Below are positions 1 through 59,371 of a DNA stretch of 59,371 bases, piece after piece. Positions within the stretch are counted from its first letter, which is position 1, and the number at the start of each line of letters is the position of its first letter. Both the position numbers and the translations under genes were made by a program. The stretch is from a virus. The notes under the pieces were generated by a model. It had not been told where the DNA came from. It was given only the letters and a program-made list of their open reading frames with translations, and searched no databases. The stretch lies in the IMG/VR virus record IMGVR_UViG_3300048918_000104, positions 1-59,371 of that record; one strand, written 5' to 3'.

Positions 1-90
1 AACTGCGTTATGTCGGTTAGCTCAGTTAGGTCGTTGATTTTAAAGGAAAAGCTCACTTACCGATTTTTCGGTCGGTTATGAACCGGCAAG

Positions 91-112
91 AAAAAAGGCC
101 GCCTAAGCGACC
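91..112 (-). terminator. Rho-independent terminator of the primase operon
   Basis: On minus strand GGUCGC-UUAG-GCGGCC (one G-U pair) followed by U6, about 20 nt after the stop codon at 132. Confidence 0.6.
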
Positions 113-115
113 TTT

Positions 116-127
116 GGAAGCACTTCC
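116..127. repeat. Palindrome variant with 2-nt centre
   Basis: GGAAGCACTTCC between the primase stop (132) and its terminator. Confidence 0.6.
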
Positions 128-131
128 AACC

Positions 132-2795
132 TCAAATATACTTCTCGTCGGCCGGTGATCCGATCCGGACGAACAGCTTGCACGGGCCGTATCTCGGTGC
201 GTAGTGCGTGTTTTTCGTGAATCTCCAGCCCTGAACGCTCGACATCGCGCGTCGGAAAGTCTCCGCTTTGCGGTCGTCACCCTTTGCAAGTACTTCCAAA
301 ACCTCCTTCGAACAGGTCATCGTGCGCAGAACCGGCTCCTGATCGTCCTCCCCGGAGAAGTTATCGGACAGCTTTTTGCAGTCCACCAGCGCCGGATGCG
401 CAGGCTCTTCGAGCCACAACTCCAGCGGCCCCTTCTCCCGATCCTCGGCGCTCTCGATCCGCCGCGACTCCTGCAACTCTTCGGCCCGGATGGCGGCCTC
501 ACTACCGTCAGCCAGGAACAGCGGCAGCTTGTGCGCCGGGTAGTCAATCAGCATGGCTCTGTAGAGCATCAGCGCTTCGGCGTAAAGCTGCGGAATGTTC
601 CGCTGCAGCTCGTCTATGTCGATGAACTTGACCAGACACTCGATAGGCCAGTAGCGCCGGTTGCCGGTCTTGTCGCGCAGATACTCCTTGTCGTTCGTCG
701 TCCCCCAAAACGTCGCCTGCCGCTTGTTGATGAGAGTTCGTCGACCATATGCCGGACGGGCCTTGTCGTTGTAGGCGGTGAAGAATGCCTTCAGCGCGCT
801 CGACTCGCTGCGATTGAACGTGTGCAACTCAGGTATCTCGACGACCATGACGCCCTCAAGCAACTCGGCCGTCTTCTTCGCGTCCGTCACCACGTCGCCC
901 CGCATCTCCGCAAACCAACCCATCGATAGCGTGTGGATGAAGTACGACTTCCGCTTGCCCTGCTTGCCTTCCAGAATCGGCACGTAGTCCCACTTATGCC
1001 CCGGCGTGTAAATCCGCGCGACCATCGCGACCATCACGAGTTCTGCGGTCTCCCGGTGATAGGCGTCATCAGGGCACCCGAGGTATTCGACGAAGAGGTA
1101 TTTCACGCGAGACTTTCCATCCCACTTCACGGACTCGAACGCCTGCTTGACGGGATGGAAGCGAAAGATGTCGGCAGCGAGTTCAATGCCGCCGATAACG
1201 TCCTGCTTCGACGGGCTGATCTGATAGCCGTTATGCGTCGAGCCCCCCGGAAGGCCGAGGAAGTACCGCATCTTCTCGTCATCCTTGTCCGTCCATGCGT
1301 CGCCCCGGATCGGGTCGTCAATCGGCTTTTCGATAACCTTCTTGCCGCCGACGAGCGCGCCGAGCGTACCGGCAGGGAAGTTGCGCCGCTTCACGATAGA
1401 CCGCGCGAACTCATCGTACGCGGCGATCCCGGCAACCCGCTTATCCTTCGTCAGAATTTCAACGACGTTGCGAAGTGTCGGCTTGATGACGCCGCCTTCA
1501 CCATGGTCGAGCTTCGTGATCCAGTTATCGGTATCGAGGTCGTCTTCGTCGTTACCGAGTGCGTCTTCTTTCCGGTCTTCGGCCTTCGCCTCTCCCGGCC
1601 GGGTCTCGGGCTGCTGCTCTTCTTCCTCATCCAGATCGGACATCGCCGCTTTCGTGAGCGACTCCAGATCGTACCGTTCCGACATCAACTCTTTTGCTAC
1701 CGCTTCGTCGGCGTCGAACTGCTCAACCATCGCCTTGAACGAGGGGTACTTCATGGGCGAAGTGTCGGCACGTACCTCGCCGTCGAGATGCGAGTACAGG
1801 TGCAGCCGGACAGCATCAAACGCGTTGTACGAGTGCCCGTTACCGCACGGATCGGAGGAGTGATGCGAGAACAGCAGGCCCTGCTCCGGATATACCAGAA
1901 CGCCGTTGGACTGACCTGTCTCAGACTTCAGATAGGTGTAGCGCACGCCGTTGGAACTAACTTCCGTCGAGCGCTCGTACACGTCAGCGAGGAACGTGTC
2001 GATAGCCTCTTCAATCGGATACGCCCGGTTGAACGCACCGACGATGCCCTTCTTCTCGAACGGGTTTTCCTGCTTCGTGCCAGGCGCGACGAGTTTGCCC
2101 AGCGTCTCGTCTTCCCGGCACGGCAGCTTCGAGAAGTCGCGCCAGTCGCCGAACTCTTCAAGCATCTTGTCCGCGTCGAGGAACGATCCTGTATTGCGCC
2201 CTGCGAGGAACTCGCCATCCCGGTTCGTGAGCGGCTTGTACATGATCTGCGCCAGCACGAACGACACGGTATCGACGTGAACCATCGTTGCGTCAAACTT
2301 CGACGCGAGAATGCGCGATGCAGCAACGAACTTCTCTGCGGCGATAGGCCGGACGAGCGGAACGATAATGCGGAACTTCGGTTTCTCGGGAGTGTGCGAA
2401 CGAGTCGTGTGCCAGATGAACTCGTTGGCGAAAAAGCCCTCACCCGAGTTGAGGTCGAACTGGAATTGAAGAAAGTCCTCGACAGGTAGATTGTCGATAT
2501 CGAGATTGAGGAAGCTGCGCTTCTGGATCGCGCGAGCAACGCGTTTCCCGTCATCGCAATGGCCGCCAACAATGAAGCCCGCACGCATCTTCTCCTTCTG
2601 CTTTTCGTCAGCAGAGAGTGCGTGGTACTGCTTCGTCGTCATGTCTGTACGGCGGTCACTCGTCAGAACATCGACCATCTTTCCCCATGGAGCCCTCTTA
2701 TTAGAGACGTAACCAAGACCGCGCGATCCACCGAGCGAGTACTCGATGATGCGATCAAGGTCTCCGTCATCTTTAACGACTGAGAGATGGGACAT
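132..2795 (-). CDS. DNA primase/helicase, VirE-family P-loop NTPase with N-terminal primase-polymerase-like region
   Basis: 887-aa ORF; Walker A-like LEGKQGKRKS and VirE-type C-terminal half; N-terminal half joined by a D/E-rich acidic linker; adjacent to PolA/DUF2800/DUF2815 module. Confidence 0.75.
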   Translation of the reverse strand: MSHLSVVKDDGDLDRIIEYSLGGSRGLGYVSNKRAPWGKMVDVLTSDRRTDMTTKQYHALSADEKQKEKMRAGFIVGGHCDDGKRVARAIQKRSFLNLDIDNLPVEDFLQFQFDLNSGEGFFANEFIWHTTRSHTPEKPKFRIIVPLVRPIAAEKFVAASRILASKFDATMVHVDTVSFVLAQIMYKPLTNRDGEFLAGRNTGSFLDADKMLEEFGDWRDFSKLPCREDETLGKLVAPGTKQENPFEKKGIVGAFNRAYPIEEAIDTFLADVYERSTEVSSNGVRYTYLKSETGQSNGVLVYPEQGLLFSHHSSDPCGNGHSYNAFDAVRLHLYSHLDGEVRADTSPMKYPSFKAMVEQFDADEAVAKELMSERYDLESLTKAAMSDLDEEEEQQPETRPGEAKAEDRKEDALGNDEDDLDTDNWITKLDHGEGGVIKPTLRNVVEILTKDKRVAGIAAYDEFARSIVKRRNFPAGTLGALVGGKKVIEKPIDDPIRGDAWTDKDDEKMRYFLGLPGGSTHNGYQISPSKQDVIGGIELAADIFRFHPVKQAFESVKWDGKSRVKYLFVEYLGCPDDAYHRETAELVMVAMVARIYTPGHKWDYVPILEGKQGKRKSYFIHTLSMGWFAEMRGDVVTDAKKTAELLEGVMVVEIPELHTFNRSESSALKAFFTAYNDKARPAYGRRTLINKRQATFWGTTNDKEYLRDKTGNRRYWPIECLVKFIDIDELQRNIPQLYAEALMLYRAMLIDYPAHKLPLFLADGSEAAIRAEELQESRRIESAEDREKGPLELWLEEPAHPALVDCKKLSDNFSGEDDQEPVLRTMTCSKEVLEVLAKGDDRKAETFRRAMSSVQGWRFTKNTHYAPRYGPCKLFVRIGSPADEKYI

Positions 2796-2813
2796 TAGAA
2801 CCCCGGAGAAGTG

Positions 2814-3077
2814 TTAAACAAGCTGCAGCGTGAAGTCATGCATGTTCTCGACATCGCGCACGAACGTGAACTTCTCGACAACGTAATTACGGTCGGCACG
2901 AGTCAGGATGGGGAGAAACTTGATACGGACTACTCGATTTTCGTCGATGATGACTTCCCGAAGAGCGTTAGCCAGATCGGCGCGCTGGTCGAGCAGGTAA
3001 GCGGACATATTGAGTGCGAAAGTCATGTGTTCCCGATTGAAAACGGACACAGCTACTGCGCAAGTTGGTTCAAGCAT
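2814..3077 (-). CDS. Hypothetical protein
   Basis: Lower-GC ORF in operon orientation between 3070..3774 and the primase; start uncertain (ATG 3077, 3026 or 3008); antisense ORF 2811..3104 is the competing reading. Confidence 0.4.
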   Translation of the reverse strand: MLEPTCAVAVSVFNREHMTFALNMSAYLLDQRADLANALREVIIDENRVVRIKFLPILTRADRNYVVEKFTFVRDVENMHDFTLQLV

Positions 3078-3774
3078 ACGGATACCCCACATCGGTCGGT
3101 TTAGCGGTGTAGTACTCAAGGGATGTAACCGCGTCCATAGCGGCATATTTCCGGTGAAACGCTGCCCACGACTCGACCAGTGCGATATCCCTAAAGGTTA
3201 CACTGTTTTTGCCGTCTACGACAGTCGTAATGTCCGAAAAAGACAGGTTTTCGGCCTTCATCCAGCGATTAAAGAGGTCGCCGAACGAGCTTCCGGTGTA
3301 TCGGTGTGTCAAAGGCTCGTTTGTCGGCCCGCTGATCGCACTTACGTTGCCCTGCTTCGCCTTCCAGCGTGACAGGAAGCCGTTGGCCTGCGGCGATACG
3401 ATCCGGCGCGCTGCTGCCTGAACCCATGAACGATGGCCGCCTGTGTCCGTGGCGAGCCGGTAAGACAAAGGAGCCCACGAGCCATCTTCGCGGATAGCGC
3501 GCAGGCCCCAATGTGCAAACGGCGTGCGTTCGGAAAACTCATTCCAGTGGATTCGCTGCAGGGACGGCTTGTCACAAAGATCGGGGTCCTCACTACCGTA
3601 GAAGTTCTCGACAAAGTTCGGCAGGCGCTCTTCGAACAGGGCGATGAAAAAGGCGCGGTCGCCGTTCTGCAGGAAGTCCTTGTGCCCGTACTTCGTCAGT
3701 CGCCGTTCGCACTCACGTCGAGCGGCCTGCTGGGAGGGGAAGACGTACTCACCGAAAGCGACTTCATTCGGCAT
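3070..3774 (-). CDS. Hypothetical protein (234 aa)
   Basis: ATG 3774 preceded by AAGGAGA; the longer ORF-track version (to 3861) adds an Arg/Ser-rich extension overlapping the upstream gene. Confidence 0.6.
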   Translation of the reverse strand: MPNEVAFGEYVFPSQQAARRECERRLTKYGHKDFLQNGDRAFFIALFEERLPNFVENFYGSEDPDLCDKPSLQRIHWNEFSERTPFAHWGLRAIREDGSWAPLSYRLATDTGGHRSWVQAAARRIVSPQANGFLSRWKAKQGNVSAISGPTNEPLTHRYTGSSFGDLFNRWMKAENLSFSDITTVVDGKNSVTFRDIALVESWAAFHRKYAAMDAVTSLEYYTAKPTDVGYPYA

Positions 3775-4069
3775 GGGCGCTCTCCTTGCGAGGATGGGTC
3801 GGGAACGCATCCGGGTTGAGCCATTCGCGCGGAGCGAGGTCGCGGCCGACGAGCTTCTCACACTTCTCGGCGATTTGCGGCGGCAGGCGCTGCAGGGCGA
3901 TCCAGTAGGAGATTTGCGAGATATGGACGCCGATCTTTTTAGCCAGGGCGGTAAAACTTCCCTCTTCCGTGCCGTAGATGGCGACGACGCGCAGCTTGAA
4001 CTTCAGTTCCGCGCAGCCGCGAGCGCCGAGGGGCAGCTTGCGGATGTGGCGGGGGTATTCGAGCGGCAT
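3764..4069 (-). CDS. Cro/YdaS-type helix-turn-helix regulator
   Basis: 101 aa from ATG 4069 (GGAGGA 6 nt upstream); HTH-like FTALAKKIGVHISQISYWI; first gene of leftward operon facing a divergent promoter region. Confidence 0.6.
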   Translation of the reverse strand: MPLEYPRHIRKLPLGARGCAELKFKLRVVAIYGTEEGSFTALAKKIGVHISQISYWIALQRLPPQIAEKCEKLVGRDLAPREWLNPDAFPTHPRKESAHAE

Positions 4070-4111
4070 CTTGTTGATCCTCCATAGAGTTTTGAGAGTG
4101 AAACGGGAGCG

Positions 4112-4140
4112 ATCATATACCTGTTGAGAACTGTTATGAA
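4112..4140 (-). promoter_or_regulatory. Candidate sigma70-type promoter for the leftward cro-primase operon
   Basis: Minus strand TTCATA-17 nt-TATGAT; spacer carries direct CTGTT repeats. Confidence 0.3.
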
Positions 4141-4169
4141 GCGTACATATAAATATTTTGTTAAGACCA

Positions 4170-4198
4170 TTGACAGCCAGATTGGCGCTCTGTAAAGT
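4170..4198 (+). promoter_or_regulatory. Candidate sigma70-type promoter for the rightward arm
   Basis: TTGACA-17 nt-TAAAGT, about 55 nt upstream of ATG 4255. Confidence 0.5.
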
Positions 4199-4254
4199 TC
4201 GTTTCCGTTGCAGGACGCAACGAACAAACACCACTCACTACTAGGAGCAACACC

Positions 4255-4614
4255 ATGTCGATTCTCGAAAACCTGCTGAAAGCCATCGAAGCCAACACCG
4301 CAGCTTTGGAAGCAAATACCAAAGCCCAGGCTGCAGGCGGCTCGGCAGGTACGGCGAAGGCCACGACCACGAAGGCCACGGCCACCAAGGAAACGAAGGC
4401 AGCAGCGCCGAAGTACTCGGCAGAAGAAGTGAAGGCTGCGGCGGTCAAGGTCAAGGACGCATTCGGCCAACCGGCGGCGAAGGAACTCATCAAGGAAGCC
4501 GGTAAGGCCGACGAACTGAAGGCCATCAAGCCGGAGAACTACGACGCGTTCGTCGAGGCTTGCGAAGCCAAGCTGGAAGCAGGCAACGAGCAGCAGCCGG
4601 GCGACGACCTGTAA
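4255..4614 (+). CDS. Hypothetical Ala/Lys/Thr-rich protein with C-terminal QPGDDL tail
   Basis: AGGAG RBS; 119 aa; followed by strong terminator. Confidence 0.7.
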   Translation: MSILENLLKAIEANTAALEANTKAQAAGGSAGTAKATTTKATATKETKAAAPKYSAEEVKAAAVKVKDAFGQPAAKELIKEAGKADELKAIKPENYDAFVEACEAKLEAGNEQQPGDDL

Positions 4615-4634
4615 GCAGCGCCGCGCTGTAGAAG

Positions 4635-4672
4635 ACGGCTCACGGATAGCTTCGGCACCGTGGGCCGTTTTT
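4635..4672 (+). terminator. Rho-independent terminator
   Basis: ACGGCTCACGG ... CCGTGGGCCGT 11-bp stem (one mismatch) followed by TTTTT. Confidence 0.65.
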
Positions 4673-4762
4673 ACTGGACCATTCGGAGACCAACGATGTC
4701 CTTTATCACCTTCTGGACTCTGATCCTGCACATGATGTATCAGCCGCCTCGGGAGCGCAAAG

Positions 4763-4972
4763 ATGCACCTGAACAAACAACAGAGGTATGAGCGCGCCCT
4801 CGCCCGCCGCGAAGGGCAGACAGCCTACGCGAACGGCCTGACGCTCGACAAGAACCCGTACGACGTTGGCACGGACTGCCACTGTCAATGGGATGTAGGC
4901 TGGGAGGAAGCTGCTCGCAGCGATGACAAGTCACCTGGCCTCAGTCTCGGAAATAACTTCCAAAACGCATGA
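4763..4972 (+). CDS. Rmf/CrpP-like small protein
   Basis: 69 aa; RYERALARREGQTAYANG..NPY..CQWDVGWEEA aligns by eye with E. coli RMF RLERAHQRGYQAG..CPY..SQWLGGWREA; GGGAG RBS. Confidence 0.5.
   Translation: MHLNKQQRYERALARREGQTAYANGLTLDKNPYDVGTDCHCQWDVGWEEAARSDDKSPGLSLGNNFQNA
4949..4961. repeat. Palindrome, one mismatch
   Basis: GGAAATAACTTCC, 7 nt before ATG 4969. Confidence 0.7.
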
Positions 4973-6300
4973 AACTCAGACCCGTCGATCTCGAAGAACT
5001 GGCAAGACGCGAGCGGTCGCACTCGATCTTCTCGCCCTCCAGTTCGCACATGTGGATGTCCTGCGCCGGTTCGCTGATTCCGAACGCGATGGCAGGCGAG
5101 TCGAACTCCTACGTGGCCGCCGAGGGAACCGTTGCTCACTCGGTAGCGGAAGAGTGGCTCGCGACCGGCGTACGGCCTCTCAGCCGTATTGGCGACCACG
5201 TTTGGGTCGGCGACGAGATCGACGGGTTCGATATCGAGATCACACGAGAGATGTTGGACCACGTACAAAGCTATGTGCGCTGGTGCAACGAACTGCCGGG
5301 CGACCATTACGTCGAAGCCCGGATCGACATCTCCCGTCTGACCCCGATCCCCAATCAGGGCGGCACGTCGGATCACGCGGCCTGCCACTGGACACCGGAA
5401 GATGGCGGTACGCTGTACGTGACTGACCTGAAGTTCGGCCTCGATATCATCAAGGCGAAGTGGAACTCGCAGCTTTTGCTCTACGCGCTCGGCCGGTTCT
5501 TCGAACTGGACTGGATTTACAGCTTCCGCCGAATTGTGTTGCGTATCGCACAGCCGCGCTGTGACAACTTTGATACATGGGAGATATCGCGCGATGAACT
5601 ACTCATCTTCGCCGGACAGGTCGTCGTTCGTGCGCAACAGGCTTGGCGTCTCAATGCTCCGCGTACGCCGAGTTCGAAGGCATGTCAATATTGCAGCGAG
5701 AAGGAAGTCTGCCCGGCCCGCCTCGTGTGGCTTGAGCGGCTTGTTGCGGGTCGCTTCGACGAGCTTTCGGTGGAAGTAACTTCCGATGAGATGATTGCTG
5801 CGCTCGAAGATATGCATGATCCGCTCGGTGGCGACATTTTCGACGTGCCTGCGGTAGAGTCGCTGTCGGTCGAGGACATGGGGTACATCCTGCCTCATCG
5901 CAGCATGATCGTGAACTGGTTCAAGGCGATGTTCGAGCGCGCCGAGCAGGCTGCTCTTGTTGACCGCATAGAAGTCCCGAACATGAAGCTCGTTCGCAAG
6001 AAGGGCTCGCGCGAATGGACTGAAGAAGAGGCCCGCATCAAGGCCGAGTGGGAGACGATGGGCCTCGACAGCGCGAAGCTGTTCGTGACGAAGATCATCA
6101 GCGTCGCGCAAGCTGAGAAAGAATTGATATCGGCAGGGATGAAGCCTGCTGACCGAAACATCTTCCTGACGCCGCTCTATGAAAAGCGCCAGGGAGGACC
6201 AACACTAGCGCCGCTTTCTGATAAGCGCGCTGTGTACGATGATGGGCTGGCAAGCCGCTTCGACGATATCGAAGATGACGACCCTGCCGATGATCTTTAA
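4969..6300 (+). CDS. PD-(D/E)XK (Cas4/RecB-like) nuclease, DUF2800-type
   Basis: N-terminal SPSSSHMWMSCAGS, DLKFG..NSQLLLYALG core, C-terminal CQYCSEKEVC cysteine cluster; ATGA-coupled to upstream gene; ends DPADDL. Confidence 0.85.
   Translation: MKLRPVDLEELARRERSHSIFSPSSSHMWMSCAGSLIPNAMAGESNSYVAAEGTVAHSVAEEWLATGVRPLSRIGDHVWVGDEIDGFDIEITREMLDHVQSYVRWCNELPGDHYVEARIDISRLTPIPNQGGTSDHAACHWTPEDGGTLYVTDLKFGLDIIKAKWNSQLLLYALGRFFELDWIYSFRRIVLRIAQPRCDNFDTWEISRDELLIFAGQVVVRAQQAWRLNAPRTPSSKACQYCSEKEVCPARLVWLERLVAGRFDELSVEVTSDEMIAALEDMHDPLGGDIFDVPAVESLSVEDMGYILPHRSMIVNWFKAMFERAEQAALVDRIEVPNMKLVRKKGSREWTEEEARIKAEWETMGLDSAKLFVTKIISVAQAEKELISAGMKPADRNIFLTPLYEKRQGGPTLAPLSDKRAVYDDGLASRFDDIEDDDPADDL
5772..5784. 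repeat. Palindrome GGAAG-N3-CTTCC, exact copy
   Basis: GGAAGTAACTTCC inside the nuclease CDS (read E-V-T-S). Confidence 0.9.
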
Positions 6301-6350
6301 TCCGTGAAAACGTTAATCCGACAATCCCGCAAAACCGAAGGAGTTTCAAA

Positions 6351-7010
6351 ATGGCAAAGCAAGAAGTCACCGTACTGAAGAAGGTCAAGAACGGCGTCCT
6401 GTATAGCGACGGCACGATCCGTATCGAGCGCGTGCGTCTCTCCTACCCGCACGTCGGCAAGGCGCACGCAATGCTCGACAAGAAGACCGGCCAGATGGGT
6501 AAGGCTATCTTTTCGCTGACGGCTCTCCTGAACAAGACCGAGCATGAAGAAGTCTGCAAGCTCATCACGGAGAACAACAAGCGCCTGATGGCTGAGAACA
6601 AGGTCGATAAGGTGAAGGCCGACGCCAAGTTCATCCGCGACGGCGACGGCGAACTTGTTGACAGCGAAGAGGCTATTGGACACTGGACTGTTTCGTGCCG
6701 CGAGAACCGCAAGCCGCTGGTCATGAACAAGGCCGGTCAGTTCATCGAAGCCGAAGAGGCTGAACAGATGTTCTACGGCGGCTGCTGGGGCCACGTCATC
6801 ATTCGTCCGTGGTATCAGGAGTCGCCGGAGTACGGCAAGCGCCTGAACTGCGGCTTCGTGTCGGTTCGCTTCTGGAAGGATGATGATTCGTTCGGTGAAG
6901 GCCGCATCAGTGCTGAAGATGTGGCAAACCGCTTCGGTGATATCGAGGACGACGAAGGCGCTGATGCAGGCGGCTTCGCTACGGCCACGGATGACGACGA
7001 CGATCTGTAA
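6351..7010 (+). CDS. ssDNA-binding protein, DUF2815-type
   Basis: 219 aa; VRLSYPHV start motif; acidic tail ending DDDDDL; canonical position between DUF2800 nuclease and DNA polymerase. Confidence 0.7.
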   Translation: MAKQEVTVLKKVKNGVLYSDGTIRIERVRLSYPHVGKAHAMLDKKTGQMGKAIFSLTALLNKTEHEEVCKLITENNKRLMAENKVDKVKADAKFIRDGDGELVDSEEAIGHWTVSCRENRKPLVMNKAGQFIEAEEAEQMFYGGCWGHVIIRPWYQESPEYGKRLNCGFVSVRFWKDDDSFGEGRISAEDVANRFGDIEDDEGADAGGFATATDDDDDL

Positions 7011-7063
7011 CCATAGAAGACACATAAATATCCTGTAGTGGGGACGCCCTTGAGGGCTTTGGG

Positions 7064-7090
7064 GGCCGACAGTACGTCGGCCTTCTTTTT
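7064..7090 (+). terminator. Rho-independent terminator
   Basis: GGCCGAC-AGTAC-GTCGGCC followed by TTCTTTTT. Confidence 0.7.
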
Positions 7091-7094
7091 GACT

Positions 7095-7107
7095 GGAAGT
7101 AACTTCT
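7095..7107. repeat. Palindrome, one mismatch
   Basis: GGAAGTAACTTCT, abuts the DNA polymerase ATG 7108, 4 nt after the terminator. Confidence 0.8.
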
Positions 7108-9162
7108 ATGGCTTATGTTGACTTCGCAGACGAACTGCACTTCGACTTTGAAACGAAGAGCGAGACGGACTTAAAAACAGCGGGCCTCATGCGGTATGCA
7201 CTCGACCCCTCTACCGAGGCCATGCTGTGCAGCTACAAGTTCACTTCATGGGGCAAGAACGCCGTCCCGAAGCTGTGGGACTACAACGACACTCGTACCT
7301 TCCCGGCAGAGCTTGCCGACGCGATTGAAGACCCGCGCGTGATGAAGGTCGCGTTCAACGCACAGTTCGAGCGCAACATCTGCAAGCATGTTCTCGGCCT
7401 CGAAACGGACTATAAGTCGTGGCGCTGCGGCATGGTCCTCGCGTACTGCCTGTCGTTCATCGGCGGCCTTGGCGACATCGCAAAGCAGATCGGCGCGCCC
7501 ATCGACAAGCAGAAGATGACCGAGGGCGACCGTCTGATCCGCCTGTTCTGCATGCCCCAGCGCGTGACGAAGAACCAGCCCTACCGCTGGCGCGACAGCC
7601 TGACGGACGAGGAAGATTGGGAGACGTTCCGCGAGTACTGCATTCAGGATACGGTTGCTGAGATCGACCAGTGGAACAAGTTCATCAAGTACCCTATCGG
7701 CGAGAAAGAGTGGGACATCTACGCGTTCGATCAGGAAGTGAATGATCGCGGCTACCCGCTCGACATGAAGTTCATCCACAACGCAATCGAGATGGTCAAC
7801 AAGCGCAAGGCTGAGATCATCGCCGAGATGCGAGACATCACCAGTCTGGCGAACCCGAACTCGCCGCAACAGCTTCTTCCGTGGCTGCGTGAGCGCGGAT
7901 ACCCGTTCAAGGACTTGCAGAAGGCGAGCGTCAAAAAGGCGCTGTCGAACTTCAAGGACGCCATGACCGAGGATGCGATCAAGGCTGCAAAGCTGCGTCG
8001 CTGGTCGGCATCGACGGCAGCGTCGAAATATATGGTCTATGTCCGGCGTGAGGTCGGCGGTCGTTACATGATGGGTCTGCAGATGGCCGGTGCGCAGCGC
8101 ACGCGCCGACATGGCGGCCGGGGCGCACAGCCGCACAATCAGGCCCGTACACCGAAAGACCTCGAAGGAGATGGCCTACTGGAAGTAGCTACCAATCTGG
8201 TCCGTGACGGCGACTACGAGGGCCTGAAACTGTTCTCGAAGGAGCCTATGGAGGTTCTCGCGGGCTGCGTCCGGTCAGCGATTCGTGCGCCTGAAGGCAA
8301 AGAGCTTCGCGTCACCGACCTTACCTCGGTAGAGTCTATCGGCGTCGGATACGTGTCGATATGCGAGCGCATGCTCGACGTGTTCCGCAACGGCAAGGAC
8401 ATCTACAAGGATTTCGGCACGGTGATGTACGGCATCGCCTACGAAGAGATCACGAAGCAGCAGCGGACCGACAGCAAGCCTGCAATTCTCGGCGCGGGCT
8501 TCGGCCTCGGCGGCGGGACACTGAGCGAGGAAGGCGAGCGTACAGGCTTGTGGGGCTACGCGGAGAGCATGGGCATTGATATGTCTCAAGCGGATAGCCA
8601 TCGGTCTGTGACGGCCTTTCGTGACGACTATGCGCCGGAGGTAGTCAGCACATGGGGCGAACTGGACGCCGCCGTGCGTGGAGTCATGAAAGACGGCAAG
8701 CCGCGTACTGCAGGGCGCTTCCGGATCGAGTACCTGCGCCCTTTCCTGCTGATGTGGCTCCCGAGCGGTAGGCCTATCTTCTACTACAAGCCGCAGATCG
8801 ATGAGATACCTATGGTGAGTAAGGCCGGACGGCCCTACACCCGGTATCAGTTCTCGTACATGGGCAAGTCGAAGGTCGGCAACAAGTGGGTTCGTGTCAA
8901 CTCATGGGGCGGCAAGCTGATCGAGAATGGAGTCCAGGCGTTCTGCCGCGACGTGCTGTTCGAGAAACTGCTTGCCCTGCACGAACTCGACTTCTACCTT
9001 GTCCTGCACGTACACGATGAAGGCGTCAGCGAAGAGGACGAGGACGACGACGTTCACACGCTCGACGTGATGAATCGTGAGTTCCGGAAGCCGCCATCAT
9101 GCGCGCCTGACATGCCGATGGGCTCGGCTGGCTACTGCAATCCGTTCTATAAGAAGGACTAA
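7108..9162 (+). CDS. Family A DNA polymerase with 3'-5' exonuclease domain
   Basis: ExoI FDFET; pol motif A DLTSVES, motif B RTDSKPAILGAGFGLG, motif C HVHDE. Confidence 0.92.
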   Translation: MAYVDFADELHFDFETKSETDLKTAGLMRYALDPSTEAMLCSYKFTSWGKNAVPKLWDYNDTRTFPAELADAIEDPRVMKVAFNAQFERNICKHVLGLETDYKSWRCGMVLAYCLSFIGGLGDIAKQIGAPIDKQKMTEGDRLIRLFCMPQRVTKNQPYRWRDSLTDEEDWETFREYCIQDTVAEIDQWNKFIKYPIGEKEWDIYAFDQEVNDRGYPLDMKFIHNAIEMVNKRKAEIIAEMRDITSLANPNSPQQLLPWLRERGYPFKDLQKASVKKALSNFKDAMTEDAIKAAKLRRWSASTAASKYMVYVRREVGGRYMMGLQMAGAQRTRRHGGRGAQPHNQARTPKDLEGDGLLEVATNLVRDGDYEGLKLFSKEPMEVLAGCVRSAIRAPEGKELRVTDLTSVESIGVGYVSICERMLDVFRNGKDIYKDFGTVMYGIAYEEITKQQRTDSKPAILGAGFGLGGGTLSEEGERTGLWGYAESMGIDMSQADSHRSVTAFRDDYAPEVVSTWGELDAAVRGVMKDGKPRTAGRFRIEYLRPFLLMWLPSGRPIFYYKPQIDEIPMVSKAGRPYTRYQFSYMGKSKVGNKWVRVNSWGGKLIENGVQAFCRDVLFEKLLALHELDFYLVLHVHDEGVSEEDEDDDVHTLDVMNREFRKPPSCAPDMPMGSAGYCNPFYKKD

Positions 9163-9165
9163 AAG

Positions 9166-9453
9166 ATGGTCGATCTGTATCGGGGGAAGAAAGAATCGGT
9201 TCTGGAAAAAGACGCGAAGAAGTTCATGAAGACTCGCGGCTGGACTGTTCGAAAGATGAAGTGGCTCGACAGCAACGGTGCGCCGGACGACTTCTGCGCC
9301 CGCAACGGCAGGATCATCCTCGCCGAGTTCAAACGGCCGGACGACCCCGCGCCGACAGTCGAGCAACAGATTCAGCACGCAGAACTCCGGCTTGCTGGCG
9401 TCCAGGTGGAAGTTATTTCCAGCATCGAGAGGGTCTATGAAGTTTTCTATTAA
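9166..9453 (+). CDS. VRR-NUC domain nuclease
   Basis: 95 aa; GAPD ... AEFKR ... Q core in VRR-NUC order; sits between PolA and SNF2 helicase. Confidence 0.7.
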   Translation: MVDLYRGKKESVLEKDAKKFMKTRGWTVRKMKWLDSNGAPDDFCARNGRIILAEFKRPDDPAPTVEQQIQHAELRLAGVQVEVISSIERVYEVFY

Positions 9454-11101
9454 GCCGTGGCTAGAACGGCTTTTCGGCGAGGTCCTTCGGGGCCTCGATG
9501 CGCTTCATGTGTACCAGAAGACTGCCGTTCAGTTCCTCCGCGATACGCCGTTCAGCGCTCTCTTCATCGATCTCGGCCTCGGTAAGACAATCATCGTCGC
9601 GACGCTCATAGCCGAGCTACTGGACGAGGGTGAGTGGGGTCCGTGGCTCATCATCGCGCCGAAGCGCGTTGCACGGCAGACGTGGCCGCACGAGTTCAAG
9701 GAATGGCGGCATATAGCCCACATCAGCAACCGGCCGCCGTTCGACAAGCAGTACCGCAAAGCCCTCAAGGACGCTGCGAAGAAGAAGGTGGACTTCGAGC
9801 GCAAGGCTATGCTGATCGACGAGCCCGAGTTCGTGCGACCCGGCCTGAGAGAGCAGGAGGCCCGGTACGCCCTCTTCCATGACACGTTCAAGAAGAAGCT
9901 CGCGTTGATCGGTCGGCAGGAGCGTGAGCGCGTGTCTCACACCGAGATCGTCAAGGCGTTCAAGCGTAACCCCGCAGTCGTCCACATCATCAACCGTGAG
10001 CAGCTTGAGCATCTGGTTCAGGCATGGGGTCCGAATCGCTGGCCCTACCGGCTCGTCGCCATCGACGAGTCGCAGTCGTTCAAGAACCACAAGAGCGGCC
10101 GGTTCGAGGCTATGAAGGCGGTCCTGTACCGGCTGAAGCGTCTGCACCTACTGACAGCCACGCCAGCAGCGGAGACCTACGAGGACCTGTTCGCTCAGAT
10201 ATACCTGCTAGATCGCGGCAAGCGCCTCGGGTCGAACATCACCCGATACCGCGAGTCATACTTCCGGCGCGACCGCAGCGGTTATAACTGGAAGTTATTT
10301 CCAGGCATGGAGAAGCAGATCGCCGAGAAGATCGCCGACATCTGCCTGACGATGAAAGCTAAGGATTACCTCGATCTCAGAGAGCCGAAGACCATTCCCG
10401 TAAAGGTTCACCTTTCGCCCGACATGATGAAGGCCTACCGGCGCGCAGCGCGCGAAGCGGTCATCAAGGTCGAGGACAAGATCATCAACGGCGACACGGC
10501 GGCGGCCCTGCAGCAGAAGCTCATGCAGATCGCCTCGGGCTTCGTGTACGACGAGAACAAGAAGGCGTACGACCTGCATGACGCGAAGATTCAGACGCTG
10601 CGTGAGATCGTCGAAGAAGCTGGCGGCCAGCCGGTCCTCGTGTCGTACTGGCATAACGCGTCGCGCGAGCGGCTGAAGAAGGCGTTCCCGAAAGCAGTCG
10701 TGATGGACCCTGACGGCAAGTGTACGAAGGCGTGGAACGACGGCAAGATACCGATGATGCTGGTACAGCCTGCGAGCGCCGGAGCCGGTCTGAACCTGCA
10801 GCACGGCGGCCACATTCTCGTCGTGTTCGACATGTTCTTTTCTAACGAACTCTATACGCAGCTTGTCGGCCGTCTCGCCCGGCAGGGGCAGAAAGACCTC
10901 GTGCTGGTCTATCTTCTGATGGCGGTCGGCACTGTGGATGAGATCGCCCGCGTTGCAGTGATCGACAAGGAGGCCGGACAGCAGCTATTGTTCAAGCTGT
11001 TGCAGGACATCCGCGAGGCGGTCGCACGCGGCGACGAGATACCAGACTTCGATTCTGATGATGCATACGACGAACTACTGACGGACGATCTGAACTTATG
11101 A
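9437..11101 (+). CDS. SNF2-family helicase
   Basis: Motif I DLGLGKT, motif II AIDESQSF, motif VI GRLARQGQ; start taken at ATG 9437 (MKFSIKPW) rather than the Arg/Ser-rich ORF-track extension. Confidence 0.88.
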   Translation: MKFSIKPWLERLFGEVLRGLDALHVYQKTAVQFLRDTPFSALFIDLGLGKTIIVATLIAELLDEGEWGPWLIIAPKRVARQTWPHEFKEWRHIAHISNRPPFDKQYRKALKDAAKKKVDFERKAMLIDEPEFVRPGLREQEARYALFHDTFKKKLALIGRQERERVSHTEIVKAFKRNPAVVHIINREQLEHLVQAWGPNRWPYRLVAIDESQSFKNHKSGRFEAMKAVLYRLKRLHLLTATPAAETYEDLFAQIYLLDRGKRLGSNITRYRESYFRRDRSGYNWKLFPGMEKQIAEKIADICLTMKAKDYLDLREPKTIPVKVHLSPDMMKAYRRAAREAVIKVEDKIINGDTAAALQQKLMQIASGFVYDENKKAYDLHDAKIQTLREIVEEAGGQPVLVSYWHNASRERLKKAFPKAVVMDPDGKCTKAWNDGKIPMMLVQPASAGAGLNLQHGGHILVVFDMFFSNELYTQLVGRLARQGQKDLVLVYLLMAVGTVDEIARVAVIDKEAGQQLLFKLLQDIREAVARGDEIPDFDSDDAYDELLTDDLNL

Positions 11102-11751
11102 AAATGTATCCAGCCACACGAGAAGAGAGACCAGACAGCAAGGTACAGGACGCCGATTCGAGAGCAATGCTGTTCGAGGGAGCCAGCATTTCGCAGTTGG
11201 CCGCCCTGTTCGGTCGGGACAACCGCACCATTACGCAGAAGATTCAGGGACTGCGATCTGTCGGCAAGCGCGCCGGACATCCCATCTACAAGATCAGCGA
11301 GGCCGCAGCATATCTGGTCAAGCCTATCGGCGATATCGAGGATCACATCAAGAAGATGTCTCCTGATGATCTGCCTCCGCGTCTGCTGAAGGAGTTTTGG
11401 GCGGGCCAGCACGCGCGCCTGAAGTTCGAGGAAGACCGGGCCGACCTGTGGCGCACGCAGGATGTAGTCGAGCATTTTGCCGAGGCGTTCAAAGTCGCCC
11501 GCACGACTATCATGCTGGCAGTCGATCAGGTCGAGCGCATCACGTCGCTCACAGACACTCAGCGCAACCTGATGCTCGCGCAGATGGACCAGTTGATGAA
11601 GTCCCTGAATGAAAACCTTGTAACGGCATTCCAAAATGAACCTGACCGAACCTTTGAAGTTCCTTCCAGCGATGACGGACAAACCTCTTCAGGAGAGGAA
11701 CCCGAACGGGCCGCCGCAGAAGAGCAGCCAGACCCGGCAGAAGGTCTATAA
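11098..11751 (+). CDS. terS: Terminase small subunit (Nu1/DUF1441-like)
   Basis: 217 aa, N-terminal HTH-like ISQLAALFGRDNRTITQKI, directly upstream of and overlapping GpA-type TerL. Confidence 0.6.
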   Translation: MKMYPATREERPDSKVQDADSRAMLFEGASISQLAALFGRDNRTITQKIQGLRSVGKRAGHPIYKISEAAAYLVKPIGDIEDHIKKMSPDDLPPRLLKEFWAGQHARLKFEEDRADLWRTQDVVEHFAEAFKVARTTIMLAVDQVERITSLTDTQRNLMLAQMDQLMKSLNENLVTAFQNEPDRTFEVPSSDDGQTSSGEEPERAAAEEQPDPAEGL

Positions 11752-13807
11752 GAGCCTCGGCCGTGTCGTCTGCGATCTGGCGGAACTGTTCAAGCCGCCC
11801 GAGCGCCTGAAGGTCTCAGAGTCGGCCTCGATGTATGTTCACCTGAACAACCCCGGTGCATACACAGGGCCATGGCTCAATTCGACAGCGTGGTACATGG
11901 TCGAGCCGATGGATACGACGGTCTCGCGCAAGTACAGCGGCCTGATCTTCGTCGGCCCGGCGCAGTGCGGCAAGACGCAGGCGCTCCTGCTCAACGTGAT
12001 CGCGCACCACGTCAAGGTCGATCCGATGGACATTCTGATGTTCTGTCCGACGCAGGCAGCAGCGCGCGACTTCTCGATGCGTCGTATCGACCGTATGCAC
12101 CGCAACTCGCCGGAGATCGGTCGGCTGCTCGGGGCGTCGTCGGATGCCGATAACAAGTTCGACAAAATGTACGTCAACGGCATGATGCTTACGCTGTCGT
12201 GGCCGTCAGTCACCGAGTTCGCAGGCCGTCCAGTCGGCATCGTGCTTCTGACAGACTACGACCGCATGCCGGACGACATCGACGGCGAAGGCGCACCCTA
12301 CCCGCTCGCTCAGAAGCGCACGACGACCTTCAGATCGTTCGCCATGGCTCTCGCGGAGTCGTCTCCATCCCGAGAGGTCGAAAACCCTAAATGGATTCGC
12401 CAGACGCCGCATGAAGCGCCTCCATGCAAAGGCATCCTCGGTCTGTATAACCAGGGCGACCGCCGACGCCGCTACTGGCCGTGCCCGGATTGTGGAAGTT
12501 ACTTCGAAGCCAACTTCACGATGCTGGTCTATGAGCGCAAGACGACCAATCTGGAGTCGGGCGAGACTGTTCGCCTGCAGTGCCCGCACTGCGAGGCAAA
12601 GATTCACTTCGACCAGCGCGACGAGATGGACGCTATGGGCGTATGGCTGAAGGATGGGCAGTGGATCGACGAGAACGGTCGGGTATGCGGCGACGAGCCT
12701 CGTACCTCTATCGCGTCGTTCTGGCTCAATGGCGTGGCCGCATCGTTCGTTACGTGGCCGAAGCTCGTAGAGATGTACCTCAACGCTCTCGACGTGTTCG
12801 AGCGCACCGGCTCTGAAGAAGAACTGACGAAGTTCTATAACAACGACCTTGGCGAGCCCTATCTGCCGCGTAGCCGTGAGAACGATCGCCTTCCTGAAGT
12901 TCTGAAGAGCCGCGCCGAGAAGCTGGCGAAGCGGAAGGTCCCCGCCAACACGCGGCTGCTGTTCGGTACGGTTGACGTTCAGAAGAACCGCTTCATCGCT
13001 CAGGTGTTCGGCGTCCAGCCCGGCCTGCCGTTTGACCTTGTACTGATCGACCGGTTCGACATCGCAAAGTCGAAGAGGCTCGACGACGAGGGCGACCCGT
13101 ACATGGTCCGGCCGCATACGTTCCTTGAGGACTGGAACCAGATCACCGAGCAACTCATTGCGAAGACGTACGAGCTTGACGACGACTCGGGTCGCCACAT
13201 GTCCCTGCGCATGACGATCTGCGACTCGGGCGGTCGTGAGGGCGTGACGACGAACGCATACAACTACTGGCGTAGCTTCAGCACAGACGAGACGAACATG
13301 CCCTACGCTGGCCGCTTCCATCTGGCTAAGGGTGATCCGACACGCGGCGTACCGCGAGCCCGTATAACGTTCCCTGACTCGAACCGGCGAGACAGGTTCT
13401 CGGTCGCACGCGGCGATGTCCCGGTGCTGATGTTCAACCCGAACGAACTGAAAGATGTTCTCGCCAACCGGCTCATGTGTACGGTCCCCGGCAAGGGCAT
13501 GATTATGTTTCCGGACTGGCTCGAAGACTGGTTTTGGGCCGAGCTATGCGAGGAAGTGCGCGACGATAAGGGCTGGCAGAACCCGAACAACCGTCGAAAC
13601 GAAGCATGGGACTTGAGCTATTACGCCCTCGGCCTGTGCGTGTCGCCCCTGCTTCCGGTCGAAAAGATTGAGTGGGAGAGGCCGCCGCTTTGGGCCGAAG
13701 AGTGGGACAAGAACCCAATGGTTTTCAGCCCCGACAAGGGCAAGCCTTTTGAGCGCGCCTCTGAACAGGCGTATGATTTCGCGCAACTCGGCAAAGCTCT
13801 CGGATAA
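11636..13807 (+). CDS. terL: Terminase large subunit, lambda GpA family
   Basis: Walker A VGPAQCGKTQ, CPDCGSYF..CPHCEAK zinc motif, overall GpA-like order; start ambiguous (ATG 11636 or ATG 11672). Confidence 0.92.
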   Translation: MNLTEPLKFLPAMTDKPLQERNPNGPPQKSSQTRQKVYKSLGRVVCDLAELFKPPERLKVSESASMYVHLNNPGAYTGPWLNSTAWYMVEPMDTTVSRKYSGLIFVGPAQCGKTQALLLNVIAHHVKVDPMDILMFCPTQAAARDFSMRRIDRMHRNSPEIGRLLGASSDADNKFDKMYVNGMMLTLSWPSVTEFAGRPVGIVLLTDYDRMPDDIDGEGAPYPLAQKRTTTFRSFAMALAESSPSREVENPKWIRQTPHEAPPCKGILGLYNQGDRRRRYWPCPDCGSYFEANFTMLVYERKTTNLESGETVRLQCPHCEAKIHFDQRDEMDAMGVWLKDGQWIDENGRVCGDEPRTSIASFWLNGVAASFVTWPKLVEMYLNALDVFERTGSEEELTKFYNNDLGEPYLPRSRENDRLPEVLKSRAEKLAKRKVPANTRLLFGTVDVQKNRFIAQVFGVQPGLPFDLVLIDRFDIAKSKRLDDEGDPYMVRPHTFLEDWNQITEQLIAKTYELDDDSGRHMSLRMTICDSGGREGVTTNAYNYWRSFSTDETNMPYAGRFHLAKGDPTRGVPRARITFPDSNRRDRFSVARGDVPVLMFNPNELKDVLANRLMCTVPGKGMIMFPDWLEDWFWAELCEEVRDDKGWQNPNNRRNEAWDLSYYALGLCVSPLLPVEKIEWERPPLWAEEWDKNPMVFSPDKGKPFERASEQAYDFAQLGKALG

Positions 13808-13818
13808 GGGGAAACACA

Positions 13819-14058
13819 ATGGCACTATCAGCGGACGATCAGGTCCTACTCACGCAGCGACTCGCAGACGCGACGCTTGCGTACCATAAGCTCATGACCG
13901 GCATGCTCGCCTCGACGGTGGTAGACCAGAACGGTGAGCGGGTAACGTTCAACGCAGCTAACGCTGATCTGTTGAAAGCGTACATCGACGACCTGAAGGC
14001 GCAACTCGGGCTGGTCGATAAGTCAACGATGCCGACCGCGTTCAAGTTCATTTTCTAA
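13819..14058 (+). CDS. Head-tail joining protein, gpW family
   Basis: AYHKLMTG..ERVTF..LKAYIDDLKAQLG matches lambda W AALHDLMTG..RRVEF..LKKYIAELEVQTG. Confidence 0.8.
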   Translation: MALSADDQVLLTQRLADATLAYHKLMTGMLASTVVDQNGERVTFNAANADLLKAYIDDLKAQLGLVDKSTMPTAFKFIF

Positions 14059-14067
14059 AGGGATGTC

Positions 14068-15789
14068 ATGAGCGAGATTCTTAAACTGAAGGAGAAGGCG
14101 CTGACGGCCGGAACGAGCGAGCAGATGTCGATGTTCGGCTCGGATGTCGCGCCGTTCCGTGGCGCTGGATTCGAGGGGGCAGAGCGTCGGCACCGCGAGA
14201 CTGTTGACTGGCGGCCGAGCATGGCGTCCCCGGATCAACAGATCAACATCATCAAGCCACTTGCCGATGCGCGCTCGCGCGACATGGTGCAGAACGACGG
14301 CTATGCATCGGGGGCTGTGCAGATTCACCGCGACAGCATCGTTGGCGCGGAGTACCGGCTCAACGCTAAACCGGCGCATGAGGCCATCGCAAAGATCATG
14401 GGCACGAAGGCCGACCTGTCCGGCTGGGCTGAAGAGTTTCAACTTACGGTCGAGAGCCTGTTCGGCCTGATTGCAGAGTCCGAATCGTGCTGGCTCGATG
14501 CGTCCCGACGCAACACATTCACGGACCTGATCCGTCTGAGCATCGGCACGTATGTCACGTCAGGCGAAGTGCTGTCTACCGCAGAGTGGCTGTCGAAGAA
14601 GTCGGACGGCCAGCGTCCGTTGAAGACGGCAATCCAGCTAATCGCCCCGGAGCGCCTCTCGAACCCTAACGGACGTACCGACACACCTAATCTGCGTCGC
14701 GGAGTCAACCTCGATGATCGCGGCAGGCCGTTGAGCTACTTCATTCGCGGCGCGTACCCGACTGAAGTGACCGACCCGAACTCGTATCAGTGGACGGAGA
14801 TTCCTGCCGAGAAGCCGTGGGGCCGGAAGCAGGTCATCCACATCGTCGAACAGATGCGAATCTCGCAGACGCGCGGCATCAGCGACATGGTTGCGGTACT
14901 GAAGCAGATGCGGATGACGAAGCAGTTTCAGGAGATCACGCTCCAGAATGCGGTCATCAATGCGAGCTACGCGGCGGCTATCGAGTCGGAACTGCCGCGC
15001 GATGCGGTCTATCAGATGATGGGCGGCCCCGGTACGCCTCCGGCTCTCCCCGGCCAGGGTAACGAGGCGTGGCTTCAGCAGATCGGCGCGTACATGTCGA
15101 AGCTGAACGAGTACATGGAGGCGTCTGGCAACATCAAGCTCGACAGCGCGAAGATTCCGCATCTGTTCCCCGGCACGTCGCTGAAGCTCACACCGATGGG
15201 GACGCCGGGCGGCGTTGGAAGTGACTTCGAAGTCTCCCTGCTCCGCCACGTTGCGGCAGCGCTCGGCCTATCGTACGAAGAGTTCAGCCGCGACTACACG
15301 AAGACGAACTACTCGTCGGCGCGTGCGTCGATGGCGAATACGTGGCGCTTCATGCAGTCTCGCAAGAAGGTCGTCGCGGACCGCCAGGCTAACAACATCT
15401 ATCAGCTTTGCCTCGAAGAGATGGTTGCGCTGAAGATGGTTCCGCTCCCTCCGGGCATGACTCGGGACGACTTCTACCGCCCGATGATGAAGGAAGCGCT
15501 GTCGTCGGCTGACTGGATCGGCGCATCGCAAGGCCAGATTGATGAGATGAAAGAAACGCAGGCGGCACTGCTGCGCGTCAAGGGCGGCCTCTCGACGTAT
15601 GAACGTGAAGCGGCTCGCCTCGGTACGGACTTCCGTAAGAACTTCGAACAGCTTGCACGCGAACAGAAGATGATCGAACAGTACGGCCTGAACCTGAACA
15701 CTGACGTATCATCTCGCACGCTGCAGAGCGGCGATGGCGGCCCTGCTGACGACACGAATCCGAAAGACACGAATAAGGGGAGCAATTGA
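14068..15789 (+). CDS. Portal protein, lambda gpB family
   Basis: 573 aa, position between gpW and S49 protease as in lambda. Confidence 0.85.
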   Translation: MSEILKLKEKALTAGTSEQMSMFGSDVAPFRGAGFEGAERRHRETVDWRPSMASPDQQINIIKPLADARSRDMVQNDGYASGAVQIHRDSIVGAEYRLNAKPAHEAIAKIMGTKADLSGWAEEFQLTVESLFGLIAESESCWLDASRRNTFTDLIRLSIGTYVTSGEVLSTAEWLSKKSDGQRPLKTAIQLIAPERLSNPNGRTDTPNLRRGVNLDDRGRPLSYFIRGAYPTEVTDPNSYQWTEIPAEKPWGRKQVIHIVEQMRISQTRGISDMVAVLKQMRMTKQFQEITLQNAVINASYAAAIESELPRDAVYQMMGGPGTPPALPGQGNEAWLQQIGAYMSKLNEYMEASGNIKLDSAKIPHLFPGTSLKLTPMGTPGGVGSDFEVSLLRHVAAALGLSYEEFSRDYTKTNYSSARASMANTWRFMQSRKKVVADRQANNIYQLCLEEMVALKMVPLPPGMTRDDFYRPMMKEALSSADWIGASQGQIDEMKETQAALLRVKGGLSTYEREAARLGTDFRKNFEQLAREQKMIEQYGLNLNTDVSSRTLQSGDGGPADDTNPKDTNKGSN

Positions 15790-17210
15790 TGGCGACTAAC
15801 TCGTTCGCACTCTCTATCGCTAACCGCATGAACATGCGGGAGCAGCTTATGTGGCCGCAGGAGCAGACGAAGCTCACGGCATTTTTTCAGCAACTCATGG
15901 AAGTGGACGAAGGTCTGGAGCAGGCATCCGCCGAGATGCATCGGACGAAGCAGCTTCTGTCGGCGTACGGTTACGCCGAGGATTCGCCTCAAGCTAAACC
16001 ATTCGCGTATGCAGACGGCGTGGCGATCATTCCCGTACACGGAATGCTCGTGAATCGCTTCAGCTATGGCTGGTCATGGCTCACCGGCTATAATTTCATC
16101 CGCTCGCAGGCACAGGCCGCCGCCGCAGACCCCGATGTCCACACGATTCTGTACGACGTGAACAGCGGGGGTGGAGAAGCTGCAGGGTGTTTCGAACTGT
16201 GTGACGATCTGTACGCGTTGCGCGGCGAGAAAGACACTGTGGCTGTGGTGGACTCGTTCTGCTGCTCGGCGGCGTTCGCGGTCGCATCATGCGCAAGCAA
16301 GATCATCGTGACGCCATCGGGCTACGCTGGTAGCATCGGCGTCGTCGTCATGTGGGTCGGGTACAAGTCGATGTTGCAGAAGGCCGGGATCGAAGTGCAG
16401 TTCATCACTGCAGGAGATCATAAGGTGGATGGCAACCCGTACGAAGACCTGACCGATGAGATGAAGCAGAGCATTCAGGCCAACGTCGATCTTTCGATGG
16501 ACGCCTTTGTAGCACTCGTAGCGCGGAACCGCGATATGAGCGAGCAAGCGGTACGCGATACGCAGGCACGCGTGTATCGAGCATCAGAAGCGCAAACGGT
16601 CGGACTGATCGATATCGTTGCAGCGCCCTCAAAGGCACTGACGGCGTTTCAGGAAGCGATCATGAACGCGGATGACGAAGACGCTGACCCGAATGGTTCG
16701 GGCAGTAACGATGATGATGATGACCAATCTGGACAGGAGAACGCGATGGACCCGAAAGACAACGCAGCACAAGCAGCAGCCCCGGCCGCCACTGCGGCAG
16801 CACAAGCCGTAGCCCCGGCCGCAGCAGCGGCCCCTGCAGCGTCTGCAGCGCCCGTCGATGAGCAGGCGGTCCGCACGGCTGAACGCGAGCGTATGAGCGC
16901 GATCATGAACAGCGAAGAGGCGCAGGGACGTAGCGCGCTGGCGAACCATCTGGCGCTGAACACGAACATGTCGGCGGCCGACGCAAAGGCGATGCTGGCT
17001 GTCGCCGGTAAGGAAGGCGCTGCTGCCGTGGAACCTACTTCCAAAGAGGGAGCTTCGGCCTTCTCGGCGGCGATGGACGCAGGCAAGCATCCGAACGTGG
17101 GTGCGGGCGAAGGTGCGTCCGGTGCGGCGTCGGCAGAGATGTCGGCAGCACAGCGTATCCTTGCCAGCCAGGCGAAAGCTACCGGCAAGAAAATCGAAGT
17201 CAAGGCATAA
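15789..17210 (+). CDS. Head maturation protease (S49/ClpP-like, lambda gpC-type) with Ala-rich scaffold-like C-terminus
   Basis: VNSGGGEAAG and AGSIGVV S49 motifs; AAGGGGAG RBS; ATG 15789 overlaps portal stop (ORF track starts at TTG 15786). Confidence 0.85.
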   Translation: MATNSFALSIANRMNMREQLMWPQEQTKLTAFFQQLMEVDEGLEQASAEMHRTKQLLSAYGYAEDSPQAKPFAYADGVAIIPVHGMLVNRFSYGWSWLTGYNFIRSQAQAAAADPDVHTILYDVNSGGGEAAGCFELCDDLYALRGEKDTVAVVDSFCCSAAFAVASCASKIIVTPSGYAGSIGVVVMWVGYKSMLQKAGIEVQFITAGDHKVDGNPYEDLTDEMKQSIQANVDLSMDAFVALVARNRDMSEQAVRDTQARVYRASEAQTVGLIDIVAAPSKALTAFQEAIMNADDEDADPNGSGSNDDDDDQSGQENAMDPKDNAAQAAAPAATAAAQAVAPAAAAAPAASAAPVDEQAVRTAERERMSAIMNSEEAQGRSALANHLALNTNMSAADAKAMLAVAGKEGAAAVEPTSKEGASAFSAAMDAGKHPNVGAGEGASGAASAEMSAAQRILASQAKATGKKIEVKA

Positions 17211-17246
17211 GCCGCGACGCAACCGTAACTTTTCAGGAGAAGCAAG

Positions 17247-17621
17247 ATGAACGAACTGGCGGCTGGCGGCAGCATGGGCTCGCTCAACCCGATTCAGGTC
17301 TACGCGGGCGACATCGATGTTGTGTCGCGCGGCGATACCTACGAAGGCGGGCAGACTATCGAACAGTACCGTCTGCTCGCGCGCAACGTGGCGGGCAATC
17401 TCATTCCGTGGGTGAAGGGCGCAAACGACACGACCGGCGTCATCGTCGGCATCGCGGCGCAACCGATCGTTACGGCAGCGAACACGCCTGCAAACGGTCC
17501 GACCTTCATCGGCGGGTTCTTCAATTTCGAGATTCTGGTGAAGCCTGCAGGAACGACTTTGCTCGATATCAAGAAGGCGCTGGACGGCCGCATCCTGCAA
17601 GTCGGGGTGCTGACCGGCTAA
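17247..17621 (+). CDS. Head decoration protein, gpD-like
   Basis: 124 aa between protease and capsid gene; GVIVGIAA ... GGFFNFE resembles lambda D core. Confidence 0.65.
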   Translation: MNELAAGGSMGSLNPIQVYAGDIDVVSRGDTYEGGQTIEQYRLLARNVAGNLIPWVKGANDTTGVIVGIAAQPIVTAANTPANGPTFIGGFFNFEILVKPAGTTLLDIKKALDGRILQVGVLTG

Positions 17622-17693
17622 CAAGCCGAGCAGTAACGGGCAGGCTCGTATATGCTGCCGTCCGGTTTAAAACCACACTTGGAGAAGTTTGAG

Positions 17694-18815
17694 ATGGAAT
17701 ACACAATTTACGATACCGCGACCCTGCTCGGAGTGCTGCAGGTACAGGAGACGTTCAAGCCGTTCTGGCTGGGCTTCTTCCCGAACGAAGTCCAGTCGGA
17801 TACCGACACGATCATGTTCGACGTGCTGCCGAAGGATCGTCGCCTCGCTCCGTTCGTCGCTCCGAACGTTCAAGGTCAGGTCATGCGTGATCGCGGCTAC
17901 ACCACGAAGGCGTTCAAGCCGGGCTACATCAAGCCGAAGCACGTCGTCGATCCGACCCGCGCCATCCCGCGCCGGGCCGGTGAGCAGTTGAACGGTAGCC
18001 TGACTCCGGGCGAGCGTTACGACGCAATCATCGCCGACAACTTGGCGCGCGAAAAGACGTTCATCGAACGTCGCTGGGAGTGGATGGCTGCTCGTGCAGT
18101 GATCGACGGCAAGGTTACGCTGGAAGGCGACAACTACCCGCTCGTGACGGTGGACTTCGGCCGCGATCCGAGCCTGACTGCGACCTTCACCGGCGCTGCG
18201 GCATGGGATCAATCGACCTCGGACCCCATCGACGACATCAACTATCACCGTCGTCTCGTGCAGTGGCTGTCCGGCACGTCCATCGACACGCTGGTCTTCG
18301 GCCCGGATGCATGGAAAGCCTTCTCGGAGAACGCGAAGGTGCAGGCCCTGCTGAACGCGTTCAATCGCGGTTCGAGCACGGACTACAACACCGCGTCGAT
18401 CAAGGGCGAGCCGTACGAGTACATGGGCAAGCTGTCGGGCAGCAACGGCATGGGTTCGCTCGATCTGTGGATGTACAGCGACACGTACGAAGCAGAAGAC
18501 GGCTCCGGTCAGTTGATTCCCTTCCTCGATAGCGGCACGGTCTGCGGCTTCGGCGCAGGCATCGGCGGCTACCGTATGTTCGGCTCGATCAAGGATCGCG
18601 GCGCGCGCCTGCAGTCCCTCTCGATGTTCCCGAAGATGTGGGACGAGGACGACCCCAGCACGACGTACACGATGACGCAATCGGCTCCGTTGATGGTCCC
18701 GACGAACCCGAACTGCTCGTTCACGCTGAAGGTTACGGCGTCGGTTCTGGCGTTCCCGAGCATCTTCGCTGGCTACCCCGGCGTGCTGACGCCTCCGGGT
18801 TACGTCGCGCCGTAA
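17694..18815 (+). CDS. Major capsid protein, lambda gpE family
   Basis: PGYIKPKH and MTQSAPLM match lambda E PGYVKPKH / MIQSAPLM; GGAGAA RBS before ATG 17694. Confidence 0.95.
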   Translation: MEYTIYDTATLLGVLQVQETFKPFWLGFFPNEVQSDTDTIMFDVLPKDRRLAPFVAPNVQGQVMRDRGYTTKAFKPGYIKPKHVVDPTRAIPRRAGEQLNGSLTPGERYDAIIADNLAREKTFIERRWEWMAARAVIDGKVTLEGDNYPLVTVDFGRDPSLTATFTGAAAWDQSTSDPIDDINYHRRLVQWLSGTSIDTLVFGPDAWKAFSENAKVQALLNAFNRGSSTDYNTASIKGEPYEYMGKLSGSNGMGSLDLWMYSDTYEAEDGSGQLIPFLDSGTVCGFGAGIGGYRMFGSIKDRGARLQSLSMFPKMWDEDDPSTTYTMTQSAPLMVPTNPNCSFTLKVTASVLAFPSIFAGYPGVLTPPGYVAP

Positions 18816-18823
18816 GCTGGGCT

Positions 18824-18836
18824 GGAAGTAACTTCC
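18824..18836. repeat. Palindrome, exact copy
   Basis: GGAAGTAACTTCC, 8 nt after the capsid stop codon. Confidence 0.9.
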
Positions 18837-18854
18837 GGGGCCTTCGGGCCTCGG
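18835..18854 (+). other. GC stem-loop after the capsid gene (no U-tract)
   Basis: CCGGGGCC-TTCG-GGCCTCGG, 5' arm overlaps the last CC of palindrome 18824..18836. Confidence 0.5.
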
Positions 18855-18890
18855 TCCGTATCAAGACGATAGACATCAAGGAGCAATAAC

Positions 18891-19292
18891 ATGCCACTCC
18901 GTACCGCAGTTCACACCCTCACCGTCGCTCGCGGCGAACCGAAAGAGAAGATCGAGATTTTCAACGGCACGCCGCTGAAGCGCAATCTCGCGCCGCTGGT
19001 CCGCATCAAGCCGGGCTTCGTGATCGATCTGACGCAGGAAGAACTCGACTACCTGAACCGCGAAGCTCCGGACTCGATCCGCAAGCCGAAGCCGGAAGAA
19101 CTGGAAGCCTACAAGGCGGCTGGCGGCAAGGGCGACGAGTCGAAGGCCGCAACGCCGACCGACGCCGAGCGCGCTGCCGCCGAAGCTGAAGCCGCGAAGG
19201 CTCAAGGAAAGGCCGAAGCTGGCGACGCCAACAGCAAGGGCAAGACCGACCCGAAGACATCGGGCGCGGCGAGCGACACTGACGGCCTGTAA
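18891..19292 (+). CDS. Hypothetical head-associated protein
   Basis: AAGGAG RBS; 133 aa with Lys/Glu/Ala-rich C-terminal half. Confidence 0.7.
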   Translation: MPLRTAVHTLTVARGEPKEKIEIFNGTPLKRNLAPLVRIKPGFVIDLTQEELDYLNREAPDSIRKPKPEELEAYKAAGGKGDESKAATPTDAERAAAEAEAAKAQGKAEAGDANSKGKTDPKTSGAASDTDGL

Positions 19293-19298
19293 TCCGTC

Positions 19299-19652
19299 AT
19301 GGCGTTCGATTGGGCCGCAACCAAGGCATCCCTGCGGCAGACCGTCCATGACGTGCTGCAGGTAAGCGCCACTGTGGTTGTTGCTCCGGGGCAGGACGCC
19401 CAGGGCATCTCGGTCCGCTGGCATGACAAGATCAACCGGTTCGGAAACCTCGACAATGCGGGATGGGCGCAGACGGTCGAGGGGATCGACCGGTTGATTT
19501 TTAACCGGCCGGAGCTTGAAGCAAAGGGCATCACCCTCTCAAGCAACAGCGTCGTCACTCTCGACGCGGCAGGCGACAAGTTTCAGCTTGACGTGAAGGA
19601 GCCGCCTAACGGACCCGTCGAAGAAGTTTGGGTTGTGATGAGGATCAGATGA
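19299..19652 (+). CDS. Putative head-tail connector protein
   Basis: 117 aa, position only. Confidence 0.5.
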   Translation: MAFDWAATKASLRQTVHDVLQVSATVVVAPGQDAQGISVRWHDKINRFGNLDNAGWAQTVEGIDRLIFNRPELEAKGITLSSNSVVTLDAAGDKFQLDVKEPPNGPVEEVWVVMRIR

Positions 19653-20272
19653 GCGTAACCGTAACTGCCGATGCGCTGGCTAACCTGTCGGACTACATCG
19701 ACCGGCTTCCCGGCGTAGCCCGGCAGGCGGCCCGCCTCGCAATCAATCAGGTAGCAACGCGCTCCGGCATGAAGCGCATCTCGGATGCGATCTACGATCA
19801 GGTCGCCTTCCCTACCAACTACCTCGCACAGAACGACCGCCTCGCCGTCACGCAGCGCGCGACCGACGACAACCTTGAGGCCGTCATCACCGGCCGCTTC
19901 CGGCCGACCAGCCTCGCCCGCTTCATGAACCCCGGCCAGACGCAACAGACGGCCCGGATGGGCGGCGTATCGGTTCAGGTGAAGCCCGGTCATAGCATCA
20001 ACATGAAGAACGCTTTCCTCGTGAAGCTGCGGCAAGGCGCGCAGTTGACCGAGACTCAGTTCAACATGGGCCTCGCTATCCGCGTCAAGCCCGGCGAGAC
20101 CGTTCGCAACCGGCACGACGGTAGCGCGTATCAAATCTTCCCTAACGTTTTCCTGCTGTACGGACCCTCGGTCAACCAGGTGTTCCGGGGCGTCATCGAC
20201 GAAGTGGGCGCAGATATCGCCGACGACGTGGGTGACGAGTTCCTGCGGCAGTTCACTCGACTGAGCGACTGA
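19649..20272 (+). CDS. Putative head-tail adaptor/tail completion protein
   Basis: ATGA-coupled start at 19649; position between head and tail tube genes. Confidence 0.55.
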   Translation: MSVTVTADALANLSDYIDRLPGVARQAARLAINQVATRSGMKRISDAIYDQVAFPTNYLAQNDRLAVTQRATDDNLEAVITGRFRPTSLARFMNPGQTQQTARMGGVSVQVKPGHSINMKNAFLVKLRQGAQLTETQFNMGLAIRVKPGETVRNRHDGSAYQIFPNVFLLYGPSVNQVFRGVIDEVGADIADDVGDEFLRQFTRLSD

Positions 20273-20814
20273 TGACAATTCCAGCAGCCAACCAGCTACC
20301 GCGACGCCTCGCTATCCTGAAGGCGCTCACGGCGCACCTACAGGGCATCACACCGGCCAACGGCTACCCGTTCGACCTCTCGGCCTCAGTGTTCCGGGGG
20401 AAGACCGTCTACAGCCCGGATAGCTCGCCGCTGCCGATGCTATCGATCCTCGAAAGCGGTCGGCCCGACAGCGGGCTCTTCGCCGGTTCCGGCAAGCATG
20501 CATACGCCGAGACATGGGACCTGCTGCTACAGGGTTTCTCACAGAACGACCCGAACAATCCGACCGACTCCGCGCACTGGCTTTTTGCAGCCGTGCAGGA
20601 GCGACTCGTCGCGGTCATCGCGCAGAACCCGCACACCGGACAGGGCGTCGATCCGGTCGCATTCCGCCTCGGCGGGCTGATTGCAGACCTTCTTATCGGC
20701 CCTCCGGTGGTGCGACCGCCCGACAATCAGGTATCATCGACGGCGTTTTTCTACCTGCCCTTGAGGGCGGTATTTCAAACCGACAATACTCAGCCCTACG
20801 TTACGGTCGAGTGA
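20272..20814 (+). CDS. Putative tail terminator/completion protein
   Basis: 180 aa, start overlaps upstream stop, position only. Confidence 0.5.
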   Translation: MTIPAANQLPRRLAILKALTAHLQGITPANGYPFDLSASVFRGKTVYSPDSSPLPMLSILESGRPDSGLFAGSGKHAYAETWDLLLQGFSQNDPNNPTDSAHWLFAAVQERLVAVIAQNPHTGQGVDPVAFRLGGLIADLLIGPPVVRPPDNQVSSTAFFYLPLRAVFQTDNTQPYVTVE

Positions 20815-20847
20815 GTCGTTTTACTTCATCAACCTTGAGAGGCGAAT

Positions 20848-21612
20848 ATGGATCAGCAAATCGATGATCTCGTCGTCGGCCGTGGCCGACTGTACTTCAA
20901 TGCATTTCTGACCGGCACGACGACGCCGACCGCCGAGAAGTTCTTCGGCAACGTGCCGAGCGTCCAGCTTGCGCAGCAGAACACGCAGCTTGACCACTAT
21001 TCGAGCAAGTCCGGCCTGAAGGTCAAGGACCGCACCGTGACGCTGCAGAACGATCACACGATCACGTTCACGTCGGACAACATGGATGTCGATAACCTCG
21101 CGCTGTGGTTCCTCGGCCAGACGACCAAGGAGACCACGGCATCGGGTACTCCGGCGACGCAGGACTGGCCTGCAGTGCTGGGCTCATACTTCCAGATGGG
21201 CGTCGATGCCGATCACCCGCAAGGTCTGCGCAACGTCACCAACGTGACCGTCAAGAAGGGCGCTGTCGATGTGGTGGCGCTGAACAACTACGAGATCGAC
21301 CTCGCGGGCGGCCGGATTTACTTCGAGTCGGATGCGCCGGATATTGATGAAGCCGACGTGCTGACTATCGGCTGGACGGAAGGCAACGGTTCGCGCGTGT
21401 TTGTCATCGACCAGGGCATCCAGATTTTCGGTCAACTCCGGTTCATGTCCGACAACCCGGTCGGCTCGAACAAGGATTACTTCTGGCCGTACGTGCAGCT
21501 TTCGGCAAGCGGCAATCTGGACCTGATCGGCGATACGTGGCAAACCGCGCAGTGGGCCGCAAGCGTGCTGAAGCTGGGCAACCAGCCGCGCTACATCGTC
21601 ACGCAGCGGTAA
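20848..21612 (+). CDS. Major tail (tube) protein
   Basis: 254 aa directly upstream of G/GT chaperone and tape measure; followed by terminator. Confidence 0.6.
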   Translation: MDQQIDDLVVGRGRLYFNAFLTGTTTPTAEKFFGNVPSVQLAQQNTQLDHYSSKSGLKVKDRTVTLQNDHTITFTSDNMDVDNLALWFLGQTTKETTASGTPATQDWPAVLGSYFQMGVDADHPQGLRNVTNVTVKKGAVDVVALNNYEIDLAGGRIYFESDAPDIDEADVLTIGWTEGNGSRVFVIDQGIQIFGQLRFMSDNPVGSNKDYFWPYVQLSASGNLDLIGDTWQTAQWAASVLKLGNQPRYIVTQR

Positions 21613-21635
21613 GCGTTTTTGGTAGGTGATCGACC

Positions 21636-21668
21636 GGCCGTCGAGCAGCAGTGTTCGGCGGCCTTTTT
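21636..21668 (+). terminator. Rho-independent terminator after tail tube gene
   Basis: GGCCGTCGA ... TCGGCGGCC stem (one G-U) followed by TTTTT. Confidence 0.6.
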
Positions 21669-21678
21669 AATAACGATT

Positions 21679-21691
21679 GGAAGGAACTTCC
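21679..21691. repeat. Palindrome, exact copy
   Basis: GGAAGGAACTTCC between terminator 21636..21668 and ATG 21695. Confidence 0.9.
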
Positions 21692-21694
21692 AGC

Positions 21695-22177
21695 ATGAAA
21701 CTCTCAGACTACACTCCAGAAGTTACGAAGGTCCCGCTCGGCAAGCAGGGGCACTTCGAGGTACGCGGCCTGTCGTTCATCGACATCACCGCAATGATGC
21801 GGACACATCAAGCCGACATGGAAGTGATCTTCAAGATGTACGAGGACGCGGCCAACGAGGCGAAGACCAACAAGGACAATCTCGGGGATGCGCTCATCCT
21901 GAAACTGCTCACCGAAGCGCCCCTGCTCGCGGCCGAGATTATCCGCATCGCCTCCGGCGATCTGGAAGCAACTTCCACACAGGTTCGGCTGCTGCCATTC
22001 CCGACTCAGGCGCTTGCACTCGTGGCGATCCTGAAGCTCACGTTCGAAGAGGTAGGCGGCGTAAAAAACTTCCTCGGGGCCTTGATGCCGATGATCTCGC
22101 AGATCGGCGTAAAGGTCCCGCCCGAACTGACAGACGCCCTGATGAAGCGAGCAGCACAGATCAGCGCAGCAAACTGA
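21695..22177 (+). CDS. Tail assembly chaperone (G-like)
   Basis: 160 aa acidic protein directly before tape measure; ATG 21695 chosen over TTG 21677. Confidence 0.7.
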   Translation: MKLSDYTPEVTKVPLGKQGHFEVRGLSFIDITAMMRTHQADMEVIFKMYEDAANEAKTNKDNLGDALILKLLTEAPLLAAEIIRIASGDLEATSTQVRLLPFPTQALALVAILKLTFEEVGGVKNFLGALMPMISQIGVKVPPELTDALMKRAAQISAAN

Positions 22178-22419
22178 TCCGGTATTACCACGGCCTGCGA
22201 GCCGACGTGTCCCTTCTGCTTTCGGAAGGGCATCCAGAAGCCCGGCACTACTCCCTCGCGCATCTTTGGTCAGAGGTCCGGTTAGTGCGGCGACGTATCA
22301 ACGGCAAGACGAAACTGGAAGCATTGATCCTCCAGACAGTCGCTATGTCGGTCCTCGACAGCAAGGCGGGGGGTAGAATGCTCCGCAAATTGCTCAAGAG
22401 GCTCGACTACGATGACTGA
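21695..22419 (+). CDS. Tail assembly chaperone frameshift product (GT-like, -1 shift at 22063..22069)
   Basis: -1 frame stays open from the slippery site to 22419, overlapping the tape-measure start, the classical G/GT geometry. Confidence 0.5.
21964..21976. repeat. Palindrome, exact copy
   Basis: GGAAGCAACTTCC inside the chaperone CDS (L-E-A-T-S). Confidence 0.85.
22063..22069 (+). other. Candidate -1 programmed frameshift heptamer A_AAA_AAC
   Basis: In zero frame GTA AAA AAC; -1 frame reads K K L P R G L D... as in ORF 21619..22419. Confidence 0.5.
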
Positions 22420-25400
22420 CCGCAAAGACGTAGAACTACTCATCCGCGCAACCGATCAAAGCAAGTCAACGCTGCAGTCGGTTGCAGGAAGTGTCAACAG
22501 CATCACCGATGCGCTGAAGAAGCAGATCGACGCCGCCTCGAAAGGGGACGGCGCGATTGACCAGCTAAAGGCATCGCTGAATGATCTCAAGAAGGCCGGA
22601 GACGAACTCATTCGTCAGCAGGGCCTTATCGATACCTACCAGAAGCAGAACGACCAGCTTGAGCGCCTGCAGCAGAAGGCGAACGCTACGGCCAGCGCAT
22701 TCACGCTGTTCAAGAACGAACTGTCGTCGGTAGAGAACGTCACGAAGACCCAGCAATCGGCGCTCGACCGGCTTGAGCAGTCGATGAACCGCGCCGAGAC
22801 GGCAGTCGCAAAGCAGGAGAATACCCTCGCCGCGACGACCGAGAAGCTGGCTGCGGCAGGCATCTATACGAACGAACTGGCGCAGGCTCAGAAGTTACTT
22901 CTAACCAACGCGCAGCAGGTCGGTGTGACGATGGCCGCCGCCAGCGAGTCGGTCAGCGCATACGCCGCTAATCTTCGGGCGGCTAAAGAGGCAGCACAGC
23001 AGCAGGCGGAAGTTACGGCTCTGCAGGTTCAGGCGCGCGAGGCGGAAGCGAAGGCTACGCGTGAGGCCGCCGAGTTCGAGCAGCAGTATCAGGCGATGCT
23101 GAAGCAGCAACAGGGCGCGCAGTACGTCGCTGATCTGACGAAGGCTCTCGAAGCCCGAGAAGCGGCAGAGCGCGCAGTCGCAGAAGCCACGAAGCAGCGC
23201 GAAGCCGCCGACGCTCAAGCAACGGCAGCGTCTGAGCGCGCCGCGAAGGCAGAGCAGGAACAGGCCGCTGCGTTCGAGCGCCAGCATCAGGCGGCGAAGC
23301 AGATGGTTCAGGATGCCGAGTACGTGAAGCTGTTCTCGGAGACGCTCGACATCGCCGATGCGCAGGAGACCGCGCTCGGCATGAACAAGGCGTTTGATGA
23401 GAAGGCGGCCCGCGACCTCGCTGCGTTCCGTAAGCTGGCTGACGCAGCGACGATGGCCGCGAACGGCTACAAGACTTTCGGTCAGGCTTCGGATGAGGCT
23501 GGCGGCGTCGGCGCGTCCCTGAAGGCGATCACGGACCCGGCAGAGGCGGCTCGCTCTACCCTCGCCGGGCTCGAACAGCAGGTCAACAGTCTTTCTCAGG
23601 TCGCGGCCAGCACGTCAGGCCCGGTCAAGCAATACAGCGAGACCGTCAAACAGCTTCAGGCGGCCATGAAGGCGACTGTCAATACCGGAGAGGCTATCGA
23701 TGCCTTCCGGGGGCAGGTAGCGGCTGTCAACGCGGCGCGGGCAGCATTCAAGCAGGCGCAGGCAGATGTCCTGAAGTATTCCGAGGCGATCAAGGCGGCC
23801 GACGCTCCAGATCAGGCGCTCGCTGAGGGGCTCAAGCGGGCTCAGTCAGCCCTGCAGGGCGCACAGCGCGACATGCAGAAGACCGTCGAGACCGCACGCG
23901 AGCTTCAGGCTGCCCTGCAGGCGGCGGGCGTAGCAACGAACCAACTCGACGCCGAGGAAGCCCGGCTCGCGACCGTAGCCCGCACGGCGACCGGCGCGCT
24001 CAACCAGTTGAACTCAGCCTATCGAGAGCATGGCAGCGCGGCCGACGCATCGACGAAGAGCATCAAACTGTTCGGCGAAGGCCAGCGCGAGTCGCTGTCG
24101 CTCTTCCAGCGTCTGCGCGGCGAGGTCCTCGGGCTGGCTGCGGCGTACATCGGTATTCAAGGCGCAATCGGCCTAGCAGGGTCAGCCCTGACGGCGTTCG
24201 TCGATAAGCAGGCTGTCGAGAACCGCCTCGGTGTGGTGCTGGGCGGTCCCGACCCGAAGGCCATCGCTGCTGAGTACTCGTACCTGCACGATCAGGCTGA
24301 ACGGCTCGGTATCGGCATCAAGGAACTGGCCGACTCATACTCGAAGTTCGCCCTCGCCTCGAAGAACGCCAACCTGAATCTCGATCAGACGAAGTACGCG
24401 TTCGAGAGGATCACCGAAGCGATGCGCGTCAACCACTCAAGCACTGACGCGATCAACGGCGCGTTCAACCAGCTTGAGCAGATGCTGTCGAAGAACAAGG
24501 TGCAGATGGACGACCTGCGGCAAGCCTCGAACTGGATTCCCGGTCTCGAAGGCATGCTCGCGCGCGGGCTTGGCATGGTCAGCGTCAAGCAGTTGTTCGA
24601 CGGCATGCAGAAGGGAGCTATCGATGCGAAGACCGCTATCCTCGGTCTCGCGCAGGAGATGGAGCGCACCTACGCAAAGCAGCTTCCCGACTCGCTGAAG
24701 TCCCTGCAGGCGGAACAGGGTCGCTTCACGACTAGCCTGAACGACTTCCAGCGCACCATTGCAGAAAGCGGCTTCGCCAATGCGTACATCAGCCTGCTCC
24801 AGAAGCTGAACTCGTTCTTCGAAGGAGCTGAGGGCAAGAACTACGCGAGGCAACTCTCGGACGCATTCAGTGGCGTCGTGTCTGTGCTGAAGGTTCTCGT
24901 CGATAACGCCGGGCTCCTGCAGACAGCGATCACGGCATGGGTCGAGACGAAGGCGATCTCATGGGCTATCGGCCTCGTGTCGGGCCTGCAGGACATGGTT
25001 AAGGCATCGGCCGAAGCGGCAGCACAGCAGGCAGCGCTCGCAGCGGCTCAAGCGGAGGCAGGCGCGTCGGCTACTGCCGCTGCTGCGTCCAACGACATGA
25101 ACACTGCGGCGATGAACGCTTCAACCACGTCGGCTAAAGCGCTCGTGACTGCGCTCGGCTACGTGAAGGGCGCGCTCTTCGGTATTCAGGCGTTCGTGAT
25201 CGGCTGGGATATCGGCAAGGCACTCGACGACAAGTTCGCCAGCGTCCATAAGTTCTCATCGCTCGTGGTCGAAGAGTTCGCCTATGCATGGGATATGGTC
25301 AAGCTGGGCTTCTCGACGATGGTCGATGGACTCATCAGCAAGGCCGCCACGCTCCCGGCCCGGATCGGCAACGCTATCAAGGAACTGGCGGCCAGCACAC

Positions 25401-27529
25401 TTGACGCCACAGCGCCGGAAGCCGCTGCGCAGATTCGCGCCACGAAGTCGAACCTCGACAGCGCCAGTTCGTCGACGAATCCTGACACGTTGCGTCAATT
25501 TCAGCTTATCCAGCAGCGCCATCAGCAGAACATGGCTGATATTCAGAAGCACGGCGGATTCTCGAACGACGGCCGGGCGCTGTCGTCGCAGGAGCAGGAC
25601 GACGCGCTTCGAGCGCAGCAGGCGGCCGACCCTCGCGGCTACGCGATGCAGAAGGAGCTTCTCGAAGACATCAAGACCGGCGAGAAGCAGGTCAACGATT
25701 TGATCGACGAGCGCTCGAAGAAGCTGCAGGACATCATCGACAAGCGCAAGGCCGGTCAGATCGATGAGAAGACTGCAGAGGCTCAGTCGAAGGCGACGTT
25801 CGACAGCTACGGCCCGAAGTTCAAGCAGCTTGCGGCCGATAGCATGAAAGCGATCAAGCCGATGGTCGATGCACTCGGCCTCAAGGCTCCGCTGAAAGAG
25901 CTTCAGGAATACCAGTCGAAGCTGCAAGGCGCGGTTGGCGTCTACGAGCCGAACCTCGGCAACGAGGCTAAGGACAAGAACGCCAACCGGCGCGCGTCGA
26001 TGGCCGAGTCGCTGCAGAACGAACTCGACAGCGTTCTCGTGCGCGGCATGAAGGGCAACACCGGCACGGAGACGTTCGAGCAGCAACTCAAGACCTCGGC
26101 CGACGCCGTAGACCTGCAGTACAACCGGATCATCCAGAAGGTCAAGGACTTCCAGAAGATCGGCGGCTCGTCGATCAACGGCAAGAGTACGCAGTCGTAC
26201 CTCGGCGACCTTGAGGCAGCGAAGGAGCAGGTCAAGCAGGCTGAAGCGCTCAAGCTCGAACTCGCCAACATCAAGAAGGGTGAGGATGACGTGAACAACG
26301 TCGTCAAGCAGCGCAGCGATCTGTACAAAGACCTCGAAGATCGCGTGAAGAGCGGCGACCTCGGCGGCGCTGATGCTATTGCCGAAGCTAACGTTCAGGC
26401 CTCGAAGCTCAACGCGCAGATCACCGATCTGGTGAAGAAGGCTATCGACTTCAACAACTCGATGCGCGGCAAGCCGGGCGTCGATAACACGAAGATCGAT
26501 ATGGCGAACCAGCAGCTTTCGTCCATCGGCCGGCAAGCTGGCAGCAACGCGGCCGGGGCCAACCGCGCCTTTGCTAACAACGTCGTCGCGGATGAACAGA
26601 AGCAGGTCAACGACATCCTGAAGCAGCGCGCGGACCTTACGCAGCAGTACACCAATCTGGTGAAGGTCGGCGCGGTTACCGAGGACGAAGCGCAGAAGAA
26701 GATTCAGGCTGACTATGCAGACACGAACGACGCTCTGAACAAGAACATCGACGACCTGCAGAAAGCCATCGACGCGGCGCACAGCAACGGCAGTCTCGTC
26801 GGCCCTGAGTACGATCTCGCCATTGCGAAGGTCAAGGAGTTCCGCTCGCAGGTCGAATACATCAACCCTGACCTCGTGAAGCTGAAGGACACATTCACGC
26901 AGACGTTCACCGGCTCGGTGGTGCAAGGTGCGGACGCATTCGCCGAGACGCTCGCCGGGCTGATCGACGGGACGGAGAAGCTCAGTGACTCATGGAAGGA
27001 CTTCGGCCGCGCAATCGGGAACATCTTCGCCTCATTCCTGAAGAACATCGCCAACGCGATCATCTCCATTCAGGCTATGAAGATCGCGCAGGACGTAACG
27101 AACTCGACGAGCGAAGCAGGCAGTTTCTTCAGCGGCCTGTTCACGTCGGTCGCAAGCGCTGCAGTGGCGCACAGCGGCACGGTCGTCGGCGGATCGTCGG
27201 GTATGGTTCGAAGCGGAGTTCCGGCGTCCGTGTGGGCGAATGCGCCGCGCTATCACAACGGCACGAACGGGCCGCTCGGCTTGCGCGCCGACGAGCATGC
27301 AGCGATCTTGCAGAAGGGCGAGGAAGTGCTCTCGAAGGATAACCCTCGTAACGTTCTGAACGGCGGCGGTAAGGCATCTTCGGCGGGCGGCGGCAGCAAC
27401 GGCATCCGGCAGGTTCTGGCTATCGGCGACACGGAAATTGCGAAAGCGATGGCGGGCTCTGCAGGCGAAGACACTGTGATGACGCATCTGAAAGCCAACA
27501 TCACCACGGTCCGGCAATGGGTCAAGTAA
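22412..27529 (+). CDS. Tape measure protein
   Basis: 1705 aa, long Ala/Gln/Lys-rich coiled-coil stretches, position after G/GT. Confidence 0.9.
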   Translation: MTDRKDVELLIRATDQSKSTLQSVAGSVNSITDALKKQIDAASKGDGAIDQLKASLNDLKKAGDELIRQQGLIDTYQKQNDQLERLQQKANATASAFTLFKNELSSVENVTKTQQSALDRLEQSMNRAETAVAKQENTLAATTEKLAAAGIYTNELAQAQKLLLTNAQQVGVTMAAASESVSAYAANLRAAKEAAQQQAEVTALQVQAREAEAKATREAAEFEQQYQAMLKQQQGAQYVADLTKALEAREAAERAVAEATKQREAADAQATAASERAAKAEQEQAAAFERQHQAAKQMVQDAEYVKLFSETLDIADAQETALGMNKAFDEKAARDLAAFRKLADAATMAANGYKTFGQASDEAGGVGASLKAITDPAEAARSTLAGLEQQVNSLSQVAASTSGPVKQYSETVKQLQAAMKATVNTGEAIDAFRGQVAAVNAARAAFKQAQADVLKYSEAIKAADAPDQALAEGLKRAQSALQGAQRDMQKTVETARELQAALQAAGVATNQLDAEEARLATVARTATGALNQLNSAYREHGSAADASTKSIKLFGEGQRESLSLFQRLRGEVLGLAAAYIGIQGAIGLAGSALTAFVDKQAVENRLGVVLGGPDPKAIAAEYSYLHDQAERLGIGIKELADSYSKFALASKNANLNLDQTKYAFERITEAMRVNHSSTDAINGAFNQLEQMLSKNKVQMDDLRQASNWIPGLEGMLARGLGMVSVKQLFDGMQKGAIDAKTAILGLAQEMERTYAKQLPDSLKSLQAEQGRFTTSLNDFQRTIAESGFANAYISLLQKLNSFFEGAEGKNYARQLSDAFSGVVSVLKVLVDNAGLLQTAITAWVETKAISWAIGLVSGLQDMVKASAEAAAQQAALAAAQAEAGASATAAAASNDMNTAAMNASTTSAKALVTALGYVKGALFGIQAFVIGWDIGKALDDKFASVHKFSSLVVEEFAYAWDMVKLGFSTMVDGLISKAATLPARIGNAIKELAASTLDATAPEAAAQIRATKSNLDSASSSTNPDTLRQFQLIQQRHQQNMADIQKHGGFSNDGRALSSQEQDDALRAQQAADPRGYAMQKELLEDIKTGEKQVNDLIDERSKKLQDIIDKRKAGQIDEKTAEAQSKATFDSYGPKFKQLAADSMKAIKPMVDALGLKAPLKELQEYQSKLQGAVGVYEPNLGNEAKDKNANRRASMAESLQNELDSVLVRGMKGNTGTETFEQQLKTSADAVDLQYNRIIQKVKDFQKIGGSSINGKSTQSYLGDLEAAKEQVKQAEALKLELANIKKGEDDVNNVVKQRSDLYKDLEDRVKSGDLGGADAIAEANVQASKLNAQITDLVKKAIDFNNSMRGKPGVDNTKIDMANQQLSSIGRQAGSNAAGANRAFANNVVADEQKQVNDILKQRADLTQQYTNLVKVGAVTEDEAQKKIQADYADTNDALNKNIDDLQKAIDAAHSNGSLVGPEYDLAIAKVKEFRSQVEYINPDLVKLKDTFTQTFTGSVVQGADAFAETLAGLIDGTEKLSDSWKDFGRAIGNIFASFLKNIANAIISIQAMKIAQDVTNSTSEAGSFFSGLFTSVASAAVAHSGTVVGGSSGMVRSGVPASVWANAPRYHNGTNGPLGLRADEHAAILQKGEEVLSKDNPRNVLNGGGKASSAGGGSNGIRQVLAIGDTEIAKAMAGSAGEDTVMTHLKANITTVRQWVK

Positions 27530-27577
27530 CGTTAAAGGCTAAAATGCTGCCACCTTAAAACCTACCGGAGTGACGCC

Positions 27578-28768
27578 GTGGCGAACGCATGGACGATCAT
27601 GCCGGACTGGACTAGCGGCGTCACCGAGTCACTCCTGTGGCTCACTGACGTTTTGCAGGGCCAGTCCGGAGCAGAACAAAGAAGGCAACTTCGGGTAACT
27701 CCCCGACGCCAGATCGAGATGAACTTCATCTGCGAGCGCAACGAGCGAACGCTGTTCGATCTGGCTATGCAGACCGGCGGGTCGGCCGACTGGCTGGTCC
27801 CGCTTTTCTTCGACGGCAGCGTGACGACCGGCTCGTACACGGCAGGCGCTCCAGCAATCGGCATCGACACACGGTACACGGAGTTCCTTGCAGGGACTCA
27901 GGTGCTGATCTACGGCGATGCGTTCAACTACGAAGTCCACACGATCCAGTCGATGTCGGACTCAACCCTGACGTTTTTGGAAGTAACTTCGAAAAATTGG
28001 CCGGAAGGCACTCGCGTCTACCCGCTGCGCGTCGGCAGGCTGACCGACCAGCCGTCTCCGTCCAAACTCTCGTCGCGCGTCAGCCAGGGCACGCTGCGCT
28101 TCCAGATGACGGGCAACAACGGCTTCGCGGCCAGCTTCGGCACCGTGGATACCTATTCCGGCAATCCGGTGCTTCTGGACGCCGGTAATGAGGCCAGCGC
28201 TATCGACATCGGCTGGGAGCGCCAGATTCTCGATCTCGACGGCGAGACCGGCGTCGTGTGGCGCACAGACACAGCGGGCTTCCCCTCCTTCAAGCAGAGC
28301 ATGTCTCGCCTCGTCGTCGGCAAGCAGGAACGCGCCGCAGTGCGGTCGCTGCTGTATGCGATGTGCGGGCAGCGTATCCCGGTCTGGATTCCGACCTTCG
28401 CCGAGGACCTGTTCATGGCAGGATCGACGCTCGGTCGCACGCTCGATGTCGAGATGTGCGGCTATTCGACCTACGGCGTGAACGTGATCGGCCGCAAGGA
28501 TATCCAGATCGAGCTTTACGACGGCACGCGCTACTACACGGCTATCACCGGCTCGAACATCCTGAACGCGACGACAGAGCGCCTGAATATCGCAGTGCAG
28601 GCTTTCGGCCGGACGCTGACGCCTGATCTCGTGAAGCGCATCTCGTTCATGAATCTGGCCCGCCAGGCTACCGACAGCATCGACATCCTTCACCATACAG
28701 ACAGCAACGGCGCAGCGGAAGTAAAGCTGACGTTCCGAAGCACACCGGAGATTCGCAATGTCGTTTGA
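27578..28768 (+). CDS. Distal tail protein (GTA g12/TIGR02217-like)
   Basis: GTG start; WLTDVLQGQSGAEQRRQLRVTPRR resembles the conserved N-terminal motif of this family; first gene after the tape measure. Confidence 0.5.
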   Translation: MANAWTIMPDWTSGVTESLLWLTDVLQGQSGAEQRRQLRVTPRRQIEMNFICERNERTLFDLAMQTGGSADWLVPLFFDGSVTTGSYTAGAPAIGIDTRYTEFLAGTQVLIYGDAFNYEVHTIQSMSDSTLTFLEVTSKNWPEGTRVYPLRVGRLTDQPSPSKLSSRVSQGTLRFQMTGNNGFAASFGTVDTYSGNPVLLDAGNEASAIDIGWERQILDLDGETGVVWRTDTAGFPSFKQSMSRLVVGKQERAAVRSLLYAMCGQRIPVWIPTFAEDLFMAGSTLGRTLDVEMCGYSTYGVNVIGRKDIQIELYDGTRYYTAITGSNILNATTERLNIAVQAFGRTLTPDLVKRISFMNLARQATDSIDILHHTDSNGAAEVKLTFRSTPEIRNVV

Positions 28769-29600
28769 TTCTCTCGAACGCTCGAACCACGACAGTATCG
28801 AGGTCCAGTTCTATCAGTTCACTCGCGGCGCGCGGAACTGGTACTACTGCAACGCAGATCAGGATGTCGTCATGAACGGCGTCCAGTGGTCCGCAAACCC
28901 ATCCAGCCACGACGACATCAACCTGTCGGGCGAGTCCATCGTCGATACCGTGTCGCTCACCGTGCCGAACACGTTCGAGCCTGCCCAGCAGTTTCGCGGC
29001 CAGTCACCCGCCGACGCCGTGTACCTGCGAATCTTCGCCTGTCATGCGGTCTCTCTTTACCCGATGCTGGTGATGGATTCTGACTTCGCCGTTCGATGGA
29101 TCGGCACGGTATCTGACGTTCAGCAGAAAGGCGCTGACCGGCTGACTATCGTCGGCTCGACGCTGACCTCTGCGTTCGACCGCGAAGGCGTTCGGCTGAC
29201 ATGGAACCGTAACTGCAGCTACGCCGTCTACGATCCGGACACATGTCGCGTGAACAAGGCAGCGTTCGCCACGAACGTGACGATCTCGGCGCTGACCGGA
29301 AACTCGATCACGTCTGCAGACATCGCGTCGAAGCCTGACGGCTGGTTCGATCAGGGCTTCATCGAGATCACCGTGGCCGATGGCGTGACCCAGCGCATCG
29401 CTATCGAGCTTCAGGTCGGCAACACATTCACTCTGCTCGGCACGACTGAGAATCTTCTTATCGGCGAGCAGATCGTCGCGTATCCGGGGTGCGCTCAGAC
29501 GGCCGACATGTGCGTCAACAAGTTCAACAACATCCTCAACTTCAGCGGCTACGAGGGTATGTCGGGGACATCGCCCTTTAACGGCAATCCGGTCTTCTAA
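28758..29600 (+). CDS. Tail tip protein, DUF2163/BR0599-like
   Basis: C-terminal PGCAQTADMCVNKFNNILNFSGYEGM matches the BR0599 C..C..KF.N..NF.G motif. Confidence 0.6.
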   Translation: MSFDSLERSNHDSIEVQFYQFTRGARNWYYCNADQDVVMNGVQWSANPSSHDDINLSGESIVDTVSLTVPNTFEPAQQFRGQSPADAVYLRIFACHAVSLYPMLVMDSDFAVRWIGTVSDVQQKGADRLTIVGSTLTSAFDREGVRLTWNRNCSYAVYDPDTCRVNKAAFATNVTISALTGNSITSADIASKPDGWFDQGFIEITVADGVTQRIAIELQVGNTFTLLGTTENLLIGEQIVAYPGCAQTADMCVNKFNNILNFSGYEGMSGTSPFNGNPVF

Positions 29601-29611
29601 GGAAAATAAAA

Positions 29612-32600
29612 ATGGGCATCTTTTACGAAATTCTTATCCTCGTAGCCAGCTACCTGATTACCGCTGCGATGAAGCCGAAGGCGCGCAAAGCGCCCGACGC
29701 CGTGGCCGCGCTCGATTCAGACTTCACATTCCCTCAAGCAGATGAGGGTACGCCTGAAGCCGTCATCTTCGGCGAGGCGTGGCTCCCTAACTGGTCGGTC
29801 GTGTGGCACGGAAACTATCGCGGCACGCCGTACCAGCAGCAGGGCACGACCATCGGCTACTACTACGCGTTCACAATGTTGATGGGCCTGTGTCGCGGCC
29901 CCATCGATGAGGTCGTCGAGATCGATGTCGGCGGCCGGGTCGTGAAGAAGCCTTCGGTCGATGGGTCGTCCGTCATGGATCACTCGACGACTTTCTTCCT
30001 CGACCGCTCTGACCTCTTCGGCGCAGCCCCGAACGGCAGTGGGGGTATTCAGGGGAATGCGTACCTGCTGATGGGCGACTCGACGCAGACCCTTCCAGCG
30101 TCGATCAACTGCCGGAACATCGGCAATAACAACTACGACACACGCAACCTGTCGGACCTGATGCCCGGCCCGCTTCCGGCGTTTCGCGGCGTGACGACCG
30201 TCATTTACGACGGCATGGTCTCGTTTAACCAGCCGAACCCGCAGCCATGGACGTTTCGCGTTCGCCGCGCGCTGAAGGGCTGGCAGGATGACGCTCCGTT
30301 CTATCCGGCGAAGGCAGTCATCACGGTTAGCTCGGGGGTCGTGACGATCCCGAACCCGCAACTCGCCGACCCGAATATCTCGGACGACGACAAGCGCAAG
30401 CTCGCCCGTACGGTGGACGTGATCGAGACCATCAAGGGCATGAACCCGGCGCACGTCCTGTACGAAGGAATCACGAATCGCGCATGGGGCCGTGGCCTGC
30501 CTTCAACCCTGCTGAACGTCGCTTCGTTCACCGACGCCGCCGACATCCTGTACGACGAAGGAATGGCCGTGGCGACGAAGTGGGATCGCACCGGCACGCT
30601 GTCTGACTTCATGCAGACGATCCTCGACTACATCGGGGCATCGCTCTATCCGGACCCGACGACCGGCAACTTGACGCTGCATCTCGTGCGTGGCGACTAC
30701 GACGTGAACGCGATTCCGACGTTCACCTACACGTCCGGCCTGCTGCGTGTCACGGATAACTCGGCCGGTACGGGCGACGCTGCGCTCAACCAGATCATCG
30801 TCAGCTACACGTCGCCTGTCACCGGCAAGACGGGTCAGATTCGCGCACAGAACATCGCACTGATCCAGTCGAACTCCGGCGCAGTCTTCTCGGACACGAA
30901 GAAGTACGACTGCTGCCCGAACGCGGATATCGCTGCTCGCATCGCGCGGCGCGACCTGAAGGCGGTTAGCTCCGGCCTGCGTCGGCTGACGGTGCAGCTT
31001 GACCGCTCTGCGTGGAAGGCGGCGATTCCGGGCGGCGTCATTCGCATCCAGAACGTCACCGACAACAAGATCGACGACATGGTGCTGCGTATTGCGAAGG
31101 TGAAGTTCGCAGGCGGCACGGACGGCACGATTGAACTTACGACCACTCAGGACGTGTTCGCGCTCAACACGACCGCGTATCACTACACCATCGATACGCC
31201 GCCGTCATGGAAGCCGCCTGTACCGTCCGATACCATCAAGCAGACGCCGCCGCCGCTCATTTCGAACCTCCGGCTGGCGAAGCCGTGGGACGGCAATCAG
31301 TTCATCGTGACGTGGGATCGAGGCGCAGACGCGGCACATTACGACATCCAGATCATCGCCGGGAACCCGAGCAAGGTCGTCCGGTTCTCCGGCAACTCGG
31401 CACAGAACACGTACACGTACAGCATTCAGCAGATGCTGGAGGATGGCGGTCCGTGGCGTACGGTTCAGTTTCAAGTGCGGGCGGTCTCTTCGCTCGGCGT
31501 CGTCGGCCCGTTCTACAACCTCAATCTCGGCAACCCGCAGATCGTGGCGCTGACCGGCATCCAGATCGCAGAGGCGATGAAGCAGGCGTTCTTCCAGTGC
31601 GACCGTCCGGCCGAGGGTGACTGGCAAGGTATTCAGGTCTTCATCTCGGACACGAAGGGCTTCGCGCCTGATCCCGGCTCGAACCTCGTCTACGACGGGC
31701 CGAATCTCTTCGTCACGTTGACGCAACTCGCGGACGGCACGCTGCTCGACCCGACGAAGGACTACTACCTTCGCGCGGCAGGCTACGACACGTTCGGCGC
31801 GGACTCGCTCAACTACTCATCCGAGTTGGTCTTCTCGGTAGTCGCCATGGCTCCGGACGCCGGTACGATCGTCGCAGGAATGATCGCGGACGGCGCGCTC
31901 GATATCAGCAAGTTTGCCCGGACGATCCAGCCGCCGCTGATCGTCAACGGCGTGCCGACCGCGTACGCTGGATCGGATGTCGTCCTGAACAGCAAGGACA
32001 ATCTGCTGTATCGCTGGGACGCAACGAATCTGAAGTACACCGCAGCAGTCCCGGCCGCGACCATCGACGGCACTATCGCGATCAACAACATCCCGCAGAT
32101 TCCGACAACGCAACTCACCGGGCAGATCAGCGCCGCACAGATTCAGGCTAACGCTGTCGGCGCGAACCAGATCGCGGCCAACGCCATCACAGCCGGGAAG
32201 ATCGCGGCCGGAGCAGTCCTTGCTGGCACTATCGCAGCAGGCGCGGTCGGTGCGAACGAGATCGCAGCGCACTCCATCAGTTCCGACAAGCTGCTCGTCG
32301 GCGACATGACCAATCAGGTAGATGATCCGAGCTTCGACCTCGGCGACCTGCGTTCATGGACGGCGGATGCTGCGGGTATCTGGCGCGTCGATGCAACGAC
32401 TCCGGGCCTTGGTGCGGATGGCGGAACTGGCGTCGGTATCGCTCAGAGCTTCGGCGGGGCTGGGATCGTGAACTACACCCTCTACAACTCGCGCGTCATG
32501 AAGGCGACGATGGGGGACATCTGGTACGCGACTGCACAGCTTCACCTGAACGTCGCTGATGCGAAAGCCGCAGCCGCAATTGGCGTCGTCGCGAAAGACG

Positions 32601-33727
32601 TGAACGGCAATGTGATCTCATGGAACAAGGGCAACAACGTCCAGACGACCGCGTACAGCGCTTCATCCGTTCAGGTCACAGTCAATAACCCGGCCATCGC
32701 TACGCTGCAGTTCTACTGCCTTATCCAGAACCTCGGCGGCGCTAACGTATCGACGACGGCCACGTATGACCAGTGTCAGATGCTTCGGATGTCCGGCACG
32801 ACCTTGATTCAGGACGGCTCTGTGACGACGCAGAAGGTCGTTGCTGCAGCTATCACGGTAGACAAACTGGCGGTCAACTCGGTAACGGCCGACAAGATCG
32901 TGGCGAACTCGATTACGGGGGACAAGATCGCGGCGAATGCGATCACGGCCAACCTCATCGCGGCCGGGTCGATCAGCGCCGACAAGCTGCAGGTCGGAGG
33001 CAATCCTAACCTTCTGCCTAACCCCGGCTGGAGCAACGGCGTCTATTCGTTCTGGAACGCGCCGTACAACCTGCTGAATGGCTTCAGTCAGACAGTCTCG
33101 AACTCAAACGAGTGGACAGCGGTTCTTACCTGCGCTACCGCCAACGTAGAGGGTACGTTCGATAGCTATGCCGTACCGGTAACGGCCGGACAGTACTACA
33201 TGGCGAGCATCTACGGAGTCAGCGGCGTGAACATGTACCTGCGCCTGTACTTCCTGAATTCGAGCGGCCAGTCAATCGGCTACTACACCGCGCAGTTTCA
33301 GGGGGGTAACGCGGGGTCGATGGCTACCATGACCCGCGTGTTCGTCAAGGCCATCGCTCCGGCCGGGGCAGTAGCTGCTGTAGTCGGGATCGGCGTGAAC
33401 GCAGGATACAACCTCGGCGGCTGGGCCTACCGGCCGATGCTCGAAGAGTGCCTGCCTAATCAGGTCGGTCCGAGCGCATGGGGGTCGGGCATCAACACAG
33501 TGATCGGCCCCGGCATGATCCGCACCGGGTCGCTGTCGGCGATTACCGCTAACCTCGGGGCTATCAACGCCGGTTCACTCAACATCAACGGCCTCTTCGT
33601 GGTGAACTCAGACGGAACGACTACAATCCAGTCCGCGACATCCGGTCAGCGAAGCGTCCTGCAGGGCGGTACGTTCCTGGCGTACGACGGAAACAACACA
33701 CTTCGATTCAGAGCGGGGGTCTGGTAA
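29612..33727 (+). CDS. Host-specificity / central tail fibre protein (gpJ-like)
   Basis: 1371 aa; MNPAHVLYEGITNRAWGRGLP motif typical of phage tail tip proteins; repeated ANAITAGKIAAGAV-type segments. Confidence 0.75.
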   Translation: MGIFYEILILVASYLITAAMKPKARKAPDAVAALDSDFTFPQADEGTPEAVIFGEAWLPNWSVVWHGNYRGTPYQQQGTTIGYYYAFTMLMGLCRGPIDEVVEIDVGGRVVKKPSVDGSSVMDHSTTFFLDRSDLFGAAPNGSGGIQGNAYLLMGDSTQTLPASINCRNIGNNNYDTRNLSDLMPGPLPAFRGVTTVIYDGMVSFNQPNPQPWTFRVRRALKGWQDDAPFYPAKAVITVSSGVVTIPNPQLADPNISDDDKRKLARTVDVIETIKGMNPAHVLYEGITNRAWGRGLPSTLLNVASFTDAADILYDEGMAVATKWDRTGTLSDFMQTILDYIGASLYPDPTTGNLTLHLVRGDYDVNAIPTFTYTSGLLRVTDNSAGTGDAALNQIIVSYTSPVTGKTGQIRAQNIALIQSNSGAVFSDTKKYDCCPNADIAARIARRDLKAVSSGLRRLTVQLDRSAWKAAIPGGVIRIQNVTDNKIDDMVLRIAKVKFAGGTDGTIELTTTQDVFALNTTAYHYTIDTPPSWKPPVPSDTIKQTPPPLISNLRLAKPWDGNQFIVTWDRGADAAHYDIQIIAGNPSKVVRFSGNSAQNTYTYSIQQMLEDGGPWRTVQFQVRAVSSLGVVGPFYNLNLGNPQIVALTGIQIAEAMKQAFFQCDRPAEGDWQGIQVFISDTKGFAPDPGSNLVYDGPNLFVTLTQLADGTLLDPTKDYYLRAAGYDTFGADSLNYSSELVFSVVAMAPDAGTIVAGMIADGALDISKFARTIQPPLIVNGVPTAYAGSDVVLNSKDNLLYRWDATNLKYTAAVPAATIDGTIAINNIPQIPTTQLTGQISAAQIQANAVGANQIAANAITAGKIAAGAVLAGTIAAGAVGANEIAAHSISSDKLLVGDMTNQVDDPSFDLGDLRSWTADAAGIWRVDATTPGLGADGGTGVGIAQSFGGAGIVNYTLYNSRVMKATMGDIWYATAQLHLNVADAKAAAAIGVVAKDVNGNVISWNKGNNVQTTAYSASSVQVTVNNPAIATLQFYCLIQNLGGANVSTTATYDQCQMLRMSGTTLIQDGSVTTQKVVAAAITVDKLAVNSVTADKIVANSITGDKIAANAITANLIAAGSISADKLQVGGNPNLLPNPGWSNGVYSFWNAPYNLLNGFSQTVSNSNEWTAVLTCATANVEGTFDSYAVPVTAGQYYMASIYGVSGVNMYLRLYFLNSSGQSIGYYTAQFQGGNAGSMATMTRVFVKAIAPAGAVAAVVGIGVNAGYNLGGWAYRPMLEECLPNQVGPSAWGSGINTVIGPGMIRTGSLSAITANLGAINAGSLNINGLFVVNSDGTTTIQSATSGQRSVLQGGTFLAYDGNNTLRFRAGVW

Positions 33728-34032
33728 TGCCTGCAGGTATGCAATGCTGGGACGGCCTCGGCCGTCTCACCGTAGACTTCACGACACGTCTCCCGCGCGT
33801 CCTCGGGACTCGCGCTCTAACCGGAGTGGCCGGAAGCCTCACAGACAACAACCTGTCGCAAGGAACGCCGTTCTTCCTCTTCCAGCAGCAGGGCGTCTTC
33901 TATCACATCTCCGGCGATACGTGCCTTCCGACGATCACAATCTCAGGGAATACGATATCGTGGACGTACAGCGGCGGAACGACTTCGTACCATGTAAATG
34001 TGCAGGGGACTTTGTTTTATGGGGTGTACTAA
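33727..34032 (+). CDS. Hypothetical tail-associated protein
   Basis: ATG overlaps upstream TAA; 101 aa. Confidence 0.55.
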   Translation: MPAGMQCWDGLGRLTVDFTTRLPRVLGTRALTGVAGSLTDNNLSQGTPFFLFQQQGVFYHISGDTCLPTITISGNTISWTYSGGTTSYHVNVQGTLFYGVY

Positions 34033-34776
34033 ATGACTGCAGGCTTTCAGACGCTAACCGATAGCGGGTTCATTCAGGTGGACTCGGAACTCGGCATGCC
34101 GAACTGGCAGCTTCGGCAGAAGATCACGCAACCTTCCGTCGATAGCTCATTCCAGCTTTACTACAACAACGCCGGGATCACCAAGTCGGTCGCCTGGAAG
34201 ATGGTCACGTTCACTTTCACGGCCATCTCGCCGCTCGTCGCCTTCTCGGTCGATAACGGAGGGTATATTGTGCCGCTGAAGTGGACGCAGAACGGCAACT
34301 CGTGGCAGGTCGATCTGGTCTGCTCCGGCCCGTGTAACGTCACCGCTTACATTTTCGATCAGGCAGATCAGACGATTAGCGGAAACAACTACGGGGCGCA
34401 AGTATTCAACACCGCCGGATCATGTGTTGCGGACGTTACAGTTCCGTTCGCCCGCTTCCTCGGCTCGCAGACTAACAACCTGCAGTTCGGCAACGGGGCG
34501 ACCGGCTGGTGGTCGTCAGGAGGTCAGGAGCCGCCGAAGGGCCAGTTCGGGCAGTGGAACTACGGCGTCGGTCAGGTAGCAGTAGCTTGTGTGCGACCGG
34601 CGTACGAGTATGGCAACAACGTACAGGGATGCTACCTTTCGATGTTCAACACGAGCGGAGGCGTCATCACCGGCAACTTCATGGCCGCTGGCCCGGTCGG
34701 CGGCGAGAACAACTACGTAGGATTCAAGGAGGCCCTGCAGTGGGGCTTTTCCGCGATTGATGTGACTAACTATTAA
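34033..34776 (+). CDS. Hypothetical tail-associated protein
   Basis: 247 aa, tightly packed after 33727..34032. Confidence 0.6.
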   Translation: MTAGFQTLTDSGFIQVDSELGMPNWQLRQKITQPSVDSSFQLYYNNAGITKSVAWKMVTFTFTAISPLVAFSVDNGGYIVPLKWTQNGNSWQVDLVCSGPCNVTAYIFDQADQTISGNNYGAQVFNTAGSCVADVTVPFARFLGSQTNNLQFGNGATGWWSSGGQEPPKGQFGQWNYGVGQVAVACVRPAYEYGNNVQGCYLSMFNTSGGVITGNFMAAGPVGGENNYVGFKEALQWGFSAIDVTNY

Positions 34777-34793
34777 CCAGAAGGAGTAACACC

Positions 34794-35279
34794 ATGAGCA
34801 TTCACAAGACACTTACCGACATCGGCACGGACGTACCGATGGATCATCACGTCGTCGCCTCGGCTAACTGCCAGTACGACAACAATCAGACATATGTCAT
34901 CGTGCGGTCTTTCTTCTCGCAGGCGTCGTACGAGTCCGGCAAGCGCGCACTTGCTGAGACGCCGGTCATGCTGATGGGCGTTCCGCCGCGCGGCGTCGAG
35001 CAGCTTGATTGGGTTCAGGCCCAGCTTGTGCTGCCGGTTGACGAGACTGTCTCGACCAATACCTACGTCAACCGCTGGCAGTTCTCGGGCGGCGTCGTGG
35101 TGGATCATGCGCCGCAGCCTGACGCTCCGGCAGCGCCAGAAACGCCTGCAGCGGCTCAGACGGTCGGAGCGGCTACTCAGGTATCGGCTGAGGCGTCAGC
35201 GGCCACTGCAGCGCAATCTGAGCAGGATGCTACCGCTACGCAGGCGTCCGCGACCACGGGCGACTCTGCAGTTTCCTAA
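34794..35279 (+). CDS. Hypothetical protein with Ala/Thr/Gln-rich tail
   Basis: AAGGAG RBS; 161 aa. Confidence 0.6.
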   Translation: MSIHKTLTDIGTDVPMDHHVVASANCQYDNNQTYVIVRSFFSQASYESGKRALAETPVMLMGVPPRGVEQLDWVQAQLVLPVDETVSTNTYVNRWQFSGGVVVDHAPQPDAPAAPETPAAAQTVGAATQVSAEASAATAAQSEQDATATQASATTGDSAVS

Positions 35280-35282
35280 ACT

Positions 35283-35295
35283 GGAAGTAACTTCC
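35283..35295. repeat. Palindrome, exact copy
   Basis: GGAAGTAACTTCC, 3 nt after the stop of 34794..35279, upstream of the lysis cassette. Confidence 0.9.
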
Positions 35296-35332
35296 GGCGC
35301 GTCGGGGGTCGCGTCGGTTCAAGGAGATTGAC

Positions 35333-35854
35333 ATGTCGATTAGCAATGCACGTCCGTTCGTAGCTGTTGACCAACTCACCCCCGGATTGCGCGCAGTTCG
35401 GGAACTCCTTGCGAGCTATAATCCGCGTGGCCGTTCGGCCCTCGTCAAAGGAGAGATTGCAATGTCCCAAGGAAACGATCAGGCAACGGCCAGCCGGGAG
35501 TACGCAGGAAGCAACGGCTCCGCGCCTTTTCTCGACCGTGCGCGCAAGCCGATGTTTGACTTCTCGGTCAACCTGCCGACGCTTCTCATGATGCTCGGTA
35601 TGTGTATTACGTCCATAGGCTTTGTGTTTGGGGTGTACTCGTCGCTCGACAAGCGCATCCTCGAACTCGAAGCCTCGGACAAACAGCAGGAACTTCACTT
35701 TCAGCGTATCGAGATCTCACAGGCGGATAGCCGGTCCGAGGTTCGTCAGAGCATCGACAAGCTCGGAGACAAGATCGATAAGCTGAACGACAAGTTCTCA
35801 TTCAACGGTGCGGGGAATAGACCGGAGACTTCACGATGGACTCGAAACAACTAA
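35333..35854 (+). CDS. Membrane protein, holin or lysis-regulator candidate
   Basis: AAGGAG RBS; one TM (LPTLLMMLGMCITSIGFVFGVY) then coiled-coil; first gene of lysis cassette. Confidence 0.5.
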   Translation: MSISNARPFVAVDQLTPGLRAVRELLASYNPRGRSALVKGEIAMSQGNDQATASREYAGSNGSAPFLDRARKPMFDFSVNLPTLLMMLGMCITSIGFVFGVYSSLDKRILELEASDKQQELHFQRIEISQADSRSEVRQSIDKLGDKIDKLNDKFSFNGAGNRPETSRWTRNN

Positions 35855-36162
35855 CGATGATGATTGAGCGTGTGCGCAGCTTCAGGCTGGGCTGGCGGAT
35901 CGGTCTTGCGGATAACTGGAAGCGCCTTCACACGCGCGGAGTAGTCGTATTCTCGGGGGCGATGTCTATGATCTCGCTCTTCGGGCCGGAACTCCGCGAG
36001 GCGTGGGCGAGCATGCCGGATGATCTGAAGCAGATCGTTCCGGCGTCCGGCCAGAAGGCAATTGCGTACGCCATCCTCTTCTGTACGCTTATTGCTATTC
36101 GCTACACGGCTATCAAGCGTACGGAAAAGCCGGAGAGCAGCGATGCCGCGAATCACTCCTGA
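35836..36162 (+). CDS. Two-TM membrane protein, holin candidate
   Basis: 108 aa; TM segments VVVFSGAMSMISLFG and AIAYAILFCTLIAI; overlaps the endolysin start. Confidence 0.55.
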   Translation: MDSKQLTMMIERVRSFRLGWRIGLADNWKRLHTRGVVVFSGAMSMISLFGPELREAWASMPDDLKQIVPASGQKAIAYAILFCTLIAIRYTAIKRTEKPESSDAANHS

Positions 36163-36673
36163 CGCAGCGCCGGGCGGCCTGCAGATGTGCGCCTTCCTCG
36201 ATACGATTGCGATCTCGGAAGGTACTTCCAACAGCATCATCACGCAGGACGATGGATACGACATCATCGTCAGCAGCATCGGCCCGGATGGCCGCTTGCA
36301 GCGTAACCGCTTCGGAGACTACAGCGACCATCCGTTCATGCCGCAGTTCGGCCGCAAGTCGCTGGTAATCAACAGCAAGGGCCTCACGTCGAATGCGAGT
36401 GGTCGGTATCAGATCATGCTGAAGGACTGGCCGCACTACAAGACGATGCTCAAGCTGCCGGACTTCAGTCCGCTCTCGCAGGACCTGTATTGCATCCAGA
36501 TCATCAAGGAGCGCGGAGCGATCCCGCTTCTTATAGCTAGAGACTTCGAGGGTGCAGTGATGAAGTGCGGCAACCTGTGGGCATCTTTCCCGAACAACAA
36601 CTACGGCCAGTTTCAGCACTCAATGGATACGCTGCGGGCCGCGTTCTTACTCAATGGAGGGTTCATCAAATGA
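36143..36673 (+). CDS. Endolysin, lambda R-type lytic transglycosylase (GH104)
   Basis: FLDTIAISEGT..GYDIIV..YSDHP..GRYQ..DFSP.SQD..IKERGA..LWASFP..YGQF parallels lambda R almost motif by motif; ATG 36143 with GGAG RBS. Confidence 0.9.
   Translation: MPRITPDAAPGGLQMCAFLDTIAISEGTSNSIITQDDGYDIIVSSIGPDGRLQRNRFGDYSDHPFMPQFGRKSLVINSKGLTSNASGRYQIMLKDWPHYKTMLKLPDFSPLSQDLYCIQIIKERGAIPLLIARDFEGAVMKCGNLWASFPNNNYGQFQHSMDTLRAAFLLNGGFIK
36217..36229. repeat. Palindrome, exact copy
   Basis: GGAAGGTACTTCC inside the endolysin CDS, over the S-E-G-T catalytic codons (could be partly coincidental). Confidence 0.7.
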
Positions 36674-37086
36674 CTCTTATCGTCGCACTGCTCGCTAAGG
36701 CGTGGCCTGCAATTCTCGGCGGCGTAATCGCCCTCGGCTCGGCAATCGCCATGTTCGTGAACAAGAAGAACGCCGACGCGAAGGTAGCGCAGGCCGGACA
36801 GAAGACCGAGGCGGCAAGAGCAGATGCTGCGCAAGCTCAGGCTTCGGCATCAGCCACAAACGAGGTCGCGGCAAAGGCGGATCAGGCTGCTGCCGAACAA
36901 GCTCTCAACTCAGCAAAGGAGTCGCAAAATGTTGAAAAGGAATGGCAAGGTCTTCCTCCTGGCGAAGCTGTGCATCGTCTGTACAGCGATGGCTGGGTGC
37001 GCAACGACGACGGCTCCGTCGCCAGTAGCCCAGCAGTGCCCGCCGCCACCGCAGCCGGAAGCGGTGGTGCGAACGAAGGTCATTGA
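36670..37086 (+). CDS. i-spanin (Rz-like)
   Basis: N-terminal TM LIVALLAKAWPAILGGVIALGSAIAMFV then Ala/Gln-rich periplasmic helix; ATGA-coupled to the endolysin. Confidence 0.75.
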   Translation: MTLIVALLAKAWPAILGGVIALGSAIAMFVNKKNADAKVAQAGQKTEAARADAAQAQASASATNEVAAKADQAAAEQALNSAKESQNVEKEWQGLPPGEAVHRLYSDGWVRNDDGSVASSPAVPAATAAGSGGANEGH

Positions 37087-37222
37087 TACGTTCTGCGACG
37101 ATGAGTCGCCGATCATCCTAAGCACGCGCGATGTGCTGACGGAAGGGTCGGCGAAGCAGATCGGAGCGCACAACGACAAGGGCGTAAAGAAGTGCGGCTG
37201 GAGAAGCGGCGCTTCGAAGTAA
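36929..37222 (+). CDS. o-spanin (Rz1-like lipoprotein), partly overlapping the i-spanin in another frame
   Basis: AGGAG RBS; signal peptide ending TAMAGC lipobox; Pro-rich mature N-terminus. Confidence 0.75.
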   Translation: MLKRNGKVFLLAKLCIVCTAMAGCATTTAPSPVAQQCPPPPQPEAVVRTKVIDTFCDDESPIILSTRDVLTEGSAKQIGAHNDKGVKKCGWRSGASK

Positions 37223-37227
37223 CTTCC
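37215..37227. repeat. Palindrome, one mismatch
   Basis: CGAAGTAACTTCC; centre TAA is the o-spanin stop; 14 nt before the tail-fibre ATG. Confidence 0.75.
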
Positions 37228-37241
37228 AACGAGAAACCGAC

Positions 37242-39599
37242 ATGACAGATTTCGTGACACTACCGCTACTGAATCCGAGGGGAGTCTATGACCCGACGAT
37301 CTGGTACGACCCGAACGACCAGATCACATACAACGGCGTGCCGTACTTCTGTCGTGTCGGGATCATCAACGGCCAGCCGGTCACGCCGGGCAGCGACCCG
37401 ACCGTGTGGCAGCTTCTGACGGAGCCCGGAGAGCCGGGCCAGAAGGGCGAACAAGGCGAGCCGGGCATCCAAGGGCCTCCTGGCCGACAGGGCATCTCCG
37501 GTGCTTCCGGAGCAGGCTATCGACTGCGCGGCCAGTGGGACCCGGCAACGGCGTACAGCGCGGCTGACAGCGTGACGTACACCAACTCAAGCGGGACTTA
37601 CTCGGTCGTCTGGTTCGCCATAAAGGACAACACCAATGTCGTTCCGGGGAGCGACAACACGGTATGGTCGGCGGGCATCAAGGGCGATACCGGTGACGTG
37701 ACTCCGGCCGCACAGGCAGCGGCTGACTCGGCCACTGCGTCGAAGAACGCAGCGGCCACTAGCGCGACTAACGCATCAACTAGCGCAACGAACGCCGCCA
37801 ATAGCGCCACGGCGGCCAACACGTCGAAGAACGCAGCAGCTACGAGCGCGACCAACGCAGCAACCAGCGAGACAAACGCCGCGAACAGCGCTGCTGCGGC
37901 CAACACGTCGAAGAACGCAGCGGCGACCAGCGCGACCAACGCAGCAACCAGCGAGACGAACGCCGCCAACAGCGCCGGGTCGGCCACTGCGTCGAAGAAC
38001 GCAGCAGCTACGAGCGAGACGAATGCAGCAAACAGCGCTGCAGCGGCAGCAGCGAGCGCGGCCTCCATCGCAAACCCTCTCCCGGTAGGCAGCGGCGGTA
38101 CGGGATCGCAGACCGCAGGCGGCGCTCGAACCAACCTCGGCGTTCCGGCGCTGGCGAGCGATAACACGCTTACCGGCGTGCAGAACCTCAACGGCCCGGT
38201 TACAGGCGCAGGCGGAGCCATCAACGGCGCAGGAAACATCGGTACGGGAACACCGGCAATCTTCAGGACCGCTGCAACGACCGTGGCGAGCAGTAACGTC
38301 ACTACGCTATACCACTTCTCGGCTACGCAGAACGGCCTTGCGTCCGGCGCTGTGGTTACGACGCAGTATGGCTTCTACGCAGGCGGCTCGCTGACAGGCG
38401 CGACTAACAACATGGGGTTCGTCGGCAACCTACCGGCAGCGGCGGGGAACTGGAATCTGTACATGATGGGTGCGGCAAAGAACTACCTTGCTGGGAGCCT
38501 GCTCATCGGTAGTAACGTCGATAACGGCTCGGCGTTGCAGGTCACAGGGGCTTCTACGTTCTCGGCTCGGCCGACGTTCGCAGGTAACGCACCGTGGGAC
38601 GCAGGCAACCTTAACCCGGCGAACTATCTTCCGCTTACGGGCGGAACGATGTCCGGCGCGATTATCTGTGCTGGCGTTACGGTAGCAGGCACCGGAACCG
38701 TGTCGCCGGGTTTAACGATGTCCGCGAATTCCGGAAGCTATAAGTCGTACTTCCGCTCGAACAACACCAACGTATCGACCGAGCTAATCAACAACGGTAA
38801 CAACGGTATCAACCTCGCAGTTACCGACTTCGGCGACATGAGCGTTAAGCGCAGCATGGCAGTAGGCAACACCGAGAATATCAACAAAATCGCAGTGAAC
38901 TTCTACGGACCGGGGTACGGTACGGGCATCTCGATGAGGGCTCAGGTAGATGCTGCAACGGCGGTACTGTTCTCGAACGCTGCGGCATCTACGGTCGGGT
39001 CGATCACGACCACGGCCTCGGCCACTGCGTTCAACACGTCGTCTGACTATCGGATCAAGTCGGACTACAAACTTATCACCGGGGCGCTCGACTCGATCAA
39101 CCGAATCAAGGTCTATCGAGGGAAGATTCACGACGACGACGGCCTTGAATACGTGATCGCACACGAACTGCAAGAAGAGATGCCGTTCGCTGTGACTGGC
39201 GAGAAGGACGCGCTGGGCGACTGGCATCCGGTGTACCGCGATGGCTACGACCCGAGCCCGAAGCTGGTTCAGGTCGAGGTCCCGGTTCAGGTCGAGGTCC
39301 CGGTTCAGGTCGAGGTCCCTGTCGTCGGTGAAGACGGCACGATTGAACTGAATGAAGATGGATCGCAAAAGACTGTAACCGAGACACGTACAGAAGTGCA
39401 GACGCAAACCGTCGTCGAGCTTCGCACGGTTCTGGCCGATCCGCAGCCGGGCGACATCGTAGACGCAGTGCAGGAGATGATTCTGCAGACGGTGGATTAC
39501 TCGAAGCTGGTCCCGCGCATGGTCGCGGCGATGCAGGAGATGTCCGGAATGATCGCCGACCTGAAGGCCGAAGTCGAAGCGCTGAAGGCGGCAAAGTAA
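37242..39599 (+). CDS. Tail fibre with collagen-like repeats and C-terminal S74 intramolecular chaperone domain
   Basis: GEPGQKGEQGEPGIQGPPGRQGISGASG G-X-Y run; 28-aa tandem repeats; SSDYRIKSDYKLI..IAHELQEEMPFAV plus terminal coiled coil typical of peptidase S74. Confidence 0.85.
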   Translation: MTDFVTLPLLNPRGVYDPTIWYDPNDQITYNGVPYFCRVGIINGQPVTPGSDPTVWQLLTEPGEPGQKGEQGEPGIQGPPGRQGISGASGAGYRLRGQWDPATAYSAADSVTYTNSSGTYSVVWFAIKDNTNVVPGSDNTVWSAGIKGDTGDVTPAAQAAADSATASKNAAATSATNASTSATNAANSATAANTSKNAAATSATNAATSETNAANSAAAANTSKNAAATSATNAATSETNAANSAGSATASKNAAATSETNAANSAAAAAASAASIANPLPVGSGGTGSQTAGGARTNLGVPALASDNTLTGVQNLNGPVTGAGGAINGAGNIGTGTPAIFRTAATTVASSNVTTLYHFSATQNGLASGAVVTTQYGFYAGGSLTGATNNMGFVGNLPAAAGNWNLYMMGAAKNYLAGSLLIGSNVDNGSALQVTGASTFSARPTFAGNAPWDAGNLNPANYLPLTGGTMSGAIICAGVTVAGTGTVSPGLTMSANSGSYKSYFRSNNTNVSTELINNGNNGINLAVTDFGDMSVKRSMAVGNTENINKIAVNFYGPGYGTGISMRAQVDAATAVLFSNAAASTVGSITTTASATAFNTSSDYRIKSDYKLITGALDSINRIKVYRGKIHDDDGLEYVIAHELQEEMPFAVTGEKDALGDWHPVYRDGYDPSPKLVQVEVPVQVEVPVQVEVPVVGEDGTIELNEDGSQKTVTETRTEVQTQTVVELRTVLADPQPGDIVDAVQEMILQTVDYSKLVPRMVAAMQEMSGMIADLKAEVEALKAAK
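37740..38060 (+). repeat. 84-nt tandem repeat, about 3.8 copies (28-aa SKNAAATSATNA.. units)
   Basis: TCGAAGAACGCAGC units start at 37740, 37824, 37908, 37992. Confidence 0.85.
39267..39320 (+). repeat. 18-nt tandem repeat x3 (VQVEVP units)
   Basis: GTTCAGGTCGAGGTCCCG repeated three times head to tail. Confidence 0.9.
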
Positions 39600-39623
39600 A
39601 GAGTTGCCATGTAGGTGAGAGTT

Positions 39624-39656
39624 GAGGGGCGGCGCAGTATCGGCCGCCCTCTTTTT
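39624..39656 (+). terminator. Rho-independent terminator between the convergent late and early-left arms
   Basis: GAGGGGCGGC ... GCCGCCCTC stem followed by TTTTT. Confidence 0.75.
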
Positions 39657-39657
39657 A

Positions 39658-40095
39658 TTACAGGCCGCAGAACTCTATCTCAGCCTCGATGCAGGCAATC
39701 TGCACCTTACGCAGTTCGAACGATCCGTACTTCGCCTCGATCCAGCCAGCATCTACCTCATCAAGCTCCATGAAGAAGCTCTCAGGCGTCTCGTCGATGC
39801 GGGACTCCATCATGGCAATCGGCGAGTCGCTCGGGTCATGATTGAAGTAGCGCATCGCCGGTAGGTGAGCGGGGTTGAGCGGCAGGACCTGACGCGGCTT
39901 GATGCCCATGTCGAGTTGCCGGGCCGCCTCGGTGCAAGCTGCTCGCCACACGTTCATCGGCCAGTAGCGTTCGAGCGTCGTGCCGAGCTTCGCAAGGTCA
40001 ACGCCTTTCCCCACGTCGCCGGACAGCAGGATCATCGCGTCAGCCAGGGCGCGGGCGTTGACCGCGAGCGGCGCGTCAGATGATGTCGTCGCCAT
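39658..40095 (-). CDS. Hypothetical protein (last gene of early-left operon)
   Basis: 145 aa ORF, overlaps upstream gene by 20 nt. Confidence 0.6.
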   Translation of the reverse strand: MATTSSDAPLAVNARALADAMILLSGDVGKGVDLAKLGTTLERYWPMNVWRAACTEAARQLDMGIKPRQVLPLNPAHLPAMRYFNHDPSDSPIAMMESRIDETPESFFMELDEVDAGWIEAKYGSFELRKVQIACIEAEIEFCGL

Positions 40096-40783
40096 CGACC
40101 TGCTCCGCTTTCACGTCGAGGCACTTGTTGGTAGCTTCGCGGACCGCCAGATCGGCGTCCAGCAGCTTTATGAACGCTGTGGCACGCTTAGACCCATCCG
40201 ACACGTAACGAAGGTCTTGCAGGCTCTGTACGCCCGCACCAACAGCAAGCATATGCTTCGTCCGGACGGTCCCGAACATCTCCTTGTACTGGATCGCACG
40301 AACTTTAAGTTGGTGATACCAGTCGGGGCCGGGAGACTCGTCGAACGGGTCGATGATTTTACGGACCGTGTCGGGGCTCGCACCGTACGCCTGCATGAGT
40401 GACTCCCGAGCGCCCTTGAACGACGTGCCGGTAGCTTCCTCGGCCGCTGAAGGGCAGGGCGGCGAAGCCGGAGCGATTTTGTCCGGGGTGATGCGTCCGC
40501 GCATGATGGCGGCGTATTCGTCCTTTGGGATCGCAAGCGTCATCGAGACTTTCGGGCGTGGCTGCAGAGTCTGGCCGCTCCCTATTGCGGTGAACGAACC
40601 GTCGTTACCGACGATTGCGAGGGCGATTTCGCGACCGACCTTCTGCTCGACGTAATCGACGAGGACCGCCTTCGCGTCGAGCGGCGAGAGACGGAACGCG
40701 TCGGGGCTGTCGTACTTGCGAACTTCGACGACCTCGATGCGGCGGCTGAAACGTTTCTTCTCTTTAGAGGGATTGGAGTTCAT
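40076..40783 (-). CDS. Hypothetical protein
   Basis: 235-aa ORF in operon orientation. Confidence 0.6.
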   Translation of the reverse strand: MNSNPSKEKKRFSRRIEVVEVRKYDSPDAFRLSPLDAKAVLVDYVEQKVGREIALAIVGNDGSFTAIGSGQTLQPRPKVSMTLAIPKDEYAAIMRGRITPDKIAPASPPCPSAAEEATGTSFKGARESLMQAYGASPDTVRKIIDPFDESPGPDWYHQLKVRAIQYKEMFGTVRTKHMLAVGAGVQSLQDLRYVSDGSKRATAFIKLLDADLAVREATNKCLDVKAEQVDGDDII

Positions 40784-41306
40784 GGATGCTATGGTCCTTA
40801 ATGACTTCGAAAGGGATCGGACTGAGGTCGCCCCGGAGGTACAGCGGGTGAGCGGGGGAGCCGTCCAGATTCAGTTGTATGGCGTGAAGAGGTCTTCCCA
40901 TCCACTCGGCCGCCAGGCTGATCTTGCGCACGCGGTCTTCCAGAATCGGCTTCACCTTACCCCACGCAGCGACTACGAGCGCCGTGTCGGGGTGCGCTAT
41001 GGCGTCGAGGACGTGCTTCATGTCGAATCCGGCCGCGATGGGGTCTGAGTGCGTCCGCAAGACATACTCGTACATCTCGGTCGGTCGGTGTGTGCGGAAT
41101 GAGCAGAGGTTCACGATACGCAGGCCGTCGTAGCCCCACGCGCGTGCGAAGGCGATGCAGCGCTTTATGGTCGCATCGTCGATCTTCGCGTCACCCCATG
41201 AAGGGTTGAGCATGATGAAGACGACGATGCGACAACCGATGTCCCACTCGCGGCGCAGCCAGTATCGCAGCGAGCCGTCAGGACTCAAGCGGGCATCGCG
41301 CAGCAT
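40764..41306 (-). CDS. DUF1643-family protein
   Basis: RYWLRREW..VVFIMLNPSWGD..DDATIKRCIAFA..IVNLCSFR..VVAAWG..GSPAHPLYL follows the DUF1643 signature. Confidence 0.7.
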   Translation of the reverse strand: MLRDARLSPDGSLRYWLRREWDIGCRIVVFIMLNPSWGDAKIDDATIKRCIAFARAWGYDGLRIVNLCSFRTHRPTEMYEYVLRTHSDPIAAGFDMKHVLDAIAHPDTALVVAAWGKVKPILEDRVRKISLAAEWMGRPLHAIQLNLDGSPAHPLYLRGDLSPIPFEVIKDHSIHELQSL

Positions 41307-42373
41307 TACAGATCGGCCGCTTGTGCTTCGAGTAGCTTGTCGGCGTGATCCTTCACCGCCGCATCGCAGGCGTCGGCCGCCGTGTCGCCAGTGCCTTGCG
41401 CGAGCGTCTCTGCGTCAGGGTTCTCGTCGCGCGAGGCCGACAGGATCGTCGCCGCGTAGCCCACACCGGCCGCGTACGCGATCTCCATGTACGGCTTGTA
41501 CGCGTCCTCGGCGTCAATCGCGGCCTGAAGCACCGTATCGAAGAGCGCGATGAAGTCGTTCACGGCGGTCGGAGACACGGACTCACCGCCGCCAGCGCTC
41601 TTGCGCTTCGCCTTCTTCTTCGCCACGACCTTACCGAGCGTCTTCGCCGTAACCTTTCGTCGGCCGTCGCCGGTCGGCGAGACCGCCTTCTGTGCCTTGA
41701 GGAAGCGCTTCTCGACATCCTCCGGCGTGTAGTTGCGCAGTTCGTCGATGACCGTCGTCGACGAGATTTCACCGTCGATCATGGCGTTCCGGATGACCTC
41801 GGTCGCGTTCGACAGAAGGATCAGGTCATCGATCCATCGACGCGTGCTGCCGAGCACTTTGGCGATGTCCTTGACGTGCATGCCGTCGTTCTGCAGGCGT
41901 CGCACGACGATGGATGCTTCGAGAGGCGAGGGCGGCTCACCACTGTTATCGAGCATGAGCCCGGCCGTCAGGTCGCGGAAGTTGATGTTGGTCTTGAACT
42001 CGACCGGGATGCCGTTGATCTTCGACTTGCCGGTGAGCTTCTTGTTGGCGACCTTCACAGCCTCGGTACGGTGATGGCCGTCATGGACGGCGACGCATGG
42101 CTTGCCGTCGATCTTGAGCGGCAGCACAGCGATAGGCTTCGTCGGATCGTAGCCGTGATTGACGATCTGCTCTTCGAGGAACTTCACGCGAGCCGCGTAG
42201 TTCTTCGAGTGGACGCGCATGTTGTAGCCCGGCAGGATCACGAGATTTTCGGGCGGTACGAAGTTGTGGCCGCGATCATCGGTGAACGCGCCGGCCGCTG
42301 CCAGCGCCTCGTCGATGCCGCACTCTTCAAGGACGAAGCTCACTTCGCTCGGGGGGATGTACGTCTTTGCCAT
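41306..42373 (-). CDS. ParB/Srx-fold DNA-binding protein (ParB/KorB-like; no ParA partner present)
   Basis: N-terminal ParB-type domain with VAVHDGHHRTEA, then HTH-like PLEASIVVRRLQNDGMHVKDIAKVLGSTRRWIDDLILLSN, Lys-rich linker, helical C-terminus; GGAG RBS. Confidence 0.7.
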   Translation of the reverse strand: MAKTYIPPSEVSFVLEECGIDEALAAAGAFTDDRGHNFVPPENLVILPGYNMRVHSKNYAARVKFLEEQIVNHGYDPTKPIAVLPLKIDGKPCVAVHDGHHRTEAVKVANKKLTGKSKINGIPVEFKTNINFRDLTAGLMLDNSGEPPSPLEASIVVRRLQNDGMHVKDIAKVLGSTRRWIDDLILLSNATEVIRNAMIDGEISSTTVIDELRNYTPEDVEKRFLKAQKAVSPTGDGRRKVTAKTLGKVVAKKKAKRKSAGGGESVSPTAVNDFIALFDTVLQAAIDAEDAYKPYMEIAYAAGVGYAATILSASRDENPDAETLAQGTGDTAADACDAAVKDHADKLLEAQAADL

Positions 42374-42431
42374 GATTTACTCCAGTCGTTGTAATGGTGG
42401 TGAGTTCGTCATTGTATTTGACGACGACTGA

Positions 42432-42461
42432 AGTATATTTGACAGGTTTAAAGCGTGTCAA
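42432..42461 (-). promoter_or_regulatory. Sigma70-type promoter in front of the ParB-like gene
   Basis: Minus strand TTGACA-CGCTTTAAACCTGTCAAA-TATACT (18-nt spacer). Confidence 0.6.
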
Positions 42462-42470
42462 CAAATCTTG

Positions 42471-42483
42471 AGAAGTTACTTCC
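42471..42483. repeat. Palindrome, one mismatch
   Basis: AGAAGTTACTTCC, 9 nt upstream of the -35 of the ParB-like gene promoter. Confidence 0.75.
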
Positions 42484-42488
42484 AGCTT

Positions 42489-42956
42489 TCAGGGCCGGAG
42501 TGTGCGCAAGACCGCACTTGCATCCCTGATCTGAGCAGGGGAGAGGATGGCTCCGCTCTCGATCATGGCGTAATACGACTGAAGCGTGGCGCTGCGATGC
42601 GAGTTCTCCTGAATGCGCTCGATCAGGATGCGCCGGTCCTTCACAAACTGGCTGTACTCGCGCTTGACTTCTCGCAGCGCTGTCGCAGACAGTGACGATC
42701 TTTTGGCCCGCTTGTTGAGGTACGCCAAACGTTCTTTCGTGTAGACCCGCACGGTGCGCGGGGTCAGTTCGTGGCCGCTGCCGTTGCATCGACGGCACTC
42801 TTCAGTACCGTTCGGCGAGTCCATATAGCCGAGGGTAGAGCAGCGCGGGCAGGGCGGATAGACGGGCACTGATGCTTCGCCCTTCACCGGCTTGAAAGAC
42901 TGCTGACCGGCGACTCCTGTGTACGGCTGTCCATCACGAAAGAACAGTTCGACCAT
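42489..42956 (-). CDS. Hypothetical zinc-finger protein
   Basis: CPRCSTLG..CRRCNGSG (CxxC..CxxCxGxG) motif; 155 aa. Confidence 0.6.
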   Translation of the reverse strand: MVELFFRDGQPYTGVAGQQSFKPVKGEASVPVYPPCPRCSTLGYMDSPNGTEECRRCNGSGHELTPRTVRVYTKERLAYLNKRAKRSSLSATALREVKREYSQFVKDRRILIERIQENSHRSATLQSYYAMIESGAILSPAQIRDASAVLRTLRP

Positions 42957-42959
42957 GGC

Positions 42960-43280
42960 TTACCCCCGAACCTGTTTGAGAGCCTCTTCCATTGCACGGA
43001 GGGCGTCGCTGGCGTTCTTGAACCCCATCGCAACCGCCTTGCGGTTCAGTGCCTCGTAAGCCCCCAGCTTCGATAACGTGTTGTTGCCGATGCCGATCTC
43101 GAAGGGCTTCACAAACGCCGTGCCCTTCAGTTCAGCGATAGGTATCTTCCAGCCGCAGACCCGATAGCCTTCGTCGGGGTGCGGGACGTTGCACTGAGGG
43201 AACGAGTCGAGGCTCGCGATCTCGGTACGGAAGAAGCCGGGCTTACTGAGTGTCCGTCGCTTCAGATGCGGTTTGTTCAT
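42960..43280 (-). CDS. Hypothetical protein
   Basis: 106 aa, ATGA-coupled to upstream gene. Confidence 0.6.
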   Translation of the reverse strand: MNKPHLKRRTLSKPGFFRTEIASLDSFPQCNVPHPDEGYRVCGWKIPIAELKGTAFVKPFEIGIGNNTLSKLGAYEALNRKAVAMGFKNASDALRAMEEALKQVRG

Positions 43281-43975
43281 AGGTCATCCGCAGGGTCGAA
43301 AGTAGGGTTGAGCCACTCCGGCTCGGCGTGCGGCGTGTCGGCAGTGCCCATCATCGGCATCAGCACTGCGAGCATGTTCGGATTGAACGGGAAGAAGATG
43401 ATCGCGGCCTTCTCCTTGTTTATACCGGACTGTGCGCAGTACATGTCGAAGGTCTTCTGTGTCGATTGGCCGGGGTTCGCCATGGCGACGAGTACGCCGA
43501 GGTAGTGTGCGTTCAGCTTGCCCGGCATGCCCGGCCGGAGATCGCTCCAGTTCGGCAGAACGCTGCGCCACTTCGGATAGCTGTCGCCGTGAACGAACTG
43601 GCCCTTGTGCAACTCACTGGAACGCTGCCCGGCCGTCTTGACGCTCATGTGGTCCTCGCCGTTTTCGAGCGACAGCGTACGGCGTCGGATATTGTCGCCA
43701 CGGAGCAGGGCGCGCTCGGCCGCATTCAGACCGAGGCAGAAGGGCGCGCTCGTCGATCCGGACGGGTCGAACTGGATGACCATGATGTTTCCATCACAGC
43801 CGATCATGTAGACCCCGTTCTTCGGATGCGGCTCGATCAGCACGCGGGTCAGGGCGTCGGCGAATTTCGGATGCGGCGGGCTGTCGTCACCGCGAACGAA
43901 ACGGAACGCATGATGGAGGCGCTCGGCGTCGATGCTGAAGGTCAGTTCAGCCATGTCTCGGGTCGTGCGGCTCAT
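43277..43975 (-). CDS. Hypothetical protein, weak sliding-clamp-like segment, C-terminal DPADDL
   Basis: ATG 43975 with AAGGAG 8 nt upstream and ATGA coupling; VLIEPHPKNGVYMIGCDGNIMV loosely recalls the beta-clamp ..l.atDg.r.. segment. Confidence 0.6.
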   Translation of the reverse strand: MSRTTRDMAELTFSIDAERLHHAFRFVRGDDSPPHPKFADALTRVLIEPHPKNGVYMIGCDGNIMVIQFDPSGSTSAPFCLGLNAAERALLRGDNIRRRTLSLENGEDHMSVKTAGQRSSELHKGQFVHGDSYPKWRSVLPNWSDLRPGMPGKLNAHYLGVLVAMANPGQSTQKTFDMYCAQSGINKEKAAIIFFPFNPNMLAVLMPMMGTADTPHAEPEWLNPTFDPADDL

Positions 43976-44394
43976 CGAACGGACTCCTTGATCCACTTCA
44001 CGAGTTGGTCGGCGCTGCCGTGCTGCTTCTTCGGATTGCCCGCGACGCGCCAGCGGTTCTTAGCCGGGAAATATTCGACACGGGGGAGGCCGATGACGCG
44101 GATGATTATCCGGCGGTCGCCCTCTTCCGCGACGTATCGGATTCGATGCTCTTCGAGCGTTGCCAGGCAAAGCTGAACATGCCCTTCTTCCGCGTTATCC
44201 GCCGAGTACGCAGCTACGGCCAGCATCTTGCGCTCGTTGGTCGGCTCGATGGCGTTGAATTTCGACAGTTGATCGATCTGGCGAAACGCCTGCACCAGAT
44301 TAGACGTTTCGTCGATCACCTTCGTGAAGCTGCGCGCTGCTGTCGTGAAACTGGCAGAAGTCGTATCCAGCACTGCGTTGATGTTGCGTTCCAT
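43972..44394 (-). CDS. Hypothetical protein
   Basis: 140-aa ORF in operon orientation. Confidence 0.6.
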   Translation of the reverse strand: MERNINAVLDTTSASFTTAARSFTKVIDETSNLVQAFRQIDQLSKFNAIEPTNERKMLAVAAYSADNAEEGHVQLCLATLEEHRIRYVAEEGDRRIIIRVIGLPRVEYFPAKNRWRVAGNPKKQHGSADQLVKWIKESVR

Positions 44395-44398
44395 GGTG

Positions 44399-44581
44399 TT
44401 AGAGAATTTCCTTGGGTTGATTGCGGTCTTCGGTCAGGCGGCCGGACTTCTTGATCTCGGCCAGCCGGGCTTCGTTGCGGGCGCGCAGTTCCTGATGAGT
44501 CGGATGCAGGCCGATCAGCTTGCAGGTACGGACGACGCCAAAAGTGCTGCGGGTCTCGTGCTGAGTCAGTTCTTTTTTCAT
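44399..44581 (-). CDS. Hypothetical small protein
   Basis: 60 aa; AGGAG-containing RBS. Confidence 0.5.
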   Translation of the reverse strand: MKKELTQHETRSTFGVVRTCKLIGLHPTHQELRARNEARLAEIKKSGRLTEDRNQPKEIL

Positions 44582-44590
44582 CTGAACCCC

Positions 44591-44830
44591 CTACTCCTTA
44601 TCGAACACTGCCACGCACTCGACGCGGACCCGATCCATCCGGGTAGCGTTATCTCCGGGCGTAGCCAGATTAAGCGCAAGCTGGCGGCACCGGCTTGCCA
44701 GCAGTACGCGGTCGATGCTGCGATTGACGGTCTCGTAGCGGATTACCATGATCGTTGCTGCCGCAATGACGACGACAGCCACGGATATGATGACGATCAG
44801 CGCCGAAGCGCCTCGCAGACTCCACTTCAC
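44591..44830 (-). CDS. Small single-TM membrane protein
   Basis: GTG start with AGGAG 6 nt upstream; TM ALIVIISVAVVVIAAATIMVI. Confidence 0.55.
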   Translation of the reverse strand: MKWSLRGASALIVIISVAVVVIAAATIMVIRYETVNRSIDRVLLASRCRQLALNLATPGDNATRMDRVRVECVAVFDKE

Positions 44831-44839
44831 GATGTACTC

Positions 44840-45049
44840 CTAAAGATCGCCCGCAGGGTCTTCCGTCAGGCCGCGCCAAAAGACGACGCGTTTTGCCGTA
44901 TCCCATGCACGGATCGAGTGTTTATAGGTTGCTGTCGCGGTCTGTGCCCCGAACACAAACCCGCCGATTGCCGTCTCGTACTGAATCTCGTACTGGCCTT
45001 CACGTAGCGGCTTCACATAGGCTGGATACCAATCGGTCCTCGGCAACAT
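44840..45049 (-). CDS. Hypothetical small protein ending DPAGDL
   Basis: 69 aa; ATG 1 nt after upstream stop, GGGAAGTAAC upstream. Confidence 0.55.
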   Translation of the reverse strand: MLPRTDWYPAYVKPLREGQYEIQYETAIGGFVFGAQTATATYKHSIRAWDTAKRVVFWRGLTEDPAGDL

Positions 45050-45050
45050 G

Positions 45051-45323
45051 TTACTTCCCGGCGATAACGAGTTTGCTCGCGCCCGGCAGACGTGCCTCTG
45101 CTTTCGGGAGTTCGTTGATCGTGAGCTTGAACGAACCGGCGACCGGACCCGGCTCGCGCTTGATCGTGTACTTACCGTTCAGGTCGGCCATATCGCCCGG
45201 AAGGATCGTGACTTCCTTCTTACCGAACTTCACCATCAGGACTGCGGCGAGTGCGTCGAGTTGACGGATGACCATCTGATTCTGCTGCTGCGCCATGCCT
45301 GCAAGGACTCTGCTGTTCTTCAT
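45051..45323 (-). CDS. Hypothetical protein
   Basis: 90 aa; GGAGAGG RBS; first gene after promoter 45383..45411. Confidence 0.6.
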   Translation of the reverse strand: MKNSRVLAGMAQQQNQMVIRQLDALAAVLMVKFGKKEVTILPGDMADLNGKYTIKREPGPVAGSFKLTINELPKAEARLPGASKLVIAGK

Positions 45324-45382
45324 TGTTACCTCTCCGTGGTGCGGTTCCCGGTAGCCGACCGGGCGCGGGGTTTCAGGACCGG

Positions 45383-45411
45383 ATATTAGTGATCCGGTTA
45401 AAACCTGTCAA
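45383..45411 (-). promoter_or_regulatory. Sigma70-type early promoter
   Basis: Minus strand TTGACA-GGTTTTAACCGGATCAC-TAATAT (17-nt spacer). Confidence 0.65.
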
Positions 45412-45429
45412 ACACTTTTACGTATATTT

Positions 45430-46257
45430 TTAAGATGAAGCGCCGGAGGCAGGCTCGGCCGGAGCCGCCGACTGCTTTTCGAGCAGGCCCTGCAGTTCGA
45501 CGACGTGACGGACGATCTCCTGCGTCTTCAGTGCCTTGAGCGAGTCGTTCGGCGTGTTGCCATCCGGACCAGACATCATCGTCGGCCAGTCCTGAATGTT
45601 CATGATGAAGCCGTTCAGGTCCCACAGAGACGCGCCGCTGAACAGGGTCCGCGAGATCACCTGGTTGATCTGCGTGTTGATTGCCTGATTCACGGCCGGG
45701 TCGATGCTCGGGTCCGTGTCGATCAGGACGACCCAATTACCGGCGACGTGCTGCCACTTCACGAACGCGATCAGGTCGGCCTGGAACTGGTCGAGCGCTG
45801 CCTGTTGTGAGGTCGGGTCGAGTTGCGTGAAGCCCTTGATGTCGGCCATTGTGAAGTTCTCGACAACCCATGTCGTCGGATCGGGCGCGGCCTGAAGCTG
45901 CGCGTCGGTCGGCAGCGTCGAGCCGAAGTTCGTCGCCACATAGTCATGCAGCGTCGTTGAGTCCATGACGCCGACCTGCACCTGTGCGGTCACGCCTGCG
46001 GCAGTGAGCGCGGCCTGCAGCGCTGCAGCGGTATCGTCGCCCTGCCCGTCTGCGACTGCCTCGCTGATCGGATTCAGGCTCTTCAGCATGGCCGTGGTCT
46101 TTGCCTTGCCCGCCATCGACGACGTGCCGTAGAGCGCGATGCGCAGCGGCGAGTGCAGATTGTTGCCATCGTTACCGCCTCCGCCGCCGCCACAGGCCGC
46201 GATGGTGAGAGATGCCGCAATGCCGACGAACCCCAGCATGAAACGTTTTTTGTACAT
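45430..46257 (-). CDS. Secreted lipoprotein
   Basis: MYKKRFMLGFVGIAASLTIAAC signal peptide plus lipobox, then a Gly6 linker; 275 aa. Confidence 0.7.
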   Translation of the reverse strand: MYKKRFMLGFVGIAASLTIAACGGGGGGNDGNNLHSPLRIALYGTSSMAGKAKTTAMLKSLNPISEAVADGQGDDTAAALQAALTAAGVTAQVQVGVMDSTTLHDYVATNFGSTLPTDAQLQAAPDPTTWVVENFTMADIKGFTQLDPTSQQAALDQFQADLIAFVKWQHVAGNWVVLIDTDPSIDPAVNQAINTQINQVISRTLFSGASLWDLNGFIMNIQDWPTMMSGPDGNTPNDSLKALKTQEIVRHVVELQGLLEKQSAAPAEPASGASS

Positions 46258-46267
46258 TTTGATTACC

Positions 46268-46675
46268 TCAAGAAAGAAGGAATTGTGTAAGTGCGACTGC
46301 GCCGTAGATGAGACCGCTGAGAAGCACTCCGACGAGCGCACCGAGGAAGACCCCGGCAAGCACCGCAGCGATGTCGCTGCCGTTCTCCCAGCACATCTTT
46401 ACGACGCCGACAATCATACAGATCAGGATGACGGCTCCTATGCTCCCCCACAGGATTTTGTCCCCCACAGTCGCCGGTCCGGACTGCGGATGTACGAACT
46501 CGACACACGAGGCGAACGTCTGCATGTTATCGACGCTGCCTCGCGGGTCCTGCGACAGAACTACCTGACAGCGCGCCAGGTGTGCCTGACGTTCAGCCTC
46601 GGCCGCCGCTGCTGCAGCCGCTGCCGCCATCGCGGTAGCCGCCGCGCCGTTATCACCACTACTGCTTGCGGGCAT
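46268..46675 (-). CDS. Membrane protein with poly-Ala N-terminal region
   Basis: AGGAGA RBS; two to three C-terminal TM segments (GAVILICMIVGVV, AAVLAGVFLGALVGVLLSGLIYGAV). Confidence 0.6.
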   Translation of the reverse strand: MPASSSGDNGAAATAMAAAAAAAAAEAERQAHLARCQVVLSQDPRGSVDNMQTFASCVEFVHPQSGPATVGDKILWGSIGAVILICMIVGVVKMCWENGSDIAAVLAGVFLGALVGVLLSGLIYGAVALTQFLLS

Positions 46676-46877
46676 TCTGAATCTCCTGCGCTTGTTTAAC
46701 CACGGCCTGCACGGTGCGGCCCATCTTTTCGAAGCTCACATCCCACACCATTCGCGTTGCGTAGCAGTAGGCCCGAAGCGGCCAGTACTTCAGAATGACG
46801 TAACGGGGCTCGCCGTCCCGCAGACACACCTGATACTCCTTGTGGTCTCGGATTACGGTGACGATTGCTGCGCTCAT
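46659..46877 (-). CDS. Hypothetical small protein
   Basis: 72 aa from ATG 46877; first gene after promoter 46907..46935. Confidence 0.5.
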   Translation of the reverse strand: MSAAIVTVIRDHKEYQVCLRDGEPRYVILKYWPLRAYCYATRMVWDVSFEKMGRTVQAVVKQAQEIQNARKQ

Positions 46878-46892
46878 CTGATGCCCCGGTTG

Positions 46893-46905
46893 AGAAGTTA
46901 CTTCC
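46893..46905. repeat. Palindrome, one mismatch
   Basis: AGAAGTTACTTCC, 1 nt downstream of the -10 of promoter 46907..46935. Confidence 0.75.
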
Positions 46906-47203
46906 AATTATGAAGGTGTGGTTTAACCTTGTCAACGGGTTTTTCCTGCTGCGGATGCGAGATGCGGATCGAAGTAACGCGCACGCCCCCTACCGCCGTC
47001 GCTATCTTTGCGAAGTTAGCAGCCTCGGTCGGTCGGAACGGTCCGGAGACACTGACGACCTGCGCGCCGTGCAGCAGCACGTTCACGATGATTGGCGGAT
47101 TAGCGATGTAGTTCTCGACTTCACGAAAAAGCTCCATCCCCCACGTCGGGCCGTTGAGCTTCTCTGCCTCAAGGAGCTTACTGAGCAGTTCGATAATTTG
47201 CAT
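46898..47203 (-). CDS. Hypothetical protein
   Basis: 101 aa from ATG 47203 (MQIIELLSK..); stop codon lies in the centre of palindrome 46893..46905. Confidence 0.6.
   Translation of the reverse strand: MQIIELLSKLLEAEKLNGPTWGMELFREVENYIANPPIIVNVLLHGAQVVSVSGPFRPTEAANFAKIATAVGGVRVTSIRISHPQQEKPVDKVKPHLHNWK
46907..46935 (-). promoter_or_regulatory. Sigma70-type early promoter with the palindrome at its start site
   Basis: Minus strand TTGACA-AGGTTAAACCACACCTT-CATAAT, followed 1 nt later by GGAAGTAACTTCT (46905..46893). Confidence 0.65.
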
Positions 47204-47909
47204 GGTGTTTCCCCGGTACGTACTTCTGGAAGCCGCACTTCGAGCAGGACATAAGCGCCCTGCCGTCGCCGGTCTCTTCGTCCATATCAAGCTCATGGAC
47301 GCAATTGCTGTCGCCTTTCCGGAGAGCCTTCAGCGCTTCGTGAGCCTCTTTGAACTCCTTGTCGATCTGCTTCCAGCCGCCCGTCAGATATCGCCGCAGG
47401 AACCAGTCGATGACGAATGCCTGCTCGTCTTCGGCCTTCGCCCTGATCTCGTATCCGAGAGCCCGGAAGCACTGAGCGTACGGGATACAGGTGAAGTTCG
47501 GCATCCCGAGAATATTTTTCAGATCATCGTTCAGCCGTGCCGGATATGGATTCTGTCGAGGGTCCACCTGATCGCCATTAGCATCCAGCACCAGAACCCC
47601 AAAATCAGATATCCCCGGAGCGGATGACGGGGCTCGGTCCGGCTTCACAGTGCTGCGTTCAGTCTCGTCGAAGGACAGGACGACAATGCTCTCCGGCAGG
47701 CCGTAGCCGCGCTGAATATGAGTTATAGCCCCGCGCACGAAACGGCCTGTCATCTCCATACCGTTTCCGGTATCTGCGATCTCGTGCATCACTATGTCAT
47801 CGCCCTCCGCGTAGCCTCGATCATCGACGCGGACCTCAGCGCGTTTGCTGCGAGTCCATACGTCGCGGAACGGGATCACGTCTGATTTGACGTGGTGGAC
47901 ATTTTTCAT
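47178..47909 (-). CDS. ASCH/DUF3850-domain protein with extra C-terminal domain
   Basis: AAGGAGA RBS; HHVKSDVIPFRDVW..RAEVRVDDRGYAEGDDIVMHE..TGRFV..I..GYGLPESIVVLS follows the DUF3850 pattern. Confidence 0.6.
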   Translation of the reverse strand: MKNVHHVKSDVIPFRDVWTRSKRAEVRVDDRGYAEGDDIVMHEIADTGNGMEMTGRFVRGAITHIQRGYGLPESIVVLSFDETERSTVKPDRAPSSAPGISDFGVLVLDANGDQVDPRQNPYPARLNDDLKNILGMPNFTCIPYAQCFRALGYEIRAKAEDEQAFVIDWFLRRYLTGGWKQIDKEFKEAHEALKALRKGDSNCVHELDMDEETGDGRALMSCSKCGFQKYVPGKHHANYRTAQ

Positions 47910-47920
47910 GCTTCTTCTCC

Positions 47921-48145
47921 TTATAAATCCCATGCGGGATCAGATTTATCCAGCTTCGCGCACACTTCGCGCACAGCGTCCGAGTCGATCTCAAGCCGCA
48001 GCGACGCCTTAACCTGCAGCAGATCGGATAGAACGGCAGAGAACGCGGAGCAGGCCGCGTCGATATCCTCAAGCTCCGGAGCGCTCTTCTTGACTAGCGC
48101 ATTAACGGTCTCGACGAGCCGCCACTTGTTAGCGACCTCACTCAC
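47921..48145 (-). CDS. Hypothetical small protein ending DPAWDL
   Basis: 74-aa helical ORF. Confidence 0.55.
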   Translation of the reverse strand: MSEVANKWRLVETVNALVKKSAPELEDIDAACSAFSAVLSDLLQVKASLRLEIDSDAVREVCAKLDKSDPAWDL

Positions 48146-48852
48146 GTCTGGTCGCCGCCGATGTCGGCAGGATGCTCTCCGGGAGCTTTGCCGTAGTTCA
48201 TCGGGCGGCTATCGCGCAAATCCGCAGCCCACTGACAGGGTGTGGCGTTCGCAGAAGCCTCGCGTATCTGCTCGGCCGTCTGAAACTGCTCTCGTTTCTC
48301 GCCATACGGCGCGGCGAACAGCGGCGACATGGCGCACTGCCGGTCCTTCGTCGTCGCTGTATTTACGACGCTCGCGATGTGGCCGAAAGCCTCTGCGTAC
48401 ATCCGGTCTACGCGCATGCGCTTGATGAACTGAACTGCAGAGTGCATCGGCTTGCCGGTCTGATGCCAGTCCGGATCGATGTCGTACAGGCAGTTCGCCA
48501 CTTCGCGCCATGCCTCGGCCTGCTCACGGATTGCAGCGAGGTCTTCGCCAGTCGTTTCAGGAGTCGGGCCGGGTTTGGAAGTAACTTCCTCCTTGCGCAC
48601 GACCTCGACCGGCTGGTCGAAGTAGTAGAAGCGGCCATTCGAGAAGCCGTTCTCGTTCGCTACGATGCGCGACCAGCGGATGTCAGTCGCCCACGGACTG
48701 ATGCCTGAGACTTTCGCCGTCAGTTCGTCCAGTCTCTTCAGGCGCGCGGCGATCTCAATGAAGTAGTCGCTGTACGCCGCATAGTCGAGATTCCGTGAGA
48801 AGCGCTCTGCCAGCGCGATCAGCGCTTCAGTGGTGGTTAGTTTCTTGTTCAT
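48142..48852 (-). CDS. Hypothetical protein
   Basis: 236-aa ORF, ATGA-type coupling downstream. Confidence 0.6.
   Translation of the reverse strand: MNKKLTTTEALIALAERFSRNLDYAAYSDYFIEIAARLKRLDELTAKVSGISPWATDIRWSRIVANENGFSNGRFYYFDQPVEVVRKEEVTSKPGPTPETTGEDLAAIREQAEAWREVANCLYDIDPDWHQTGKPMHSAVQFIKRMRVDRMYAEAFGHIASVVNTATTKDRQCAMSPLFAAPYGEKREQFQTAEQIREASANATPCQWAADLRDSRPMNYGKAPGEHPADIGGDQT
48577..48589. repeat. Palindrome, exact copy
   Basis: GGAAGTAACTTCC inside 48142..48852 (E-V-T-S on minus strand). Confidence 0.9.
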
Positions 48853-48863
48853 GGTAGTAGTCC

Positions 48864-49214
48864 TTATAATCCGTGGTCCAACTCGTACACGTAGACTTTG
48901 ATGCCTGCGCGTTGAGCCCGTTGTATCAGATTGAACGTGCCGCGATCAGAGCCGTCATAGAGCGCGACAAGTGCATCTGCGTATTCGACGATCTCGGCGT
49001 CCCTGATCTCGCCTGCCCGCTCGCCGTAGTGAAAGAAGTTCGCGGGTATCCGCTTGGTCCCGTAGCCCATCTCCCGCGACCAGCCCCATATGTCGAGTTC
49101 TTCGTTCATGAGGCCAGTCACGATCTCGGTAGGCCGGAATCCGGATGCGAGAATCGCGGCGGCCACATCAGTGATGTCGTTCACTGATTTCGCGCACCGG
49201 ACGATGACCTTCAT
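48864..49214 (-). CDS. SLOG-fold protein, DUF2493-like
   Basis: MKVIV..EIVTG..PANFFHYGERAGEIRDAEIVEYADALVALYDGSDRGTFNLIQRAQRAGIKVYV follows the DUF2493 pattern; ATGA-coupled start at 49214. Confidence 0.55.
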   Translation of the reverse strand: MKVIVRCAKSVNDITDVAAAILASGFRPTEIVTGLMNEELDIWGWSREMGYGTKRIPANFFHYGERAGEIRDAEIVEYADALVALYDGSDRGTFNLIQRAQRAGIKVYVYELDHGL

Positions 49215-50119
49215 TCCGACGCCTCGTACGCAGCGCACGGCCCCGGATGGCCTTTATGCCGCGAGCAGAGCCCACCGGCAGGCGCTTTGTCGCACGTCTC
49301 GACGAGAGGCTTCTCGCCCTCCTTCAGCGTTGCGTCAGCGCCGCGCAGATCGAAGCCCGAGACGATCATCGACGCAACGCCTGTCGTCGCATAATCGAAC
49401 GGACGCCACTCGTGTTTGCAGGACTGACATTGATGCGTCTTATGCGGCGGGTTGAGCCATTCGTTCTTCTCGATGAAGTCCTCCCAATCGCGCGACCCGA
49501 CGACGAAGCCCCGCTCTGCCGCAGTGATGCGAACCTCTTCTTCGTTCGACGCGTCGATGTGCTGAACGCCGCACTTCGGGCAGTGCAGAACCATCGGGAC
49601 TGGCTCGGCGTCGTGGCTGGTAGCCAGCTTCGAGACAGCCTTGTCGCGGGCTTCATCCATATCCATCCGATTCAGTTCGGCGAGCAGCAGAGCAACCGCT
49701 TTCTCCAGATTGCGGCGCGGCGTCGTCGGCTTCCACCACGAGGCATCGAACGGCCACGAGCGCGGCGGATCGCCTTCGTCATAGCCGCCATCACCCTGCG
49801 ACATGGGGTGCAGCTTGTCGGCCGCCGCGAGCGCGTAGGAGGCTCCTGCCGACGCCAGTTCGCCAGCATCGTTCTTCAGGTCGCCCTCGAAGTCAAAGCC
49901 CTCTTCGACAATCTGCCGCATGCGCTCTCGGACCGACGCCTCGATCCCGTCCGTAATCGCGTCAGGCTTCTTCACGCACACGATCAGCGTGCGCAGCAGT
50001 GTGAACGCTTCGCCGCCGAGCGCGACCTGCTTCATCAGCACGTCAGGCGGCTCGCTCTTCTCCAGCCGATCGATGATCGACCTTGCCTTGTCAGCCAGAA
50101 ACTCAATAGCGCTGTTCAT
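49211..50119 (-). CDS. Hypothetical protein with C-terminal zinc ribbon
   Basis: HCPKCG..CQSCKH CxxC pairs; N-terminal helical region of unknown family. Confidence 0.6.
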   Translation of the reverse strand: MNSAIEFLADKARSIIDRLEKSEPPDVLMKQVALGGEAFTLLRTLIVCVKKPDAITDGIEASVRERMRQIVEEGFDFEGDLKNDAGELASAGASYALAAADKLHPMSQGDGGYDEGDPPRSWPFDASWWKPTTPRRNLEKAVALLLAELNRMDMDEARDKAVSKLATSHDAEPVPMVLHCPKCGVQHIDASNEEEVRITAAERGFVVGSRDWEDFIEKNEWLNPPHKTHQCQSCKHEWRPFDYATTGVASMIVSGFDLRGADATLKEGEKPLVETCDKAPAGGLCSRHKGHPGPCAAYEASE

Positions 50120-50194
50120 TTCCAGTACCCCCTATAACGAATATAACGCCGCGCCCTCTTCGAATGAGGCCCGCGACCATGCTTCCAGTAGTTT

Positions 50195-50449
50195 TTAATC
50201 AGCCAGGGCGTCGAGCCGTGGCGAGCGCACGTCGGCAGAGTCCGACGCTTTATCAGCCTTACCTTCATTCGATCTCCTGACCTCCTTCAGCAGCGCCACA
50301 GCGCCTGCATGAAAGTCTGCCTTCTTGCGGTAGGTCCTGCGCAGCGATGCCTTATACACGTCCGGCAGGTTCGCCTTGTTGTTCTCGGCCAGATGATCCC
50401 AGCGTTCGAACTGCTCACGATGCCAGACGTATAGCTGGTCGAGCGTCAT
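50195..50449 (-). CDS. Hypothetical protein
   Basis: 84 aa, ATGA-coupled to upstream gene. Confidence 0.55.
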   Translation of the reverse strand: MTLDQLYVWHREQFERWDHLAENNKANLPDVYKASLRRTYRKKADFHAGAVALLKEVRRSNEGKADKASDSADVRSPRLDALAD

Positions 50450-50958
50450 TTCGGCCAGCCAGCTTCGGCAAGGCTTTCAAGCACGGAAGTAACTTCGGGT
50501 ACGGTCCGGTCGAGCGGCTCATCTGTCTCGACGTACTTCGTGAGTTCGGGAGCGCGAGCATGTAGCTGCTCGACGGTAAAACATGACCACACGAGAGCGC
50601 GTACCTTATCCTTCAGCGCGTCGATTCGATCCTCCTGCTCTCGGTTAAGTCGCTCCAACTCCGCGATCTGTGCCCACAACCTTGCGTCACCTTTAATTGC
50701 CGCGAGCGTCGCTTTCCAATTGTCACTATCGGGTCCGACGATGCACACTTGCGTGAAGTCCGTTCCGGCTTCAGTGTATGTGTGAGAGAACCATTCCGGA
50801 TACTTCGCATACGATCCTCGCATCTCATCCGGGAGGTTCGATATCGCCCACGTCTGCAGAAGCACTCTGAACTTCTCCTGATAGTCGATCATCGGAACAT
50901 CAGCCATCACCGACTTGACCAGTTTCTTGCGCGCGTCGTTTGTAAATCGCTTTGCCAT
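50446..50958 (-). CDS. Hypothetical protein
   Basis: AAGGAGA RBS; 170 aa. Confidence 0.65.
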   Translation of the reverse strand: MAKRFTNDARKKLVKSVMADVPMIDYQEKFRVLLQTWAISNLPDEMRGSYAKYPEWFSHTYTEAGTDFTQVCIVGPDSDNWKATLAAIKGDARLWAQIAELERLNREQEDRIDALKDKVRALVWSCFTVEQLHARAPELTKYVETDEPLDRTVPEVTSVLESLAEAGWPK

Positions 50959-50984
50959 TTTTACTCTCCTTGTTTATGAGCGCT

Positions 50985-51200
50985 CTACTCGCCCTTACTA
51001 ACGTACTCCGGCGACGTGATCTCGACGATGCGCGGGAAGTTCTGAGCCATGTCTTCAGCCGGTGCGATAGCGAAGCACACTGCCCATGAATGCACTTCGC
51101 AAATCACAGCGCGCAATGCCTTGATCTCGTCGCGCATCTTTTCTTCGTCCATGAGCCGCCGCTCTTCGCCTTCGCGTTCGTCCATCTCATCGGCTGTCAT
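50985..51200 (-). CDS. Hypothetical acidic small protein
   Basis: ATG 51200 ATGA-coupled to upstream stop; 71 aa. Confidence 0.5.
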   Translation of the reverse strand: MTADEMDEREGEERRLMDEEKMRDEIKALRAVICEVHSWAVCFAIAPAEDMAQNFPRIVEITSPEYVSKGE

Positions 51201-51496
51201 GAGTTCGTCTTCCGCGTCTTCGGCTCGCACGTCACGATGACCGTTACCATCAGGTCGCCGCTGCGCGTGATGAACTGGTTGCGTTCGACCTTGTAGCTAT
51301 GGCCGGTCTGCCGTGCTGCGCGCGTGACGGCCGAGCGCGCATTGTTGTCGAGCCGCTCACCGATCTCGGCCGCGCTCTCACACTTGGTCTTGCTGCCGTC
51401 GAACCGTTGAGCCCGCGCTTCCGACTCGCCGGGCTTGAGTGACGCTACGCGAGCTACGAAGCTGGTTGCGCCGTCGTGAACTGAAGTTGCTTCCAT
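51197..51496 (-). CDS. Hypothetical protein
   Basis: 99 aa; the start codon is fused to a palindrome copy (ATG-GAAGCAACTTCA). Confidence 0.5.
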   Translation of the reverse strand: MEATSVHDGATSFVARVASLKPGESEARAQRFDGSKTKCESAAEIGERLDNNARSAVTRAARQTGHSYKVERNQFITRSGDLMVTVIVTCEPKTRKTNS

Positions 51497-51498
51497 GG

Positions 51499-51948
51499 TT
51501 AGCCCCACACAAGTTCGTTATACAGACCGGCCTGAACGATCACGTCCACCGTCTGCGTATCGAGGTAAAAATCGTCCGATGCTACGACCGCTCTACACAC
51601 ATTCATGAACAGGTCCTGACGCACTTCTACATCTCCTGTCATGATGCGCTCGATACCCTTCATGAACGTCGAGCCGTTGATCTGCCACTTCGTCACCCAC
51701 CGATCTCCGACGCGCTCGACTTTGCGGTTCGGATTGGTGGCGCTTTTCGTCGGGCAGGTTCGGTCTTCAGTCTCGAAGATGTTGATCGCGATGATGATCT
51801 TCTGCTCGTCGTCGTAGTACTCAGTGCCGCCCGCGTCTTCATCCAGCGTGGCCCAATACTCAATGCCTACATCGCACAGGTTAAACAGCGACTGCATGAA
51901 CTCATCGCTGAACTCGCGCTCGATCTCTACCTTCAGAACGTTGCTCAT
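51499..51948 (-). CDS. Hypothetical protein
   Basis: ATG 51948 with GAGGGA RBS; 149 aa. Confidence 0.6.
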   Translation of the reverse strand: MSNVLKVEIEREFSDEFMQSLFNLCDVGIEYWATLDEDAGGTEYYDDEQKIIIAINIFETEDRTCPTKSATNPNRKVERVGDRWVTKWQINGSTFMKGIERIMTGDVEVRQDLFMNVCRAVVASDDFYLDTQTVDVIVQAGLYNELVWG

Positions 51949-51950
51949 CG

Positions 51951-52397
51951 TTAATCCCTCACCCGGCCGACGTGTTGAACAATCAGCTTCTTGAGCGTCT
52001 CCGGACTGAAGCGGTCGAACGCCGCATTGAGCCTCACAACTACTGCGTCCGTCTCGCCGCCGACCAGCAGCCACGAAACGATCTGGTCGAGCGCATCAAG
52101 CAACGCGCTGCTGTCCTGCGTTGCGTAGTGCGACTTAGAAGTGAAGCCGCTCGCTGACTTAAATTCGAGTTCGACATACGATCGCACGATCCGGTTAAGA
52201 CGATGCGTTGTTTCCTCGAACTCCTTCTGAGTCATCAGGACCGGCTTGTTGCCTTCCGGGCGCTGACGCTGCGGGCGGTACTGCGCGGCCAGATCGGTGC
52301 GCCCTGCAGCTTCGAGCTTCTCTGCTACCTGTGCGCGCTCTGCCTTGTTCAACTTCGGCAGAAGCATGCCGTTAAGAGATGTCGGTTGCTTCTTCAT
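51951..52397 (-). CDS. Hypothetical protein
   Basis: ATG 52397 with AGGAGA RBS; 148 aa. Confidence 0.6.
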   Translation of the reverse strand: MKKQPTSLNGMLLPKLNKAERAQVAEKLEAAGRTDLAAQYRPQRQRPEGNKPVLMTQKEFEETTHRLNRIVRSYVELEFKSASGFTSKSHYATQDSSALLDALDQIVSWLLVGGETDAVVVRLNAAFDRFSPETLKKLIVQHVGRVRD

Positions 52398-52620
52398 TGT
52401 TCTTCTCCTGAAACTCAATCAACTCGTTCGCCGGGACGTTCATCAACTGGATGCACTCGCCGGAAGTAACGTCCCTGTGCTTCGCCATCTGGCCGATGCG
52501 GAACGCATGGAACTTCTCGTTCGTCATAGCCTCTTGCGCGCTCACGTTGAACGCTTTCATCGTGGCCGCGATTGCGAAGAGCGCGATACCTGCCTTGCGG
52601 TTGGTTAGCTCCATTACCAT
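52372..52620 (-). CDS. Hypothetical small protein
   Basis: 82 aa; ATG 52614 has better RBS spacing than ATG 52620. Confidence 0.5.
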   Translation of the reverse strand: MVMELTNRKAGIALFAIAATMKAFNVSAQEAMTNEKFHAFRIGQMAKHRDVTSGECIQLMNVPANELIEFQEKNNEEATDIS

Positions 52621-52847
52621 GCTCCTGCGCCAAACGCTGCGTAAGTAGAGGCAGACGCTATGATGTTCTCTTGCCGGTCCGATATGCTTCCTCGATCCGG
52701 GTCCGAGTCTCCTTTCATTGCGTGAATTCCGTCCGCTTCGAAGAACACGAACGCGGCTTCTCCGTACTGCGCCTTCAGGTCTTCGTCGAGCGCTTTAACG
52801 AGTTCCGCGATCTTGTTCAGCCGCTTCTCGATGTCTCGCGTATTCAT
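52614..52847 (-). CDS. Hypothetical small protein
   Basis: ATG 52847 with AAGGAG RBS; 77 aa; the ORF-track extension to 53057 would run through the promoter. Confidence 0.6.
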   Translation of the reverse strand: MNTRDIEKRLNKIAELVKALDEDLKAQYGEAAFVFFEADGIHAMKGDSDPDRGSISDRQENIIASASTYAAFGAGAW

Positions 52848-52996
52848 CGCTTGCTCCTTCGTTTTGCCGCCCGTCGTTGCGCTTTCTCTGCAGCGCGGCG
52901 CTCCTTGCGATTGCCCTCCGGCTCGACTACTGAGTACCGGCGTTCCTCCATCCCGTCGCGCATCGTCGCGTACGGTCGGGGTCTCGGTCGTTCCAT
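52844..52996 (-). CDS. Candidate 50-aa highly basic protein (below ORF-track size cut-off)
   Basis: My translation: MERPRPRPYATMRDGMEERRYSVVEPEGNRKERRAAEKAQRRAAKRRSKR; GGAGAA RBS; stop overlaps next ATG (ATGA). Confidence 0.35.
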   Translation of the reverse strand: MERPRPRPYATMRDGMEERRYSVVEPEGNRKERRAAEKAQRRAAKRRSKR

Positions 52997-53028
52997 CCTT
53001 GTTCTCCGATAGGGTTAAACATGTGACG

Positions 53029-53057
53029 ATTTTCGCGCTATGGTTAAGGCTTGTCAA
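53029..53057 (-). promoter_or_regulatory. Sigma70-type promoter heading the early-left operon
   Basis: Minus strand TTGACA-AGCCTTAACCATAGCGC-GAAAAT (17-nt spacer). Confidence 0.55.
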
Positions 53058-53088
53058 CAGATTTCAGTAAGTCCCGCGATTACGGATT

Positions 53089-53101
53089 CGAAGTCACTTC
53101 C
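53089..53101. repeat. Palindrome, one mismatch
   Basis: CGAAGTCACTTCC, 31 nt upstream of the -35 of promoter 53029..53057. Confidence 0.65.
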
Positions 53102-53535
53102 AAAGTAGCGCAGCGTTTCAGGAGTTCGACCGGCGCTCTAAGTAAGGAACGCCCTCGGAGTGGAAACGTCCAGAATTTTCATTATTCGACCTCGACTCCT
53201 AAGTAAGAAAGCGGATGAGGCTGTCCCGAATCTCCATGGGTCAGCGGAGCGGCTGAAGTAACAGAGCGGATCGGGTCGGCCGGGGGTCGTCGGTGCGGCA
53301 GGCGGGCATTGCGGCGAGACGGCAGGTCCGCAGTTCGGCTCGGACGCGCTTAGATCGTATGCGATGGATTGCAGCGAGGCAGGTAGCGCGGCTAGTCCGG
53401 TGAGCGGCTATCAGAGCGCAACGGCTGAAACGGCAGACATTCTTATTTAGTAGCGCTAGGCCGTTAGGCCTGGCGTCTCTCACTTTGCGCCGATAGGCGC
53501 TCTCAATCGGTGTGACGTTTCTATATAAAATTTTT

Positions 53536-53565
53536 TGGACATGGTTTAAGGTTATCTGCTCTAAT
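53536..53565 (+). promoter_or_regulatory. Sigma70-type promoter of the rightward accessory module
   Basis: A/T-rich upstream tract, then TGGACA-TGGTTTAAGGTTATCTGC-TCTAAT (18-nt spacer). Confidence 0.5.
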
Positions 53566-53630
53566 GAGGTCTCTGCTTTACGGCAGACCTGCAGCAGAGA
53601 TGCCAGGCAACTAAACCAAAGGGGCTTACT

Positions 53631-54545
53631 GTGGAAAAGATCAAAACTGTTTTGCATTCTTATTATTTCGACATCAGCAAGACTGAAGAGCAGACCGCGT
53701 ACGAAACGATGGTTGCGACCATCCGCGAGTCGTTCAAGGGTGACGTATGGTCGTGGGACCTTACTGGCGGCCGGACCAGCAATGTCGCGGCATGGGATTT
53801 TGACGACAAAATTCGCAAGCTCGGGACCTATGCGCCGGGTCAACGGCAACAACAATTCACGGTTGAGATTGAACTCGAAACGAAGCATCTCTTCGCAGAC
53901 CAATGGAACAGCGCTCCAATGCCGGGCTTCGAGTCAGGCGCGCGGCTCTTCAATTGGTCGGAGAATGTCTATCTCAACCGCTCGATTAGAACGGGCTGTT
54001 GGATTGAACAGAATGCCGCAATGGCTGAAGTTCTCCGCAATACTCACAAGTGCGGCTTTTGCGGAAAGCAGGAACCCGCACAGAAGGGCTATGTCTTCTG
54101 CCCGCATTGCATCGATTCGGAATTCCTGACTAAAGACCGCTTGCCGCTTACCCGTATGGTTCCGGTCCGCGATGAGCGCAAAAAACGCGCCGAACTGACA
54201 CAAGCGGAAAAGGACTACCTGTATCCGCTTTACGATGAGGCTCAAAAGAACGGCAAAACGGCGCGCGGTATTGCACGACTCACTAAGGCTAAAGCCGATA
54301 TTGAGCGTCAATTCGAAAAGACCGTTCGTGTGGCGACAGTTAAACGCGATGCTGCGCGGTGGATTGTGGCAAACATTCCGGGCGCTCTCGACAATTGGAT
54401 TTACTACGATCACACGGATCGGCATTGCTTCGGGTGGCGCAACCTGTTGACCGACGATGAGGTCTCTGCCCTGTTGGACGTTATCAGTGAGTTTCCGTTT
54501 CAGTACGAACTGAAGTGCGCTGATGGTCGCACGCTCTCTAACTGA
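53631..54545 (+). CDS. Hypothetical protein with central zinc ribbon
   Basis: GTG start after AAAGGGG RBS; CGFCG..CPHC; 304 aa. Confidence 0.65.
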   Translation: MEKIKTVLHSYYFDISKTEEQTAYETMVATIRESFKGDVWSWDLTGGRTSNVAAWDFDDKIRKLGTYAPGQRQQQFTVEIELETKHLFADQWNSAPMPGFESGARLFNWSENVYLNRSIRTGCWIEQNAAMAEVLRNTHKCGFCGKQEPAQKGYVFCPHCIDSEFLTKDRLPLTRMVPVRDERKKRAELTQAEKDYLYPLYDEAQKNGKTARGIARLTKAKADIERQFEKTVRVATVKRDAARWIVANIPGALDNWIYYDHTDRHCFGWRNLLTDDEVSALLDVISEFPFQYELKCADGRTLSN

Positions 54546-54581
54546 TTTAGAACCAACTTCCAACATCAAAGGGGCTAAACC

Positions 54582-55151
54582 ATGGATATCGTTTTTCGCA
54601 AGTTTAAAGAGGGTGACGTTATCGCGCTTATGTGCGGTACGGGTCCGGACTGCAATGCAGGGAACGTCATGAGCTATCAGCATATTGGGCAGCATGGGGA
54701 GGCTTCTGTGATGCTTGGTCGCTCGCTCAAACTGGCAACGCCTGAAGAGTATGAACCGCTATTGCGTGAGTTGCGCCGCATCTATGCTCCGGAGCCCGTT
54801 AATCCGGTAAAGAGGCTGTACGTTAATCCGACTAAAGAACGTGCGCCACGCTCATACCCTGCTAAATCCGTGCTGCAGGCCCGTCTGTCGGAAAACGCGG
54901 TTGAGTGTTTTTACGTGTCTGCCGATGAGGCGCGACGCCAGCGCTATGACAACGCGCGGCGCGCTAAGGAATACGGGCACGACATCCCGAACGCTGGGAC
55001 GCCTAGCGCCGGTTGGTACTTTCGGACCTGCGTGCCGGGTTGCCTGCCGGATAGCGATCCTTTCGGACCGTACGCAAGCCCGCTTGCCGTGCTGCGTGCT
55101 GCATATGATGCCGACTTTCTGCCGGACCCTATCAACGAACAAGGGGAGTAA
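54582..55151 (+). CDS. Hypothetical protein
   Basis: AAAGGGG RBS; 189 aa. Confidence 0.65.
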   Translation: MDIVFRKFKEGDVIALMCGTGPDCNAGNVMSYQHIGQHGEASVMLGRSLKLATPEEYEPLLRELRRIYAPEPVNPVKRLYVNPTKERAPRSYPAKSVLQARLSENAVECFYVSADEARRQRYDNARRAKEYGHDIPNAGTPSAGWYFRTCVPGCLPDSDPFGPYASPLAVLRAAYDADFLPDPINEQGE

Positions 55152-55157
55152 TAAGCC

Positions 55158-55457
55158 ATGCCAGCAATTAACTACGTGTGGGACCTCAACAAAGCATTGG
55201 AGCATGGTCCGTATGCATGGCCCGGCGGCTATCCGTGTTACTTCATTTGCGCCGACGGCGCGCCGCTCTCGTTTGACGCGGTAAAAGAGAACGCCGGATT
55301 GGTACGCGATGCCGTTATCACGAAAGACATTACTTCCGGTTGGCAAGTAGCGGCATTCGAGATTAATTGGGAGAACACTGATTTGACGTGCGCCCACACT
55401 AACGTGCGCATTCCATCGGCCTATGGTCACGACGACGAAGCGGAACAAGGGGAGTAA
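55158..55457 (+). CDS. Hypothetical protein
   Basis: CAAGGGGAG RBS embedded in upstream C-terminus; 99 aa. Confidence 0.65.
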   Translation: MPAINYVWDLNKALEHGPYAWPGGYPCYFICADGAPLSFDAVKENAGLVRDAVITKDITSGWQVAAFEINWENTDLTCAHTNVRIPSAYGHDDEAEQGE

Positions 55458-55459
55458 CC

Positions 55460-55894
55460 ATGAGCGCAAAAAAGATTGAAGCCGCAATTAAGGCATCCAT
55501 GGCAAAAGCGTTTTTTGCTAGTGCATGGGCAGACCTGCAGGAAGAGAAAGACGCGGACGATGAAACGGCCGTCAACCTTTCCGGTCGCGAGATTATGGAC
55601 GTAATGCCTGCAGATATTGACCCTGCAGCTATCCATGCGGCTAATACTCTCGCAATGGACATGGAGCGGACGAACGCTAAACCGCTCGCCGATATCTACC
55701 ACTATGCGATTGAGGTCAAAGAGTTTTGCAAGGGAGACCGGACCCTCAACGAAGAGTTTTTCGGCCACTACTGCGCAATGCAGGCAATGGGTCATGGAGT
55801 CGGACTTGACGATGCTTTCGGCAACGCTGTATATGAAGCAATCAAAGTGCCGTATGTCGAATTCGGCTCTTATTCACTCGAAAAGGATTACTGA
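55460..55894 (+). CDS. Hypothetical protein
   Basis: CAAGGGGAG RBS embedded in upstream C-terminus; 144 aa. Confidence 0.65.
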   Translation: MSAKKIEAAIKASMAKAFFASAWADLQEEKDADDETAVNLSGREIMDVMPADIDPAAIHAANTLAMDMERTNAKPLADIYHYAIEVKEFCKGDRTLNEEFFGHYCAMQAMGHGVGLDDAFGNAVYEAIKVPYVEFGSYSLEKDY

Positions 55895-55895
55895 C

Positions 55896-56147
55896 ATGAC
55901 ATTAACCCAGCTAATCCGCCAGGCCGCTGCTCGCATGTCGTCCGTTACTGTGGAAGTGCAAACCAATTTCGGAACGGTCTGCATTAAAGACGACGACGGC
56001 GTACAGGAAGACATCTTTATGCAGGGGGATGAGGCGACGCAATTCATCAATGAGGCGGAACGCGGCTACAAAACATCGCGCTATGTGAGCATGGATGAGT
56101 GCTATCTGTGGCAAGCGGAACAATACGTCGAAAACCTTTGGAACTGA
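55896..56147 (+). CDS. Hypothetical small protein
   Basis: ATG 55896 one nt after upstream TGA; 83 aa; stop codon in the centre of palindrome 56140..56152. Confidence 0.55.
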   Translation: MTLTQLIRQAAARMSSVTVEVQTNFGTVCIKDDDGVQEDIFMQGDEATQFINEAERGYKTSRYVSMDECYLWQAEQYVENLWN

Positions 56148-56152
56148 CTTCC
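56140..56152. repeat. Palindrome, one mismatch
   Basis: GGAACTGACTTCC; centre TGA is a stop codon; 3' arm abuts ATG 56153. Confidence 0.75.
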
Positions 56153-56335
56153 ATGAAAACTCTACACACGTTTCGCCTCAAAGATACGGGCGAGCTTTTC
56201 ACGGTTGAGCTTGACATCGCGGAACACGAGGTCGCGCGCTCCCTCGCCGCTCGTGCGGTAAAGAGCAAGAACGGTAAAGCCCAATCGCTGAACGGCGATA
56301 TCAAGTGCCGCGTTATCGAACGGGTGAAGCCATGA
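56153..56335 (+). CDS. Hypothetical small protein
   Basis: 60 aa; ATG abuts the 3' arm of the palindrome. Confidence 0.5.
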   Translation: MKTLHTFRLKDTGELFTVELDIAEHEVARSLAARAVKSKNGKAQSLNGDIKCRVIERVKP

Positions 56336-56511
56336 AAGCGCGCACGGTCTCCCTTATCGCCTTTTACGGGCTTGTAGCGTTGCTGGCGGCTATCGTTGGC
56401 GCGGCATGGCTCGCGGTTGCCGGACATCCGTTCTATGGCGCTATCGCCCTGGCTTGCTGCGTTGGCGTTGGTCACTGGCTGATTAGCCGCGATTACGCTA
56501 AGAAAAGTTGA
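56332..56511 (+). CDS. Small two-TM membrane protein
   Basis: ATGA-coupled; VSLIAFYGLVALLAAIVGAAWLAVAG and AIALACCVGVGHWLI. Confidence 0.55.
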   Translation: MKARTVSLIAFYGLVALLAAIVGAAWLAVAGHPFYGAIALACCVGVGHWLISRDYAKKS

Positions 56512-56521
56512 CGCTCAGGGG

Positions 56522-56551
56522 TTGACAAGGTTTAACCCTATCACCGATAAT
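56522..56551 (+). promoter_or_regulatory. Sigma70-type internal promoter of the accessory module
   Basis: TTGACA-AGGTTTAACCCTATCACC-GATAAT (18-nt spacer). Confidence 0.6.
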
Positions 56552-56594
56552 CGGGGCTCTTATCGCTGTGTCACAAAAACAAGGGGCCTCAACC

Positions 56595-57182
56595 ATGGCA
56601 AAGAGCAAACAGGATTATTTCGCAATGGGTCAAAAAGACTTCATTGGAGCGTACAAGCAAAACAACCGCTATGCGATCGCGCGCCGTGCCGCTTACTTTG
56701 AGTCCGACTCGTGGCAAGCGCTTGCCTACTTTGAGGGATACCAGGCCGCCGGTCGTTTGTATTGGGACTCGCTCGCGGTGGTGGCGGCTCAGCTTCGCGC
56801 GAATCGCCCGATTCACGAGTGCCTCAACCTCGAAGCCGTTGACCTTGAAATTTCATCGGGTCGTGACCTTTCCTCGCTTGCTCAAACCGTTGCGCAAATG
56901 ATGGATGCCATCAACACGGTTAAACGCGTGGCTCTCGTCTCGGAAAGCCGGACGCGCGCAATGCTGCAGCGTAATCGCGCATGGTCGGAAAACGCGTTGG
57001 ACGTTCGCGCGTTCCATGCATTCGCCCTGACTTGCGATAAAGACGGCAATGCCCTTGTTGAGCGGGTAGCCGCCACGCTGCAGTCATACTTACGCAACAG
57101 CCGCGAAGAGATTACGCACGTCGGCGCGGCCTTCCGCGCGCTGTACGGTATCGAACGCGGTCTCTCGAAGTGCAAACCGTAA
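56595..57182 (+). CDS. Hypothetical protein
   Basis: ATG 56595 after CAAGGGG RBS; 195 aa. Confidence 0.65.
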   Translation: MAKSKQDYFAMGQKDFIGAYKQNNRYAIARRAAYFESDSWQALAYFEGYQAAGRLYWDSLAVVAAQLRANRPIHECLNLEAVDLEISSGRDLSSLAQTVAQMMDAINTVKRVALVSESRTRAMLQRNRAWSENALDVRAFHAFALTCDKDGNALVERVAATLQSYLRNSREEITHVGAAFRALYGIERGLSKCKP

Positions 57183-57195
57183 GGAGGGACTGACT

Positions 57196-57330
57196 GTGTA
57201 CACCTCGCAAGATATCGAACGCGAACGCATTCGCCTGTATGCACAGGGTTGGAACGATGCCGCGCTCGGTCGTCCGTGCCGTTCTAATGCCCTGTCCTAC
57301 TCGCTAGGCTATCTCGACGCAACCCGCTAA
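57196..57330 (+). CDS. Candidate 44-aa protein (below ORF-track cut-off)
   Basis: GTG start 8 nt after AAGGAGG; my translation VYTSQDIERERIRLYAQGWNDAALGRPCRSNALSYSLGYLDATR. Confidence 0.35.
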   Translation: MYTSQDIERERIRLYAQGWNDAALGRPCRSNALSYSLGYLDATR

Positions 57331-57343
57331 GGAGATTTGCAAA

Positions 57344-57787
57344 ATGACCGAATCACAGGAAGTAGCTCTCGGCATGCTTGCCGATTACCGCGCATGGCTC
57401 GCAAGCGGCGCAATGCGTAACACAATGGCGAACGCAGTATCTTTCGTAATGGCTGACCGGATACTAAAGGATGAGTCTCTCTCAGTCCGGTCTGCTGTAT
57501 CGAACGCTTTGTATGACGCCGAATGCGCGTCTGTCACGACCACCGCCGAAGCGAGCGCTGCAGCGTCAGACCTGCAGGCAAGCGGCCTAACCGTGTGTCT
57601 TGCGGACCGGGTAACGGCAAAGCAGCAGACAGAGCAGGATGCGTATTGGGTCGCGCACGCTAAAGCGCTGAAACTGCAGACCGGTTCGCGCGGTTCGTTT
57701 GCTGCACTCATCGGAGATGCTTTCATCCGTGCCGATAGCCGCAACGCGGCGCGCCTCATCGCTGCTTTCCCTGAATTGCTCGCATAG
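57344..57787 (+). CDS. Hypothetical protein
   Basis: AAGGAG RBS; 147 aa. Confidence 0.65.
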   Translation: MTESQEVALGMLADYRAWLASGAMRNTMANAVSFVMADRILKDESLSVRSAVSNALYDAECASVTTTAEASAAASDLQASGLTVCLADRVTAKQQTEQDAYWVAHAKALKLQTGSRGSFAALIGDAFIRADSRNAARLIAAFPELLA

Positions 57788-57799
57788 GAGACTGACGCC

Positions 57800-58090
57800 A
57801 TGCCACTATCTTTCAAGGCAACATCTGAAGAGTACGCGCTGTTTAGCGCCATCGTTGAGCGCTATGCACCGATCTACAAACAGCATACAGGCGAGAATGT
57901 AGACCGCATGTCTCTGCACATGGATTTGACTGCATGTCATGCGAACGGAACAGCACTCGATCTACAGCGCCTCCTCGACGCGCCGCAATTTGATTTTGTG
58001 CATGATGTCGCTGGAATCCAACGCCATATAAACCGCGATACCGGCAAACTGGAAAACTGTTTCCATCCGCGCACCGCACGTCCGGGCTGA
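57800..58090 (+). CDS. Hypothetical protein
   Basis: AGGAG RBS; 96 aa; followed by terminator. Confidence 0.65.
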   Translation: MPLSFKATSEEYALFSAIVERYAPIYKQHTGENVDRMSLHMDLTACHANGTALDLQRLLDAPQFDFVHDVAGIQRHINRDTGKLENCFHPRTARPG

Positions 58091-58134
58091 TACGCCCGGT
58101 TCTCTGTTGTAAGCCCCTGGCCTAACGGCTCTTT

Positions 58135-58161
58135 AAACCCGCTTCGTGCGGGTTTCTTTTT
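58135..58161 (+). terminator. Rho-independent terminator of the accessory module
   Basis: AAACCCGC-TTCGT-GCGGGTTT followed by CTTTTT. Confidence 0.8.
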
Positions 58162-58310
58162 GCCTATCGCTCTGATAGCGCGTCTGTCACTACTGCCAAT
58201 AGCAACGCGGTTCGATTTGAGGGGCATAGCTGCCTCTCGTTTGAGCCGTCCTATATCACCCTAGCCTGAAAACGTGAGAGCGGCTTATACGCTGTGTGCG
58301 CACGTCTGTT

Positions 58311-58323
58311 GGAAGTTGCTTCC
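58311..58323. repeat. Palindrome, exact copy
   Basis: GGAAGTTGCTTCC in non-coding DNA, followed by ATG. Confidence 0.9.
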
Positions 58324-58339
58324 ATGCTGTGCGGCTGTG
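58311..58339 (+). repeat. 29-bp direct repeat, copy 1 (palindrome + ATGCTGTGCGGCTGTG)
   Basis: Identical 29-mer at 58379..58407. Confidence 0.9.
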
Positions 58340-58402
58340 TGCGCTGTGCGGTTGTGTCGATGTCCGGCTGTGCGGGCTGGAAGTTGCTTCCATGCTGTGC
58401 GG
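58326..58402 (+). repeat. Iteron-like GCTGTGCGG repeats (4 exact copies)
   Basis: Exact 9-mers at 58326, 58343, 58367, 58394, plus GCTGTGTGCG variants at 58291 and 58334. Confidence 0.8.
58379..58391. repeat. Palindrome, exact copy
   Basis: GGAAGTTGCTTCC in non-coding DNA, followed by ATG. Confidence 0.9.
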
Positions 58403-58407
58403 CTGTG
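58379..58407 (+). repeat. 29-bp direct repeat, copy 2
   Basis: Identical to 58311..58339; 68-bp period. Confidence 0.9.
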
Positions 58408-58496
58408 CCGCGTTGACGTGGTGCGGATGCACGGCGCTATCGGTCTGTCGATTGGAGATGGTTTCAACGGCTGGGCGGCTGAACGGCGGCTCGGCA

Positions 58497-58509
58497 GGAA
58501 GTTACTTCC
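58497..58509. repeat. Palindrome, exact copy
   Basis: GGAAGTTACTTCC in non-coding DNA, followed by ATG. Confidence 0.9.
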
Positions 58510-58809
58510 ATGTGAGCGGGTCCCATCTGGAGGGTCGCAGCGAGGCGGGAGGGCGCAGAGCCCCGCTGTCGGACAATTTTTCGGCGCGTGTAGTACACCT
58601 TTGGCGGGAAATTCCGGCGTCAGGTGATGCGGCAAAGCCGCAGTGTACAGAAAGTGCAACCGGATTGGATACACAAACGCGATCCGCGCACGTTTTCGCG
58701 GCGGGCTGGACTTCGGGGTTTCGTGGGAGTTTGCTGCGGACTGCGGGAGGGAGTCGGACCGCGCGAATGGCGGCCCGGTACTTCAAGTCTAGGTCAGATC
58801 AGGCGGAAT

Positions 58810-59040
58810 TCAAGTACGACTTGATTGCGGTTGCGGAATGACCGGCCACGACAACTTCCGGGCTATCTCGTCCTTCGACTCACGGACGTAGGTGCAATCG
58901 ACCTCGCCGTTCGAGGGGTCGATACCGAAGATCAGTTGCGTGCCGGAGCCGCACTCACCTACTGAGCGAACTCGATCCATGTTGAAGAGTTCGGTATCGC
59001 GGTCATCCCGGTCTGTGGGTGTGAGTTCAAGCCATGCCAT
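58810..59040 (-). CDS. Hypothetical small protein
   Basis: 76 aa; AAGGAG RBS preceded by a palindrome variant. Confidence 0.55.
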   Translation of the reverse strand: MAWLELTPTDRDDRDTELFNMDRVRSVGECGSGTQLIFGIDPSNGEVDCTYVRESKDEIARKLSWPVIPQPQSSRT

Positions 59041-59054
59041 CGTTATTCTCCTTT

Positions 59055-59066
59055 GGAAGTACTTCT
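59055..59066. repeat. Palindrome variant with 2-nt centre
   Basis: GGAAGTACTTCT just 5' of the RBS of minus gene 58810..59040. Confidence 0.55.
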
Positions 59067-59123
59067 AAGCTCGGTTATTTGTGGTTAGCAGTCCGGTTAG
59101 CCCGGAAAGCCTTGCCAGTAGCC

Positions 59124-59174
59124 ATTCTAACTAATATAACCAATATAACCAATATTTATTGAAGATATAGATAG
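59124..59174. other. AT-rich tract with tandem AATATAACC 9-mers
   Basis: AATATAACC at 59133 and 59142, then AATATTTAT; by far the most AT-rich stretch in the window. Confidence 0.7.
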
Positions 59175-59244
59175 GGTTCTTATGCTTCCTTACAGGGACT
59201 GTAAGAATACGTACATACCCCCGAGGGCCGCCATAGTCTAAGTG

Positions 59245-59371
59245 AACTGCGTTATGTCGGTTAGCTCAGTTAGGTCGTTGATTTTAAAGGAAAAGCTCAC
59301 TTACCGATTTTTCGGTCGGTTATGAACCGGCAAGAAAAAAGGCCGCCTAAGCGACCTTTGGAAGCACTTCC
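59245..59371. repeat. Terminal duplication, copy 2 (identical to 1..127)
   Basis: See 1..127; unique genome length is therefore 59244 bp. Confidence 0.97.

Follow-up and report, generated by a model that had tools for sequence, protein, structure and literature searches.

Why does a phage genome carry some 30 copies of one short palindrome, and what reads them? The window analyzed here is the whole of a 59,371-nucleotide stretch of DNA, the circularly assembled genome of a Chi/Nazgul-like (Casjensviridae-like) siphophage, in which the first 127 bases are identical to the last 127 bases. The phage looks lytic, and neither an integrase nor an immunity repressor was found in it. A sequence-only reading of the window had described the word GGAAG-N3-CTTCC as hyper-abundant and had raised several possible explanations, which are considered below together with the distribution of the word among related phages.

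Abundance and definition of the motif

The hyper-abundance is real. GGAAG-N3-CTTCC is present in 10 exact copies in the window, compared with a mean of 0.04 (maximum 1) in shuffled sequences, and in 30 copies with at most one mismatch, compared with 1.53 (maximum 7). All 10 exact and all 19 one-mismatch positions listed by the sequence-only reading were recovered, its count of 17 sites with a TAA or TTA center is correct, and the search adds one more position, 35918. This last sequence (GGAAGCGCCTTCA) is within one mismatch of GGAAG-N3-CTTCC but departs from the full motif at three positions, and the relative L127 does not retain it; it is probably a chance match.

The motif proper is the symmetric sequence Y-GGAAGT-N-ACTTCC-R. 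Defined as GAAGT-N-ACTTC, the core is found in 15 exact copies in the window (0.24 expected) and in 28 copies with at most one mismatch (1.46 expected), and this definition adds a perfect core at 22891-22901 (AGAAGTTACTTCT) that was absent from the earlier list. The flanks of the sites mirror each other, a search for orientation bias revealed none, and the center base is A in 53 and T in 53 sites in the sense orientation. The spacing of the arms is strictly fixed: in 178 kb of relatives, N3 was found 88 times, N4 three times and N2 never, so that the previously described 12-bp versions with a 2-nucleotide center are no real class. One of these, at 26994 (GGAAGGACTTCG), is a weak match, and the recurrence of another, at 116 and again at 59360, simply reflects the repetition of the window's first 127 bases at its end. 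Sites and associated features are listed in Table 1.

Table 1. Motif sites, promoter-like sequences and candidate reader genes in the window
Feature	Coordinates	Strand	Context and conservation
One-mismatch site GGAACTAACTTCC	1953..1965		Primase gene; identical in L121
YdaS/Xre-like HTH gene	3764..4069	-	Recognition helix does not follow motif type
One-mismatch site	4949..4961		Close to end of gene 4763-4972
Perfect site GGAAGTAACTTCC	5772..5784		Within DUF2800 exonuclease gene, reads E-V-T-S; retained in L121, only center base differs
Perfect core GGAAGTAACTTCT	7095..7107		Between terminator-like hairpin (7061-7085) and PolA ATG (7108); identical in L121
One-mismatch site GGAAGTTATTTCC	9408..9420		Lost in L121
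One-mismatch site	10290..10302		SNF2 helicase gene; identical in L121
Perfect core	12494..12506		TerL aa 289 (CGSYFE); nine motif-bearing sequences have it at these codons
Perfect core	15217..15229		Portal gene aa 386 (VGSDFE); common to L037 and L138
Perfect site	18824..18836		Major capsid stop codon 8 nt earlier, GC-rich hairpin directly after; retained in L121 despite diverged flanks
Weaker site GGAAGGAACTTCC	21679..21691		3 nt 5' of gene 21695-22177
Weaker site GGAAGCAACTTCC	21964..21976		
Perfect core AGAAGTTACTTCT	22890..22902		Tape-measure gene; overlooked earlier
Perfect core	27979..27991		Tail gene; extended symmetry tttttGGAAGTAACTTCGaaaaa
Perfect site	35283..35295		Stop codon 3 nt earlier, hairpin after; unchanged in L127
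Weaker site GGAAGGTACTTCC	36217..36229		Unchanged in L127
Perfect core	37215..37227		14 nt 5' of 785-aa tail-fiber-like gene; core unchanged in L127
Orphan ParB/KorB-family gene	41306..42373	-	N-terminal ParB/Srx fold with GHHR, then HTH domain
Promoter-like TTGACA-18-TATACT	42432..42461	-	Precedes ParB/KorB-like gene
Perfect core	42471..42483		9 nt upstream of -35 hexamer of the ParB/KorB-like gene's promoter-like sequence (center ~-52); same spacing in L127, L128 and L069
Perfect core	46893..46905		Covers predicted +1 of TTGACA-17-CATAAT, same arrangement in L127; center TAA is stop codon of gene 46898-47203
Promoter-like TTGACA-17-CATAAT	46907..46935	-	Predicted start within site 46893
Perfect site	48577..48589		Within gene 48142-48852 (-)
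Perfect core	50485..50497		Within Nmad5-domain gene
One-mismatch site	51482..51494		DUF7609 gene start (M-E-A-T-S)
One-mismatch site	52462..52474		Within gene 52372-52614
Perfect core, center C	53089..53101		Divergent control region 52848-53630, upstream of TTGACA-17-GAAAAT
One-mismatch site	56140..56152		ATG at 56153 immediately follows
30-nt direct repeat, two copies	58310..58407		Each copy with one-mismatch variant GGAAGTTGCTTCC (58311, 58379)
Perfect site	58497..58509		Non-coding region close to genome ends

Distribution and conservation among related phages

The motif is a clade-wide feature of the window and its relatives. The same word is hyper-abundant, at the level of the window or above it, in Burkholderia phage BcepNazgul and in many uncultured relatives sharing only 30-55% protein identity, and all the motif-rich IMG/VR contigs that we examined are relatives of the window. 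A sister lineage carries the variant word GGAAAT-S-ATTTCC instead. The motif is absent from phages Chi and AH2 and from the unrelated Burkholderia phage Bcep22; the zero copies in AH2, a phage of the same family with a host of the same genus, and in Bcep22 indicate that it is not a general host signature. We sought a published description of GGAAGT-N-ACTTCC and found none.

The sites are under strong purifying selection. Between the window and L121 (82% nucleotide identity), 8 of 11 sites are intact at every one of the 12 specified bases, with drift at the center base, and all four perfect cores within the stretches aligned with L127 (73% identity) are unchanged. Intragenic sites occupy orthologous codons (TerL aa 289, portal aa 386, PolA aa 448 and helicase aa 362), at which the residues differ from those of motif-less relatives: CG[E/Q/G]YFE is changed to CGSYFE in TerL and ...TK to ...TS in PolA of the motif-bearing lineages, which spell the word with the rare TTA codon. 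In PolA of the sister lineage, HDEIIS encodes a site of the GGAAAT-S-ATTTCC type where the window has HDEGVS. Judging from these substitutions, selection acts on the DNA inside genes, altering amino acids and forcing rare codons. This bears out the earlier view, drawn from copies in every reading frame, that the nucleic acid rather than a peptide is selected. The frames had been read correctly, as had the presence of copies on both transcription arms and at gene borders.

A double-stranded DNA site or an RNA hairpin

Whether the motif acts as DNA or RNA had also been asked. The symmetry, the lack of orientation bias, the fixed spacing and the intragenic conservation together lean clearly toward recognition of double-stranded DNA by a homodimeric protein. 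Since selection retains the word even inside genes, the sites are almost certainly docking sites of a dimeric DNA-binding protein. Alternatively, an RNA hairpin (GGAAG / UWA / CUUCC) at cistron junctions could sequester GGAAG as a ribosome-binding site for translational coupling, or a translational repressor or RNase might act on it. Among 59 oriented intergenic sites, an ATG follows the 13-mer within 0-2 nucleotides in 16 (0 in the antisense control), a stop codon lies no more than 12 nucleotides upstream in 31, and GGAAG stands at a workable Shine-Dalgarno distance at cistron junctions. However, the gaps between genes are so short that any 13-bp word placed there must meet both a stop codon and a start codon. 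The predicted hairpin has a low stability (-3.3 to -5.9 kcal/mol), its stem is invariant with no covariation, and the T and A flanking the loop are conserved as well. Furthermore, the even A:T ratio at the center shows no strand preference, half of the sites are within genes, several lie upstream of promoter-like -35 hexamers or in divergent control regions, and a search of Rfam gave no matches. We consider an RNA hairpin very improbable.

Placement of the sites

It is also evident that the sites favor non-coding DNA, which makes up only 12.6% of the sequence and holds 64 of 128 sites (P = 4e-21). Among 27 strong promoter-like sequences, 12 have a site between -100 and +40, compared with 2.7 expected, an association confounded by the preference of both promoters and sites for intergenic DNA. 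Relative to these sequences, the site centers cluster around -51, -22 and +1; several sites lie across or beside strong promoter-like sequences, and some are upstream of the -35 hexamer. Most sites are far from recognizable promoters.

The sites are spaced roughly regularly, about 1-1.5 kb apart, over the first 19 kb, and large stretches of the tail genes are without them (21964 to 27979 to 35283). The same kind of bound protein could have a structural job, with the sites as loading or anchoring points like parS, NBS or matS. From these, a ParB-family or other protein would coat or condense the phage chromosome, or position or mark it, in the service of replication, packaging or protection; how many sites there are and how widely they are spread would be all that matters. 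The regular spacing fits this proposal, as do the intragenic half of the sites at orthologous codons, the distance of most sites from promoter-like sequences, the use of dispersed palindromes by ParB, Noc and KorB, and the presence of a ParB-like gene. Yet the site-free tail stretches do not, the ParB-like protein has degenerate CTP-binding motifs, ParA was not found among the approximately 40 scanned ORFs, and a purely structural job would not call for the conserved positions of sites relative to promoter-like sequences (+1, -22 and -52). We regard this role as unlikely, if credible.

Many gene borders are marked by sites, which could also suggest targets or hotspots of DNA transactions: a phage endonuclease or recombinase might recognize them, or they might be short shared border homologies that promote module exchange between related phages. 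Genes for a small endonuclease, an exonuclease and an SSB are present in the family, but Chi, which lacks the motif, has them too. Moreover, 30 palindromic cleavage sites would fragment the genome, and the intragenic sites at orthologous codons mark no module borders. Such a function is highly improbable, even though some insertions and deletions in Cluster O mycobacteriophages fall between the repeats of those phages.

Candidate readers of the motif

The protein encoded at 41306-42373 really is a member of the ParB/KorB family: it has a Pfam KorB domain, its profile matches Spo0J (4e-9) and KorB (4e-8), and its top Foldseek match is KorB (8qa9, 1e-7). A site precedes its gene at conserved spacing in four lineages, three tandem sites do so in L021, and two sites bracket the gene in BcepNazgul. 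This protein, already named in the sequence-only reading, is the best candidate for the reader. Its family assignment holds, but its recognition helix is not conserved where the motif is identical (STRRWIDD in the window, VTNKHVRD in L069 and ISDRYLYD in BcepNazgul). The helix of its counterpart in the GGAAAT lineage, RTTRHIDN, resembles that of the window, and Chi and AH2 encode ParB-like proteins with the motif absent. Its CTP-pocket motifs read GHHR for GERR and DNSGE for ENLQR, and a search for a KorA partner in the same set of ORFs was likewise negative. The YdaS/Xre-like protein, formerly proposed as a Cro-like reader, finds no support either: its recognition helix likewise fails to follow the motif.

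If the phage lineage exploits a conserved protein of its host, for instance a nucleoid-associated protein or global regulator, this would explain a constant word alongside diverging phage DNA-binding proteins. Indeed, the motif is identical in phages with very different ParB-like and HTH recognition helices, and the variant word belongs to a distinct lineage, whose hosts may be different. Nevertheless, a host reader is distinctly unlikely given the motif's absence from AH2 and Bcep22 and the restriction of the examined motif-rich contigs to window relatives. It also counts against a host reader that the same word is shared by a Burkholderia phage and a contig that was binned with an Acetobacteraceae MAG, even if such bin assignments are unreliable for phage contigs. 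Full-text searching gave no host regulator with such a site, and we know of none that recognizes GGAAGT-N-ACTTCC.

Proposed function and comparison with known systems

We propose, with a probability of roughly 45%, that Y-GGAAGT-N-ACTTCC-R sites bind a homodimer, for which the ParB/KorB-like protein is the best candidate, and that this protein acts as a genome-wide transcriptional governor. The excess of copies, their symmetry, the purifying selection, the spread through the clade and the positions beside promoter-like sequences are observed; binding by a protein, the identity of that protein and an effect on transcription are inferred. A sequence-specific homodimeric protein made in infected cells would bind the word in double-stranded DNA. 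About 30 sites are maintained across the genome where their cost is lowest, in tolerant codons and in short stop-start gaps, where GGAAG can double as a ribosome-binding site. At early promoters, where a site covers part of the -35/-10 spacer or the point at which transcription would start, binding would lead to repression; the site at about -52 upstream of the ParB/KorB-like gene's promoter-like sequence holds a fixed position; and within operons a bound site might be a roadblock or a loading point. The protein would thereby act as KorB does at its 13-bp OB sites.

Among published cases, the closest analog of the motif is a 17-bp repeat in Cluster O mycobacteriophages that has no explanation. 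Most of those repeats, like most sites here, are not near recognizable promoters, which speaks against a transcriptional role. In the Cluster O study, such a role was judged unlikely and the structural view of the repeat was taken. Dispersed operators, to which the motif had been likened, are an apt comparison for its possible mode of action, but the analogy is partial. That with stoperators fails on orientation, as the sites of the window clade have no orientation bias, and silencing of a prophage in the manner of stoperators is without obvious use in a phage that looks lytic. KorB, with its 13-bp OB sites, offers a parallel in mode and differs in having KorA and ParA partners, neither of which was found among the ORFs scanned here.

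A dispersed palindromic word

The window is a complete genome, assembled as a circle, from an uncultured siphophage of Casjensviridae-like type. It carries an exact 127-base terminal repeat, which identifies it as an overlap-closed circular assembly whose unit is 59,244 bp long. The family A DNA polymerase is only 47% identical to its closest match in a cultured phage, and the replication proteins further include a VapE-type primase-helicase, a DUF2800 exonuclease, an Enc34-type SSB and a SNF2 helicase. Downstream lie the terminase, portal, protease, capsid and tail genes, followed by a long leftward arm of small genes, and this gene order agrees with that of phage Chi and Burkholderia phage BcepNazgul. 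No integrase, immunity (CI-like) repressor or ParA was found among the approximately 40 ORFs, all non-structural, that were scanned individually with Pfam/PHROG.

When every gapped palindrome of the window was scanned without bias, GAAGT-N1-ACTTC was the single outlier, with 15 copies against 0.24 expected. The true unit is therefore GGAAGT-N-ACTTCC, hereafter the word, and its perfect core is GAAGT-N-ACTTC. When one mismatch is allowed, the core is found 28 times (15 perfect and 13 one-mismatch copies) against 1.46 expected. The sequence-only reading had described the repeat as GGAAG-N3-CTTCC. In that form there are 10 exact copies, all of them where it had placed them, and 30 matches with at most one mismatch, compared with means of 0.04 (maximum 1) and 1.53, respectively, in dinucleotide-preserving shuffles (100 for the exact form), so that the claimed excess stands far above the control. 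Its list of sites mostly holds, apart from one perfect core that it overlooked and one extra match that is probably a chance hit (see table). The copies at 116 and 59360 are one site seen twice, as the end of the window repeats its start. Word copies are found in both coding and non-coding DNA, at a density of approximately one per 1-1.5 kb over the first 19 kb; sites are sparse in the tape-measure and tail genes.

Several other features of the genome were observed. A 30-nt direct repeat within a TGTGCGGC-rich stretch and the A/T-rich block that follows it, adjoining the genome ends, may represent origin or cos-proximal iterons. A short ORF passed over by the gene caller is preceded by a gap-0 form of the word and a good AAGGAG ribosome-binding site. 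The Nmad5, DUF3850 and DUF1643 genes hint at a DNA or nucleotide modification module beside the ParB-like gene.

Coordinates of features in the window and in related phages
Sequence	Position	Strand	Feature	Observation
Window	1-127, 59245-59371		Terminal repeat	Identical over all 127 bases
Window	3764-4069		YdaS/Xre-like HTH gene	Cro-like candidate of the sequence-only reading
Window	7108-9162		Family A DNA polymerase gene	
Window	21977-35282		Tape-measure and tail genes	Only sites 22890 and 27979 within 13 kb
Window	22891		Perfect core	Overlooked in the sequence-only reading
Window	35918		One-mismatch match	Probably chance
Window	40764-41306	-	DUF1643 gene	
Window	41306-42373	-	ParB/KorB-family gene	Candidate reader
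Window	42471		Word site	At -50 to -52 of a promoter-like sequence
Window	46893-46905		Word site	Centre TAA is the stop codon of the upstream gene (...H-N-W-K-stop); also spans the predicted start point of the next promoter
Window	46898-47203	-	Gene ending in site 46893-46905	
Window	47178-47909	-	DUF3850 (PUA/ASCH-like) gene	
Window	50446-50958	-	Nmad5 (nucleotide-modification-associated) domain gene	
Window	53631-54545	+	Zn-ribbon gene (= Nazgul11)	304 aa; first gene after the divergent control region
Window	58310-58420		30-nt direct repeat TGGAAGTTGCTTCCATGCTGTGCGGCTGTG	Two copies, 68 bp apart
Window	58810-59040	-	76-aa ORF	Gap-0 form of the word upstream (AGAAGTACTTCC)
Window	~59100-59230		A/T-rich block	
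L069	10737		Word site before ParB-like gene	9-nt spacing to TTGACA
BcepNazgul	15166, 16478		Word sites bracketing ParB-like gene	Two of the few clearly intergenic sites there
SS2019XI (L124)	2666, 9296, 19887, 28666		aaTCAAC-N5-GTTGAt	Examples among 11 copies
AH2 (L211)	5954, 6647, 8416, 10994, 12976		GACAC-N9-GTGTC	All five copies

The word is a feature of a clade

It is evident that the word is not a quirk of the window genome, and is a feature of a clade. When IMG/VR was scanned for TGGAAGTWACTTCCA, many contigs with 5-9 exact copies per 10 kb came up, and the proteins on these motif-rich contigs are relatives of the window proteins, at 30-55% identity. BcepNazgul has 15 perfect cores in 50 kb against 0.16 expected and 21 sites in total, with flanks C..G and not T..A. 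Ten copies were found in 22 kb of a 59.7-kb contig binned with an Acetobacteraceae MAG, and 7 perfect cores in 21 kb of L127, a 58-kb JGI contig. The word is absent from a sister lineage (L122, L123, L131 and L307), which instead has the variant GGAAAT-S-ATTTCC at 7-10 copies per 22 kb.

The word is not a trait of the whole Casjensviridae family, as no enriched palindrome was found in Chi and AH2 has none of this type. AH2, which belongs to the same family and infects Burkholderia, and the unrelated Burkholderia phage Bcep22 both have zero copies, so that the word is probably not a general host-imposed signature. It is possible that the word is read by a conserved host protein, which would neatly account for its constancy, but no unrelated phage was found to share it.

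Other palindromes were noticed in related phages. Pseudomonas phage vB_Pae-SS2019XI and its relative L129 carry a weaker junction palindrome, aaTCAAC-N5-GTTGAt (11 copies in 50 kb against 1.3 expected), mainly intergenic and often directly 5′ of A/T-rich sequences resembling a -10 element; in that lineage it may correspond to the GGAAGT word. In four of the five AH2 copies of GACAC-N9-GTGTC the left arm is overlapped by a TTGACA -35 hexamer, an operator-in-promoter design, and the fifth lies within the ParB-like gene. L213 has 8 copies of GCGT-N-ACGC against 0.64 expected, sharing the odd-palindrome GT-N-AC core design, and L212 has 6 copies of GTAG-N9-CTAC against 0.09 expected. L129, whose PolA is 48% identical to that of the window, is situated inside a 118-kb isolate contig (NZ_FOLS01000028.1, Pseudomonas citronellolis LMG 18378), which suggests that some family members can be carried in or with bacterial genomes.

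Selection acts on DNA, also within genes

The word is strongly selected, and the selection acts on DNA. Between the window and L121 (82% nucleotide identity), all twelve specified bases are kept in 8 of 11 aligned sites. Among ten window sites in this comparison, 6 changes are located at the 120 specified positions, five of them in one lost site, and the free centre base is altered in three of the ten. The four perfect cores within stretches aligned to L127 (73% identity) are all unchanged.

Intragenic sites use all three reading frames, with E-V-T-S found 39 times, x-K-L-L 14 times and G-S-x-F 11 times, and they occupy orthologous codons across lineages that are approximately 50% identical in protein. 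At residue 289 of TerL, nine motif-bearing sequences have CGSYFE, encoded by GGAAGTTACTTCG, and other sequences (AH2, Chi, SS2019XI and others) have CGEYFE, CDQYFE or CNGYFE. The portal protein has VGSDFE at residue 386 where the site is present, versus VGTDYE or VGDGFE. PolA has YxEVTS at residue 448 in BcepNazgul, L138 and L037, and Yx(E/Q)(V/I)T(K/G) or YxET/DTKPH in other sequences. In the helicase, KLLQ at residue 362 is retained with the codons AAG-TTA-CTT; of the leucine codons, TTA is as a rule the least used where genomes are GC-rich. Near polymerase motif C, the GGAAAT-variant lineage has HDEIIS (GAAATCATTTCC) versus HDEGVS in the window. These shifts of residues and codons at orthologous sites show that the word has reshaped protein sequence and codon choice. 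An artefact driven by a conserved peptide is excluded by the use of three frames and by residues and codons unlike those of motif-less relatives. Selection on the nucleic acid rather than on a peptide, as well as the use of all frames, had been proposed in the sequence-only reading, and both are borne out here; sites are also conserved in relatives, a check that it had suggested. A mobile repeat of the REP/BIME or MITE-like kind, with extragenic inserts of at least 20-40 nt, was also rejected, since the word is 13-15 bp long and half of its copies lie in frame within genes at orthologous codons.

The word as a probable protein site on duplex DNA

The geometry of the word is strict. In 178 kb of relatives the two GGAAG/CTTCC arms are separated by three nucleotides 88 times, by four nucleotides 3 times and by two nucleotides never. 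The 12-bp versions with a 2-nt centre, proposed earlier as a class, are thus not enriched in relatives and were dropped as a genuine class. The centres in relatives are TAA (59), TTA (58), TCA (12) and TGA (7), and when the centre base is oriented by local transcription, A and T are found 53 times each. The flanks are mirrored, with Y and G on the left and C and R on the right. Such fixed spacing and symmetry are characteristic of duplex DNA bound by a symmetric dimer.

The sequence-only reading had also considered an RNA hairpin. The bases adjoining the centre are invariant although the RNA form would put them in the loop, the stem sequence is invariant and shows no covariation, and the hairpin energy is just -3.3 to -5.9 kcal/mol. 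The word has no match in Rfam and was not called in a terminator scan, and strong hairpins are not enriched downstream of the sites (6 sense versus 14 antisense). Some sites lie 5′ of the -35 hexamer of promoter-like sequences. The weak hairpin, the invariant stem and the lack of a terminator call or Rfam match led us to reject an intrinsic terminator or RNA family. We consider that the word is a protein site on duplex DNA, with a probability of roughly 0.8.

Placement relative to genes and promoters

Of the 128 sites in 199 kb of non-redundant sequence, 64 are located outside CDSs, compared with 12.6% non-coding DNA (p = 4e-21). In the early region of contig 3300047409_000056, the word is found at nearly every gene junction. 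The usual layout at junctions is a stop codon, then the word, then a start codon: among 59 oriented intergenic sites, 31 have a stop codon no more than 12 nt upstream, and 16 have an ATG 0-2 nt downstream, versus 0 in the antisense control. This layout appears to be mainly a matter of economy, with tiny gaps in which GGAAG is positioned to double as a ribosome-binding site.

Sites are also associated with promoter-like sequences. In 228 kb, the centre of a site falls between -100 and +40 for 12 of the 27 strongest sigma-70-like sequences (2.7 expected), an association that is partly confounded because promoters and sites both favour intergenic DNA. The conserved phasing of the sites is not accounted for in this way. 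Sites recur at +1 (window site 46893 and its L127 counterpart), at approximately -22 within the spacer (related phage sequences L019 and L069) and at -50 to -52 (window site 42471, L127, L128 and one L069 promoter).

We infer the mechanism and the reader of the word from these observations. A homodimeric protein bound at approximately 30 duplex sites would be a genome-wide governor of transcription. It might repress early promoters where a site overlaps the start point or the spacer, and regulate its own synthesis at the promoter-like sequence of the ParB-like gene; at other sites it could act as a roadblock or a loading point. That the main effect of the word is on transcription is a tentative reading, to which we give slightly less than even chances. 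The main alternative is that the word serves to structure, mark or organise the chromosome, for which only the number and the spread of the sites would count.

Candidate readers

Dispersed palindromes are bound by ParB-family proteins. The product of the ParB-like gene, so named in the sequence-only reading, is a genuine member of the ParB/KorB family, with an N-terminal ParB/Srx fold and an HTH domain: it has a Pfam KorB domain match above threshold; a nine-sequence profile searched against the PDB finds Spo0J (4e-9), KorB (4e-8 and 5e-8; 1r71 and 8qa8), Noc and ParB, covering the N-terminal fold and the HTH; and the top Foldseek match of its AlphaFold model (pLDDT 77) is KorB 8qa9 (1e-7). 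At residues ~270-354, the model has an alpha-beta-beta-beta-alpha C-terminal domain with weak Foldseek matches to dsRBDs (Loquacious dsRBD3 and RNase III), unlike the dimerisation domain of KorB, which is SH3-like.

The genomic context supports this protein as the candidate reader. A site lies 5′ of its gene at a conserved spacing in four lineages, three tandem sites precede the gene in L021, and the BcepNazgul gene is bracketed by sites. Phages with an identical word have ParB-like proteins that differ in the helix following the LGxT/S turn, the ParB-like protein of the GGAAAT lineage resembles that of the window, and covariation of the DNA-binding residues with motif type was rejected as no consistent pattern emerged. 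As KorB reads its site partly through residues outside the HTH, as known from work on 1r71, the unconserved helix is not fatal to the candidate. Chi and AH2 have ParB-like genes and lack the word. The CTP-pocket motifs, GERRxR and ENLQR in intact form, are GHHR and DNSGE in the window and GHRR in L069 and SS2019XI. No KorA or ParA-type ATPase partner was matched by Pfam/PHROG among the approximately 40 non-structural ORFs, and a word-indexed protein search returned only six ParB-like homologues. On balance, this protein is the best candidate, yet less likely than not to be the reader.

Two further proteins were rejected as readers. The YdaS/Xre-like HTH protein, put forward earlier as Cro-like, has homologues in GAAGT, GAAAT and CAAC-type lineages; its recognition helices do not follow motif type, and its own promoter region has no site. 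In the window as in BcepNazgul, the Zn-ribbon gene adjoins a divergent control region that holds a site, but homologues in L212 and L213 (43-46% identity) occur without the GAAGT motif, and Enc34 has a structural homologue. The Zn-ribbon protein is strongly conserved and belongs to the BcepNazgul gp11 family, with more than 300 homologues at 42-80% identity and an invariant CxxC...CPHC zinc ribbon. Its AlphaFold model (pLDDT 95) has no fold match in the PDB and a sole structural relative, the uncharacterised Enc34 protein, and looks like a new fold.

Significance

The word is real, strongly selected, clade-wide, undescribed and experimentally tractable. In the genomes of lytic phages, dispersed symmetric words under strong selection are rare, and no established mechanism is known for any of them. 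The signal here is unusually clean (approximately 100-fold excess, strict geometry, conservation at 30-55% protein identity), its cost to protein sequence and codon choice is visible, and a sister lineage offers a natural variant. As BcepNazgul can be cultured on Burkholderia cepacia, the reader and the function are within reach of standard experiments, which could reveal the role of orphan ParB-fold proteins in phages, a question left by a 2025 survey in which these proteins are uncharacterised (PMC12704722), and could explain the Cluster O repeat discussed below. The word is also a diagnostic signature of the clade in metagenomes and a constraint for recoding or engineering its phages.

Taken together, the observations would allow a broader reading, which we regard as unlikely: Casjensviridae-like phages of a large clade, apparently lytic and for the most part uncultured, would keep a genome-wide address code, a 13-bp palindrome every ~1-2 kb even where genes for enzymes and capsid are conserved. 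Its reader, an orphan protein of the ParB/KorB fold or another protein, would load on, mark or silence the whole chromosome. Where a lineage changed the word from GGAAGT to GGAAAT, the reader would have changed with it, and the Cluster O repeat would be a second, independent instance. If true, the chromosomes of lytic phages would have a general layer of organisation or self-marking that has hitherto gone unrecognised.

Comparison with known systems

Searches of full texts turned up no account of the word, or of repeats in BcepNazgul, AH2 or Chi. In its presumed working the word resembles the KorB/OB system and, less well, the L5 stoperators. The OB operators of IncP plasmid RK2 (TTTAGC-S-GCTAAA) are likewise 13-bp odd palindromes with a degenerate centre, and a dozen or more copies are similarly dispersed over ~60 kb at promoter-adjacent, promoter-distant and intragenic positions. 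The window also encodes a ParB/KorB-family protein, with a site just 5′ of its own promoter-like sequence. Unlike KorB, this is a phage and not a plasmid system, the search for a KorA or IncC/ParA partner among the non-structural ORFs was negative, the residues of the CTP pocket look degenerate and the recognition helix of the candidate does not track the motif. KorB has an OB site upstream of the -35 centred at -39/-40, whereas the corresponding site here is centred at approximately -52. The likeness to KorB operators drawn in the sequence-only reading thus stands for the palindrome and the ParB-family gene and fails for the partner proteins. Noc NBS, MatP matS and SlmA SBS are palindromes of 12-16 bp, present in tens of copies and tolerated in genes, for which number and distribution matter. 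The word may be comparable in these respects, but those sites are found on chromosomes of bacteria, where they are linked with cell division or macrodomains.

The stoperators of L5 and Cluster A are 13-bp, asymmetric, transcription-oriented sites bound by a gp71 monomer in the silencing of temperate prophages (summarised in part in PMC4351075). As with these, approximately 30 copies of a 13-bp word lie on both arms, crowded in short gaps beside stop and start codons, and at least one copy overlaps early promoters. The number and placement of copies therefore agree with the stoperator analogy suggested earlier, but orientation does not: the word is symmetric in centre base and flanks, and the scanned non-structural ORFs yielded no integrase, immunity repressor or ParA.

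Among published cases, the nearest to the word is a 17-bp repeat in mycobacteriophages of Cluster O, TGTTCGG-N3-CCGAACA in Corndog, where 34 copies comprise 14 intergenic, 10 near 5′ ends and 10 internal; its function is unexplained and a dimeric DNA-binding protein is presumed (PMC4351075). Both repeats have dyad symmetry, an A/T-rich centre and no meaningful orientation, and their positions are conserved among relatives; the Cluster O repeat has more than 30 dispersed copies in siphophage genomes of 60-70 kb, and its placement (~40% intergenic, ~30% near 5′ ends, ~30% within genes) covers the same kinds of location as that of the word. The window is no member of Cluster O, as its word is different and its genome is Casjensviridae-like. 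The sequences are unrelated, the arms are 6+1+6 here and 7+3+7 there, and the hosts here are Gram-negative. Whereas the five Cluster O genomes are closely related, the word spans genera at 30-55% protein identity and has a one-base half-site variant in a sister lineage. Its intragenic sites have recast amino acids and codons, and a sizeable share of strong promoter-like sequences bears a site. The word thus goes beyond the Cluster O precedent in the depth of its conservation, its lineage-specific variant and its demonstrable recoding of proteins.

Follow-up and report, generated by a model that had tools for sequence, protein, structure and literature searches.

Acidic C-terminal tails on unrelated proteins of a Casjensviridae-like phage change together within genomes and point to a shared binding partner

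In E. coli, proteins of DNA metabolism dock onto the C-terminal tip of SSB (..DDDIPF), an acidic peptide that ends in a hydrophobic residue and its carboxylate. In phage T4, the unrelated proteins gp43, gp33 and gp55 have a common C-terminal clamp-binding peptide for one hub, gp45, and gp32 recruits replication proteins through its acidic C-terminal domain. The E. coli peptide (SSB-Ct) is also mentioned in PMC13490951. In phage T7, the tails of gp2.5 and gp4 bind the front basic patch of gp5 (DTDF peptide in PDB 6P7E), and AlphaFold2 predicts that gp2.5 folds its tail into the groove of the same molecule (PMC12339929). The tail of Enc34 ORF6 ends ..WDEDEV, as deduced from a printed cloning primer, and deleting it unmasks dsDNA binding (PMC5686142). 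In crystal structures of both Enc34 ORF6 and T7 gp2.5, the concave groove of the beta-sheet in one SSB molecule is occupied by the acidic tail of its neighbour; in ORF6 this is the proximal part of the tail, and the last 11 residues are not visible.

We analysed a stretch of viral DNA of 59,371 nucleotides (IMG/VR record IMGVR_UViG_3300048918_000104, hereafter the window), which is a ~59 kb Casjensviridae-like phage of the Chi/Enc34/BcepNazgul group. Exactly six genes in the window have C-termini of the form [D/Q]-P-[A/G]-x-[D/G]-L-stop. These genes are listed here with the proteins that have related endings and two replication proteins that do not have the canonical tail:

4255..4614, + strand: orf4255 (phrog_7721), 119 aa, no assigned function; tail ..QPGDDL, codons 4594-4611
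4969..6300, + strand: DUF2800 PD-(D/E)XK-type exonuclease; tail ..DPADDL, codons 6280-6297; RFDDIEDD at 6256-6279
6351..7010, + strand: T7 gp2.5-type / Enc34 ORF6-type ssDNA-binding and annealing protein (SSB); tail ..DDDDDL, 6990-7007; RFGDIEDD at 6930-6953
9278..11101, + strand: SNF2-family helicase; very end ..LTDDLNL, tail codons 11081-11098
11098..11751, + strand: small terminase subunit TerS (DUF1441 type; phrog_141 E = 9e-46, PF07278); tail ..DPAEGL, codons 11731-11748
40076..40783, - strand: 235-aa protein, no assigned function; acidic tail with terminal Ile, ..VDGDDII, codons 40079-40096
41306..42373, - strand: ParB/KorB-like protein; a weaker, less acidic member, ending ..AQAADL, codons 41309-41326
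43277..43996, - strand: early protein (orf43277), no assigned function; tail ..FDPADDL, codons 43280-43297
44840..45049, - strand: early protein (orf44840), 69 aa; tail ..EDPAGDL, codons 44843-44860
47921..48145, - strand: early protein, 74 aa; tail ..SDPAWDL, codons 47924-47941
132..2795, - strand: VapE-like primase-helicase; ends ..PADEKYI, without the canonical tail in the window clade, unlike most relatives
7108..9162, + strand: family A DNA polymerase (PolA; phrog_17 E = 2.5e-84, weak PF00476 match); no tail, ends ..FYKKD

The six open reading frames and endings reported in the initial annotation all translate as given there, coordinates included, and the related endings that it listed on the SSB, the ParB-like protein and SNF2 are present, as is the stretch RF(D/G)DIEDD(D/E) that is common to the exonuclease and the SSB just upstream of their tails. 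The start of orf43277 is ambiguous (43996, 43975 or 43954), and its sole family match is to a weak RusA-like PHROG (phrog_3007, E = 2e-8). As a gene of 95 aa occupies 9166-9453, the true start of SNF2 probably lies further downstream than 9278. The exonuclease matches Pfam PF10926 (E = 2e-61) and phrog_69, and orf4255 has a helix at its N-terminus, followed by a low-complexity linker, a helical domain of ~45 aa and the tail. Profile matches to gene families detected no clamp gene in the window.

In the full six-frame translation of the window, [DQ]P[AG]x[DG]L has 6 matches, every one as the last residues before the stop of a gene that looks coding; there are none in wrong frames and none inside called proteins (17.6k residues), and composition predicts ~0.0006 C-terminal matches. 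Endings in DL are found on 7 of 64 window proteins as compared to 0.33 expected, and an acidic tail with a hydrophobic last residue is found on 13 of 65, as compared to a background of 5.3% in random internal 6-mers (P = 3e-5). The distance from the six genes to the next gene ranges from overlap up to 50 nt. Because both the codons and the downstream DNA differ between copies of the tail, selection acts on the peptide, in support of the earlier view that the six endings are constrained at the peptide level.

To see how widely the tail occurs, we counted tail occupancy in 83 related loci. The gp2.5-like SSB has the tail in 79/79 loci, and the last residue is hydrophobic in all of these as well as in the best 120 database SSB homologues. 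In the related loci, the tail is also present in 59/63 TerS homologues, in 61/69 primase-helicases of the common type (including Chi gp2, ..DDEDEV) and in 73 of the 74 homologues of orf4255, which lie upstream of the exonuclease. Occupancy is 38/80 for the DUF2800 exonuclease and 35/78 for the SNF2 helicase; that about half of these two families are without a tail counts against a docking reading. None of the PolA (0/32) or TerL (0/62) homologues in these loci has the tail, and the same definition applied to T7 finds only gp2.5 and gp4 among 52 proteins. Some relatives have a family A polymerase and others a family-B-like one, and the tails are kept in both.

Conservation in orthologues, which the initial annotation had named as a test, was seen for the exonuclease, TerS, orf4255, orf43277, orf44840, the SSB, SNF2 and the ParB-like protein. 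Exonuclease orthologues (66-88% identity) end DPADDL, DPTDDL or DPAADL, close relatives of orf4255 end ..[DE]DDL, and 4/4 orthologues of orf43277 (61-78% identity) end FDPA[DEG]DL. The TerS ending DPAEGL is unchanged in three related loci (L001, L003 and L036) and is DDDPAAGL in BcepNazgul. The C-terminus is ..EDPVADL in the orf44840 orthologue (L085:776-985), ..NLDL or ..DYDL in SNF2 relatives, ..EAAADL in the ParB-like orthologue and ..DELDDI in the orthologue of the 235-aa protein (L084:3551-4123); we looked for an orthologue of the 47921..48145 protein and found none. DPAxDL is a clade-specific variant of a family-wide tail that consists of an acidic run followed by [D/E/G]-hydrophobic-COOH.

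Across unrelated proteins of one genome, the final two tail residues change together. Non-Leu concordant pairs at the last residue number 26 as compared to 5.0 expected (0/20000 permutations), and permutation of the last two positions gives 0/5000 with the last and penultimate both significant, in statistics that are only partly corrected for phylogeny. The same kind of permutation found no significant within-genome covariation at position -3. On trees there are at least four independent multi-protein ending switches; in L010, Ile ends all six families, and its sister genomes L017/L021 are all-L. Related phages have genome-specific endings (-EV, -GL, -DL, -DI and -EF). Among annotated isolates, Chi and Klebsiella Soft have -[DE][DE]V (-EV in Chi), BcepNazgul has -GL, and Serratia Smarc1 and Pseudomonas SS2019XI have -[DEG]L; Salmonella phage SD-12_S18 has L/I/F endings. 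GC content does not predict the terminal residue, and terminal codons vary between tails in the other genomes checked (ATA/ATT/ATC, TTC/TTT, GTA/GTT/GTG). A point against the docking reading comes from the closely related L045 clade: the last residue of the SSB flips between F, I and L there and the other tails keep L, so that the reader would have to tolerate several hydrophobic residues in this clade. A common reader predicts covariation of the last two residues across unrelated proteins, as observed, and this covariation points to one shared binding partner. The idea of one hub, which had been proposed from the window, is therefore strengthened by the covariation, while DPAxDL as its defining feature gives way to the broader tail of which it is a local variant.

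The window SSB matches PF10991 and PDB 5odj (E = 3e-38), and its AF2 model matches 5odj/5odl (TM 0.88-0.91) and T7 gp2.5 (1je5); the predicted fold thus identifies it as a true structural homologue of T7 gp2.5 and Enc34 ORF6. Because of this homology to gp2.5, the analogy to the T7 gp2.5 and gp4 tails that had been drawn earlier is apt. The reading that we favor, with a probability of about 0.6, is that these are docking tails of the T7 type, present on many clients and read by one phage-encoded receptor; the docking role, the single reader, its identity and the functional outcome are what we infer here. The acidic run would steer the tail electrostatically to a basic surface of the DNA-binding type, where the last two residues and the carboxylate would plug a small pocket. 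Because all tails would fit one receptor pocket, the clients may compete for or alternate on one site, at SSB-coated ssDNA or at the replication fork. The clients would be the gp2.5-type SSB, the DUF2800 exonuclease, the SNF2 helicase, the small terminase and the orf4255-family protein, together with the primase-helicase in most relatives and three extra early proteins in the window clade. The receptor is probably the OB/ssDNA-binding cleft of the SSB and/or the phage polymerase. With the SSB cleft as receptor, docking would lead to SSB displacement and hand-over. Against this reading, receptor residues screened for agreement with the ending dialect gave only weak, inconsistent signals in this cleft, and AF2 does not place the SSB tail with confidence. 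The polymerase is a candidate by analogy to T7 gp5; as the tails persist across polymerase families, a polymerase-specific site would have had to evolve twice.

It is also conceivable, though we consider it unlikely, that each tail acts in cis as an autoinhibitory DNA mimic on the basic DNA-binding surface of its own protein, with no shared partner. DNA binding is common to almost every annotated carrier (SSB, exonuclease, SNF2, TerS, ParB-like protein and primase-helicase), and such a role fits both the effect of tail deletion in Enc34 ORF6 (PMC5686142) and the AlphaFold2 placement of the gp2.5 tail (PMC12339929). However, it does not predict a joint change of the last two residues across up to six unrelated proteins, the 69- and 74-aa carriers have no detectable DNA-binding domain, and AF2 gives the tail of the window SSB no confident docking in cis (last 19 residues, pLDDT about 51). 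By analogy to T7, autoinhibition in cis and docking in trans can be compatible. We think it more doubtful that the reader is a hijacked host protein (host SSB, chaperone, protease adaptor or nucleoid protein) and that the endings track host lineages. The host hubs suggested in the initial annotation (clamp, host SSB) are unlikely candidates, since Chi and SD-12_S18 share a host species (Salmonella) but differ in their endings, and Serratia Smarc1 (-L) and Klebsiella Soft (-V) differ on related Enterobacterales. In L010 all six tails have switched to Ile, away from the ending of the sister genomes, and the tails match neither the clamp-binding motif (QL[SD]LF) nor the SSB-Ct motif (DDDIPF). A host reader would nevertheless explain why the tails outlast a swap of the phage polymerase family, and no receptor was identified among phage proteins.

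A single reader would also account for the covariation if the tail were a C-terminal degron or stability signal, by which one protease or adaptor coordinates the turnover of early, replication and packaging proteins, and the tail is strictly C-terminal with decisive last residues, as in C-degrons. This is improbable, as a docking role is documented for the homologous gp2.5 tail and abundant stoichiometric carriers such as the SSB would be odd degradation targets; to our knowledge, acidic-run C-degrons have no precedent in bacteria. We give almost no credence to an artefact of chance, composition or DNA-level causes (RBS/overlapping start, gene conversion). Such a cause is known in L087, where a run of ORFs ends ..EAA from GGAGGCCGCATGA, a Shine-Dalgarno sequence with an ATGA overlap. 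In contrast, the six window sites have no common codons or downstream context, terminal codons in the other genomes checked differ between tails, and GC content does not predict the ending; the motif statistics (6 observed, about 0.0006 expected, no matches in wrong frames or protein interiors) and the codon and context differences refute this origin.

When we compare the docking tails that we propose with the described systems, the earlier parallel to E. coli SSB stands for an acidic tail with a terminal hydrophobic residue, but the polarity is opposite: E. coli has one tail and many receptors, and the window phage has many tail-bearing proteins. The I-P-F signature is also absent from window tails. 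The T4 clamp-binding peptides are hydrophobic, not acidic as in the window phage. The window SSB is directly homologous to Enc34 ORF6 (DUF2815; PDB 5odj/5odk/5odl); the Enc34 paper, however, discusses the tail for the SSB alone and makes no mention of other proteins in this phage group that share the ending (PMC5686142). T7 differs in having 2 carriers among 52 proteins as compared to 6 or more families in the window group, where the tail is also found on TerS, the PD-(D/E)XK exonuclease, the SNF2 helicase and small proteins with no assigned function. Most window-group genomes have an aliphatic terminal residue (L/I/V) rather than Phe, and tails of the window clade have an additional D-P-A spacer, while the primase-helicase of this clade is without the tail. 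The window PolA is not alignable to gp5 by BLASTP, and many relatives have a family-B-like polymerase. What the window group and T7 (gp2.5 ..EDGDF, gp4 ..NDTDF) have in common is a disordered acidic tail with one terminal hydrophobic residue and a free carboxylate, a tailed primase-helicase in most relatives of the window phage, and unrelated proteins of one phage with an identical terminal residue, which in T7 is F on both.

When we translated the window, we found the six C-terminal endings that the initial annotation had reported, at the positions listed here, and the related endings that it had named were also present on the SSB (a DUF2815, gp2.5-type protein; ..DDDDDL), the ParB-like protein (..AQAADL) and SNF2 (..LTDDLNL).

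4255-4614, plus strand: orf4255, translation ends ..QPGDDL
4969-6300, plus strand: exonuclease (DUF2800 PD-(D/E)XK type), translation ends ..DPADDL
11098-11751, plus strand: TerS, translation ends ..DPAEGL
43277-43996, minus strand: orf43277, translation ends ..DPADDL
44840-45049, minus strand: orf44840, translation ends ..DPAGDL
47921-48145, minus strand: orf47921, translation ends ..DPAWDL

A heuristic gene call on the window gave 64-65 genes with 17.6k residues. Their products contain six matches to the pattern [DQ]P[AG]x[DG]L, all of which are the last six residues of a protein and none of which is internal; about 0.0006 C-terminal matches are expected from composition. Six-frame translation (3184 stop codons) gives exactly six matches, each abutting the stop of one of the six genes. 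Of 64 window proteins, 14 have L as their last residue and seven have DL as their last two (0.33 expected for DL). D/E or D-P-A abound in the tails, and those of the ParB-like protein, orf44840 and orf47921 are weakly acidic. The next gene follows the six tails at distances from an ATGA overlap up to 50 nt, the codons differ between copies, and comparison of the six gene ends found no common DNA string and differing downstream contexts; an origin of the tails in ribosome-binding sites or overlapping starts (translational coupling) is thus ruled out, as is gene conversion between tails, because the codons differ. Since the pattern is strictly C-terminal and both the codons and the flanking DNA differ, with unrelated DNA 3' of the stops, the constraint is on the peptide, as had been claimed. 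A negative control came from an unrelated 80-kb metagenome contig (L087:14382-16309), in which a series of small ORFs terminates in ..EAA, ..ETA or ..SKA because of the DNA GGAGGCCGCATGA, a Shine-Dalgarno sequence plus ATGA start/stop overlap; a coupling signal of this sort is absent from the window. As a separate observation on gene ends, terminal Leu codons are rare ones (CTT, CTA, TTA) in 7/14 window genes as compared to 18% internally (P = 0.006), and the last sense codon ends in A or T in 42% of window genes despite a GC3 of ~75%.

The initial annotation had staked its proposal on conservation of the tails in orthologues. The tails are kept in the orthologues that we compared, so that this objection to the proposal falls away, and the terminal Leu of the six window proteins is also the last residue in those orthologues.

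Endings of orthologues of the window proteins
Exonuclease (66-88% identity): DPADDL, DPTDDL, DPAADL
TerS (related loci L001, L003, L036): DPAEGL
orf4255: ..[DE]DDL
SSB: ..DD[AD]DDL
SNF2: ..NLDL, ..DYDL
orf43277 (n=4, 61-78% identity): WLNPxFDPA[DEG]DL
orf44840 (one orthologue): EDPVADL
ParB-like protein (one orthologue): EAAADL

No orf47921 orthologue was retrieved in related-locus searches with single early proteins, a search of metagenome contigs with the ParB-like protein returned no related loci, and a second metagenome scan gave two distant loci only, both without tails. The six DPAxDL-type carriers are orf4255 (phrog_7721), the exonuclease, TerS and three early proteins on the minus strand. 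Among the latter, orf43277 has a weak RusA-like PHROG match, an AF2 model built from 5 sequences with mean pLDDT 34 and a profile without a PDB sequence match, and for orf44840 and orf47921 no family match is convincing. The orf4255 family (the window protein and 74 homologues) begins with an amphipathic helix, followed by a G/S/T/A/K-rich linker, a helical domain of ~45 aa and the acidic tail; the window protein has no Pfam match and the family profile no convincing PDB sequence match, and the label 'putative RecT' given to this family in the annotation of Klebsiella phage Soft looks unfounded. We confirmed that the SSB (6930-6953) and the exonuclease (6256-6279) also have RF[GD]DIEDD in common, followed by D or E. 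Family-wide, this second motif is an aromatic-acidic-hydrophobic element 10-25 residues before the end of both proteins, taking the forms ..AW[DG]D[VL].. or RFGDI in the SSB and ..[AV]F[DSG]D[LV].. or RFDDI in the exonuclease.

The window is a phage genome of ~59 kb with a GC content of ~59%. Megablast of 10 kb against GenBank phages gave at best 72-74% identity over <= ~550 bases, and the window therefore has no close isolate in GenBank; the nearest isolates are 47% (SSB) to 60% (TerS) identical. Its genes run from a VapE-like primase-helicase through small ORFs, orf4255, the DUF2800 exonuclease, the DUF2815 SSB, a family A polymerase, a 95-aa gene, the SNF2 helicase, DUF1441 TerS and gpA-like TerL to a gpW-like protein and the portal. 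This order matches a conserved Casjensviridae-like module, including its small regulator and the gene at the VRR-NUC position, and is the same in two related loci (L003, L004) and in the annotated Chi, Smarc1, BcepNazgul and Soft genomes. By its gene order, the window belongs to the Chi/Enc34/BcepNazgul group (Casjensviridae-like). At the polymerase position (window 7108-9162; equivalent in L005-L083), 32 loci have a family A enzyme, and 48/80 relatives have a family-B-like polymerase of ~690 aa that has no Pfam match and whose sequence matches E. coli Pol II and an archaeal polymerase in the PDB; this swap is a non-orthologous replacement within an otherwise syntenic module.

Several local features of the genome are recorded here for completeness. 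The 95-aa ORF (9166-9453) lies at the VRR-NUC/endonuclease position, where relatives have a 97-aa family (62 loci); its product has no Pfam match, and its presence means that the SNF2 start is probably downstream of the GTG at 9278. An HNH homing-endonuclease gene lies between the polymerase and the VRR-NUC-position gene in L004 (14236-14772; NUMOD4/HNH_3 domains) and in Klebsiella phage Soft (L096:8626-9156), and the window has no such insert. Window 53000-58000, where GC falls to 0.535-0.56, carries plus-strand genes with GC3 of 0.53-0.64, including one for a 304-aa protein with a strong phrog_26133 match, and may be recently acquired accessory DNA.

We quantified how common the tails are in 80 IMG/VR loci fetched by an exonuclease profile plus three close relatives, in which genes were called and proteins clustered. 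A tail was defined as a last residue in LIVFMYW with D/E at two or more of the five positions before it, a definition that 5.3% of random internal 6-mers meet and that picks only gp2.5 (..EDGDF) and gp4 (..NDTDF) among 52 annotated T7 proteins. In the window, 13/65 proteins have such an ending (P = 3e-5).

Proteins with a tail, by family
SSB: 79/79
orf4255 family: 73/74
TerS: 59/63
Primase-helicase (common type): 61/69
Exonuclease: 38/80
SNF2: 35/78
PolA: 0/32
TerL: 0/62
gpW-like: 0/52
Portal: 5/40

The best 120 database homologues of the SSB all end in L or I. In more distant Casjensviridae, TerS ends ..DGEE (Rhodobacter RcAqua) or ..SDLDV (Ruegeria DSS3-P1), so that not every DUF1441 TerS comes with the tail. 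The DPA spacer recurs in BcepNazgul TerS (DDDPAAGL), and weaker DP-containing TerS forms occur in other loci (..EDPDQAL, ..EDPDAL). Thus the DPA-type ending that was first taken as the common feature is real in the window, where it is the local form of a family-wide acidic tail. The window primase-helicase (132-2795, minus strand) ends ..SPADEKYI and its nearest relatives end ..ERYV, ..SKYK or ..RRYR; a tail on the replicative primase-helicase, a feature of the T7 class, is thus lacking in the window and present in Chi gp2. The VapE-like primase-helicase of the window clade is a distinct type that forms a cluster of 5 loci without the acidic tail, and where this tail is lost, DPAxDL tails appear on additional early proteins.

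The terminal residue varies across genomes and is the same within a genome, with the exception of the SSB in one clade described below. Most loci end their tails in L; in L010 and L023 all six families end ..[DE][DE]I, in L053 the tails end in I or F, and in L076 and L081 they end in V. The isolates have endings of their own.

Endings in isolates
Chi: gp2 primase ..DDEDEV; gp4 ..EEDDV; gp6 exonuclease ..DDDDEV; gp7 SSB ..WEDEV; TerS ..DDDEV
Klebsiella phage Soft: the same five families as in Chi end in V
BcepNazgul: ..GCGL, ..DDGL, ..NGGL, ..AAGL, ..DPAAGL
Serratia Smarc1 and Pseudomonas SS2019XI: ..[DEG]L

We measured this covariation in 48 genomes dereplicated at 80% SSB identity, with residues permuted within families. 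Concordant non-Leu pairs number 26 as compared to 5.0 expected (0/20000 permutations), and across six families identity at the last position is 282 against 208 expected and at the penultimate position 147 against 100 (both 0/5000), all under permutations that ignore kinship; position -3 has no identity excess in the six families (p = 0.14). In the PolA and SSB trees the switches between endings are scattered: L010 is sister of the all-L genomes L017 and L021, L053 is nested among all-L genomes, and the Chi-like clade and L064 switched separately. The terminal codons vary between tails within one genome (ATA/ATT/ATC, TTC/TTT, GTA/GTT/GTG). GC content was rejected as the driver of the terminal residue, as I- and F-type genomes have 59-60% GC and genomes with 43% GC use L. 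The exception is the L045 clade (SSB genes of L045, L047, L051, L054-L059, L066, L069, L070), in which the last residue of the SSB flips among F, I and L over short distances and the orf4255-family and TerS tails remain L. The SSBs with the flipping end have DFY in place of the conserved RPW at the ssDNA-stacking Trp.

Taken together, the tail is strictly C-terminal, constrained as a peptide, conserved in orthologues and family-wide, and its last two residues co-evolve within genomes. The boldest reading of this, to which we give a probability of roughly one in five, is that one phage-encoded reader recognizes the last two residues and the carboxylate on up to ~10 client proteins. The endings would then be a C-terminal address code by which replication, recombination and cos-packaging (through TerS) are physically coupled, and the lineage endings (-EV, -GL, -DL, -DI, -EF) would be co-evolved, mutually orthogonal versions of it that keep replisome and packaging parts from being exchanged, a hybrid-incompatibility barrier between co-infecting relatives. 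In the mechanism that we favour, the tails are probably docking motifs like those of gp2.5 and gp4: the acidic run would steer the tail to a basic surface of the DNA-binding type, the terminal [D/E/G]-hydrophobic-COOH would plug a pocket, and the SSB, exonuclease, SNF2, primase-helicase, TerS, orf4255 and the clade-specific early proteins would share or compete for one site. The outcome might be recruitment to SSB-coated ssDNA or to the fork, stripping of SSB at hand-over, or both. In the window clade, the D-P-A spacer may do no more than present D-L, and the second aromatic-acidic-hydrophobic motif may give the exonuclease contacts like those between SSBs.

Covarying last two residues with the carboxylate on several unrelated proteins, and general acidity upstream, are what a single pocket flanked by basic surface predicts. 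By analogy with T7, where the tail binds both, we estimate that the reader would be the SSB cleft and/or the polymerase. The SSB is the sole component that is present and tail-bearing in every genome examined, and the family A polymerase is never tail-bearing (0/32). The window SSB matches PF10991 and Enc34 ORF6 (PDB 5odj; E = 3e-38), and its AF2 model (mean pLDDT 89; core > 90) has a TM of 0.88-0.91 to 5odj/5odl and finds 5odj (E = 3e-21) and T7 gp2.5 (1je5; E = 4e-6) with Foldseek. A helix at 188-195, just before RFGDIEDD, has pLDDT 72-80; the last 19 residues have pLDDT ~51, and the model does not dock the terminal residues with confidence. Crystal structures of Enc34 ORF6, two other DUF2815 proteins and T7 gp2.5 show the acidic tail inside the concave beta-sheet groove of a neighbour (PMC5686142), and an AlphaFold2 prediction places the gp2.5 tail in the groove of gp2.5 itself (PMC12339929). 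In T7 gp5, a front basic patch (K587/K589/R590/R591) binds tails, with a DTDF peptide in PDB 6P7E (PMC12339929). BLASTP of window PolA against T7 gp5 gave no alignment, so that this patch is not transferable to window PolA, and the family-B-like enzyme in 48/80 relatives argues against the polymerase as reader. We also looked, in an exploratory screen, for conserved columns that differ in independent switch lineages; the best signals were SSB F94 to C and P153 to L, both in L010 and L053; P153 adjoins the Trp that stacks on ssDNA in Enc34. Because the Chi-like I/V genomes keep F94 and P153 and three L-type genomes vary there, we treat these positions as a lead and do not count them as evidence.

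Purely cis autoinhibition by each tail, with no common partner, agrees with the fact that most carriers bind DNA and with the finding that tail deletion of Enc34 ORF6 unmasks dsDNA binding (PMC5686142); however, it does not predict covariation across proteins, and we consider it less likely than a common reader. A host factor as reader is unlikely because Chi (-EV) and SD-12_S18 (L/I/F), both on Salmonella, differ, and because phages of related Enterobacterales hosts use -V (Soft) or -L (Smarc1). That the tails are C-degrons or an artefact we also regard as less likely. Nor are the tails clamp-binding motifs: the beta-clamp-binding consensus is QL[SD]LF or QLxLxL near a terminus, and QLxL is absent from all tails examined.

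If a common reader exists, the endings would make it possible to nominate, from sequence alone, "hypothetical" phage proteins as members of the replication/packaging interaction network, and would predict that DNA packaging, by way of TerS, is linked to the replication/recombination machinery. The system would be tractable for finding the reader, through peptides, swaps of endings and suppressor genetics in Chi on Salmonella, and would be a natural example of co-evolving short-linear-motif codes. The Enc34 ORF6 paper discusses the tail for the SSB only (PMC5686142), and our literature searches turned up no description of shared tails in this phage group.

T7 is the textbook case of two replisome proteins with look-alike acidic tails and one polymerase site, and gp2.5 and gp4 are its two experimentally established docking tails. 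Our results suggest that the principle is far broader and extends to a large phage family that is widespread and counts among its members Chi, a model flagellotropic phage, and Enc34, for which an SSB structure exists: the same ending is found on five to ten unrelated proteins, including TerS and proteins without assigned function, and it co-evolves within genomes. The disordered acidic segment, the conserved hydrophobic last residue and the gp2.5-type SSB as carrier, all features of the T7 class, are present in the window. The tails are not of the E. coli SSB type, which had been named as a parallel: [IL]-P-F is absent (DDDDDL closes the SSB, and P-F occurs in none of the tails), and in E. 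coli one tail (D-D-D-I-P-F) is read by many partners, whereas here many proteins carry the tail. The tails described here would work in the same way as those of T7 gp2.5 and gp4, and the window SSB belongs structurally to the gp2.5 family. In contrast to T7, the clients in this phage group are more numerous and of other kinds (TerS, the PD-(D/E)XK exonuclease, SNF2 and small proteins without assigned function), the terminal residue is aliphatic, the endings are genome-specific, and the window clade has the DPAxDL form and has lost the tail from its primase-helicase.

Follow-up and report, generated by a model that had tools for sequence, protein, structure and literature searches.

The 59,371-nt window that we analysed (the whole of the IMG/VR virus record IMGVR_UViG_3300048918_000104, a circular assembly whose ends overlap by 127 bp, with a true length of 59,244 bp) pairs an orphan ParB/KorB-like protein with 30 dispersed copies of a short palindrome. 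This pairing, which recurs across a phage lineage, points to a virus-encoded marking or coating of the entire viral genome, and not to an ordinary promoter switch. We assign a probability of about 0.6 to a genome-wide loading model, in which a dimer of the protein would bind at parS-like sites, regulate its own gene and spread over the whole genome.

The parB-like gene (41306..42373, minus strand) encodes 355 aa. It starts with an ATG preceded by GGAG, and is directly followed by a translationally coupled DUF1643 gene, for which a sequence search of solved PDB structures returned no relative. The protein belongs, as a divergent member, to the ParB/KorB/Noc superfamily (PHROG 1033; phrog_1033 was matched at 2.6e-34). 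It consists of a ParB/Srx N-terminal fold, an HTH at residues ~150-215, a K-rich linker and a helical C-terminus ending in AADL. A PDB profile search spanned both domains and matched Spo0J (2e-8 and 1.3e-9), ParB, Noc and KorB (1.6e-8), the best sequence-profile matches being canonical Spo0J/ParB. Confidence in the AF2 model is high for residues 10-250 and low for the first ~10. The top Foldseek match of the model is KorB (8qa9, E 1.5e-7, target-normalised TM-score 0.67); KorB, ParB and Noc were matched at E 1e-7 to 1e-5, and sulfiredoxin at 1e-2. The N-terminal domain is evident from the profile search and from Foldseek, and Pfam PF02195 gave no match in the protein. Pfam matched the KorB DNA-binding domain (PF08535, 23.5 bits for a cut-off of 22.3) and, weakly, HTH_ParB. 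The profile search could also align the HTH region to ParB and Noc, as for a central HTH of the ParB/KorB type. In the C-terminal region, which may serve dimerisation, helices are predicted at 268-354 with pLDDT 37-64 and the clades differ in sequence, with a conserved acidic tail at the end.

The key residues of the N-terminal fold are N51-x-R53, G99-H-H-R102 and N143. The profile alignments place DGHHR/GHHR opposite the GERR of Spo0J, Noc and ParB, as had been proposed in the preliminary description of this genome, N-x-R opposite Q-P-R, and N143 opposite the Asn of ENLQR. Boxes I, II and III hold the residues that do not vary within the family, namely the Gly and second Arg of GHHR, N51-x-R53 and N143. 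When G99-H-H-R102-T-E is compared with G-E-R-R-x-R, the Gly and the second Arg alone are retained. The catalytic Glu and two Arg of the canonical patch are substituted, and CTP hydrolysis or clamp cycling may therefore not occur.

The preliminary description also held that this ParB/KorB-type protein has no ParA partner, and our searches agree. No ORF of the window carries the deviant Walker A motif KGGxxK[ST], and no ParA-type Pfam or PHROG family was matched among the ~40 early proteins scanned. The N-terminus of the protein (MAKTYIPPSE...) lacks an LG[KR]GL-type ParA-binding motif, so that neither the cognate ParA nor the ParA-binding peptide of a partition ParB was found. No other HTH protein, including a KorA-like one, was found among the same ~40 early proteins, nor were integrase, plasmid-replication or lysogeny functions detected among the early genes scanned. 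In these domain scans most early proteins had no detectable domain.

The motif GGAAGTNACTTCC was found 30 times with at most two mismatches, for 1.53 copies expected (the largest shuffle gave 6), in line with the earlier estimate of about 30 dispersed palindromes. The exact 11-mer GAAGTNACTTC was found 15 times for 0.05 expected. The palindrome reaches 15 bp (T-GGAAGT-N-ACTTCC-A), i.e., the full motif is (T)GGAAGTNACTTCC(A), and its spacer is strictly 1 nt. We rejected three trivial explanations. A terminator or RNA hairpin is excluded, since a stem of 6 bp closed by a loop of 1 nt is unable to fold, and since copies occur in coding and non-coding DNA. A restriction site would be avoided, and this sequence is enriched. 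The copies are not an artefact of a conserved peptide, since they occur in the three reading frames of unrelated proteins; for the intragenic copies this implies selection at the DNA level.

Eighteen of the 30 copies are within coding sequence, including the genes of the polymerase, TerL, the portal and the tape measure. Along the window, the following copies have one mismatch unless stated otherwise. They are found within the primase-like gene (1953..1965), at the end of a small gene 7 nt ahead of the exonuclease gene (4949..4961), within the exonuclease gene (5772..5784, exact), abutting the ATG of the DNA polymerase gene (7095..7107), within the latter (8181..8193, palindrome-like, two mismatches), within the helicase gene (9408..9420 and 10290..10302), and at the TerS/TerL junction (11655..11667, palindrome-like, two mismatches). 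Further copies lie within the portal gene (15217..15229), where the Erythrobacter phage R16L has a homologously placed site, within the prohead protease gene (17030..17042, palindrome-like, two mismatches), in the intergenic region after the major capsid gene (18824..18836, exact), at the start of a tail gene (21679..21691) and again within it (21964..21976), within the tape-measure gene (22890..22902, two outer-base mismatches, core exact), and within a tail gene (27979..27991). The intergenic copy at 35283..35295 (exact) and the one within the endolysin-like gene (36217..36229) keep their positions in the related locus L001. In the copy at 37215..37227 the central TAA is the stop codon of the gene at 36824-37222. 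Beyond the parB-like gene, copies occur within early genes (48577..48589, exact, and 52462..52474), within the Nmad5 gene (50485..50497), over the start codon of the DUF7609 gene (51482..51494, palindrome-like, two mismatches) and at a gene end followed by an ATG (56140..56152). A non-coding region of 720 bp has three copies, two of them in the two units of a 30-bp perfect direct repeat (58311..58323 and 58379..58391) and one exact (58497..58509).

The palindromes are not confined to this phage; they characterise a lineage to which the cultured phage BcepNazgul also belongs. BcepNazgul (18 copies), R16L (25 copies), the loci L001-L003 and 14 out of 14 R16L-like IMG/VR loci are all enriched in the same core. 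The Sphingomonas phage Carli and the loci L056/L109 have GGAAATNATTTCC in its place; the window-type site sequence is TGGAAGTAACTTCCA and its Carli-type counterpart GGAAATCATTTCC. The motif has switched from GAAGT to GAAAT across a clade. The switch can be followed at the copy within TerL (12494..12506, one mismatch), in the region of the CPxCG-SYF-E motif. The homologous site reads GGAAGTTACTTC in the window and in R16L, and GGAAATCATTTC in Carli, where both arms have switched and the protein has changed from SY to NH. The motif is common to Erythrobacter and Burkholderia phages and differs in the Sphingomonas phage. This lack of match to host taxonomy disfavours the site of a host factor. 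A search of the literature with the motif strings gave no phage matches, and turned up no account of the palindrome for BcepNazgul.

Scans of IMG/VR with the single ParB-like proteins of the window, Carli and R16L returned no relatives, and the scan with the BcepNazgul protein returned only the BcepNazgul genome itself (L015). We recovered the IMG/VR relatives using an alignment of tail proteins and a narrower ParB alignment, the alignment of nine sequences being too diverse.

The genomes with palindromes contain 28-34 sites with a median gap of 1.4-2.3 kb, i.e., sites that are dispersed in the absence of ParA, as for Noc. Across genomes 55-65% of the sites (about 60%) are coding, in all three reading frames, and 26-39% of the sites touch non-coding DNA, which makes up 12-13% of the genome (2-3.4-fold enrichment). 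In R16L (CV 0.57) and Carli (CV 0.39), where none of the simulations reached the observed CV (P ~2e-4 or less), the spacing is more even than random, and so it is in 10 out of 13 further loci. It is not significantly even in the window (CV 0.81) and in BcepNazgul (CV 0.74). The even spacing in the relatives, of ~1.5 kb, argues for coverage of the whole genome.

The parB-like gene has a sigma-70-like promoter (TTGACA-18-TATACT, 42461-42432, minus strand) with 11 of the 12 consensus positions and a -35 that is invariant in relatives. A palindrome (AGAAGTTACTTCC on the plus strand, 42471..42483) lies 9 nt upstream of this -35 and is likely an autoregulatory site. The spacing is identical in L001, L002, L003 and L005, and analogous copies lie upstream of TTGACA in Carli (7 nt) and R16L (14-15 nt). 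Both the placement of this copy and its likeness to a KorB class I operator, as given in the preliminary description, were thus confirmed.

Each palindrome might likewise be an operator, with the protein directly repressing a set of promoters from sites at or near them, as in a KorB-type regulon. The conserved copy upstream of the gene fits such a regulon, as do the choice of KorB as best structural match and the presence of a copy within ~70 bp of three of the five best promoter-like sites of the early region. Sites need not even be adjacent to promoters, since RK2 KorB represses from 4 bp upstream or, by CTP-dependent sliding, from 1.5 kb away (PMC11790492). Yet, 18 copies are intragenic, and the even spacing in relatives is not expected of operators. 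Within 30 nt of a TTGAC there are just 1-3 sites in each genome, which is near chance (1-2 expected); besides the gene's own promoter, one or two others have an adjacent site. The offsets from promoters are also inconsistent (-44, +1, -66). One copy (46893..46905, one mismatch) starts 2 nt downstream of the -10 of a promoter-like site (46935-46907, minus strand), and another (53089..53101, one mismatch), within the divergent early control region, lies upstream of a -35 at 53057 (minus strand), at a distance of 31 nt. Together with the failure to find a KorA-like or IncC-like partner in the window, these observations make a promoter-by-promoter regulon unlikely. Hence, from the KorB global-regulon layout suggested previously we keep the class I-type site and the structural likeness to KorB; the intragenic position of ~60% of the sites, the 1-3 sites by TTGACA and the even spacing in relatives speak against the rest. 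Nor is RK2 KorB itself a protein without partners: it has both IncC (a ParA) and the clamp-locking KorA (PMC11790492).

The palindromes and the protein are associated across genomes. The parB-like gene is the sole gene outside replication and structure that is common to four out of four palindrome-bearing genomes, and wherever a palindrome-bearing phage could be checked, the gene was there. For loci built around the tail-tip (J-like) protein, it was found in seven out of eight with palindromes and in one out of 42 without them (P = 6e-7, a value confounded by shared ancestry). In a blind test we extended the contig of the palindrome-dense loci L075/L078 and found the gene. All these associations are confounded by shared ancestry, and the window-type DNA polymerase, which is absent from the phage AH2, tracks the palindromes likewise. 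In the sister clade (L124-L128, L144) a tandem array of 15-bp palindromic repeats immediately follows the parB-like gene, so the family does pair with short palindromes.

The association has exceptions. AH2/L119, L115 and L120 have a conserved homologue and no detectable sites. A search of AH2 for an alternative dispersed motif yielded nothing but AGGTCCGAAT iterons in clusters at the cos ends, and there were no operator-like palindromes near gp28. The preliminary description had named equally conserved homologues in phages lacking the motif as evidence against its claim, and AH2 is in part such a case. Since AH2 has a homologue without sites, we can only infer that the protein binds the palindrome, from their co-occurrence, from the site conserved at the promoter of its gene and from the change of motif across a clade. 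At the level of residues, a recognition code in which R-Y/W specifies GAAGT and R-H specifies GAAAT breaks down in L059 (T-R-Y, no sites) and L153 (N-K-H, GAAGT sites); this rule, with D183N in the GAAAT clade, gives at most a weak hint of how specificity might be set.

The palindrome could then be bound by another protein, be it a small phage protein that escaped detection or a factor from the host, in which case the role of the ParB-like protein would be unrelated and their co-occurrence due to shared ancestry. This would account for the homologues without sites, the inconsistent code of the recognition helix and the correlation with the polymerase type, and the many early proteins without detectable domains leave room for a cryptic DNA binder. 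We nevertheless find it improbable. No other early gene is common to all palindrome-bearing genomes, the motif is independent of host taxonomy, the blind test was positive, and the palindromic array of the sister clade adjoins a parB-like gene. The 11-bp core is identical across phages whose proteins are ~30% identical, which requires a conserved binder.

In the loading model, the HTH of the dimer would recognise the 13-15 bp palindrome, and the ~30 copies would be nucleation sites over the whole phage chromosome, akin to parS, OB or NBS. The copy upstream of the gene's own -35 would confer autoregulation, and the others, mostly intragenic and spaced by kilobases, would load the protein along the entire genome. 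The ParB/Srx N-domain probably binds an NTP (CTP or ATP). Spreading or sliding between sites, which we infer to be nucleotide-dependent, would mark or coat phage DNA alone. Its purpose may be global silencing or timing, the protection or organisation of viral DNA, or the recruitment of a partner by the conserved acidic C-terminal tail.

A broader proposal, which is tentative and may well prove wrong, is that this is a self-marking system of virulent Nazgul-like siphophages of alpha- and beta-proteobacteria. An orphan ParB-fold nucleotide switch, loading at ~25-35 evenly spaced parS-like palindromes, would coat or organise the whole chromosome, as a viral counterpart of Noc/KorB distinct from partition and from promoter-by-promoter regulation. 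Under self-marking, palindromes would be held even inside essential genes, with the protein sequence bent to keep them. The marks might for example serve to protect, compact or time viral DNA, or to recruit enzymes.

A role in partition is very unlikely. The phage would have to persist like a plasmid, the ParB-like protein and its dispersed centromeres using the ParA of the host. Centromere sites are indeed dispersed in the N15 prophage, the protein is in the ParB family, and the array of the sister clade resembles a centromere. But the window lacks ParA, the protein lacks the ParA-binding motif, no integrase, plasmid-replication or lysogeny function was detected among the early genes, ~30 sites are far above the need of a centromere, and the R16L-type homologue was found in only four MAG contigs among 185,579 species genomes, so that a common prophage or plasmid it is not likely to be. 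Finally, the protein might load at the palindromes and carry or activate a DNA-modifying or processing enzyme along phage DNA, as proposed for the phage ParBs associated with 5mYOX. T-dioxygenases are activated by phage ParB-like proteins (bioRxiv 10.1101/2025.08.14.668559); there are candidate enzymes (Nmad5, DUF3850, DUF7609 and the coupled DUF1643 gene in the window, dioxygenase-annotated proteins in BcepNazgul and AH2) and a conserved acidic tail that might recruit them, but no candidate is common to all palindrome-bearing phages and the characterised 5mYOX-associated ParBs, unlike the window protein, have no DNA-binding domain, which makes such enzyme targeting highly improbable.

Phages very often encode orphan ParB-fold proteins. 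At E <= 1e-30, the phrog_1033-type family by itself comprises 1,254 clusters (50% identity), and it is labelled only as "ParB-like partition protein". Here, such a protein is paired in a concrete and testable way with a defined set of DNA sites, which is conserved from Burkholderia to Erythrobacter phages. Carli provides a natural variant of specificity, AH2 a natural loss variant, and BcepNazgul a cultured representative. Evenly spaced sites, and a TerL recoded so that one of them is retained, are uncommon marks of selection acting on the architecture of a genome. Should the protein bind and spread from the sites, the paradigm of the CTP-switch sliding clamp (ParB, Noc, KorB, VirB) would come to include lytic viral chromosomes, and we would learn how viral DNA can be marked by the virus itself.

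Among known systems, KorB of the IncP-1 plasmid RK2 (12 OB operators) has the same N-terminal ParB fold and KorB-type HTH (PF08535), an odd-centred 13-bp palindrome (6-1-6), and multiple sites on a replicon of ~60 kb, one of them just upstream of a -35. It differs in retaining the CTP-binding Arg R117 in a canonical patch and in its partners IncC and KorA, neither of which was found in the phage. The phage has ~30 sites, mostly intragenic and evenly spread, and is apparently lytic, whereas RK2 is a plasmid. Canonical ParABS (Spo0J/ParB-parS) shares the ParB/Srx N-domain, HTH, linker and C-terminal region and the palindromic site; the phage has neither ParA nor the ParA-binding peptide, has GHHR-x-E instead of GERRxR, and its sites are not clustered at an origin.

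The stoperators of cluster A mycobacteriophages (L5 gp71) are ~25-35 scattered 13-bp copies, many of them intragenic, through which one phage protein exerts genome-wide control. They resemble our palindromes in being scattered 13-bp sites, many intragenic, of a phage genome. However, stoperators are asymmetric, oriented with transcription and bound by the monomeric immunity repressor of a temperate phage, whereas the sites described here are palindromic, with a ParB-like protein as candidate binder and no sign of a lysogeny module. The 5mYOX-associated phage ParB-like regulators (O'Toole et al.) lack a DNA-binding domain and act via a partner dioxygenase (bioRxiv 10.1101/2025.08.14.668559). 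They are also phage-encoded orphans with the ParB nucleotide-binding domain and a proposed movement on DNA, but no defined sites are described for them. Noc of Bacillus subtilis, with its ~70 chromosomal Noc-binding sites, recognises an even palindrome of 14 bp outside any viral context; its N-terminal helix targets the membrane, and it functions in the choice of the division site (summarised in 10.1101/2025.10.10.680097). Like the phage protein, it is an orphan ParB paralogue without ParA, with comparable profile and fold scores, and it uses many dispersed palindromes for genome-wide marking.

The 355-aa product of the parB-like gene (41306-42373, minus strand) falls within the ParB/KorB/Noc superfamily, and its box II is non-canonical. 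Pfam matched its KorB DNA-binding domain barely over the cut-off and a ParB helix-turn-helix (HTH) weakly, and did not detect the N-terminal domain. Profiles built from homologues matched solved structures over both domains: Spo0J (1vz0), the ParB of Myxococcus and Bacillus, Noc, and KorB (8qa8, 1.6e-8). The AF2 model, confident at residues 10-250, had KorB as its best PDB match (8qa9, E 1.5e-7, TM-score normalised to target 0.67), with ParB, Noc and Spo0J close behind. Its assignment is to phrog_1033 ("ParB-like partition protein"), and the family numbers 1,254 clusters (at 50% identity, E ≤ 1e-30). The ParB/KorB-like assignment of the preliminary description is thus upheld, as is the DGHHR that it placed at the GERR patch: in profile alignments G99-H-H-R102 lies opposite G-E-R-R, N51-x-R53 opposite the Q-P-R of box I, and N143 opposite the Asn of ENLQR. 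Of the canonical patch, the catalytic Glu and two arginines have been substituted. The G99/R102 motif and the N51-x-R53 and N143 positions are the family invariants, so a ligand pocket appears conserved. The claimed lack of a ParA was also borne out, i.e., no ORF of the window has a deviant Walker A motif, and neither ParA nor another HTH protein was matched among the ~40 early proteins scanned.

The protein has an acidic tail with a terminal Leu (..AQAADL), as do the helicase (9278-11101, ..TDDLNL) and the putative TerS (11098-11751, ..PDPAEGL), and ParB-like homologues from other clades also terminate in ..DL, ..DI or ..GL. These endings recall the tails by which phage T7 proteins dock at the replisome.

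The palindrome, of which some 30 dispersed copies had been reported, is indeed present 30 times in the window (13-mer GGAAGTNACTTCC, ≤2 mismatches), against 1.53 expected copies and a largest shuffle of 6. Its exact 11-mer core occurs 15 times (0.05 expected). The logo of the 30 sites widens the symmetry to T-GGAAGT-N-ACTTCC-A, with a spacer of strictly one base. Eighteen copies lie entirely within genes, including those for the primase, exonuclease, polymerase, helicase, TerL, portal, protease, tape-measure protein and several early proteins. Intragenic copies use all three reading frames, the central base avoiding an in-frame TAA, which indicates that the motif was selected at the DNA level and rules out a by-product of a conserved peptide. 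Non-coding DNA is 2-3.4-fold enriched in sites (26-39% of them touch ~12-13% of the genome). The largest palindrome-free stretches (27991-35283 and 37227-42471) cover the tail-fibre module and neighbouring tail genes, and may reflect recent acquisition. The tail-fibre protein (37242-39599, plus strand) has a collagen-like G-x-x stretch, long SATNA/ANSA repeats and a VEVPVQ repeat in three copies.

Upstream of the parB-like gene, the minus strand reads GGAAGTAACTTCT, 9 nt, TTGACA, 18 nt, TATACT, then GGAG and ATG. This confirms the palindrome described 9 nt from the gene's own promoter, which has 11 of 12 consensus matches in the promoter scan. The parB-containing operon has a conserved site ahead of its promoter, 9 nt away throughout the window clade (at protein identities as low as 56%) and at other spacings in Carli (7 nt), R16L (14-15 nt) and Nazgul (61 nt). 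Three of the five best promoter-like sites of the early region have a nearby copy, in differing positions: upstream of the -35 (42461), overlapping +1 (46935), and 31 nt upstream (53057). Per genome, no more than 1-3 sites have a TTGAC within 30 nt, which is near chance. A DUF1643 gene (40764-41306, minus strand) starts at the parB-like stop codon with a TAATG overlap. The pairing recurs in three related loci (L001, L003, L005); the gene has no homologue in Nazgul, R16L or Carli, and its product has no relative among solved PDB structures.

Bases 1-127 of the window are identical to 59245-59371, which makes it a circularly closed assembly with a true genome of 59,244 bp. Within the non-coding region at 58090-58810 (720 bp) are three copies of the palindrome, all with an ATG following. 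The region also contains TGTGCGGCTGTG-like repeats and a perfect direct repeat of 30 bp (58310-58339 and 58378-58407); synteny with BcepNazgul makes a location near cos or an origin probable. One-base-shorter variants of the palindrome, TTGGAAGTACTTC and TTGGAAGCACTTCC, flank an AT-rich stretch with ATATAACCA direct repeats that may be an origin or control region (59050-59068, 59125-59185, 59355-59370, the latter equal to 111-126). In a sister clade of temperate-looking phages (~40-45 kb), recurrent intergenic TTGACG-N4-CGTCAA palindromes containing a -35-like hexamer (L121 1209-5933, L144 663-4384) probably serve another repressor as operators.

Among cultured phages, the closest relatives are siphophages of the Casjensviridae type that share the window's genome plan: BcepNazgul and AH2 (Burkholderia), R16L/R22L (Erythrobacter), and Carli (Sphingomonas). 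BcepNazgul has 18 exact copies of the core GAAGTNACTTC and R16L has 25, both strong enrichments; the core is also enriched in the metagenomic relatives L001-L003 and in 14 of 14 IMG/VR loci with R16L-like ParB genes. In Carli and the related L056/L109, GGAAATNATTTCC takes its place, with the 6-1-6 geometry kept; Carli has 34 copies in 50 kb at ≤1 mismatch, and GAAGT half-sites are nearly absent from it. AH2 lacks the palindrome and any dispersed palindrome that we could find. Its sole repeat family consists of AGGTCCGAAT iterons clustered at the cos ends (~18 copies in both orientations, within ~600 bp of those ends; L009 189-215, and L010 7537-8021, i.e., AH2 57537-58021), likely for terminase or origin. 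Degenerate GAAGT-type sites number 3-7 in four AH2 relatives (L110, L112, L114, L122), where 0.3-0.5 are expected, which makes AH2 look like an end point of site loss.

We infer from comparative sequence data that the ParB-like protein binds the palindromes. Its gene is the only non-replication, non-structural one common to the four complete palindrome-bearing genomes, and it encodes the sole detectable HTH protein of the early regions. In a set of 50 loci retrieved by means of the tail-tip (J-like) protein, counting the gene when present in the locus, contig or lineage, it accompanied 7 of 8 palindrome loci and 1 of 42 palindrome-free loci (P = 6e-7). In a test able to fail, the palindrome-dense L075/L078, where the gene was at first unseen, turned out to encode it ~5 kb further along. 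The conserved site upstream of the operon's promoter argues for the same binder, and the motif does not track host taxonomy. Sites also cluster near parB-like genes elsewhere: in the sister clade, a centromere-like tandem array of ~20-30 15-bp units GCGAACCTTCGCAGC, each with GCGAAccTTCGC, directly follows the gene (L125 11121-11460, L128 11004-11390, L144 8639-8950), and another member, L134, has four copies of TAGCGCNGCGCTA, resembling the KorB operator TTTAGCSGCTAAA, within 1 kb (6907-7957), 2-3 kb upstream of a parB-like gene. Against this stand the conserved homologues in phages lacking the motif, which the preliminary description had named as contrary evidence: AH2, L115 and L120 have homologues yet no sites. 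The recognition helix gives no simple code (R-Y/W in most GAAGT phages, N-K-H in L153, also GAAGT, and R-H with D183N in the GAAAT clade). Every correlation is confounded by common descent, and DNA polymerase type also follows the palindromes: the window's enzyme (7108-9162, plus strand) is common to Nazgul, R16L and Carli (43-45% identity), and has no detectable match in AH2, whose polymerase differs.

With sites called at ≤1 core mismatch, spacing was more even than random in R16L (CV 0.57, maximum gap 3.7 kb) and Carli (CV 0.39, 3.0 kb), where no simulation attained the observed CV (P ~2e-4 or less), and in 10 of 13 further loci (CV 0.44-0.58). The trend was not significant in the window (CV 0.81) and Nazgul (CV 0.74), whose large gaps fall in the tail and tail-fibre modules. 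Several intragenic sites sit at codons that are homologous between distant phages, in the genes for TerL (window, R16L, Carli), the portal (window, R16L) and the exonuclease (Nazgul, R16L). The TerL zinc-ribbon motif is CPxCG-S-Y-F-E with GGAAGTTACTTC in the window and R16L, and CPDCG-N-H-F-S with GGAAATCATTTC in Carli; Nazgul (GDWF) and AH2 (GEYF) have no site at this position. Both arms were switched in place to the clade's motif at a cost of two terminase amino-acid changes, as a genome-wide specificity change of one dimeric binder would give.

The layout is best read as chromosome-covering nucleation sites, akin to parS, OB or NBS, plus one autoregulatory site. From the palindromes, a nucleotide switch of ParB fold would move outward by spreading or sliding. 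KorB is a precedent, since it can slide as far as 1.5 kb and can repress when its site lies 4 bp upstream of a -35 (PMC11790492); with such a reach, the 1.4-2 kb spacing here would cover the entire genome. Global silencing or timing is one candidate purpose; others are to protect or compact the viral DNA, or to recruit partners. The neighbouring Nmad5, DUF3850 and DUF1643 genes hint at enzyme targeting, but the lineage as a whole has no partner in common. The early operon (46659-51496, minus strand) encodes Nmad5 (50446-50958), DUF7609 (51197-51496) and a DUF3850/ASCH-like protein (47178-47909). In other settings these domains have ties to nucleic-acid modification, and phages often have DUF3850 fused to a ParB fold. 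The 5mYOX-associated ParBs provide a precedent for such targeting (10.1101/2025.08.14.668559). Partition is unlikely, given that neither ParA nor a ParA-binding motif is present, no lysogeny module was found, and R16L-type homologues are encoded on just four MAG contigs among 185,579 species genomes.

Surveys found orphan ParBs to be abundant in phages, with no sites assigned (10.1101/2025.10.10.680097). Full-text searches retrieved no phage paper containing the palindrome motif, and the one paper in which BcepNazgul and "palindrom" both appear does not take it up. The system of chromosome-covering sites and ParB-like protein is directly testable in BcepNazgul. The KorB regulon layout put forward earlier stands in part: the phage system shares with KorB an odd 13-bp palindrome, a site at the -35 and many sites on ~60 kb, and with Noc an orphan ParB and many dispersed sites. 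Unlike both, it lacks partners, occurs in an apparently lytic phage, and has evenly spaced sites that are mostly intragenic.
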